The translations under genes and the position numbers were made by a program. Shown here one piece after another: positions 1-34,728 of a stretch of DNA of 34,728 nucleotides. Source of the DNA: Thermovirgaceae bacterium. GTDB lineage: Bacteria; Synergistota; Synergistia; Synergistales; Thermovirgaceae. The notes under the pieces are model-generated. The model searched no databases, was not told the origin of the DNA, and saw nothing but the letters and a program-made list of their open reading frames with translations. The first letter of the stretch is position 1; each line of letters opens with the position of its first letter. The stretch covers positions 1-34,728 of the forward strand of contig JBKHBH010000014.1 in assembly GCA_046542505.1 (NCBI GenBank), in the 5' to 3' direction.

Positions 1-54
1 GGGTGACATTTTCCCTGTCCCCTTAAAGGGTGACATTATCGCTGTCCGGTCACA
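1..54. mobile_element. Terminal repeat of an IS-like element (TGT/ACA-ended, IS1202/IS481-like), copy 1; the element body would lie off the left edge
   Basis: Two tandem 20-bp subrepeats GGGTGACATTWTCSCTGTCC (1-20 and 28-47, period 27), ending ...GGTCACA. Positions 1-55 are 54/55 identical to 21166-21220. A TGT terminus with repeated binding sites is typical of these DDE transposon ends. No transposase is present in the window, so the family is inferred. Confidence 0.7.
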
Positions 55-71
55 ACAGGGACAGGAAGAGG

Positions 72-100
72 TTGACGCCCGAAGGGATCTCTCATATAAT
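72..100 (+). promoter_or_regulatory. sigma70/sigmaA promoter of tRNA-Leu
   Basis: TTGACG (72-77), 17-bp spacer, TATAAT (95-100); 21 bp upstream of the tRNA. Confidence 0.85.
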
Positions 101-121
101 TGCTTTCGCGTCAGAAATCGA

Positions 122-208
122 GCGGGGGTGGCGGAACAGGTAGACGCGCCAGGTTGAGGGCCTGGTGGCCTCCGGGCTGTGGGAGTTCGAGTCTCCCCCT
201 CCGCACCA
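122..208 (+). tRNA. tRNA-Leu (anticodon GAG)
   Basis: Acceptor stem GCGGGGG/CCTCCGC, D-loop with GG, anticodon arm CCAGG-TTGAGGG-CCTGG, long variable arm, T-loop TTCGAGT, encoded CCA; 87 nt. Confidence 0.97.
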
Positions 209-218
209 CAAACACCGA

Positions 219-251
219 GTGCCCTTCATTTAGTGAAGGGCACCTTTTTTT
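219..251 (+). terminator. Intrinsic terminator after the tRNA
   Basis: Hairpin GTGCCCTTCA-TTTAG-TGAAGGGCAC followed by C and a T7 tract. Confidence 0.85.
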
Positions 252-271
252 CTGATTCAGGGTCCGGTGTC

Positions 272-1534
272 TCAGTCAATAAGTAAATCTGGAATCCACA
301 AGGCGATTTGCGGGAAGATCACCAGAAGGACAAGAACGAGGACCATGGATGCGTACAAAGGCAGCAGGAACCTGAAACTCTCTTCATATCGGACATTGGC
401 GATCCGGCAGGCGGCGATAAGGTCAACACCCAAAGGCGGTGTGTTGGCCCCGATCGCCAGGTTCACGCAGACGATGACGCCCAGGTGAACGGGATCCATT
501 CCCAGCTGCATGAATATGGGCATGACGATAATGATGATGGCGATTGTTTCCATGAACATGCCAAGGATGATCAGGAGGATGTTGAAAAGGATCAGAATGA
601 CCCAGTAATTCCCGCTTACGGAAAGAAAGAAGTCTGCCACTTTCTGGGGGATGTCCTCAGCGGCGAGAATCCAGCCGAAGAGATTCGCCGCGGCGATGAT
701 GAAAAGAACAACGGCACTGATTCTGGCGACCTCTATGCAGATTTCCATGAGTTTGTGCCACGTCACCTTTTTGTAGACGAACATCGACAGGATGAGAGCA
801 TAGAGCGCTGCAACGCCGCCGGCTTCGGTTGCCGTGAAAATACCCAGAAGTATTCCTCCGAGGATGATGAAAGGTACCAAAAGGGGCAGAAAGGCCCCTT
901 TGAAAGCCGTCCATCTTTCACGCCAGTTCGACCGGTCGAGACGGGGATAGTTTTCCCGAAGGGCGAACACATAAGAAATGAGCATCAGGCCGATTCCCGC
1001 CAGGATACCGGGAATGATGCCTCCAAGGAAAAGTTTCCCGATTGAAGTTCCCATAGTGACTCCAAGGATGACCATGACGATGCTTGGAGGGATGATCGTC
1101 GCCAGGGCACCGGAACATCCAAGCAGAGCGGCGCTGAAAGGTTTCTTGTAGCCTTGTTCCTTCATGACGGGAAGAAGGATTGATCCAATGGCCGCCACAT
1201 CGGCTACGCCCGAACCGGAAATGGCCCCGAAAAACATGCAGGAAACGACCATGACCATTGCCATGCCTCCCGGGATGTGCCCCACGAGGGTGGAGGCGAA
1301 TTTCATGATCCTCGGCGTGATGTCGCCTTCCGCCATGAGTCCGCCTGCCAGAAGGAACAGGGGAATTGCAAGAAGAGTAAAGGAATCAACCCCGACGACC
1401 ATACGCTGGGCAACGACCAATAGTGGAACGGCTGATTCGAATATCAGATATGCCGTCCCGGAGATCGCAATGGCGAAGGCCACGGGAATCCCGGCGGCCA
1501 AAGACAGAAACATGACGGCCAGCAGCGTCAACAT
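272..1534 (-). CDS. dctM: TRAP transporter large permease
   Basis: 420-aa hydrophobic protein with motifs LLAIPLFLLAG, FFGAISGS, IIPPS, GIFTATEA and TPP. Confidence 0.95.
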   Translation of the reverse strand: MLTLLAVMFLSLAAGIPVAFAIAISGTAYLIFESAVPLLVVAQRMVVGVDSFTLLAIPLFLLAGGLMAEGDITPRIMKFASTLVGHIPGGMAMVMVVSCMFFGAISGSGVADVAAIGSILLPVMKEQGYKKPFSAALLGCSGALATIIPPSIVMVILGVTMGTSIGKLFLGGIIPGILAGIGLMLISYVFALRENYPRLDRSNWRERWTAFKGAFLPLLVPFIILGGILLGIFTATEAGGVAALYALILSMFVYKKVTWHKLMEICIEVARISAVVLFIIAAANLFGWILAAEDIPQKVADFFLSVSGNYWVILILFNILLIILGMFMETIAIIIIVMPIFMQLGMDPVHLGVIVCVNLAIGANTPPLGVDLIAACRIANVRYEESFRFLLPLYASMVLVLVLLVIFPQIALWIPDLLID

Positions 1535-1546
1535 AGAAGTTTCACC

Positions 1547-2020
1547 TCATTGCCTTTCCCTGTCCTTCAGGAAGGGAAAGCGCCGGAAGCCGGCGATCAT
1601 GAGAATGCATCCCACCGGGAATGCCAGATAAAGGATGCCGGCGGGTACTTGGAGAGCCGTTGTCCGTTGCGGCCATGTCCGCATGACAACCTGCCATCCC
1701 GACCATATACCGATGAAAAGAAACACGAGCATTACGGCATCAGCGAGGAGTTGTACTCCTTTTTTTAGCGGCTGGCAGGAAATGGCCTCCACGACAAAGC
1801 TGACAACCATGTGCTCCCCCCGCCGCATGGCGGCGGCGGACCCGAGGAAGGTGAGCCAGACGAGAAGAGTCTTCGAAAACTCCGCTCCCCACGGGATGGG
1901 TGCGAGGAATATGTACCTGGCGCTGACCTCGATGACGACCTCTGCGAAAATTAGCAAGAGGGCGATGGAAAGGAGAAATTCCACCGCCCCGAAGATTCGC
2001 TCCAGTACCCTATTCACCAT
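1547..2020 (-). CDS. dctQ: TRAP transporter small permease
   Basis: 157 aa with 4 TM segments, motif W-x-x-E...VWLTFLGSAAAMRRGEH; lies between dctP and dctM. Confidence 0.92.
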   Translation of the reverse strand: MVNRVLERIFGAVEFLLSIALLLIFAEVVIEVSARYIFLAPIPWGAEFSKTLLVWLTFLGSAAAMRRGEHMVVSFVVEAISCQPLKKGVQLLADAVMLVFLFIGIWSGWQVVMRTWPQRTTALQVPAGILYLAFPVGCILMIAGFRRFPFLKDRERQ

Positions 2021-2984
2021 ATTTCCTCACAAGATCCATGAGCTCTTTCCCGAAGACGGATTCATACTCCTTCCAGACCGGCTGGACAGCAGCCTTGAAG
2101 GCATCCTTGTCGACCTCGTTGATTTCCATGCCTTTTTCTTCCAGTTTCGTGAGGAAATCTTCTTCCTGTTGCATGATCTGTTCCCGTTCCCGATCGCGCC
2201 ATTTCTCGGCGAGGTTGATGACAATTTCTTTGTCTTCGTCTGAAATGCAGTTCCAGACTGAGCTGTTGACACACAAAAGAGCCGAACCCCAGATGTGGCC
2301 GCTCAGGGAAAGGTAGTCCTGGACTTCATAGAATGCACTGGAGTGGATGATGGCCAGCGGGTTTTCCTGGGCATCGACGACGCCTTGTTGCAAGGCGGTG
2401 TAAAGTTCTCCGAAGTCTATGGGCATCGGGGATGCGCCCAGGGTATTGAAAGTGTCAAGCCGCATCTTGTCGGGTGTGACCCGGATCTTCATGCCTTCCA
2501 TGTCCGCCGGTACGACAATGGGCTTTTTGCTGTTGGTTATGTGGCGGAAGCCGTTTTCCCACCATGCGAGCCCCGTGATGCCCTTTAAGTCGAGTATTTC
2601 GAGCAGCATGTCGCCGATTTCCCCGTCCATCGCCGTGTAGGCGGCCTGATGGTCTGCCCAGGCGTAAGGAAGAGCCTCGATCCCGAATTTCGGGTCCAGG
2701 GACTGGAAAGAACCGCCGCCGATAAGACCTCCGTCTACGGTCTGAAGCGTCAGTCCCTCAATAACGTCTTTCTCGTTCCCCAGCTGGGAACTCGGATACA
2801 CCTTGACGACAACCCGCCCGTCGGTCTGTTTCTCCACATCCCTGGCGAAGCCTTCAAGATTTGTGTGCCATGCATGATCGGAATTCAGAACGTGCCCTAT
2901 CTTGATTTCGACGGCGGAGAAGGAAGGTGCCGGTGCCAGCAGGAGAAAGCAAACTATTGTTGTCAGTGCAATCAGCTTTCGCAT
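2010..2984 (-). CDS. dctP: TRAP transporter substrate-binding protein
   Basis: Signal peptide MRKLIALTTIVCFLLLAPAPSFS; motifs YPSSQLG, ENGFR, GMKIRV, ELYTALQQGVVDAQENP. Start moved to the ATG at 2984 (the ORF is open to 3056). Confidence 0.93.
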   Translation of the reverse strand: MRKLIALTTIVCFLLLAPAPSFSAVEIKIGHVLNSDHAWHTNLEGFARDVEKQTDGRVVVKVYPSSQLGNEKDVIEGLTLQTVDGGLIGGGSFQSLDPKFGIEALPYAWADHQAAYTAMDGEIGDMLLEILDLKGITGLAWWENGFRHITNSKKPIVVPADMEGMKIRVTPDKMRLDTFNTLGASPMPIDFGELYTALQQGVVDAQENPLAIIHSSAFYEVQDYLSLSGHIWGSALLCVNSSVWNCISDEDKEIVINLAEKWRDREREQIMQQEEDFLTKLEEKGMEINEVDKDAFKAAVQPVWKEYESVFGKELMDLVRKYGE

Positions 2985-3216
2985 CTTTTCCCCATCCCTT
3001 TTTTTCGCAGGATATAACAAAAGGTTTTTTATTTTCTCACTGGGATGAAATTTCACCCCCTTCTGCAGTAGAACCGCCGATTTTTTCGTTTCTTACTTTA
3101 CTAGAGGACAGCATGTTTGTAATACTCCGTACAATCTGGAAAGAGAAGTACCAAAATTTGATTTTCAGATCACCAGGGAAAAGAGCGCCTGTGTATGGTT
3201 TACGGTTTCGAGGAAA

Positions 3217-4140
3217 CTAACCCGGAGGGATTGTCCGGTTCCGCCGAGAAGATTCACAGGAAACGACGGCAATGGCAGCCACGATCATAAGGCCGCCGAG
3301 GATTTCAAAGGAAGCGGGCGGGCTTTTCAGTGCGATGGCCGAAAGAGCAAAGGCGGTGACGATTTCTATCGACGAGACGACGCTTGCTGCAGGGGCCTGG
3401 ATCGATCGGAGTGCGAAAAAGTACAGGGAATAACCGATAAAGCTGCCGATAAGACTGAGATAGAGAATCCAAAGCAGTTGCACTCGAGTGAGAAGCACAA
3501 GATCCGCCCATCCAGAGGAAAAGGTTTTGAGCAGAAGAAGCCAGAATGTTCCGAATACCTGGGCATAAAAGAAAAAGGACAACTGGGACATGCTTTTGGA
3601 ATTTGTCATGTAACGCCCGGACAGGGAATAAAGGGCCATTCCCGTAGATGCCAGCATGGACCAGAAGACGCCTCTCCAGGAAAACTCGAGCGCATTGTTC
3701 TGAAAACCGGGGAAGATGGCGATGGCGACACCGGCAAGTGTAATAAGGGCGGCGGCGATGTGAACCGGTTTTGGTGGCTCTTTTGCAACAAAAGCGGAAC
3801 CCACTGCGGTGAGGAGGGGGTGCGAAAAGAAAATCACCACGGCCAACGGCACAGTGAGCGTCTCCAGGGCCAGAAAAAAGGCGGCGTAGATGCCTGGGAT
3901 CGAAACGGCCGAGACCAGTGCGACAGGAATTGCCGCCCTTGGAGAAATCGACAGCGCCGACGGGTTCGCGAAAAGCAGAAAGAGACCGATCGCGAAGGCC
4001 ATCACAGCCGCCCGCAACACTGCGACGGTGAGCATGTCAGTGCCGAGTCCCGCAAGGGTCTTTCCCACCGGGCTCATCGTTCCCCAAAGGACGCCTGCCA
4101 GAAGGATTGATGAAAGGCCTTTGTAAGTGTCGTTTTTCAT
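3217..4140 (-). CDS. DMT/EamA family transporter
   Basis: 307 aa, about 10 TM segments in two EamA-like repeats; GGAGG RBS upstream. Confidence 0.9.
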   Translation of the reverse strand: MKNDTYKGLSSILLAGVLWGTMSPVGKTLAGLGTDMLTVAVLRAAVMAFAIGLFLLFANPSALSISPRAAIPVALVSAVSIPGIYAAFFLALETLTVPLAVVIFFSHPLLTAVGSAFVAKEPPKPVHIAAALITLAGVAIAIFPGFQNNALEFSWRGVFWSMLASTGMALYSLSGRYMTNSKSMSQLSFFFYAQVFGTFWLLLLKTFSSGWADLVLLTRVQLLWILYLSLIGSFIGYSLYFFALRSIQAPAASVVSSIEIVTAFALSAIALKSPPASFEILGGLMIVAAIAVVSCESSRRNRTIPPG

Positions 4141-4233
4141 TTACCCTCCAGGATTATCGTATCCGTGATATATCGGAAACCATTGTAATTGTACGTGATA
4201 ACGGAGGATGGACGTTTTCAATACCGCGGGAGG

Positions 4234-4983
4234 TCATGATAAGAGTGTTTTTGAGTCTTCGGGGATTTCCCAGCCCAGCTCGCCGCAGGCCGTCAGAAAG
4301 TCCGGTCCGGGCGGGTCTGTGACTGTAAAGGGTGTTCCTTTACGAGGATGGGGGATGGTGATCCTGCAGGCATGAAGGAGAAGGCGTCTGACGCGGAAAT
4401 GGCTTCTGAAGAAGCGATTGTGCCTGCCGTCACCGTATTCGACGTCGCCGATAACCGGGTGCGAGATGCGCCGCAGATGCCTTCTGATCTGATGTCTCCG
4501 GCCTGTAAGGGGATGGATCCTGACCAGAGAATACCGGCTTGTCGGGTGTTTCGAGACAGCGTAGGGCACCTCAGCCGTCGCGAGACGGATGTATTCCGTC
4601 AGGGCGTCTTTTGGCGTTCCTTGTCTGAAACCTGGTTCTTCGATGTTGCCATCGGAAGGTTTGCCCAGCGGGGAATCGATTTTCCCCATTTCATCGACCC
4701 AGCCCCTCACGACGGCAATATAGGTTTTTCGCACGGCATTTTCTCTAAAACTTTCCGAAAGGGACCTCGCTGATTCCAAAGTGGTGGCGAAAAGAACAAT
4801 GCCAGACGTCGGCCTGTCCAGGCGATGCACCGGATAAAGATATCGACCGGTCAGATCGCGGGCCTGCTGCAAAAGAAAGGGGCCTTTGTCTGATGCTATC
4901 CGTGTTCGGTGAACAAGTAACCCTTCCGGTTTCGACAGGGCTATGAGGTGTTCATCTTCGTAAAGAACGAAGGTTGGGTTCAA
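4234..4983 (-). CDS. truC: RluA-family pseudouridine synthase, TruC-like
   Basis: Catalytic HRLDRPTSG, KPEGLLVH, TGRRHQIRRH and HPVIGD; the C-terminal half resembles E. coli TruC/YqcB as recalled. Confidence 0.8.
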   Translation of the reverse strand: MNPTFVLYEDEHLIALSKPEGLLVHRTRIASDKGPFLLQQARDLTGRYLYPVHRLDRPTSGIVLFATTLESARSLSESFRENAVRKTYIAVVRGWVDEMGKIDSPLGKPSDGNIEEPGFRQGTPKDALTEYIRLATAEVPYAVSKHPTSRYSLVRIHPLTGRRHQIRRHLRRISHPVIGDVEYGDGRHNRFFRSHFRVRRLLLHACRITIPHPRKGTPFTVTDPPGPDFLTACGELGWEIPEDSKTLLS

Positions 4984-5063
4984 GGAATCCCTCCAGTCTG
5001 GAGACGTCTAAGGAGAAACTATTCTACCTCCCCGTGGGGCTCCCTTCAATAGTTTGCGTCTGT

Positions 5064-5092
5064 TTGTTGTACATACCATATAGAGGTATAAT
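5064..5092 (+). promoter_or_regulatory. Putative sigma70 promoter of the selenoprotein gene
   Basis: TTGTTG (5064-5069), 17 bp, TATAAT (5087-5092); RBS GAGGGGG at 5116-5122. Confidence 0.5.
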
Positions 5093-5130
5093 GTGAAAAA
5101 TGTAATCTTCGATCTGAGGGGGATATTTCA

Positions 5131-5424
5131 ATGAAATCACTCGCTCTTTCAGTAAACGGCAAGGCCCGGGGGATTATGGAATCCATGGGCAACACCGGGC
5201 ATATCGTTCACGCAACCATGGGAAGCGGCTGATGCAGGATTCCCGTCGCCCTCGTCGAGGGTGGAGAACCTGAAGACAAAAGTGTCCATACCGTTGTGGA
5301 ATCCGAGGGGTTGAAAGTGTGGATTCCCGAGGGCATGTCTTTTTCGGCTGATACAGTGAAGGTTCAGGCGGAAAAAAGTTGGAACGGCTGGATACTTTTT
5401 GTTCCGAGCGCACTTTTGGGGTAA
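5131..5424 (+). CDS. Putative selenoprotein, CC/Se-motif (HesB-like) family, 97 aa with Sec34
   Basis: Manual translation: MKSLALSVNGKARGIMESMGNTGHIVHATMGSG-U(TGA 5230-5232)-CRIPVALVEGGEPEDKSVHTVVESEGLKVWIPEGMSFSADTVKVQAEKSWNGWILFVPSALLG*. It has an RBS and a promoter, the frame stays open after the UGA, and a SECIS-like hairpin follows. Absent from the ORF track. Confidence 0.8.
5235..5272 (+). promoter_or_regulatory. Bacterial SECIS-like stem-loop
   Basis: Upper stem CGCCCUC/GAGGGUG with apical loop GUC (G at 5254, 21 nt between the UGA and the loop); lower stem CAGG(A)UUC/GAACCUG. Confidence 0.65.
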
Positions 5425-5531
5425 GCGCCGCATGAACGAAAAAGAAGGCGGTAGGCCGCGGACTCGTTAACGGCTTGCCCCTTGCCATGTTCATGGGGTA
5501 AACTCGACGCTGTCCCGGTATTGCAAGAATA

Positions 5532-6230
5532 TTGAACAAAAAAGGAGAGAATCTGGAATTGAATCGACGAGAGCGAAAAGCCCCCGTTGTTGTGGTTTTG
5601 TGCCTCCTTTTGCTCCTTTCGTTTTTCGTGGGAGCCGGATTCGCGGAAGGGGACGTTTACAACAGGAACTTGAGGGAAGATCCCGTAGAAGCGCAAAAGG
5701 AACCCGACCCTGCAAAAACCCGAGATGGTAAGATGGTCGTAATCATGAACAGGTTCATGGAGGCAAATCCGGAACTTGAGGAGTATGCTGCAGGGAAATT
5801 TGCCGGATATGTTTTGGAGGCGTCGGATCAATTTGGTGTCCATCCCTTCCTCATTGCGGCAATCATCATCAAGGAATCCACCGTTCGTTACAGGGCCCGT
5901 TCACGTTACGCCTACGGACTCATGCAGATCAACTGGAGCGCCCACAAAAGGGCTCTTAGGTCAGCCTTCAGTGAGATAGAGACCCTTGAAGACCTCATAC
6001 AGCCGCGCAACAATATTCTGGCGGGGACCTACATTTTTTCCTGTTACCTTAATTCCAGTGACGGCAACATTTCCGAGGCCCTTGCCATGTATCTCGGCAA
6101 AAACGGGACGAGGTATATTAAAAACGTCATGGAGAATTTCGAGCTCATGCTGGCTCAATATGAGAAAAAACAGGAACAGAGAATCACAAGCCTGCCCTGT
6201 TTGAGCCTGGTTGCTCAAACAGAGGCCTGA
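5532..6230 (+). CDS. Lytic transglycosylase (SLT domain), exported or membrane-anchored
   Basis: N-terminal hydrophobic segment; SLT motifs AIIIKES, AYGLMQI, NILAGTYI and ALAMY; start codon uncertain. Confidence 0.85.
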   Translation: MNKKGENLELNRRERKAPVVVVLCLLLLLSFFVGAGFAEGDVYNRNLREDPVEAQKEPDPAKTRDGKMVVIMNRFMEANPELEEYAAGKFAGYVLEASDQFGVHPFLIAAIIIKESTVRYRARSRYAYGLMQINWSAHKRALRSAFSEIETLEDLIQPRNNILAGTYIFSCYLNSSDGNISEALAMYLGKNGTRYIKNVMENFELMLAQYEKKQEQRITSLPCLSLVAQTEA

Positions 6231-6249
6231 TGAAATTGGGGGTTTTGTC

Positions 6250-7338
6250 GTGAAGGAAGCTTCCCGCAATTGGCCCAAGCTGAGACTCGGGAAACATGAA
6301 CCCAAATATCCCCTGATTCAGGGTGGCATGGGAGTCAGAATTTCCGGGCCTCGGCTCGCAGGTGCCGTCGCAAAGGCCGGCGGGGTCGGGACCATCGCCA
6401 GCGTCGGCCTCGCTGTGTGTTCCCCACTGTATGACGGGACCAACTATTTCGAGGTAAACAAGAAAGTCATACGTGCTGATATCGCCCTGGCAAGAAGCCT
6501 TGCACCCGGCGGGGTCATTGCCGTCAACGCCATGGTTGCCCTGACGGATTTTGAGGATCACGTCAGGGCTGCTTGCGAGGGTGGTGTGGATGTCATTATT
6601 TCCGGTGCCGGCCTGCCCCTCAGGCTTCCTGAAATCACCGCCGGATACCCGGATGTGGCTTTGATTCCCATAGTCAGTTCCACCAAGGCTGCGAGGATCA
6701 TAAACCGCCGTTGGGAAAAACACTACAAAAGACTGCCCGACGGATTCGTTGTGGAAACGCCTCTGTACGCCGGCGGACACCTGGGCGTCACCAAACCAGA
6801 GCAGGTTGATGACGAGGCTTTTTCCCTGGAACATGTCGTTCCGGAGCTTGTCGCGTACCTGGAGGAAGAAATCAAGGTGGACATTCCGGTCATAGCTGCT
6901 GGAGGAATTTGGGACCGCGGTGATGTGGAACGAATGTTCAGCCTCGGGGCCAAAGGTGTTCAGATGGGAACCCGGTTCGCCACCACTGTTGAAGGGGATG
7001 CGAGTCAGGGGTTCAAGGACGTGTTTATCAACGCTAAAGAGGAAGACGTTGTCGTCATCAAGAGTCCCGTAGGCATTCCGGGAAGGGTGTTGCGGACGCC
7101 CTTTGTTGAGGAGTATCTCCAGGGGCGCGTCAAGAGCAAGCCATGTTTCGCCAACTGCCTCTCTCATTGTGCCTACAGGAATGAACGAAAGGCATTCTGC
7201 ATTGCACAGGCATTGGTGGATGCTTTCCGCGGGAATTATGAAGAAGGCCTTTTCTTCTGCGGTTCAAACGTTGGTCGGATCTCCCGCATGGAAAAGGTGG
7301 ACGAGATTTTCCAGGAGCTTTTCAGCGAAGGATCCTGA
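6250..7338 (+). CDS. Nitronate monooxygenase / FabK-like FMN-dependent oxidoreductase
   Basis: PLIQGGMG, SGAGLP, AGGHLG, IAAGGI, GVQMGTRF and a C-terminal Cys cluster; start placed at GTG 6250 (ORF open from 6211). Confidence 0.88.
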   Translation: MKEASRNWPKLRLGKHEPKYPLIQGGMGVRISGPRLAGAVAKAGGVGTIASVGLAVCSPLYDGTNYFEVNKKVIRADIALARSLAPGGVIAVNAMVALTDFEDHVRAACEGGVDVIISGAGLPLRLPEITAGYPDVALIPIVSSTKAARIINRRWEKHYKRLPDGFVVETPLYAGGHLGVTKPEQVDDEAFSLEHVVPELVAYLEEEIKVDIPVIAAGGIWDRGDVERMFSLGAKGVQMGTRFATTVEGDASQGFKDVFINAKEEDVVVIKSPVGIPGRVLRTPFVEEYLQGRVKSKPCFANCLSHCAYRNERKAFCIAQALVDAFRGNYEEGLFFCGSNVGRISRMEKVDEIFQELFSEGS

Positions 7339-7345
7339 TCTGTCA

Positions 7346-8671
7346 TCAGGGTTTGGCGGATTTGGCCTCTTCCTCGGCCAGAATTGCCATATAGGCGGGC
7401 ATTTTGCGGGCTTCGCTCCGGAGAAAGGGAAGTCTCCGCGCAAAGAGGATACCACCAAAAAGGCAGGCGAGACCTCCACAAAAGAGAGTCGCCTGGGCGC
7501 CGAAAAGACGAGCCAGATAACCGGCGGCGAGGCTCCCTATGGGGCCGATTCCGACCAGGGACATGACATAGAGGCTCATGACGCGTCCACGCTTCGAATC
7601 TTCCACCAGTGTTTGGAGCAGCGTATTGCAGGAAGAAACGGCAAGCACGAAACCGAATCCGATGATAACCATCAGCGGAGTGGAAACAGCCGCTACAGGC
7701 GAAACAGCAAAGGCCGAGAGGCCGACTCCAAAGATGATTGCAGCCGTAGAAATCGTTTTCCCTAGCCCGATCGGATTGTCCCGGGCCGCCAGGATGGCTC
7801 CCGCCACGAGGGCGCCGAGACCGGAGGCCGCAAGCAAAAGGCCGAGAGTCTGCGGCCCTCCCTTGAGGATGTCTTTGGCGAAAACGGGCATCAATGCCAG
7901 GTAGGGAAGACCGGTGAAACTCAAAAGGGAGAGAAGAAGCAGGATCGCTTTGATCGGTCGATGGCCAAAGGCATAGACCAGTCCCTCAACGACTCCCGAA
8001 AGCCCCGCTTTCGGGAGTCGTTCTTTTTCTTTTTTGGTCAGCTTGATGGCTTTCAGTGCCAGAAGGGTAGTCAAAAAGCTCGCTCCGTTCAAAAGAAAGC
8101 AGATTCCTTCACCCACCATGGCGATAACCATTCCTGCAACGGAAGGTCCTACGAGCCGGGCGATGTTGAAAAGGGACGAATTCAGGGCGATTGCGTTTCC
8201 AAGATCCTGGCGTCTTTCCACCAGATGAATCACAAAAGCCTGTCGTCCGGGCATGTCGAAGGCGTTAATGACTCCCAAAAAGGCACTCAAAACAATGATG
8301 TGCCAGTACAGGATGGAACCTGTCAGTGTCAATGCCGCGAGCAGAATTGCCTGAAGCAGGGCGAGAGCCTGGGTGACCAGAAGAAGCGTCCTCAGGTTCA
8401 CATGGTCTATCCAGAGGCCGGTAAGGAGGCTCAGCGCAAAAACGGGTATCTGGCCGATGAAATCGACAAGACCGAGCGCCACCGGCGAGTCGGTCAGCCG
8501 GTACACGAGCCAGCTCAGGGCTACGCGCTGCATCCAGATCCCGATGAGAGAAACGCTCTGACCGAAGAAAAACAGCCGGTAATTCCTGGAGCGCAGCCCA
8601 CGGCCTATCTGAATCAGCCCTTGCGAAGCCTGGTCCCGCAGGTTCAGGAACCTGTACCGGAAATATTGCAC
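7346..8671 (-). CDS. MFS transporter (MFS_3/DUF894-like)
   Basis: NYRLFFFGQSVSLIGIWMQ, FDMPGRQAF, NAIALNS, RGRVMSLY; about 12 TM segments. Confidence 0.9.
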   Translation of the reverse strand: MQYFRYRFLNLRDQASQGLIQIGRGLRSRNYRLFFFGQSVSLIGIWMQRVALSWLVYRLTDSPVALGLVDFIGQIPVFALSLLTGLWIDHVNLRTLLLVTQALALLQAILLAALTLTGSILYWHIIVLSAFLGVINAFDMPGRQAFVIHLVERRQDLGNAIALNSSLFNIARLVGPSVAGMVIAMVGEGICFLLNGASFLTTLLALKAIKLTKKEKERLPKAGLSGVVEGLVYAFGHRPIKAILLLLSLLSFTGLPYLALMPVFAKDILKGGPQTLGLLLAASGLGALVAGAILAARDNPIGLGKTISTAAIIFGVGLSAFAVSPVAAVSTPLMVIIGFGFVLAVSSCNTLLQTLVEDSKRGRVMSLYVMSLVGIGPIGSLAAGYLARLFGAQATLFCGGLACLFGGILFARRLPFLRSEARKMPAYMAILAEEEAKSAKP

Positions 8672-8705
8672 TCTTTATCGCTCCCCTCGGTATCCAGGAG
8701 ATCCA

Positions 8706-10547
8706 TCAGTCAATATAACTTTCGGAAACCAATTTACCGAGTTCTTTAATAGTCGACTCGAACAATGATGCTACCGCCTCTACAGGTTCAGGGGATGTCA
8801 TATCCACGCCGGCGTTTTTGAGCAGTTTTACCGGGTAGTCGGATTTGCCGCTTTCAAGGAAAGCGATGAACCTGGTGACAGCCGGGGCACCTTCTTCCGC
8901 AATGCTTGAGGAAAGCGCCGTTGCCGCAGCGTATCCGGTGGCGTATTGATACACGTAGAAGGGGGAATAGAAATGGGGGATTCTCGCCCATTCGTATTCC
9001 AGTTCCTTGTCGATGACGAGTTCAGGCCCGTAGTATTTTTCGTTCAATTCTCTCCAGATCGAACAGAATGTTTCCGACGTCGGGGCTTTTCCCTCAAGGA
9101 TCAGGTTGTGCACGGTCAGTTCGAATTCGGCGAAGAGGGTCTGCCGGAAGAAAGTGGTCCTGATCTGCTCAAGCAATACTTGCGCGAAATAGAGCTTCTC
9201 CTGACGTGATGCCGCTTTTTCGTAGAAATCCCTGTAAAGCAGAATCTCGTTTGTCGTGGAGGCTACCTCGGCGGTAAAGATACTGTGCCCAGAATAGACA
9301 TAGGGCTGTTTCCGGTCTGTGTAGGCTTTGTGAAGGGCATGTCCCATTTCGTGGGCCATGGTGGAGACATCCCTGAAGGTGCCGTTGTAGTTGAGAAGCA
9401 CGTACGGATGGACGCCGTAAGAGCCCCAGGAGTATGCGCCGCCCCGTTTACCCCGGTTTTCGCGGACGTCTATCCACCGTGAGCTGAATCCTTTCCGCAG
9501 CCATGCGACGTACTCCGGGCCCAGCGGCTCGAGGGCTTCGGCGACCATACGGCAGGCGTCCTCGTAGGGGATGTTCCGCCTCGGTTCCGGTGCCAGCGGG
9601 ACGTACATGTCGAACATGTGGAGCGAATCCAGTTTCAGAGCGCGTTTTTTCAGCGACGTGTACCGATGCAGAAGATGCAGGTGGCTCCTGACAGTGTCGA
9701 TGAGCCCGTGATACACTTCAGTTGGGATGGCATCGGGTGCGAGGGCCGCTTCGAGTGTCGAGTCGTATTTTCTGCTCCTGGCAAAATATGCGGCGCTTCT
9801 CAAGGCGGTGTTCAGGGTACACGAAAATGTGTTTTTGAAATCGCCGAACCTGGTGTGGAGGGCCTTGAAGGCATTTTTCCGGAGTTTCCTGTCCTGTGAG
9901 ACCAGGTAAGTTCCATAACGCTCCTGGGAAAGGGGACGTTTTTTCCCTTCACCGTCGGTGACGTCGGGGAAAGTCAGATCGGCGTTTGTGAGCATGCTGA
10001 AGACATTCTCAGCAGCGTGGGCAATTTCTCCGGCCCCTGAGAGAAGGGTTTCCTCTTCGGCGGAGAGGCGGTGGTCGCTCTGTCGGAAAATGTCGTCAAG
10101 GAGGAAACGATAGTGCTCGAGTTCTTTCAGTTCCGCCAAGAACTCTTCTGTGACCTTGCGTCCCGTCTCGATGATTTCAGGTACGATGTAGGACGTTCTT
10201 TCGCCTGTTTTGACGGCAAGAGAGATGGAACGTGCGGCTACAGACTGGGCGTCGGAATCCCTGGTGTCCTGGTGGCTCAGCATATGGGCGTAGACAACGA
10301 TTCTGTCCACCAGCTCCTCCAGGGCGTCTGCAAGGCGCAGCCCTTCAAGGAGTCCTTGAGCGCTTTCCTTCAGGCTTCCTTTCAGTGACGCAAGGTCCTT
10401 CCCCATTTTTTCAGCCTTTTTGAAGGCTTCTTCCCATTCCCCGAGGGTCTCGAAGAGGTCTTCAAGCCGCCAGGTCTCCTTTTTCGGTATTTTGGATCTC
10501 TCGGGTATGGCTGAAGAATCTGTTGTCTCCAAGGAATCTGCGGTCAC
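8706..10547 (-). CDS. pepF: Oligoendopeptidase F (peptidase M3B)
   Basis: 613 aa; zinc motif HEMGH, GKRGGAY, AEVAST, WARIPHFY, FYVYQYA. Confidence 0.95.
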   Translation of the reverse strand: MTADSLETTDSSAIPERSKIPKKETWRLEDLFETLGEWEEAFKKAEKMGKDLASLKGSLKESAQGLLEGLRLADALEELVDRIVVYAHMLSHQDTRDSDAQSVAARSISLAVKTGERTSYIVPEIIETGRKVTEEFLAELKELEHYRFLLDDIFRQSDHRLSAEEETLLSGAGEIAHAAENVFSMLTNADLTFPDVTDGEGKKRPLSQERYGTYLVSQDRKLRKNAFKALHTRFGDFKNTFSCTLNTALRSAAYFARSRKYDSTLEAALAPDAIPTEVYHGLIDTVRSHLHLLHRYTSLKKRALKLDSLHMFDMYVPLAPEPRRNIPYEDACRMVAEALEPLGPEYVAWLRKGFSSRWIDVRENRGKRGGAYSWGSYGVHPYVLLNYNGTFRDVSTMAHEMGHALHKAYTDRKQPYVYSGHSIFTAEVASTTNEILLYRDFYEKAASRQEKLYFAQVLLEQIRTTFFRQTLFAEFELTVHNLILEGKAPTSETFCSIWRELNEKYYGPELVIDKELEYEWARIPHFYSPFYVYQYATGYAAATALSSSIAEEGAPAVTRFIAFLESGKSDYPVKLLKNAGVDMTSPEPVEAVASLFESTIKELGKLVSESYID

Positions 10548-10631
10548 GAATCAACATCCTTTCTGCCCGTTTCGACTGGTTCACCCCTGCGTTTCCTTTT
10601 ACGAAAAACGAAACACTTTGGCATTCAGGCT

Positions 10632-10884
10632 TTACCTGTTGGCGAAATAGAAAAAGAACATCACTCCCACGCCGATGCCCGCAAGGATGGCTCTTCTGAG
10701 TCGTACCTGCCTCCGGTTTGGTTCTGTCCTCCGGGGGGTCGTAAAAACCTTCAGGCGTAGCGGTCCTTGTCTTCCTTTTTCTGTCGCGGAGTCCCCAGAT
10801 TTTGTCTCCATAAGCGTAGGCAAGAAACCCTGCGCCCGTTCCCATGAAGATTGCTCCCAGAAGCGGCTGGAGCAAAGATTCCAT
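10632..10884 (-). pseudogene. Small two-TM membrane protein with an apparent frameshift (about 83 aa if repaired)
   Basis: AGGAG RBS, then MESLLQPLLGAIFMGTGAGFLAYAYG... in one frame. The hydrophobic tail RAILAGIGVGVMFFFYFANR* is in the +1 frame. Removing one base from the G6 run at 10733-10738 joins them. Confidence 0.5.
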
Positions 10885-10981
10885 TTCACGGCACTCCTTT
10901 CTCGGCTGAGTGAATGTTTTTCAATCCTTCCCTGCTTCACCGTGTCATGCTGCTCCGGAGGGAAGGCCGGAAAACATCCTG

Positions 10982-11692
10982 TCAGAGAGTAAACGAGGGG
11001 TTTCCGGCATCAAGAATATGAAACTTCGTCGTGGCGTCGCAATACTCTTCCAGGGCTTTTGCGAGTTCCTCCGTCATAAAGCGAATTTCCGCCCCTGCCA
11101 CAGGAGGCAGGCCATCCACATTCAGGGCCACCTTCCCCGTATCCTGTGTGATCTTTGTGGTATCGCTGTTCCTCCAGCACCAGGCCCGGCACAGGACGTT
11201 CCCTCCGGATTCGTCCTGATAGATGACTTCCCCCGGCTTCGGGTTTTCCAGGGCGTCGGGTTTGCCTAACGGTCGGTATGTTTCGTCCCCCTTGGCCGGA
11301 GAGAGCCGGAGGTCCCCGGAAACGGCCGAAATGTCATCTCCGCCGCAAGGGACGAGATATTTCAGGCTTGTTTTGTTTATCAGGGAGACGACGGTGTTGA
11401 TGTAGGGGATTTCCGTGCCTTTGCGGATCCGTTTTACGAGGTTCAGTATCGAGGGTGGGCAGGCATTGGGGTTGATTCCAAAGGCACGGAAAGCCTCCAT
11501 CCAGGAAGCAAGTTTCGGATGTTCTTTGAATTTTTCAAGGGACACGTCCGTCCTTATTTTTTCTTCGAGAACCCGCAGATCATCCTCAAGTTCCCGGCTT
11601 TTTCCTGAATTGTCGATGTTTTCCGCGATAACGACACCACGAGTGAATTCCGGGAACAATTCGAAAACAGCTTCGTGAATACCTATCTCCAT
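10982..11692 (-). CDS. Free-standing B3/B4 (PheT editing-like) domain protein
   Basis: WMEAFRAFG-NP, PSILNLVKR, PYINTVVSLIN, GGDD, GEVIYQD, CRAWCWR; start at ATG 11692 after a GGGGAG RBS. Confidence 0.85.
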   Translation of the reverse strand: MEIGIHEAVFELFPEFTRGVVIAENIDNSGKSRELEDDLRVLEEKIRTDVSLEKFKEHPKLASWMEAFRAFGINPNACPPSILNLVKRIRKGTEIPYINTVVSLINKTSLKYLVPCGGDDISAVSGDLRLSPAKGDETYRPLGKPDALENPKPGEVIYQDESGGNVLCRAWCWRNSDTTKITQDTGKVALNVDGLPPVAGAEIRFMTEELAKALEEYCDATTKFHILDAGNPSFTL

Positions 11693-11699
11693 AACGTTT

Positions 11700-12989
11700 T
11701 CAGTCTCCCCTTTCTGTATTATTCCTTGCGGCGACACATCCTTTTTCAATGTCCACTTTCATGAGGAGCAGGAGTCCCCCGAGAAAGAAAAGCATGAGCA
11801 TTCCTATGCCAGGCAGTGGTGATTCCGTGTATTGGGTGATGATCCCGAACAACAGCGGTCCGGCGACTCCCGAGAACTTGCTGGAAATATCGTAAAAGCC
11901 GAAGAATTCTGCGCTTTTCCCCTTTGGGACCATGAGCGCGAAAGTGCTCCTGCTGATGGCCTGAACGCCGCCCTGGGCCATTCCGACTGCGATTGCAAGG
12001 ATCCAGAAATGCCATGAGGCGGACATAAACATGGCGCCTGCTGTAATGAGACAGTACCAGACAAGTCCTGCACCGATGGCGGATTTCCCGCCGATTTTTC
12101 GGGCAAGCTTTCCGAAGAGGATCGAAAAGGGTGCCGCCACGAACTGGGTGACAAGGAGCGCTCCAATGATCGAAAGCGGACTGAAAAGCAGTTCTGCAGC
12201 ATAGATGGCTGCCAGTTTCATGATGGTTCCGACACCATCATTGTACAACCAGAAGGCGACCAGAAAGAAAAAGAGCTCCCGGTACCGCCGTATGTCCCGG
12301 AAGGTTTTCACAACCCGGCCCACGCCTTTTTTGACCGCAACAACCGCTCCGTCTGCTCCGCGGCCGACGACAGGCGGCTCTGAAACGTGCCGGAAAATCG
12401 GTATGGAAAAAAGAAACCACCACAGAGCAACGGAAAGAAAAGCGACCCGGTATCCCGAGGTTTCGGGTAGCATTATGATGCAAAGAATGTTTAAGGCCAG
12501 AAGGGACCCGCCTCCGATATAGCCGAAGGCATAGCCGCGGGAGGATATCTCGTCGATGGAATTGCCTTTTTCGGCCAGCTGCGGCAGCAGGGAGTCATAG
12601 AAGATCATTGAAGATGAAAATCCGATTGTCCCGCCTCCGTAGAGAAAAAGTGCCCGGAACCAATCTCCGTGGTCAACGGTATACAAAAGTGCTGTCGAAC
12701 CAATACCGAGGGTGGTAAAAAAGGCGAGAAAGCGTTTTCTTGTTCCAGAAACGTCGGATATGCTTCCCAGAAAAGGGGCGGTAAACGCCGTCAGCAACAT
12801 CGCCCCTGCCGACGCGTAACCAAGATAGGCCGATGACAGGCCCTCTTTCAGGGTGGCTGAGACAATGTTGAAATAGACAGGAAAAACCGCTGCGATGATG
12901 GTCGTCGCGAAAGCCGAATTCCCCACGTCATAGAGGCACCAGGCGTTAACGGCCCGGCGGTGTTCCAGAGATCTGTCGGCGGTTTTCAT
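11700..12989 (-). CDS. MFS transporter, UMF1/Atg22-like family
   Basis: AWCLYDVGNSAF, FYDSLLP, SSRGYAFGYIGG, YNDGVGT, QAISRS, EFFGFY. Confidence 0.9.
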   Translation of the reverse strand: MKTADRSLEHRRAVNAWCLYDVGNSAFATTIIAAVFPVYFNIVSATLKEGLSSAYLGYASAGAMLLTAFTAPFLGSISDVSGTRKRFLAFFTTLGIGSTALLYTVDHGDWFRALFLYGGGTIGFSSSMIFYDSLLPQLAEKGNSIDEISSRGYAFGYIGGGSLLALNILCIIMLPETSGYRVAFLSVALWWFLFSIPIFRHVSEPPVVGRGADGAVVAVKKGVGRVVKTFRDIRRYRELFFFLVAFWLYNDGVGTIMKLAAIYAAELLFSPLSIIGALLVTQFVAAPFSILFGKLARKIGGKSAIGAGLVWYCLITAGAMFMSASWHFWILAIAVGMAQGGVQAISRSTFALMVPKGKSAEFFGFYDISSKFSGVAGPLLFGIITQYTESPLPGIGMLMLFFLGGLLLLMKVDIEKGCVAARNNTERGD

Positions 12990-13160
12990 TTCCCAGCAGA
13001 GTCCTTTCGGATATTCTTCTGCATATCCGTTTCAATGTCCCAGTATACAGGTACCTTCCGTGAGAAATGGGGCGCACCAGGCACAAAACGCCGATATTTG
13101 GTATCCTTTTCCAGCGCCCTTGCATTTTGAAACATCCACAGCCGCCGCGGGAGGTTTCTT

Positions 13161-13522
13161 TTGAAGAAAATTCGTGTTCTTGAGGGGCACCCTTTGCGCA
13201 CGGGGTCTGTCGTCGATGCCCGGGAAGCCAATCGAGGCAAGATCCTTCGTCGGGTGGAGGTTCTCGACGAAGAAGGTTCCGCGGCGCGATACGCCTTTGT
13301 TCAGCCCATGCTCACGAAACTGCATTGAACCTCGCAAAAAGGCTTGAAAGAGCCATTGGCAAAAGAACTGGATTCGCGCCGAAAAGGAATACCGTTCTCG
13401 GAATCCAATCTGGACCGCTGTTCCGTAGCCGTGGGTATGGTTTCTCTGTAATGCCGGTTTTGCTTGAACCGGAACAGTGCGCCGGGCAGATAGCAAACAG
13501 AAAGGCGCCAAACCGCACGTGA
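13161..13522 (+). pseudogene. Hypothetical protein split over two frames (frameshift, or two coupled small ORFs)
   Basis: GGGAGG RBS then TTG 13161 gives a 55-aa ORF ending at TGA 13326-13328. A second frame is open from 13184 to 13522 and reads IRLCSAHAHETALNLAKRLERAIGK... Confidence 0.4.
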
Positions 13523-13535
13523 AGGAGTGAGAGCC

Positions 13536-13853
13536 ATGTCCGGGAAACCGTCTGAACCGAAAGAGGAAGGAACCTCTTTGGAGAAGAAGATTTCAGACAT
13601 TTTGGAAGATCATCGTTGCTTTGATTTTGTGGAAATGATGAAAAGCCCCTGGAAACTGTTTTGGAGGAATTTTCTCGTTGGCGTCGCCAGGGGGCTTGGA
13701 TTTGCCGTTGGCCTGACCATATTGGCCGCCGTCGTCGGCTACATCATTATTGGATTGCTCAAACCATTACTCTCCCTGCAGCTTCCTGTCATAGGCGGCC
13801 TTATCGCCGACATCATCCAGTCGGTCCAGAACCAGATGAATGGAGGAATGTAA
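13536..13853 (+). CDS. DUF5665-like membrane protein
   Basis: SPWKLFWRNFLVGVARGLGFAVG and LPVIGGLIADII; AAGGAG RBS; start at ATG 13536. Confidence 0.75.
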   Translation: MSGKPSEPKEEGTSLEKKISDILEDHRCFDFVEMMKSPWKLFWRNFLVGVARGLGFAVGLTILAAVVGYIIIGLLKPLLSLQLPVIGGLIADIIQSVQNQMNGGM

Positions 13854-14413
13854 TGAAGCGGAAAAACCTTTTTCTCGCAGCGCTGGCTTGTTTTTTCTGT
13901 TTTTCGGGCCTCGCAACGACTGCTGCGTTTCCGTCCCCTGGGGAGTTCCCGGCCGAAACTCCTCAACCCCTCGTCCTGGAAGATTTCGTAGAGAAATGGA
14001 ATCTTGCCGACTCCAACTGGATTCTCATAGACAAATCCCGTTTCTCACTCGTCCAGTACAGGGGTGTCTGCGAAATCGCCCGTTTCGATGTGGCCCTTGG
14101 TAAAAAACCGGGAAACAAGCAACGTGTCGGTGATATGCGGACCCCCGAAGGGGTTTTCAGGGTTGTCAGCATACATGACTCGAAACATTGGGTGCATGAT
14201 TTCGGCGACGGGAAAGGACCTGTCGAGGGTGCCTACGGGCCCTGGTTCATCCGCCTTGAGACGGGCTGGAAGGGGATCGGAATCCACGGCACCCACGATC
14301 CGGCGTCGATAGGAACACGTGCGAGCGAGGGATGCATCCGGATGAAAAACGAAAAGCTGCTCCAGATCGTTGACGAAATGTCTCCCGGCACAGTGGTGGT
14401 CATAAAGCCGTGA
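13853..14413 (+). CDS. L,D-transpeptidase (YkuD family)
   Basis: Signal peptide; GDMRTPEG, YGPWFIRL, catalytic GIHGT...SEGCIRM; coupled to the upstream gene by a TAATG overlap. Confidence 0.92.
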   Translation: MKRKNLFLAALACFFCFSGLATTAAFPSPGEFPAETPQPLVLEDFVEKWNLADSNWILIDKSRFSLVQYRGVCEIARFDVALGKKPGNKQRVGDMRTPEGVFRVVSIHDSKHWVHDFGDGKGPVEGAYGPWFIRLETGWKGIGIHGTHDPASIGTRASEGCIRMKNEKLLQIVDEMSPGTVVVIKP

Positions 14414-14492
14414 CGGCTTCCTGTTTGTGCAAAAGTGCACTAGACTAGGAAACGGCCTGTGCCGTAAATTTATGAAAGGGGAGTGATGAAAG

Positions 14493-15692
14493 GTGTCCCA
14501 GCAGGTGTGGGAAAACCTTTATTCAAACGTGGCGAAGGCACTCAAACCTTCTCCTATAAGGGAACTTATGAAATACACCAAAAAGCCGGGCATGATATCC
14601 CTTGCCGGCGGCAATCCGGACCCGAGAATATTCCCCGTCCCGGAATTCCAGGAAGCTGCGGCCATCATTGGCGAACGTGGAAGAGATGTTCTCCAGTACG
14701 GGACGACGGGAGGATACGAGCCGCTGAAGGACTTCATCTCTGAGTGGATGGCACCTCGGATGGGTCGAAAGGTGAGTTCCGACGAATTGCTTATTACCAC
14801 CGGTTCCCAGCAGGTTATGGATCTGTTTGCGGCGGTTTTGCTCAATCCGGGTGACGCTGTGGTTGTTGAGGAACCCACCTATCCCGGGGCGACTCATGTC
14901 TTGAGAAACCGGCAGGCCTCTTTTGTTACTGTACCCTGTGACAAGGACGGCATGCGTGTGGACCTGCTGCCTGAAAAGCTTGACCATGCCGCGGCAGAGG
15001 GTAAAAAGGTCAAATTCATTTACTCCATCGTCAATTTTCAGAATCCCTCGGGATATACCCTCACGGCGGCAAGAAGAAAGGAACTTCTTGCCGTGGCGTC
15101 ACGCTACGGTATCCCCATCCTTGAAGATGACCCCTACGGCCATCTCAGGTTTGAAAGTGAGCACGAGCCGACGCTGTTTTCCATGGATACGGCGGGAATA
15201 GTGGCCTACGCGTGCTCTTTCTCCAAGATCCTGGCGCCCGGCACGAGGGTTGCCTGGGTCGTGGGACCGGAACACGTGATCAGGAAGATGGTAATGGTGA
15301 AACAGGGAAGCGACCTCTGTACGAGCACCGTGTCCCAGGCCATTGTTTACGAGTATTGCCGTCTCGGCCACATGGAGACGTTTCTCCCGAAAATCATAGA
15401 TCACTACAGGAAAAAGCGTGATGCCATGGAGCGGGCGTTCAGAAAGCACCTTCCCGAAAATGCCTTGTACGAGACTCCTGAAGGCGGTTTTTTCTACTGG
15501 CTGACTCTGCCGGGCATAGATTCCCGGGAACTCTTCAGCAAGGCCATAGACGAAGGAGTGGCCTTCGTCGTAGGGGATGCCTTTTTCCCCAATGGCGGAG
15601 GTGCTGAAAATGTTCGGACTTGCTTTACCTTTGCTGCAGAGGACGAACTCGACGAAGCCGCACAGCGGCTTGCACGGGCGATAGAAAAATGA
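14493..15692 (+). CDS. PLP-dependent aminotransferase class I/II (LysN/ARO8-like)
   Basis: ISLAGGNP, LQYG, ITTGSQQ, FQNPSG, EDDPY, SFSKILAPG, PEGGFF. Confidence 0.93.
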   Translation: MSQQVWENLYSNVAKALKPSPIRELMKYTKKPGMISLAGGNPDPRIFPVPEFQEAAAIIGERGRDVLQYGTTGGYEPLKDFISEWMAPRMGRKVSSDELLITTGSQQVMDLFAAVLLNPGDAVVVEEPTYPGATHVLRNRQASFVTVPCDKDGMRVDLLPEKLDHAAAEGKKVKFIYSIVNFQNPSGYTLTAARRKELLAVASRYGIPILEDDPYGHLRFESEHEPTLFSMDTAGIVAYACSFSKILAPGTRVAWVVGPEHVIRKMVMVKQGSDLCTSTVSQAIVYEYCRLGHMETFLPKIIDHYRKKRDAMERAFRKHLPENALYETPEGGFFYWLTLPGIDSRELFSKAIDEGVAFVVGDAFFPNGGGAENVRTCFTFAAEDELDEAAQRLARAIEK

Positions 15693-15719
15693 AAGTCTGA
15701 GTGCAAGGTCGGAAAAAGC

Positions 15720-15757
15720 GCACAAAAGGGGCGGCCTTAAGGCCGCCCCTTTTGTGC
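15720..15757. terminator. Bidirectional intrinsic terminator
   Basis: Perfect 38-bp palindrome GCACAAAAGGGGCGGCCTT|AAGGCCGCCCCTTTTGTGC between convergent genes. Confidence 0.85.
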
Positions 15758-15777
15758 AGTGGGTGCTGAAGGTGTGT

Positions 15778-16173
15778 TCACGAAACCTTGATTTCCTTCG
15801 AGTTTTCCCAGAACCCGTGAATGTTGCAGTAGGCTGTCGCATACAGGACGCCTGCTTTTTTCGTTGCCATCTCTGCCGTGACTGAGTGGTTGGTGTACAC
15901 GGCGCCCTCGTTTGCGCCCTCCACAGATTCGCCGTGGGCGGTGAATTCGAAGTTTCCTACCTGGACGGGGAATTTTTCGCCTTCAGGTTTAAAGAAAAGC
16001 TGGATCCACCTGATGTGGTGTTCCGTGGTATTTGGGTGAGCGATCTCTTTCCCGAGGGAGACTTTAACCTTGAACGTTCCACCGGCTGTGACGGTATCGG
16101 GGCATTCGATAACGGGGACGTGTTTCTCGGATTTCCAGTCAGCGCTCTGGTACAGTTCGGCAATCTTTCCCAT
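15778..16173 (-). CDS. sor: Superoxide reductase (neelaredoxin-type, single Fe domain)
   Basis: EKHVP, HPNTTEHHIRWI, YCNIHG; start at ATG 16173 after GGGAGG. Confidence 0.93.
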   Translation of the reverse strand: MGKIAELYQSADWKSEKHVPVIECPDTVTAGGTFKVKVSLGKEIAHPNTTEHHIRWIQLFFKPEGEKFPVQVGNFEFTAHGESVEGANEGAVYTNHSVTAEMATKKAGVLYATAYCNIHGFWENSKEIKVS

Positions 16174-16410
16174 AAATCTGACCTCCCTTTTTCGCGCATT
16201 CTGAGAATATTTTACAAGATCGCGCACTCACAGGCAAAATCAGCCCGTGGCTCATGTGAAAAAAACTTTGGTGCCAAAAAACAAATTGTTCCGCCCTGGG
16301 CATTTGCCGCAGAGCTTGTTTCGGTTATGCTGAAGCCGTCCGGTCCGAATCGACACCTTGCGCCCCGTTGGTCTGGGGGTGCTGGAAATTTCGGCAGGAA
16401 GGGGATTTCG

Positions 16411-17583
16411 ATGGACAACCCTCTTTTTACGTTCTCGGCGCCGGGAAACGTAATATTTGGAGAATATTCGTCAAGACGCATTGTCGATGTTTTGTCTCTT
16501 CACGGGGTGAGCAATCCGGGAATCATGATGGGTCGCACCCTGTCGAAGACGGCAATACGGGAAAAGGTGGTCCATATCCTTGAGGAAGGTGGATACAGAC
16601 CCGTCGTTTTCGACGGAATTCCTCCCGAACCGCCAGTCGGGATCCTGGACAGTGTAGCCGCAAAGGTCAAAGAAGCAGGTCTTGACGTCCTCATAGGACT
16701 TGGCGGCGGCAGCACCATGGATTTTACGAAAGTGGTCTCGGTCCTCGCAAAAGACGGAATGGATGTCATGTCCCTGGTGGGAAGGGGCCGCGTTCCTCGA
16801 AGAGGTCTTCCCACGGTCATGATGCCCACTACGGCGGGAAGCGGTTCCGAGGTTTCTCCCGTGGCCATATTCACCTTCCCAGAGGAACAGGTAAAAAAAG
16901 GTGTCGTCAGCCCTTTCCTGATGCCTGACGCCGCAATTGTGGACCCGGCCTTCACCCTGGATTTGCCTGCCAGGGTGACGGCCAACACCGGCGTGGATGC
17001 CTTCATTCATGCCGTCGAGTCCTATCTGTCTGTGAACGCCAACCCCTTCAGCAGGGAACTATCCCTTGCAGCGGTCAGGAAGATCTACCCTTTCCTGCAC
17101 ATCGCCTTGAAGGACGGGCACGACAGAAAGGCGCGCTACAATATGTCACTGGGAAGCCTCCTCGCGGGGATGGCCTTCGCCATGGCCGGAACGGCGGCCG
17201 TTCATGCCCTCGCCTATCCTCTCGGGGGCGAGTTTCATTTTCCCCACGGGACGGCGAATGCCGTGATGCTCCGTTCCGTAATGGAAGCGAATCTGGAGGG
17301 CAATGAAGCATTGTTTGGGGTGCTTTCTGATACCATGAGGGAATCTGCCGGAGAAAAAAGGTATCGGGGAGATGTCCGGAAGAAGGCCCTTGACGCGCTT
17401 TCGCAGATGACGTCTTTTGCACGTGAAGCAGGTATCCCATCGAGGTTGAAGGATCTCGGGATCCCGAGTGAAGCTCTCCCGAGGATGGCTCTTGCCGCCT
17501 CGAGAGAAAAGCGGCTCCTGGGCAATAACCCGAAGACCTTTACGGTGAAAGACATAGAAAGAATCTACCGCGATGCGTGGTAA
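16411..17583 (+). CDS. Iron-containing alcohol dehydrogenase
   Basis: GLGGGSTMD, PTTAGSGSE, DAFIHAVE, HALAY, PHG; true start at ATG 16411 (the upstream ORF extension is antisense to sor). Confidence 0.93.
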   Translation: MDNPLFTFSAPGNVIFGEYSSRRIVDVLSLHGVSNPGIMMGRTLSKTAIREKVVHILEEGGYRPVVFDGIPPEPPVGILDSVAAKVKEAGLDVLIGLGGGSTMDFTKVVSVLAKDGMDVMSLVGRGRVPRRGLPTVMMPTTAGSGSEVSPVAIFTFPEEQVKKGVVSPFLMPDAAIVDPAFTLDLPARVTANTGVDAFIHAVESYLSVNANPFSRELSLAAVRKIYPFLHIALKDGHDRKARYNMSLGSLLAGMAFAMAGTAAVHALAYPLGGEFHFPHGTANAVMLRSVMEANLEGNEALFGVLSDTMRESAGEKRYRGDVRKKALDALSQMTSFAREAGIPSRLKDLGIPSEALPRMALAASREKRLLGNNPKTFTVKDIERIYRDAW

Positions 17584-17613
17584 ACCAGAAGGGAAAGGGA
17601 AGGGTGACTGCCG

Positions 17614-18390
17614 ATGAGAATTGCGCGATTCGTCATGAAATCCGATGAAAGAGAAAACGCACGATGGGGGACTGTTGAAGGCGGTCTTCTTTACCCCCGG
17701 GAAACTCCCGGAAACAGAGCTGCCAGCGAACCCGTCAGGCTTGAGGATGCAAGGCTTCTCGCACCGGCCGTACCGTCAAAAATCATATGTGTCGGCCTGA
17801 ATTACCTGAAGCACATAGAAGAATCGGGTTACGACAAGGAATCGCTGCCGAAGGAACCGAGCCTTTTCCTAAAGGGACCGAATGCCCTGGCCGATCCTGA
17901 CAGCGTAATACCCTATCCTTCCTTTACGAAGGAATTTGACTATGAGGGCGAACTTGCCGTGATCGTGGGAAAACGGATGACACCGGGATCCAAAAACCCG
18001 ATGGAAGGTGTTCTCGGTTATACGGCGGGCCTTGACATGACAGCCAGAGACAAGCAGCGGAAGGATACCCAGTGGACGGCGGCGAAATCCGGGGATCTTT
18101 TTTGCCCCCTCGGTCCCTGGATCGAAACGGATCTAGATGCCGGGAACGTGGCCGTGAGGACGAAGGTGAACGGAGAAATCCGGCAAGACGGGCGAACGGA
18201 TGACCTGTTGTTTCCCGTGGAGAAGATCCTTGGTCACATTCTCACCTTCATGACTCTTGAGCCGGGGGATGTGGTGCTGACGGGAACACCTTCCGGTGTG
18301 GGGCGGGTCTTCCCGGGTGACACGATTGAAGTCGAAATAGAAGGTCTCGGGCGGGCCCTTGCCGTGACGATCGGTCCAAAACGGGAATAA
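17614..18390 (+). CDS. Fumarylacetoacetate hydrolase family protein
   Basis: KIICVGLNY, DYEGELAV, DMTARD, CPLGPW, TLEPGDVVLTGTPSGVG. Confidence 0.93.
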   Translation: MRIARFVMKSDERENARWGTVEGGLLYPRETPGNRAASEPVRLEDARLLAPAVPSKIICVGLNYLKHIEESGYDKESLPKEPSLFLKGPNALADPDSVIPYPSFTKEFDYEGELAVIVGKRMTPGSKNPMEGVLGYTAGLDMTARDKQRKDTQWTAAKSGDLFCPLGPWIETDLDAGNVAVRTKVNGEIRQDGRTDDLLFPVEKILGHILTFMTLEPGDVVLTGTPSGVGRVFPGDTIEVEIEGLGRALAVTIGPKRE

Positions 18391-18408
18391 AAAGGGGGAT
18401 TAGGCGCC

Positions 18409-20511
18409 ATGACCGTTTTCACGGATCTTGCGAAGCTGCTGGAGCCTGAATCCGTTGCAATCGTCGGCGCTTCAGAAAACCTCGAAAGCATTTCCGGAAG
18501 GCCGCTGAAACTGCTTCGCCGCTTTGGTTACGGTGGCAGGATATACCCGGTGAATCCGAAACATGACGAGATAGACGGTCTGACCTGCTATCGGGATCTT
18601 GAGAGTTTGCCTGAAGTCCCGGATGTGGTGCTTATCGGGGTTCGGGCCAAAATCGTGCCGGAAATCGTAGAGCAGTGCAACGTCCTCAGCGTGCCCTTTG
18701 CCGTCATCTTCTCCTCTGGTTTTGCCGAAAGCGAGGATTATAAGGGTCAAAACAGGCTTATGGCGGCTGTGCAGCGGGGGCCGACGAGAGTTCTCGGTCC
18801 CAACTGCCAGGGGCTCGTAAATTTTGTGTCCGGCATTCCCCTGAGCTTCTCCGCTTCGCTCGATACCGAGAAGTGGGCAAAAGGCCATGTGGCCTACGTG
18901 TCCCAGAGCGGGGCCTTCGGATACGCTTCCTTTGCCATGGCCGCCGAGCGCGGGGTGGGATTCCGGTACGTAGTAACCACCGGCAACCAGACGGACCTCG
19001 ATGTGGTGGATTTCGGTGATGCCTTCCTTGAAGATCCCGAGGTCCGGCTGCTTGTCTTGTACCTCGAGGGTATAAAAACGGGAAGCCGCCTGATTGGCCT
19101 GCTCAAGAAGGCTGAAAAAAAGGGCATCCCCGTGGCCGTTCTCAAGGTGGGCGGCAGCCCGACGGGGCAGGAGGCAGCCAAAAGCCATACTGCCGCGGTA
19201 ACCGGAGACAGGGTCGTTTGGGAGACGGTTCTCAAACAATACGGAGCCATGGAGATTGATGACGTGGAAGACATCGTCGACCTTGGAAAGGTCTTTGGTG
19301 TGCTTCCCCGCGCCGGGGGAAACAGGCTGGGAATTCTTACGACCTCAGGCGGTGCGGGTATCATAATGGCCGACAGGGCCTGGGAGAAAGGTCTCCAGGT
19401 CCCGGAGCTCTCTCCCGGGGTGCGGAGTAAAATCGAAAAGTATATTCCTTCTTTCGGGTCATCCAGGAACCCCGTCGACCTGACGGCCCAGGTCATAAAC
19501 GAGCCCGAAGGATTTTCAGAGTGCGTCAGAACCGTATTGGAATCACCTGAAACGGATATGGTCGTGGTTGTCCTTTCCATGATAACCGGCGCGTCCGGGA
19601 AGAAACTTGCCGATGATATCATTGACATCTCTGCCGTGTCAGAAAAACCCATGGCCGTATGCTGGCTCATTGATAAAGAGCATGGAGGCACATTTCTTTC
19701 ACTTCTCCGCAATGCAGGAATACCGCTTTTTCAGAGCCCGAGAAGGTGTGCCGGAGCACTTGCCAGGCTCACAGAGGGTGACAAGTCGCCTGATGGTGAG
19801 TGCGAGCCGAAGCCGGCTCAAAAGAAGCCGCTTGCGGGATTGTTACCGGAAACTCCCACGGAATATGATGCGAAACGACTTTTGGCCGAATATGGTGTTT
19901 CAGTCACGCAAGAAAGACTGTGCGGTTCCCTGTCCGAGGCTTTAGGAGCGGCCGAGGAGATCGGTTACCCCGTGGCCCTGAAGATCATGTCCCCCGATAT
20001 CATTCACAAGACGGAGGCAGGTATCGTATCGCTGAACCTTAACTCAGAGGAAGAAGTGAGAAACGCCTACGGAAGGCTCATGGAACGCGCTGGAAAGGCC
20101 GTTCCGGGGGCAACCATCCAGGGGGTGCTGATCCAGGAGATGGTCACCGGCGGAGTGGAGTGCATGATCGGCGTCAAGCGGGACCCCCTGTTCGGGCCGG
20201 TGGTGGTGGCAGGGCTCGGTGGGATTTACGTGGAAATCCTTCAGGACCTGGCGCTGAGACATGCTCCCGTGAACAAAAAAGCAGCGATGACCATGCTCTC
20301 GGAACTGAAGGGATATCCCCTTCTTGCCGGTGCACGGGGCCGTTCAAGGCTTGACATCGAGTCTCTTGCCGATACTATCGTCAGGATTTCGTCTCTTGCC
20401 TGCAATGAGGAGGAACTCCAGGAGCTTGACGTAAACCCCGTTTTCGTCTTCGAACAGGGCAAGGGCGTCAAGGCCGTCGACGCCGTTGTCGTGAGGAGAG
20501 GCTCTGCGTGA
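18409..20511 (+). CDS. ADP-forming acetate/acyl-CoA ligase, fused alpha-beta
   Basis: VAIVGAS, GPNCQG, SQSGA, SHT phospho-His motif, TTSGG, NPVD; ATP-grasp part GYPVALK...HKTEAG, DPLFGP, LDVNP. Confidence 0.93.
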   Translation: MTVFTDLAKLLEPESVAIVGASENLESISGRPLKLLRRFGYGGRIYPVNPKHDEIDGLTCYRDLESLPEVPDVVLIGVRAKIVPEIVEQCNVLSVPFAVIFSSGFAESEDYKGQNRLMAAVQRGPTRVLGPNCQGLVNFVSGIPLSFSASLDTEKWAKGHVAYVSQSGAFGYASFAMAAERGVGFRYVVTTGNQTDLDVVDFGDAFLEDPEVRLLVLYLEGIKTGSRLIGLLKKAEKKGIPVAVLKVGGSPTGQEAAKSHTAAVTGDRVVWETVLKQYGAMEIDDVEDIVDLGKVFGVLPRAGGNRLGILTTSGGAGIIMADRAWEKGLQVPELSPGVRSKIEKYIPSFGSSRNPVDLTAQVINEPEGFSECVRTVLESPETDMVVVVLSMITGASGKKLADDIIDISAVSEKPMAVCWLIDKEHGGTFLSLLRNAGIPLFQSPRRCAGALARLTEGDKSPDGECEPKPAQKKPLAGLLPETPTEYDAKRLLAEYGVSVTQERLCGSLSEALGAAEEIGYPVALKIMSPDIIHKTEAGIVSLNLNSEEEVRNAYGRLMERAGKAVPGATIQGVLIQEMVTGGVECMIGVKRDPLFGPVVVAGLGGIYVEILQDLALRHAPVNKKAAMTMLSELKGYPLLAGARGRSRLDIESLADTIVRISSLACNEEELQELDVNPVFVFEQGKGVKAVDAVVVRRGSA

Positions 20512-21098
20512 GTGTGTTTTGGCTGCTTGTGATTGCCGGGTATCTCTTTGGATCGATTCCGGCGGGATACCTGGCTGTTATGTGGAAAAAAGGAATAGAT
20601 ATACGGATCGTCGGATCCGGGAATATCGGCGCCACAAACGTGGGGAGAATCCTCGGCAGAAAATGGTCCATAGCCGTGGCGGCTTTCGATATGGTCAAAG
20701 GAGGCGTTGTGCTGATCGCCGGAATGGCCGCTGGATTAACGGATCCCCTCATCCTGGGCCTTTCCGGTTTTGCCGCCGTCATTGGGCACGATTATCCCTT
20801 CTGGCTTCGCTTCAGGGGCGGCAAGGGTATATCGACGACCTACGGCGCTGTTTTCGTACTGAACCCTATAGCGGCCCTCGGGGCCGGGGCAGTCTGGTAC
20901 GCCATTCTCAGGCTGAGCGGATATGTTTCGGTGGCCTCTATTGTTTCCCTCTGGTTTATTCCGGTTTTCATGATATTCCTCGCCGAACCCTTCGCCTATG
21001 TAGTTTCCTGTGTCGCCCTGGCCGCACTTGCCGTTTTGAGACATTCTGAAAACATCAGAAAGATTCGCGAAGGGACCGAGGCCAAAGTCGGTCGTTAA
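20508..21098 (+). CDS. plsY: Glycerol-3-phosphate acyltransferase
   Basis: GYLFGSIP, GSGNIGATN, GHDYP, FRGGKG, RHSENI. Confidence 0.95.
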   Translation: MSVFWLLVIAGYLFGSIPAGYLAVMWKKGIDIRIVGSGNIGATNVGRILGRKWSIAVAAFDMVKGGVVLIAGMAAGLTDPLILGLSGFAAVIGHDYPFWLRFRGGKGISTTYGAVFVLNPIAALGAGAVWYAILRLSGYVSVASIVSLWFIPVFMIFLAEPFAYVVSCVALAALAVLRHSENIRKIREGTEAKVGR

Positions 21099-21165
21099 AT
21101 GTCCCCAGGCAGTCCTTACGGAGGTCACCCGCATTCTTCTTCATGTTCGTTATTCTGACTCATGG

Positions 21166-21219
21166 GGGTGACATTTTCCCTGTCCCCTTAAAGGGTGACA
21201 TTATCCCTGTCCGGTCACA
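21166..21219. mobile_element. Solo terminal repeat of the same IS-like element, copy 2
   Basis: One mismatch to 1-54; located between plsY and the ctsR promoter; no transposase nearby. Confidence 0.7.
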
Positions 21220-21235
21220 AAACCCCTGAATCGAA

Positions 21236-21288
21236 ATTGACTTATTCTGACCATTAACATATAATGGCGACCGTCAACTTAGGTCAAA
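21236..21288. promoter_or_regulatory. Two CtsR operators in opposite orientation
   Basis: Minus strand 21236-21252 reads GGTCAGA-ATA-AGTCAAT; plus strand 21272-21288 reads CGTCAAC-TTA-GGTCAAA. Both resemble the RGTCAAA-N3-RGTCAAA heptad repeat. Confidence 0.75.
21237..21265 (+). promoter_or_regulatory. sigma70/sigmaA promoter of the ctsR operon
   Basis: TTGACT (21237-21242), 17 bp, TATAAT (21260-21265). Confidence 0.85.
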
Positions 21289-21302
21289 AAGGAGGTCCTG
21301 CC

Positions 21303-21782
21303 GTGGCCAGCCTTACGCATGTCATCGAGCGGCATATACAGGAGCTTCTCGAACGAACCGAGAAGGATTCCGTGTTCTTGAGCAGGAAGGATCTTGCCGA
21401 ACGTTTCGGGTGTGTCCCCAGTCAGATCAACTACGTCATCCGGAGCCGTTTTACACCGGAACGCGGGTATCTCGTCGAGAGCCAGCGCGGGGGACACGGC
21501 TACATACGGATCATCCGCCTGTGCCTGAAAATGCCTGAAGAGCGGGCGAACCATATCGATGAACTCGTAGGCGATGTGATTAGCGAACAGGAAATCAAAA
21601 AGCTTCTGGCAAATCTCCAGGACAGGGAGATGCTGACCGTCCGCGAACGTCTGCTGATGGAGATCGCCGTCCGTTTCCAGGAACAGATATCGAGAGAGAT
21701 TTTCGACCTCTCGCCTTTCAAGAGGGACGCACTGCACGCCGAATTGCTTAAACGGCTCCTCAGAAGCCTCGTTCTTCAGTAA
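21303..21782 (+). CDS. ctsR: Heat-shock repressor CtsR
   Basis: FGCVPSQINYVIRSRFT and VESQRGGHGYIRI; start at GTG 21303 after GGAGG. Confidence 0.95.
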   Translation: MASLTHVIERHIQELLERTEKDSVFLSRKDLAERFGCVPSQINYVIRSRFTPERGYLVESQRGGHGYIRIIRLCLKMPEERANHIDELVGDVISEQEIKKLLANLQDREMLTVRERLLMEIAVRFQEQISREIFDLSPFKRDALHAELLKRLLRSLVLQ

Positions 21783-21793
21783 GAGGTGTTCAC

Positions 21794-22315
21794 ATGCTTT
21801 GTGAGAGGTGTCATAAACGGGAAGCGCAGGTCCACATAAAACACATGAAAAACGGTGCTGTCGTGGAGTACCATTTATGCCACCAGTGTGCACAGGATAT
21901 GAGTCAGCAAGGCATGTTGCCTGAAGTCCCGATGGAGTTCCCCTTTGAAAACTTCCTGGGGAACCTGTTTCCCGTGAAACTCCAGAAACAGGCGGAATCC
22001 ATTACGCAAGGACAGGAACCGAAAACCACTTGTCCCAGGTGCGGCCTGCATTCCGGGGAGTTCTCCAAAACGGGAAAATTTGGATGTGCCGCCTGTTACG
22101 ATACTTTCAGGCCAAGCGTACGGCAATTGCTCCGCCGCATTCACGGGAGCGAGATCCACAGGGGATCCAGGCCTTCTGTGAGGTCCTCCGCGCAGCCCGT
22201 GGATGATCTGGAGTCTCTCAAAAAACTCCTCAGGGAGGCCGTTGAAAAGGAAGAATACGAACGAGCCGCGGTGCTCAGGGACCGAATCAGGCTCCGGGAG
22301 GAAAAGGATTCATGA
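21794..22315 (+). CDS. mcsA: Protein-arginine kinase activator McsA
   Basis: Four CxxC motifs and a C-terminal UVR motif EEYERAAVLRDRI; operon position. Confidence 0.95.
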   Translation: MLCERCHKREAQVHIKHMKNGAVVEYHLCHQCAQDMSQQGMLPEVPMEFPFENFLGNLFPVKLQKQAESITQGQEPKTTCPRCGLHSGEFSKTGKFGCAACYDTFRPSVRQLLRRIHGSEIHRGSRPSVRSSAQPVDDLESLKKLLREAVEKEEYERAAVLRDRIRLREEKDS

Positions 22316-23361
22316 GCTGCGCGGGTTTCGCTTCACTGCCTTTGGAGTGGCTCTCGGGAGGGAAGGACCAAAGCGACATCGTCCTGTCCAGCCGGAAACG
22401 CCTTGCGAGAAACCTCGGGGAGTATCCCTTTCCGGCCCGATGTGATGACAGGACTCGGCGGGAAGTGTCCCGGAGGGTCCTGGACAGGCTCTCGGAAACG
22501 CCTGTCATCAACGTTTCCGGAACGTGGGAGATGGATGACCTTGACGACATGAAGCGGGAAGTGCTGGTGGAGCGCCATCTGATAAGCCCGGATTTCTCGC
22601 GTCAGACAGGCGGCGGGAAGGTCGCTGTCGTCGATGAGAGTGGGATCGTGTCTCTCATGATAAACGAGGAGGATCACCTCCGGATCCAGGTGTTTCTCGG
22701 AGGGCTCGATTTTCACGAGTGCCAGCGAATCGCCGGCAGGGTGGATTCAGCCCTGGAAGAACTGGGATACGCCTTTGACGAGGAATTCGGTTATCTGACG
22801 GCGTGCCCGACCAACACGGGAACCGGGCTCCGTGCATCGGCGATGTTACATATCCCCGGGCTCGAGATCAAAAGAAGGCTAGGGAAAATCATTCGGGAAT
22901 GCAATCGTGTCGGACTGACTGTCCGTGGGATGTACGGGGAAGGAAGCGAGTCCATTGGAGCCCTGTTTCAGGTTTCGAACCAGGTCACACTGGGACAGCG
23001 GGAAGATGAATTGATCGAAAAAGTCTCCGGAGTTATCGCGAGCGTGGTTCAGCAGGAGCGCGCCGCCCGGTTGGCCATCAGGGAAAGCGACAGCGAAAAA
23101 CTCGAGGACAAGATGTGGAGAGCGTGGGGCATTGTCCGGTATGCCAGGAGCATAGACATTCGGGAAGCAATGCAGATGCTCTCGTGGATCAGAATGGGTT
23201 CCGAAATGGGAATTTTACCGAAGATTTCTCCAGGAGACTGGAACAGTCTCGTGCTCGAAATCCAGCCGGCCCATCTCCAGTGCTTCGAGGGAAGACGACT
23301 CAAGGAGCAGGAGATATCGAGCGCAAGGGCGACCCTCTTGAGGGAACGCCTCGGAACCTGA
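22312..23361 (+). CDS. mcsB: Protein arginine kinase McsB
   Basis: RLARN, INEEDHLRIQ, LTACPTNTGTGLRAS, QVSNQVTLG. Confidence 0.95.
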   Translation: MSCAGFASLPLEWLSGGKDQSDIVLSSRKRLARNLGEYPFPARCDDRTRREVSRRVLDRLSETPVINVSGTWEMDDLDDMKREVLVERHLISPDFSRQTGGGKVAVVDESGIVSLMINEEDHLRIQVFLGGLDFHECQRIAGRVDSALEELGYAFDEEFGYLTACPTNTGTGLRASAMLHIPGLEIKRRLGKIIRECNRVGLTVRGMYGEGSESIGALFQVSNQVTLGQREDELIEKVSGVIASVVQQERAARLAIRESDSEKLEDKMWRAWGIVRYARSIDIREAMQMLSWIRMGSEMGILPKISPGDWNSLVLEIQPAHLQCFEGRRLKEQEISSARATLLRERLGT

Positions 23362-23395
23362 AAAATTTTTGGACGAAATACTGGAGGGAAAGGGC

Positions 23396-25888
23396 ATGTG
23401 GCAGTTTTTCACCGAACGAGGAAAGAAAGTGATCCAGCTGGCCCATAAGGAGGCTCTAAGGCTTGGACATGATGTTATAGGCACGGAACATATCCTGCTT
23501 GGGCTCGTCGCCGAGGGAGAGGGCGTCGCCGCACAGGTTCTGGCGGCATTCGGTGTCGGTGCCGAGGAGGTCACTCAACGGGTAGAGCAGATCGTGGGCA
23601 GGGGGGAAACAAAGAGCAAGCCCGTTGACCTGCCCCTCAGTCCGAGGGCGAAGCGCGTTCTGGACCTCGCCATGCGGGAGGCCCGGAACATGGGCGTCAA
23701 TTACGTTGGTACGGAGCACATATTGCTGGGGCTTATTTCAGAAGGCGAGGGCATCGCCGCCCAGGTACTCTTGTCCATGGACCTTGACCTTCAGAAGGTG
23801 CGTACGGAGATCCAGTCTGTCCTTTCCGGTGGCGAGCACGGCAACGAGACAGACCGTGAATCCGGCGAAACCACCGGCAAGGGCGCGAGCCGGTCGAGAA
23901 CGCCTACCTTGGACCAGCTCGGAATCGTCCTCACTGACATGGCTTCGTCGGGTGAACTGGATCCAGTCATCGGCAGGAACAAGGAGATCCAGAGGGTCAT
24001 CCAGGTCCTGTCCAGGAGGAAGAAAAACAACCCCGTCCTCATAGGAGACCCTGGGGTCGGGAAGACATCCATAGTCGAGGGCCTGGCTCAGAAGGTTATA
24101 TCCGGCGATGTGCCCGAGGTACTCAAGGGCAAGCGCGTGGTACAGCTCAACGTGGGCAACCTCGTGGCCGGAACCAAATATCGCGGGGAATTCGAGGAAC
24201 GGATGAGGAAGTTGGTCAAGGAGCTCAGGGATTGCCGTGACGTGATCCTCTTTATCGACGAGATTCACACCATCGTAGGTGCCGGGGGAGCTGAAGGCGC
24301 CGTGGACGCGGCAAACATTCTCAAGCCAAGCCTCGCCAGGGGCGAGTTCCAGGTCATCGGGGCCACGACCCTTGAGGAGTACCGGAAGCACATCGAAAAG
24401 GACGCAGCACTGGAGCGTCGGTTCCAGCCTGTTATGGTCGAAGAGCCCAGCGTGGAGGATTCCGTACGGATACTTGAGGGTCTGAGGGATCGGTACGAAG
24501 CCCATCACAGGGCAAAGATCACCGACGGAGCTCTTTCCGCGGCAGCGCGTCTCTCGGAGCGGTACATAACGGAGCGGTTCCTTCCCGACAAGGCCATAGA
24601 CCTTATCGACGAGGCTGCAGCCAGGGCGAGGCTCAAGACCATGGAACTCCCCGAGGATATCAAGGCCAGGGAAAAGGAACTGGAATCCCTCAGAAAAGAA
24701 AAGGAAGCGGCCGTGACAGCCCAGGAGTTCGAAAAAGCGGCGAGTTTCAGGGACAAGGAACGGCGGCTCTCAGAGGAAATCGAAAAAAGCCGGCAGGAAT
24801 GGCAGAAGCGGCGTCATAATGAGGAACCCGTTGTCGATTCCGAACAGATAGCGCAGATCGTCGGCGAATGGACGGGCATCCCTGTCGTGCAGCTGACCGA
24901 GGAAGAATCAAGCCGACTACTCCGCATGGAAGAAGAGATTCACAAGCGGATGGTCGACCAGGTAGAGGCCGTCAACGCCGTAGCCAGGTCCATCAGGCGG
25001 GCCAGGAGCGGTCTCAAGGATCCCAAGCGGCCCATTGGAAGCTTCCTCTTTCTCGGGCCCACCGGTGTGGGCAAGACGGAACTGGCCCGTTCTTTGGCGG
25101 AGTTTCTCTTCGGAAGCGAGAATTCCATGGTCCGTTTCGACATGAGTGAATACATGGAGCGCCATGAAGTGGCCAAACTGATCGGAGCGCCTCCCGGATA
25201 CGTCGGCTACGAGGAGGGAGGAAAGCTTACCGAGGCCCTGAGGAGGCGGCCATATTCGGTGATCCTCTTCGACGAGATTGAAAAGGCCCATCCCGACGTT
25301 TTCAACATTCTTCTGCAGATTCTCGAAGACGGGCGACTCACTGATGGTCAGGGGCATACCGTGGATTTCAGGAACAGCGTGATCATCATGACGAGCAACA
25401 TAGGTGCCCAGGATCTCATGAAGGGACGCTCGCTGGGTTTCACCGCAGCGGAAAGTGCCGACGTGGACCTGGACAAGATGAAGACCAGCATCATGGAGGC
25501 CGTCAGGAAGACCTTCAGGCCCGAGTTCATCAACAGGGTGGATGACATCATCATCTTCAAGCCCCTCGGACGGGATGAGCTTCTCAAGATTCTCGAGATA
25601 ATGCTTGAGGAAGTCGGTCACAGGCTCGAGGATCAGGGAATAACAATAGATGTCCCCGAAAAAACCAGGGCGAAGCTCCTCGAAATCGGGTACGATCCCA
25701 AATTCGGCGCAAGGCCCCTGCGAAGAACGCTCCAAAAGTCCATAGAGGATCCCCTGGCGGATCTTATGCTCGAAGGCGGCATAGAAAAAAACAGTAGGGT
25801 TCGGGTTTCCGTCGAAAAAGGGGAATTCTCTTTTGAGACGGTGGAAAGGAAAAATACGCCACCAAAGAAGGAATCCGCAAAGGATTAG
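23396..25888 (+). CDS. clpC: ATP-dependent Clp protease ATPase ClpC
   Basis: Two Clp N-terminal repeats, Walker A motifs GDPGVGKT and [11 protein letters not shown] middle domain, LGF ClpP-docking loop; start at ATG 23396. Confidence 0.97.
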
Positions 25889-25908
25889 ACCGTGAGCGTA
25901 TGACCGAT

Positions 25909-25950
25909 GAAACCGGGACGGGAATGACGACCGTTCCGGTTTCTGTTATT
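25909..25950 (+). terminator. Probable terminator after clpC
   Basis: 13-bp stem GAAACCGGGACGG/CCGTTCCGGTTTC with a 9-nt loop and a weak tail TGTTATT. Confidence 0.5.
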
Positions 25951-25998
25951 CTGTGACTTCAGGCAAGTGGTAACCCGGAAGGAAAGGAGGAATGTGTA

Positions 25999-26841
25999 TT
26001 GCAAATCAACTTTTTCTGGATCCTGTTGGTGTTCTTTTTTGTCTACCCTTCGATAAAGCAGTGGTATCGTGAAAAATCGAGGGTAAACGCCATCAGGGGT
26101 CTTGAAAAGAAGCGGGGAAGCAGGGTGATCACCCTCATCCACAGACAGGAGAGTGTCGGTTTCTTAGGGATGTTCTCCAAAAGCTACATCAACATTGAGG
26201 ACTCCGAAGAAGTCCTCAGGGCCATCCGACTCACATCAGCGGACACACCCATCGACCTGATCGTCCACACGCCGGGGGGGCTGCTGCTGGCAGCGGAACA
26301 AATCGCGGCGGCATTGAACAAGCATCCTGCCAAGGTGACCGTTTTCGTCCCACATTACGCCATGTCGGGGGGGACTCTTGTTGCCCTTGCGGCCGACGAG
26401 ATTGTCCTGGATGAGCACGCCGTCCTGGGGCCCGTGGATCCGCAGATCGGCCAATACCCGGCGGTGTCTATACTCAAGGCCGTCGGGCAGAAACCTGTAG
26501 CGGAACTTGATGATGAAACCCTTATCCTTGCCGATGTCTCGGGAAAGGCTGTTGTCCAGACCAATCAGTTCGTCAAGGATCTTCTTGTGGACAACGTGTC
26601 CGAGGAAGAAGCAGATCGGCTGGCCACGGTTTTGACCGAAGGGCGCTGGACCCACGATTACCCCATATCAAGCACGGAGGCCAAGCGCCTCGGGATGTTC
26701 GTCAGCACTGAAATGCCAGATGATATCTGTGATATCATGTGCCTTTACCCGCAGACGGGACAGCGTCGTCCTTCGGTGCAGTATGTGCCCCTCCCGTATC
26801 AGGGTTCGCCGAAAAATGGCTCGAAAACGCCGGTAAACTAA
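25999..26841 (+). CDS. SDH-family ClpP-fold serine protease (DUF114)
   Basis: N-terminal TM; RVITLIHRQE, HTPGG, AMSGGT, LGPVDPQ, WTHDYP; AGGAGG RBS. Confidence 0.9.
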   Translation: MQINFFWILLVFFFVYPSIKQWYREKSRVNAIRGLEKKRGSRVITLIHRQESVGFLGMFSKSYINIEDSEEVLRAIRLTSADTPIDLIVHTPGGLLLAAEQIAAALNKHPAKVTVFVPHYAMSGGTLVALAADEIVLDEHAVLGPVDPQIGQYPAVSILKAVGQKPVAELDDETLILADVSGKAVVQTNQFVKDLLVDNVSEEEADRLATVLTEGRWTHDYPISSTEAKRLGMFVSTEMPDDICDIMCLYPQTGQRRPSVQYVPLPYQGSPKNGSKTPVN

Positions 26842-26865
26842 ACTAAAAGAAACAGGAGGAATTTT

Positions 26866-27753
26866 ATGAGCTTTATGTGGAAGAAACAAGGGAAACTGAT
26901 TCTTGCAGTGATTGCGTTCATCCTCGTTGCGGTGATGGCCGGTGCGGCCATTGCGACCGAGGAGAAACCCGTTGTCTCCGTTGAAGAGGACAAGGTGGGC
27001 GAACAGGAGCTGATCGATCTTATCATCCGTCAGACAGGCATCCAGGATCAGATGTTGCCCATTGCCCTTTCGCAGATGTCCCTGGACCAGAGGGAAGAAC
27101 TCGTCGACCAGGTGGTGACGGCACTGCTTTTAAGCCATGCTGCGGTGGAGGAAGGGCTTGAAGATGATGAGGAGGTCGCCTTGACTCTTAAATGGAACAG
27201 GGCGAATGCCCTTGCCCAGGCGTACATTAACAAGATTTCCGAAAAATGGAGCCTCAAAGAGGAGGAACTCGAAAAATTTTACGAAGAAAACAAAGAAGAT
27301 TATGTTGTACCCGATTCGGTTCACGTTCGTCACATCCTCACTGAAACCGAGGAGGAAGCCGCGGAGGTCATGGAGGAGATCGTGGAGGACGAAGCCTCAT
27401 TCGAAGCCGTGGCTGAAGAAAAAAGCATCGATCCCGAAAGTGCCGAAAAAGGCGGAGATTTGGGATGGATAACCAAAGGCCAGACGGTTCCTGTCTTTGA
27501 CGAGCTCGTTTTTTCGATGGAGGAAAACTCCATCGAGGGACCCGTAGAAAGCCGCTTCGGGTGGCATGTTGTCCAGGTTCTGGAGAAAAAACCGGGCCAT
27601 CAGCAAACCTTCGAGGAAGCCCTTTCGCAGGTTCGGGAAGACATCCAGCAATCGTACCTGGCTCAGGAAGTGGATAAACTGAAAGACCGTTACGACGTCG
27701 AAGTCGACACCGAGGCATTATCTAATCTCGGTGGCTTCCCCGCTTCCGAATAG
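26866..27753 (+). CDS. PpiC/parvulin-type peptidyl-prolyl isomerase (PrsA/SurA-like)
   Basis: Signal peptide; VRHIL, GGDLGW, SRFGWHVV; very acidic. Confidence 0.9.
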   Translation: MSFMWKKQGKLILAVIAFILVAVMAGAAIATEEKPVVSVEEDKVGEQELIDLIIRQTGIQDQMLPIALSQMSLDQREELVDQVVTALLLSHAAVEEGLEDDEEVALTLKWNRANALAQAYINKISEKWSLKEEELEKFYEENKEDYVVPDSVHVRHILTETEEEAAEVMEEIVEDEASFEAVAEEKSIDPESAEKGGDLGWITKGQTVPVFDELVFSMEENSIEGPVESRFGWHVVQVLEKKPGHQQTFEEALSQVREDIQQSYLAQEVDKLKDRYDVEVDTEALSNLGGFPASE

Positions 27754-27775
27754 AAACGAAGAAAGTTACAGCTTC

Positions 27776-27820
27776 AAGAAGGTGAGGGCTCCGCAACCAC
27801 GGGGAGCCCTCACCTTCTTT
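27776..27820. terminator. Bidirectional terminator
   Basis: 17-bp inverted repeat AAGAAGGTGAGGGCTCC/GGAGCCCTCACCTTCTT between convergent genes. Confidence 0.8.
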
Positions 27821-27824
27821 GCCT

Positions 27825-28664
27825 CTACGGCCAGGGATACAGCTTGCCCTCGAAAACCGTTCTGGCTTCGCCGGTGATGTCAAGCCGGTTGCCTTCGCAG
27901 ATACGCAGGAAGAGTTCGCCTCCCCGGCGGGAAGCCTGGAAGGCGTGGAATTTGAGTTTCTCAAGCTTTTCAGACCAGAATGGGGCAAGAACGGTATGAG
28001 CTGATCCCGTGACGGGGTCTTCGTCGATTCCTTCCCAGGGGCCAAAATAGCGGGAAACAAAATCGAAATCTTTCGAAGGAGCCGTGACGATGACCCCTTC
28101 GAAAGGCATTCCGCCTCGATCGCTTGCGAGAAGGGCGCTCATGTCCGGAGAGAGGTTTCTCAAGGTTTTCTCGTCACCGATTTCGATGAGAAGCATTTTT
28201 GCCTGTGAGGAAAGGGCAGTGGCGCGGAATGTTTCAATCCCCAGCGCCTGCAGGACTCCTTTGGGGCAGCGTGCGGTTTCGGGAGAGTTCAGAGGGAAAT
28301 CGAGAACGATCCGTTCTCCTTCGCGCCTCGCCGAAAGGGCGCCACTTTTGCTGTCATAATGAATGGTGTCACCTGTCTCGTGTGTTTCGTTGAAAAGGAC
28401 GTGAGATGCGGCGAGGGTGGCGTGCCCGCAGAGCGGGACCTCTACAGCAGGTGTGAACCAGCGGATTTCAAAATGTTTTTTTGAAGGCCGATGGACCACG
28501 AAAGCCGTTTCCGAGAGATTCATCTCCGCGGCAATGTTTTTGAGTATTTCGTCTTCGGGGAACTCCTCGAAAAGACAGACGGCGGCAGGATTGCCGCAAA
28601 AAGGTTTCGAGGTAAAGGCATCGACCTGAAACAGCGGTACCGGATTGTCTTTTTTCTTGGGCAT
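27825..28664 (-). CDS. PhzF-family isomerase/epimerase
   Basis: QVDAFT, GNPAAV, MNLSETAF, EVPLCGHATLA, EDPVTGSAH; start at ATG 28664 after AGGAGG. Confidence 0.93.
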   Translation of the reverse strand: MPKKKDNPVPLFQVDAFTSKPFCGNPAAVCLFEEFPEDEILKNIAAEMNLSETAFVVHRPSKKHFEIRWFTPAVEVPLCGHATLAASHVLFNETHETGDTIHYDSKSGALSARREGERIVLDFPLNSPETARCPKGVLQALGIETFRATALSSQAKMLLIEIGDEKTLRNLSPDMSALLASDRGGMPFEGVIVTAPSKDFDFVSRYFGPWEGIDEDPVTGSAHTVLAPFWSEKLEKLKFHAFQASRRGGELFLRICEGNRLDITGEARTVFEGKLYPWP

Positions 28665-28819
28665 TGTAAAAAACCTCCTTTTTACGTGGCAAGCTGAAGC
28701 AACCGGGTCCGATAGAAAGGGTATCACGTCGGGGCGTGGGAAACGATTCTATTCGAAAGAATGAAATCTGGCATAATGAAGACGTTGTGTGACACGTAGT
28801 CCCGAAGGGGAGAGCGCAT

Positions 28820-29485
28820 ATGGATGACCGTGAAATGCGGGAAGGGATAGTTCATTTTGGACGAAAAATGCTTGAAGCGGGCCTGACTCGCTGTACGGGT
28901 GGAAACCTCAGTTGCAGGGGAGAGGACGGCAGGATCGCTGTTTCACCAAGCGGCATGAACTATGACAAGACAACACCTGAGGATGTGGTTATCCTGTCGG
29001 AGACAGGAGAGATCCTCTCTGGTGATAAAAAACCATCGAGCGAAGTGCCCCTTCATCTTGAACTCTACAAAAGGCGTCCTGAAACGGGAGCCGTGGTGCA
29101 TACCCATTCGCTTCATGTTTCCGTTCTGGCCTGCCTCGGGTGGGAGATCCCGCCGTTCCACTATCTTATGGCTTCTTTCGGGGGAAAGATTCTCATTGCT
29201 CCTTACGCTCACTTTGGTTCCAGGGAACTCGCTCTTTCAGTTGCGGCAACCATTGGAGAAGGAAAGGCTGTCATCCTTGCCAATCATGGACTTGTCACTG
29301 TGGGTGAGGACCTCGAAAAAGCCTTTGAGGCGGCGGAGACGGCGGAGTTTCTGGCGGAAATTTATCTCAAGGCCAGAAGTGCCGGCAAACCCCGATGTCT
29401 TGGCGAAGATCAGGTCGACAGACTGAAGAAACTTTTCGAAAACTACGAACGGAACCGGTCGATGAGGGGAAAATCAGGCCTATGA
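28820..29485 (+). CDS. Class II aldolase (FucA-like)
   Basis: GGNLS, SPSG, PSSE, VVHTHS, LANHG metal ligands. Confidence 0.9.
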   Translation: MDDREMREGIVHFGRKMLEAGLTRCTGGNLSCRGEDGRIAVSPSGMNYDKTTPEDVVILSETGEILSGDKKPSSEVPLHLELYKRRPETGAVVHTHSLHVSVLACLGWEIPPFHYLMASFGGKILIAPYAHFGSRELALSVAATIGEGKAVILANHGLVTVGEDLEKAFEAAETAEFLAEIYLKARSAGKPRCLGEDQVDRLKKLFENYERNRSMRGKSGL

Positions 29486-29530
29486 AAATCAAAACAGAAA
29501 CCAAAAGAAGAAAAATGAATCAGGGGGGTT

Positions 29531-30241
29531 ATGATGACAGACTGGAAATTGGCCCAGGAAATTGAAGAATACATTGCGGCCGGAGGGCCTGGAAAAGTCG
29601 GATTCGCTGATATCAGGGATACGGGAGAAGCGCTTGCGAAGAAATGGCCCATGGCGGTTACGATCCTTTCGCCTCTTGAAACAGGGCCATTGAGGGAAAT
29701 CGGCAATGGACCGACGAAAAATTATCGTGACGAATACGTCCGGGCAAACAAGTATCTCGCGGTACTCGGCGAGGGCGTACGTGACCTGGTCGAAAAAAAA
29801 GGATACCGGGCTTACCTCGTCGGTCCGACGACGGAAGGCTGGGACAAGCGGACCCTAGCGGCGGAATTTCCTCACAAGACGGCAGCGACCCGGGCGGGTC
29901 TGGGCTGGATAGGAAAATGTGCGCTGCTGGTGACCAAAGATTACGGGTCCGCCCTGAGAATGTGTACCATACTGACCGATGCGCCTCTCCCGGCAGGTAA
30001 ACCGGTGGAAAATTCTTTATGCGGCGGGTGCACGGAATGCATGACTGACTGCCCTGTTTCAGCACCTACAGGAAGAGAATGGTCCCCCGATCTCTCAAGG
30101 AAGGATATCATCGACATCAGGGCTTGTTATGACCAAGCGAAAGCCTTTTCCGATGCGTCAGACCTGGGGCATACCATATGCGGAATCTGCATGGTGGCAT
30201 GTCCCTGGACGAAGGCGTACATGAGTCAAAAACAGGGATAA
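29531..30241 (+). CDS. Epoxyqueuosine reductase-like double 4Fe-4S protein
   Basis: HKTAATRAGLGWIGK, CGGCTECMTDCP, CGICMVACPW. Confidence 0.85.
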   Translation: MMTDWKLAQEIEEYIAAGGPGKVGFADIRDTGEALAKKWPMAVTILSPLETGPLREIGNGPTKNYRDEYVRANKYLAVLGEGVRDLVEKKGYRAYLVGPTTEGWDKRTLAAEFPHKTAATRAGLGWIGKCALLVTKDYGSALRMCTILTDAPLPAGKPVENSLCGGCTECMTDCPVSAPTGREWSPDLSRKDIIDIRACYDQAKAFSDASDLGHTICGICMVACPWTKAYMSQKQG

Positions 30242-30248
30242 ATTCCGC

Positions 30249-31712
30249 CTATCCGGGCCTTTTACCCGGGAGAATATGCGCCAGATCGTCCTTTACGGAG
30301 TCGAGAAAACGTCCCGTCCCTTGCGGCGGGGCCGTCAACAGGCTGACCGTGACAAAAACAATCGAGGCCAGAAGCAGACCCCAGACCGGGGGCCATTGAC
30401 CGAACGGTTTTGCACCCGTTACGTAGAGCATCCCTGTGAGTACACCGCCTGCGGTTATGCTCCAGAAAGCCCCCGGGGCCGTTGATTTCTTCCAGAAGAA
30501 TGCGCCGATGACAGCCGGAAGCTGCATCAGAAGGCCGCCTGAGGCCATGGAAGAGAGGACGGCGATCAGGTCGAAACGGTATTGTGCAAAGGCAAGGCAG
30601 GCGATGGTGATGATGGGGATGAATGCCTTGCTCAGCACCATTTCCCTGTTTTCGTCCAGGTTTGGTAAGGCTCCTTTGAGAATGTCCCTTCCGAACATGG
30701 AGCTCAAAGTCAGAATAATGGAGTTCATCGTGGATACAGCTGCTGCCATAATGCTGAGGGTCACCACCAGAGCCAGCGCGGGAGGCACAAGGGACAAAAG
30801 CGAGGCCATCGCGTTGTCGGCTGCCTCGAGTCCCGGTGCCAGACTGGCGGCGGAAAACCCGAGGTAGACGCACAAGACGGTGTAAACAAAACCGAAGAAA
30901 GAAAAGCCAAGGATCATCTTTCGGATGCTCCCAATACTTCGGGGGCTGTAAAGGCGTTGCACAACCTGCGGGTTGGTTACGGCGAAAAAGAACCAGGGCA
31001 GCGTCAGGCCGATGAACATGGGAAGCGACCACGATACCTCGAGAAGCTTCGGGTTCGTCTGCGGGAACGGGAAAGGTCCTTCCGGAAGGAGAACGAAACC
31101 GACGAAACCTGCGAGAGCGATGCTTGCGACGAACATGATGGCGGATTGGAGCGCATCGGTGAGAGCAACGGAACGAAGCCCCGCCCACCAGGAGAAGATA
31201 AAGGACATGGCCGCCCCGATGATCGTCGCTGTCCTGAATGAAATAGCCCCTCCCGAAAGGGTTTCGAGAAGGTATCCCATGCCCATGAGCTGGACCGCCG
31301 CATATGGGACGAGCATGATGATGCACAAAAGTGCCGCCGCCATGCCGACGGCCGGACTCTCGTAACGGAAAGAGAGCATCTCCGAGGGCGTCAGGAGGTT
31401 GAAACGCTTTCCTGCCGCCCAGTAGCGGGGAGCGAACAGGGCCAGAAGAAAGACAGTCCCCACCAGGTAGGTTAGTTCAAATCCCAAACTGGCGACGCCG
31501 GTTTTATAAGCAAGCCCCACGAGGCCCACCATCATGAAGGCACTGTAGGTGGTTGCGCTGTAAGTCAGGGCGGAAAGCAGTCCCCCGACACTCCGGTTGG
31601 CAAGAAAGTACTCGACCATGCCCTTGCCGAGCTTTTTCCTGGCCGTCCAGGAGAGGAACGATCCTGCTACGAACCACAAAAATATTCCAGAGAGCAGGAC
31701 AAAGCTGTTCAT
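30249..31712 (-). CDS. Sodium:solute symporter (PanF/PutP-like)
   Basis: EYFLANR, ATTYSA, GLRSVALTDALQ, PQVVQR, AAAVSTMNS; about 13 TM segments. Confidence 0.92.
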   Translation of the reverse strand: MNSFVLLSGIFLWFVAGSFLSWTARKKLGKGMVEYFLANRSVGGLLSALTYSATTYSAFMMVGLVGLAYKTGVASLGFELTYLVGTVFLLALFAPRYWAAGKRFNLLTPSEMLSFRYESPAVGMAAALLCIIMLVPYAAVQLMGMGYLLETLSGGAISFRTATIIGAAMSFIFSWWAGLRSVALTDALQSAIMFVASIALAGFVGFVLLPEGPFPFPQTNPKLLEVSWSLPMFIGLTLPWFFFAVTNPQVVQRLYSPRSIGSIRKMILGFSFFGFVYTVLCVYLGFSAASLAPGLEAADNAMASLLSLVPPALALVVTLSIMAAAVSTMNSIILTLSSMFGRDILKGALPNLDENREMVLSKAFIPIITIACLAFAQYRFDLIAVLSSMASGGLLMQLPAVIGAFFWKKSTAPGAFWSITAGGVLTGMLYVTGAKPFGQWPPVWGLLLASIVFVTVSLLTAPPQGTGRFLDSVKDDLAHILPGKRPG

Positions 31713-31912
31713 CGGGTATTCCCTCGATCGTTTCGCGTGTCGGGATCACTCCAGGAAGCCGTGTACGCGATGCCCCCGGCAAGGACGACGGCGGACAAAA
31801 CGATCCAGAAAAGCCACGAGCCTTCTTTTCGAAAAATCGTGTAAGGCAGGAGAATATCGACTGTGGTCAAAAGCAGGGCGGCAAGTATCCAGATCTTTTC
31901 TCGGACATGCAC
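31709..31912 (-). CDS. Small two-TM membrane protein, probable SSS accessory subunit
   Basis: 67 aa with two hydrophobic segments; GGAGGG RBS; ATGA overlap with the symporter start. Confidence 0.7.
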   Translation of the reverse strand: MHVREKIWILAALLLTTVDILLPYTIFRKEGSWLFWIVLSAVVLAGGIAYTASWSDPDTRNDRGNTR

Positions 31913-31937
31913 GGTGTATCCCCTCCGGACTGGATGT

Positions 31938-32447
31938 TCAATTTACGAGAAATCCTTTTTCTTCGAGAATCCTTTCCACATCGTCAAGTACGTTCTCGTT
32001 ATCAGCCTCGACGGTATGTAGGTGAAAGCCGCGGGACAAGGAAAGCAACGGGCTTTGACCAGTACTGTTCAGGAGGTTGACGAAACGTGTGACGTCCTCA
32101 CGGGTTTTGACGTGGATGTTCCCCCGGATTTCCCCATAGATCGGATGATCTACGATGACATCCAGAACGTGTCCCCCTGCATTGACGATGGATCCCAACT
32201 CCTCGGCTATATCCCCCGGTTCGTGTCGAACGGCGAAAATCCTGCGAAATCTTTCAGGCCCCTCCTGAAGCACATATCCCTGTGGTGTTGCTGCTATTGG
32301 AACTCCTTGCTTGCGTAACAATGCGATATCCTGTACGACGGCCTGTCTGCTGACGAAGAAAGCCTCGGCCAGTTCTGATCCGCTCTTCGGCCCATCAGCC
32401 GTTTCGAGAAGTTTTACCAGTTTTTTTAGGCGCTCGAATCGCTCCAA
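31938..32447 (-). CDS. niaR: NiaR/YrxA-type transcription repressor (HTH plus 3H domain)
   Basis: VSRQAVVQDIALL, TPQGY, His ligands in VRH, DHPIYG and HLH. Confidence 0.85.
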   Translation of the reverse strand: MERFERLKKLVKLLETADGPKSGSELAEAFFVSRQAVVQDIALLRKQGVPIAATPQGYVLQEGPERFRRIFAVRHEPGDIAEELGSIVNAGGHVLDVIVDHPIYGEIRGNIHVKTREDVTRFVNLLNSTGQSPLLSLSRGFHLHTVEADNENVLDDVERILEEKGFLVN

Positions 32448-32481
32448 ACCCGCACCCCCAAAAACTAGCTGCTAGTAGCAG

Positions 32482-32510
32482 ATAATAGCAGATATGGCTG
32501 CCAATGTATA
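32482..32510 (-). promoter_or_regulatory. Putative extended -10 promoter of the niaR-SSS operon
   Basis: Minus strand reads TATACA, 17 bp ending in TGC, then TATTAT (TGn-TATTAT). Confidence 0.45.
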
Positions 32511-32531
32511 TTTTTGTATCTCCTCATACAA

Positions 32532-33554
32532 TCAGGAAGGAGGCGATATGTTATAGGATCTGTTCTTTCGTCTCTTGTGAGAATCTTGCCCGGGAAGGAT
32601 CCTGCGCTTTCGGGTCTGGACCGCCTGGGCTTCGGTCCGCGTTCTGATGTGTGGTTTCGTCCGTTCCCTGTCAAGAGGCTTGAAACGTCTTCCAAAAATC
32701 TCCGATGCCTCATACAGGACGACAAAGGCCCTGGGATCGTTCTCGCGCAAATATTTCTTCAGGTCGGCGACTTGTCGGGGGAAAAGCATGGCCAAAAGGA
32801 CACGCATGTCCTTTCCTGTGTATCCCCCCTGGGCGTAGAGCATGGTAACTCCCTGTCGGAGTTTTTTCATGATATACCACTTTACCTCGTCCTGCTTATT
32901 GGAAACCACCAGAACCTGTTTCCTGCGGTCATAGGACTGGGTGGTACTGTCGAAAACGAGACAGCTCAGGTACAAAAGAGCGGCACCGTACAGGAGGTTT
33001 TCAAAACCGACGATAGGGAGGGCGGCGATGACTGTCACCACGTGGACAGCGAAGGTGAAGCGGCCGATTTCCATGCCGGTTTTTCTGTAAATGGCCGAGG
33101 CCAGGATGTCTGTGCCCCCTAGGGAGCCGCCTCCGCTGATAACGACCGCCCAGGCGATTCCCCTGAGTGCGGCTGCAGCAACGACCACCAGGAACCGATC
33201 CGTTACATGGGGGGAAGGAATAGGTTCCAGAAGCTGCAAAGTGAACGAAAAAACCGTGACGGCCCAAAGCGTCCACAGAAGGAACCTTTTGGAAAGGACT
33301 TTCCAGCCATAGAAAAACAAGGCCAGATTGAGCGCAAAGATCACCGGTGCCGGTGGAATATTCCAGACGTATTTCAGCAAGACGGCTATTCCGGCGACAC
33401 CTGAGTCGGGAAATTTCGCAGGCAGCACGAAAAAGGCCAGAGATGAGGCATACATGGCGCTTCCCAAGGTCGTTCTCCAGAACGTGGGCCATTCTCGCTG
33501 CATTTTCTTGATCCTTCTCAAAAGACCGAACTTTGACATGGTACGCCACTCCAA
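32532..33554 (-). CDS. YitT family membrane protein
   Basis: SGVAGIA, GGSLGGTDI, C-terminal GVT...GGYTG...DPRAFV; start may be at 33539. Confidence 0.88.
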   Translation of the reverse strand: MEWRTMSKFGLLRRIKKMQREWPTFWRTTLGSAMYASSLAFFVLPAKFPDSGVAGIAVLLKYVWNIPPAPVIFALNLALFFYGWKVLSKRFLLWTLWAVTVFSFTLQLLEPIPSPHVTDRFLVVVAAAALRGIAWAVVISGGGSLGGTDILASAIYRKTGMEIGRFTFAVHVVTVIAALPIVGFENLLYGAALLYLSCLVFDSTTQSYDRRKQVLVVSNKQDEVKWYIMKKLRQGVTMLYAQGGYTGKDMRVLLAMLFPRQVADLKKYLRENDPRAFVVLYEASEIFGRRFKPLDRERTKPHIRTRTEAQAVQTRKRRILPGQDSHKRRKNRSYNISPPS

Positions 33555-33637
33555 TAGAGAAAATTGGGGCCACAGCGCACCATATTAGCCGATAGTTCTT
33601 CCTTTGGAAATGTCTGTGACAAAGGGGACTCGAAGCT

Positions 33638-34048
33638 CTATTCAGGGTTTCTCAGAAAGGCTTCGTAAGCGGCTTCGCGAAGGTCTGTAAGGCACAGGTC
33701 CCTCACGGTCTCAAAAACACGGGTCACCTGTTCGTGGTACTGGTTAACCGTTTCAGGGTTTTCCGCGAGGCTTTTCCTGCCCTCCTCGCCACATACGATG
33801 CGGTATCCCTGGTTCGTTTCCTTGAATCTGAGGAGTCTGTTGAAGCGCATATCTTCGAGAAAGAGCTGCAGGTCAGGGGAAACGGGGCGTTCTCTTTCCA
33901 GCCTGAAAGGAAAACCAAGAGGGACATCTTCCTCTTTCTGAAGAAGAAGGACGGACTTGCGAAGGCGGGCGTACCCCCAGAAGCTGGGGTTTTCTCCCTG
34001 CATATCCACAAGCATCAGGATCACTACCTGCTTTTCGCGGTCCGTCAT
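33638..34048 (-). CDS. Hypothetical protein, YwgA/SocA-like winged-helix fold
   Basis: GYARLRKSVLLLQ...GFPF...PVSPDL resembles the G-x-x-x-L-Q-K...F...GP-x-S-x-x-L pattern in degenerate form. Confidence 0.5.
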   Translation of the reverse strand: MTDREKQVVILMLVDMQGENPSFWGYARLRKSVLLLQKEEDVPLGFPFRLERERPVSPDLQLFLEDMRFNRLLRFKETNQGYRIVCGEEGRKSLAENPETVNQYHEQVTRVFETVRDLCLTDLREAAYEAFLRNPE

Positions 34049-34673
34049 GTCAAGGGCCCCTTTTTGGCAGTTTGCGACAGCAAAGACAAGATAAATAGTA
34101 TCATTTCATATTAATAACAGGCAAGGTGAAAAACTGATTCTGGGGTGCCCGAAATATTTCCGGTTTACCGCAAAACATGGTTCTCAGCTCCAAAGAATGA
34201 CAAAATGATGTATAATTCATTCCAAAGACTGAAAGACCGGGTTCCTGTTTTGAGACGTGTCCAATTTTGCATCTTCCCGGAGGAAGAAATTGTGAAATTA
34301 CAGAGGCGGATTTTCTGCACAGCCTTTCAGGGACAGTTTGAGCCAAAATGGGAAGACTTCGGTTTTTCCCCTCCAGTATGTCTCGTCCTTTCCAGGTACA
34401 TCTTGCGGCAATCTCCAGCTTTTGTGGCAGGGCATCTGCCTTCACATGACCTATGCACAAATGATTCCAACGTCAGTGTGCCGGGCGTTCCGAATCGGTA
34501 ATATTTTTGAAGATGAACTTCAGAAAAACTGGAAGGACGAGGCAAAACAGAATTACTGTCAGAAATTTCAAAAAACCGGCATAGAAAGGAGGAAGAGAAA
34601 AGAAAAGAAAAGAGCTAGCGTGATCGAAAGACGTTAAGAGAGGAATCATCACGTTGAGCAAGGAGGTATACAC

Positions 34674-34728
34674 ATGTCAGCCAAAGAACAGGTACGGCCG
34701 AGTTTGGGTTTGTCCCTCGGTGTTTTTG
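34674..34728 (+). CDS. 5' fragment of a probable membrane protein (truncated by the window)
   Basis: AAGGAGG RBS then ATG; MSAKEQVRPSLGLSLGVF; too short to assign a family. Confidence 0.6.
   Translation, partial: MSAKEQVRPSLGLSLGVF

Follow-up and report, generated by a model that had tools for sequence, protein, structure and literature searches.

The locus studied here raises the question of why one and the same short sequence stops at an identical distance from two unrelated promoters. The window, a stretch of 34,728 nucleotides that makes up the whole of contig C25 of its genome (G000), carries at positions 1-54 and 21166-21219 one shared 54-mer with a single mismatch between the copies, and an internal 20-nt unit of this 54-mer occurs four times in the window, compared to 0.00 occurrences expected from 100 shuffles. 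A first-pass annotation had claimed that both copies stop 17 bp ahead of a TTGACN-N17-TATAAT promoter, and rereading of the window sequence bore this out.

An IS of 1,488 bp has this repeat as its transposase-proximal end (IRL); a full copy of the element was recovered from a congener with a complete genome (L005, positions 112-1599). Its termini, TGTCAACGG...CCGGTCACA, are of the TGT...ACA type, and IRL (TGTGACCGGACAGCGATAATGTCACC) and IRR (TGTCAACGGACAGGGAAAATGTCATG) match at 20 of 26 positions. Each end has two transposase-site repeats, spaced 27 bp in IRL but 36 bp in IRR, and a TGTCA at positions 20-24 is recurrent among 66 related elements. The L005 copy is accompanied by a 16-bp target duplication, TTTAGGTAAATCCGCC, followed directly by TTGACA-N17-TAGAAT and a tRNA. 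A 16-bp duplication is present in L005 and L091, another one links two contigs of the window's genome (C98 and C94), and the duplication length is 16-18 bp in 24 of the 66 related elements with called ends. The element has only one long open reading frame, which encodes a DDE-type transposase of 451 amino acids; a Tn7-like transposon with TnsC/TniQ-type selectors was therefore rejected. In the G000 assembly, searches with the full element and with profile NF033594 did not find the transposase gene or the IS body; only ends and stumps are assembled, and the contig edges carry three IRL and five IRR ends. The link between repeat and transposase that the first-pass annotation had supposed is nonetheless established by L005, in which the same sequence ends a complete IS with inverted repeats and duplications.

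Copy 1 (1-54, minus strand) shows 100% identity to the first 54 nt of the complete element in L005. It has the 20-nt transposase-site repeats at 1-20 and 28-47 and the terminal GGTCACA ending at 54, and since position 1 is the contig start, the copy is cut by the assembly and the remaining element lies beyond it. The 17 nt from the IS tip to the -35 box, as read from the window sequence (55-71, plus strand), presumably represent one of the two copies of the duplicated target. The empty sites of two congeners (G002 and G004) have the homologous 17 nt directly 5' of the same TTGACG; a partner of copy 1, sought as the reverse complement of 55-71, was present in 0 of the 5 IRR-edge contigs of G000. 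Then follow, on the plus strand, a sigma-70-type promoter (72-100; TTGACG at 72-77, N17, TATAAT at 95-100) with 11 of 12 consensus matches, which stands without any IS in the same two congeners, and tRNA-Leu (122-208, anticodon GAG), with a terminator-like hairpin after it (219-243).

Copy 2 is an IRL remnant of 99 bp (21121-21219, minus strand) with 94% identity to IS positions 1-99. It extends leftward beyond the 54-mer to 21121, where similarity stops, and retains both 20-nt repeats and the first eight codons of the transposase gene (21121-21144); the remainder of the element has been deleted, and no target duplication survives. Its neighbour upstream is plsY (20508-21098, plus strand; Pfam G3P_acyltransf, E = 1e-47). 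Downstream, in the window sequence, 17 nt (21220-21236, plus strand) separate the tip from the -35 box of the ctsR-mcsA-mcsB-clpC promoter (21237-21265, plus strand; TTGACT at 21237-21242, N17, TATAAT at 21260-21265), again a sigma-70-type promoter with 11 of 12 matches. This site is empty in four congeners (G002, G003, G004, and G005), all of which have the promoter without the IS, and the 3' part of the 17 nt, GAATCGAAA, is retained at the empty site of G005. The gene ctsR (21303-21782, plus strand) is identified by Pfam (CtsR N-terminal, E = 2e-32; C-terminal, E = 3e-14); its frame is open from 21264, and its likely start is GTG at 21303, preceded by AGGAGG at 21290-21295.

The best-matching transposase profile is NF033594 (transpos_ISNCY_2; 353 bits, cut-off 250, E = 1.6e-105), and the IS481 profile gave only 73 bits (cut-off 224). 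Judged from the transposase motifs, we infer that NF033594 represents the IS1202 group of ISNCY. Residues D151, D171-D172, D211, E264, and Q271 do not vary among 15 homologues, and the motif AKGRVERLWGTLQ, on which the E...Q spacing was tested, is present in P0001. Thus, there is a DD pair between the first two catalytic aspartates and a Q rather than K/R at E+7, as in the IS1202 signature, for which Q in place of K/R at 7 residues past the catalytic E is the criterion (Harmer and Hall, PMC10132070; Siguier et al., 10.1101/2022.12.17.520857). The ends are likewise of IS1202 type: they have TGT termini, and each carries another conserved block around position 20. The target duplication has the 15-17 bp of ISTde1-type elements. 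The predicted fold matches IstA, TnsB, and MuA best (Foldseek E = 1e-14 to 1e-10), and the protein has a conserved PxxxHPWR tail at its C terminus. ISLre2, IS256, and Mutator profiles gave no match to the transposase at E <= 0.01; together with the ISNCY_2 profile and the Q at E+7, this upholds the earlier proposal of a TGT-ended DDE element and places it outside ISLre2. We consider it very probable, in conjunction with the promoter targeting discussed below, that the element belongs to the branch of the IS1202 family with 16-17-bp duplications (the ISTde1 subgroup), beside ISTde1 as that element is described. The subgroup is further defined by a specific insertion splitting the DDE motif (Siguier et al., bioRxiv 10.1101/2022.12.17.520857). 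In our protein, D211-E264 contains a poorly modelled stretch, and the clade whose duplications measure 5-7 bp lacks seven residues of this stretch (228-234), a comparison made, like the transposase tree, among the loci of this analysis.

Other copies keep the orientation and the distance that the first-pass annotation had derived from two sites. In the window's genome, 10 of 10 IRL ends are 16-17 nt from a -35-like hexamer, and each is then followed by a co-oriented gene or tRNA; the IRR flanks have the -35 pattern in 0 of 5 cases. Among 82 unique IRL flanks from relatives, TTGACA with at least 5 of 6 matches is found at offset 15-19 in 65 (exactly 16 or 17 in 53), and the remaining 36 offsets together give 15 such matches. 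These flanks (about 80) were picked from the match table as matches that reach the tip, with G034 contributing 11/21; although near-identical flanks were merged, sequences from kin genomes are still not fully independent. Although it was not selected for, TAtAAT emerges 17 nt downstream of the hexamer. The 17 flanks without a hexamer of at least 5/6 at offset 15-19 include L013, L021, L023, and L087, three cases of a weak -35, and junctions with other repeats. Two copies can share a promoter: in G034, the tandem pair L081 and L082 has an identical 16-nt spacer before the promoter. Among 24 public runs, examined as contigs, one contig spans the copy site of G004 and retains one duplication copy, i.e., an empty site. 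Separately, run X3 has one head-to-tail junction with a 15-nt spacer, which may stem from a circular intermediate or equally from a tandem pair.

In sum, our data point with high probability to an IS of the IS1202 family that integrates in fixed orientation 16-17 bp upstream of the -35 box of sigma-70/sigmaA-type promoters, and we infer that the spacing reflects the choice of target by the transposase. In our model, the two staggered cuts would lie 16-17 bp apart, the downstream one abutting the -35 hexamer on its upstream side. Repair would then leave IRL one duplication length from the -35 box, with the transposase gene directed away and the core promoter intact. Since the target would be regenerated, the same promoter would be open to further insertions, giving tandem arrays, and decay of copies would leave IRL stumps such as 21121-21219 of the window. 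Mini-elements of 39 bp were also considered as MITEs, but duplication-like flanks were seen in only three of nine and the inner breakpoints vary, and most are decay products. As to what is recognized, we lean slightly toward a promoter occupied or shaped by the RNA polymerase holoenzyme. A complex prediction for the transposase and region 4 of the G004 sigmaA (residues 296-383) gave no call (scores 0.00 and 0.00), which is evidence neither way.

We favor the holoenzyme over direct readout of the hexamer, a possible but distinctly less likely reading in which the transposase itself reads (C)TTGACA without RNA polymerase or sigma and a -10 box is present because tolerated TTGACA sites are mostly promoters. 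The -35 box is indeed far better conserved than the -10 box (TTGAC, 1.5-1.9 bits versus 0.25-1.2 bits), 42 of the 82 flanks have a perfect TTGACA, and the base just before the hexamer is C in 49 of 75 flanks (background, 24 of 70), a base preference at the point where the IS is joined. Moreover, TGACA is the core of the element's own transposase-site repeats, in the same orientation, and five Acidobacteriota loci (L146, L147, L153, L157, and L160) combine a perfect or near-perfect -35 box with only 2-4 of 6 matches at -10. However, a -10 box with at least 4 of 6 matches is found at 39 of the 42 IS-adjacent perfect TTGACA but at only 66 of 176 TTGACA in intergenic DNA, where a neutral insertion would be expected to persist (a background obtained with a crude ORF mask from one genome, G000). 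This indirect comparison favors the route via bound RNA polymerase or sigma that the first-pass annotation had suggested. Conversely, a poor -35 box goes with a good -10 box at the right spacing at C57, L047, and L058 and in the distant relatives L104 and L109. Finally, none of the 989 TTGACA within G000 coding sequence was seen with an IS copy, an absence that selection could account for. Two further ideas about the target were rejected. A junction promoter, formed by an outward TTGACA at the IRR tip, a 16-17-nt spacer, and the IRL tip, would have in TGTGAC of IRL a poor -10 box (3/6), and for a target that mimics the IRR tip the orientation is wrong and relatives without a TGTCAA IRR tip still sit at TTGACA.

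Selection enters more radically if insertion is random and only copies upstream of promoters are spared. Harm within genes or between the -35 and -10 boxes would enrich intergenic sites, and the rule is read from genome sequences, i.e., from surviving sites, with no de novo events seen. This explanation is nevertheless very improbable: selection would be blind to 16-17 versus 5 or 30 nt, yet 53 of 82 flanks are at exactly 16 or 17; the orientation is fixed; and in 15 of 24 distant relatives (see below) the duplication ends exactly at the hexamer. We give practically no credence to reading the repeat as a regulatory cassette of the host, such as an operator or a UP-like module, in place of a transposon end. 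Copy 2 and six further G000 sites are short pieces that lack a transposase and lie at a constant position relative to promoters, as such a module would be, but the identical sequence ends the complete IS with its transposase, inverted repeats, and target duplications, contigs break at the repeat, orthologous promoters in congeners are without it, and the stumps form a deletion series with differing inner breakpoints. An ordinary Mutator-like member of ISLre2/TnGBS/ISKra4, whose targeting is already known, would account for the same kind of target, oriented and 15-17 bp upstream of sigmaA -35 boxes (PMC3942029). Its chance is close to nil, given the profile matches, the Q at E+7, the TGT ends, and the IstA-, TnsB-, and MuA-like fold; furthermore, the end that faces the promoter is IRL here but IRR in TnGBS/ISLre2, and the duplication fills all 16-17 bp here, compared to circle spacers of 6-10 bp there.

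Does the rule extend beyond close relatives? A family-wide survey covered 79 loci from several phyla at 33-57% identity. TTGACA with at least 5 of 6 matches stands at offset 15-18 in 25 of 60 IRL flanks versus 2 of 61 IRR flanks, and in 15 of 24 duplication-validated elements the hexamer is exactly at the end of the duplication. Elements that follow the rule occur in both major clades of the tree. Nine of the 24 have no good -35 box, L132, L133, and L155 show nothing promoter-like, and the 15 elements of a Dehalococcoidia clade do not follow the rule. None of the 79 loci is from Bacteroidota; the promoters of Bacteroidota use other motifs. It is somewhat more probable than its opposite that promoter homing is ancestral and general across the 16-17-bp branch of IS1202, in at least eight phyla, and arose independently of the Mutator-like TnGBS/ISLre2. 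If so, one family design would place IRL one duplication length from a protein-occupied landmark, which would be XerC on dif-like sites in one branch and sigma/RNA polymerase on the -35 box in the ISTde1-like branch, and both stagger and landmark would shift with a minor alteration of the C-terminal tail or of the insertion within the catalytic domain. The genome of a relative contains an unrelated, IS481-like element with the same kind of promoter placement (15-bp duplication plus 4 bp). Because this element behaves likewise, upstream edges of promoters may be a common safe harbour for TGT-ended transposases of the retroviral-integrase type.

We found no published description of a promoter-targeting rule for the IS1202 family. 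Promoter-directed transposition in bacteria has so far been tied to one superfamily (TnGBS/ISLre2/ISKra4), and the element described here would be a second, unrelated single-protein system with a simpler geometry, in which the cut is at the -35 edge and the stagger equals the gap. How transposases see promoters thus becomes testable by comparison and in vitro. The rule also explains contig breaks beside tRNA and housekeeping promoters. In uncultured phyla, IRL stumps can help annotators to recognize genuine promoters, and a compact enzyme whose insertions lie immediately upstream of promoters and leave them intact could find use as a tool.

Among known systems, TnsB (Tn7, CAST), IstA (IS21), and MuA resemble our transposase in fold, in several unequally spaced transposase sites per end, and in TGT ends. 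They pick targets via a separate AAA+ partner (TnsC, IstB, and MuB, respectively), whereas our element has one gene only. For TnGBS/ISLre2/ISKra4, Guerillot et al. 2014 (PMC3942029) describe oriented insertion 15-17 bp upstream of the sigmaA -35 box and propose contact with the RNA polymerase initiation complex. Our element shares this placement, with the promoter left whole, but has a transposase of an unrelated superfamily and differs in the promoter-facing end and in the spacer. The closest likeness is to the ISTde1 subgroup, with 1.3-1.75 kb, a single DDE transposase with an N-terminal HTH, 16-17-bp duplications, and hosts that include Synergistetes, Firmicutes, Chloroflexi, Acidobacteria, and Atribacterota (10.1101/2022.12.17.520857; PMC10132070). 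Size, the single transposase with HTH, TGT termini, the position-20 block, the DD pair, Q at E+7, and duplication length agree, and the host phyla are the same as those of the surveyed loci. These two papers, which define IS1202, give no target for the ISTde1 subgroup; one of them has targeting in the 5-6-bp subgroup only and 'loss of xrs targeting' in others. A target was thus given for only one of three subgroups, and the strict promoter rule seen here fills this gap. The ISAba32 subgroup (ISAjo2, ISKpn21), which targets XerC/D sites, is alike in its oriented insertion with IRL toward the landmark, in a distance equal to the duplication length, in repeated insertion at one site, and in partial copies that retain IRL; the difference lies in the landmark, which for that subgroup is 5-6 bp away and is the XerC arm of dif-like sites, and for our element is 16-17 bp away and is the -35 box.

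Re-reading of both 54-mers bore out the claim of the first-pass annotation that one and the same end lies 17 bp before the TTGACN-N17-TATAAT promoters of tRNA-Leu and ctsR. Positions 1 to 54 and 21166 to 21219 are identical save for one mismatch, and within each 54-mer a 20-nt unit occurs twice (four in the window, with 0.00 expected). Copy 1 (1 to 54; tip GGTCACA at 54) is followed after 17 nt by TTGACG-N17-TATAAT (72 to 100; 11 of 12 consensus matches) and, downstream, by tRNA-Leu(GAG) at 122 to 208. Copy 2 (21121 to 21219; tip at 21219) is separated by 17 nt, unlike those of copy 1, from TTGACT-N17-TATAAT (21237 to 21265), which heads ctsR-mcsA-mcsB-clpC. Because the window is an entire contig, copy 1 is truncated by the contig start; it matches positions 1 to 54 of the insertion sequence (IS) at 100% and very probably represents one border of a complete copy. 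Leftward, copy 2 reaches 21121, and the resulting 99-bp stump retains both repeats and the first eight transposase codons; a comparison of its flanks revealed no remaining target duplication. The same ctsR promoter is present, free of the IS, in the plsY-ctsR spacer of four congeners (G002, G003, G004, and G005), and the tRNA-Leu promoter is IS-free in G002 and G004, where a homologous 17 nt precede TTGACG. Both insertions are lineage-specific. The 17 nt beside copy 1 (55 to 71) include GGGACAGG, the reverse complement of the IS-repeat core, which the orthologous IS-free sites in G002 and G004 lack and which may be due to chance or a relic of an older event. Directly 3′ of the ctsR −10 box, CGTCAAC-TTA-GGTCAAA (21272 to 21288) is intact beside the stump and resembles the direct repeat of a CtsR operator.

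The source genome (G000, 142 contigs) has this transposase-proximal type of end (IRL) at 10 places and a second, inverted-repeat type (IRR) at five contig edges. The flanks on contigs C98 and C94 have a common 16-nt duplication, and this, together with the location of ends at edges, indicates that a multicopy element breaks the assembly, in which the search for an IS body gave no NF033594 match and the full-element search returned ends only. The end is present in 24 of 41 related genomes (G000 counted among them), and the whole element of 1,488 bp, which links the repeat to a transposase, was recovered from the complete genome of a congener (locus L005, 112 to 1599). Its ends, TGTCAACGG...CCGGTCACA, match as inverted repeats in 20 of 26 positions, and each carries two GGACAGnGAnAATGTCA transposase-site repeats, at a distance of 27 bp in one end and of 36 bp in the other. 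A 16-bp duplication is directly followed by TTGACA-N17-TAGAAT and a tRNA. The single gene, encoding 451 amino acids (P0001), is directed away from the promoter; since its start is located some 75 nt into the promoter-facing end, that end is called IRL by convention. In almost every element of the Bacillota/Synergistota clade, the IRR tip is a perfect outward TTGACA (L005 112 to 117), and IRL tips vary.

The transposase is something other than an ordinary ISLre2 member: it matches NCBIfam ISNCY_2 (NF033594) with 353 bits (cut-off, 250) and IS481 with only 73 bits, and the family profile search gave no ISLre2 or Mutator match. Invariant in 15 homologues are D151, the D171-D172 pair, D211, E264, and Q271, the latter at E+7; the DD pair and the Q at E+7 are among the signature residues named for the IS1202 family (Siguier et al., bioRxiv 10.1101/2022.12.17.520857; Harmer and Hall, PMC10132070). 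In the predicted structure (pLDDT 78), a pair of HTH domains accompanies an RNase-H core and a beta-barrel, and the tail is disordered; IstA, TnsB, and MuA are the top structural matches of the model. The duplications of the element, 16 to 17 bp long, agree with its assignment to the ISTde1 subgroup of the IS1202 family by published description rather than by alignment to ISTde1. In the tail (residues 395 to 451), P421, H425, P426, W427, and R428 are invariant in the 15 homologues; this short motif is a candidate site for the docking of a host partner.

In the source genome, a −35-like hexamer (3 to 6 of 6 matches) lies 16 or 17 nt beyond each of the 10 IRL ends, with a −10 box 16 to 17 nt further on and a co-oriented gene or tRNA downstream (yerC-like, tRNA-Leu, ctsR, CoA ligase, skp-like, a short unassigned reading frame, phosphoesterase, tRNA-Ala, XRE regulator, and cspA), whereas none of the five IRR flanks has the −35 pattern. 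To these 10 sites we added 80 tip-reaching places from 22 related genomes (11 of the 21 matches in genome G034 among them), leaving out inner-part-only matches and weak cross-matches to IRR; merging flanks at least 70% alike reduced the 90 ends to 82 unique flanks. At least five of six TTGACA bases were found at offsets (nucleotides from IRL tip to hexamer) of 15, 16, 17, 18, and 19 in 5, 28, 25, 6, and 1 flanks, respectively, and at all 36 other offsets combined in 15. The placement of a TGT-ended DDE element by position relative to promoters, as first proposed from two sites, is thus seen in 65 of 82 unique flanks, in one orientation, and the hexamer is perfect in 42. Where the hexamer could be anchored (75 of 82 flanks), TAtAAT emerges 17 nt 3′ of it without any selection for a −10 box, and the −10 agrees in 4 or more of 6 positions in 66 of the 75, compared to 7 to 15 at wrong spacers. 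The orientation is fixed, the spacing equals the duplication length, the promoter is left intact, and repeated use of a site is seen. C precedes the hexamer (−36) in 49 of 75 IS-adjacent promoters versus 24 of 70 in the genomic background (~34%), a preference for one base where the element joins the target; both window sites lack it (G at 71, A at 21236). The duplicated segment opens with (A/G)GGCAAC in L013, L027, L051, L052, L086, and the spacer of a contig from public run X3, in flanks that otherwise look unrelated; the motif may mark a recurrently targeted multicopy promoter family, such as that of rRNA or tRNA operons.

Exceptions to the rule are L013, L021, L023, and L087, three sites at which the −10 box is good but the −35 is TTG-only, junctions with another IS (L070, L071, and L076), and tandem copies (L081, L088, and L090). 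In the G034 tandem pair L081/L082, one 16-nt sequence separates the copies and recurs ahead of the promoter, as re-insertion into a regenerated target would give; not all tandem pairs fit, because the spacers of a second G034 pair, L088/L087, differ. A public-run contig spans the insertion site of G004 without the IS and with one copy of the duplication, i.e., an empty allele. In the X3 metagenome, a contig joins IRL head to tail with IRR through a 15-nt spacer, which represents a tandem pair or else the junction of a circle. Very short derivatives also sit at promoters (G000 C37:1765-1803, C57:4389-4427, and C30:5715-5789; L066; and others). Those of 39 bp run from an internal TGTCCCC to the IRL tip, with 17-nt duplication-like flanks in three of nine, and one of 75 bp retains both ends; because inner breakpoints vary, most look like decay products anchored on the promoter side. 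Three public runs contain IS contigs with identical internal deletions (L005 737-1466 and 559-1517; 728 and 957 bp skipped), which are non-autonomous derivatives with both ends kept, and an RNA-library run contains 0.91 of the sampled element words.

The transposase would make a 16- to 17-nt staggered cut whose promoter-side nick falls on the 5′ border of the −35 hexamer. Selection alone cannot explain the promoter-adjacent copies, since the peak is 2 nt wide and the orientation fixed. The first-pass interpretation holds, with bound polymerase or sigma as a possible route. We lean toward recognition of a real promoter, either as bound holoenzyme or as a DNA shape imposed by it: a −10 that agrees in 4 or more of 6 positions accompanies 39 of 42 perfect IS-adjacent TTGACA hexamers, compared to 66 of 176 intergenic and 73 of 989 coding ones in G000 (Fisher P = 1.5e-11, against a background from one genome with a crude ORF mask), and certain sites combine a poor −35 with a good −10. 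Direct readout of the −35 sequence by the transposase is conceivable, if rather doubtful; in its favor are a −35 far better conserved than the −10, the C preferred at the joint, poor −10 boxes at some Acidobacteriota sites, and TGACA as the core also of the element's own putative binding sites.

Searching a single genome per species with the aligned 15 homologues yielded 79 loci (33 to 57% identity) in Bacillota, Synergistota, Chloroflexota, Acidobacteriota, Sumerlaeota, Zixibacteria, Atribacterota, Myxococcota, and others; ends were callable in 66, with at least 46 nt of IRL flank in 60. At offsets 15 to 18, at least five of six TTGACA bases occur on the IRL side in 25 of 60 and on the IRR side in 2 of 61, and other IRL-side windows give 0 to 4 of 60. 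A 15- to 18-bp duplication confirms the ends of 24 elements; in 15 of these, the hexamer begins exactly at the duplication end, 13 of them with perfect TTGACA. Both major clades of the transposase tree include promoter-adjacent elements. A well-supported Dehalococcoidia clade of 15 (L125, L128, L131, L132, L134, L137, L144, L148, L154, L156, L163-L166, and L168) has duplications of 5 to 7 bp or none and −35 adjacency in only one member; it lacks seven residues between D211 and E264 (P0001 228 to 234), has A in place of W267, and differs in the C-terminal tail, making it a candidate for a natural switch of stagger and target.

A different promoter-homing element in genome G010 (L182, 85 to 1364; 1,280 bp; TGT...ACA ends) encodes a 385-aa transposase with IS481 as the best match (135 bits, below the cut-off). 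Duplications of 14 to 15 bp were found in 12 of its 17 copies (L185-L201 listed), and in 13 of 17 the transposase-proximal end lies 18 to 19 nt from a TTGACA hexamer with at least five matches, with two matches at all other offsets; one of the 13 hexamers (L192) is the IRR tip of an IS1202-type element and no promoter −35. The two elements are stacked at four promoters.

Oriented insertion 15 to 17 bp 5′ of sigmaA −35 boxes is described for TnGBS, ISLre2, and ISKra4 (Guerillot et al. 2014, PMC3942029). These have Mutator-like enzymes, place IRR at the promoter, and form circles with 6- to 10-bp spacers, whereas here IRL faces the promoter. The IS1202 family and its three duplication-length subgroups were defined by Siguier et al. 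(bioRxiv 10.1101/2022.12.17.520857) and Harmer and Hall (PMC10132070). We found no report of promoter targeting by this family in the available full text, including the IS survey PMC9208149, and a remark in ISfinder, TnPedia, or the preprint's insertion-site table is possible; such targeting thus appears undescribed for this known family, of which the element is a new member, in the literature searched. As far as the accessible portions of the two defining papers go, targeting is reported only for the 5- to 6-bp subgroup, in which IRL lies 5 to 6 bp from a XerC arm, insertions are repeated, and partial copies retain IRL. The geometry is the same as that seen here, but the landmark differs: a XerC arm there, a −35 box here.
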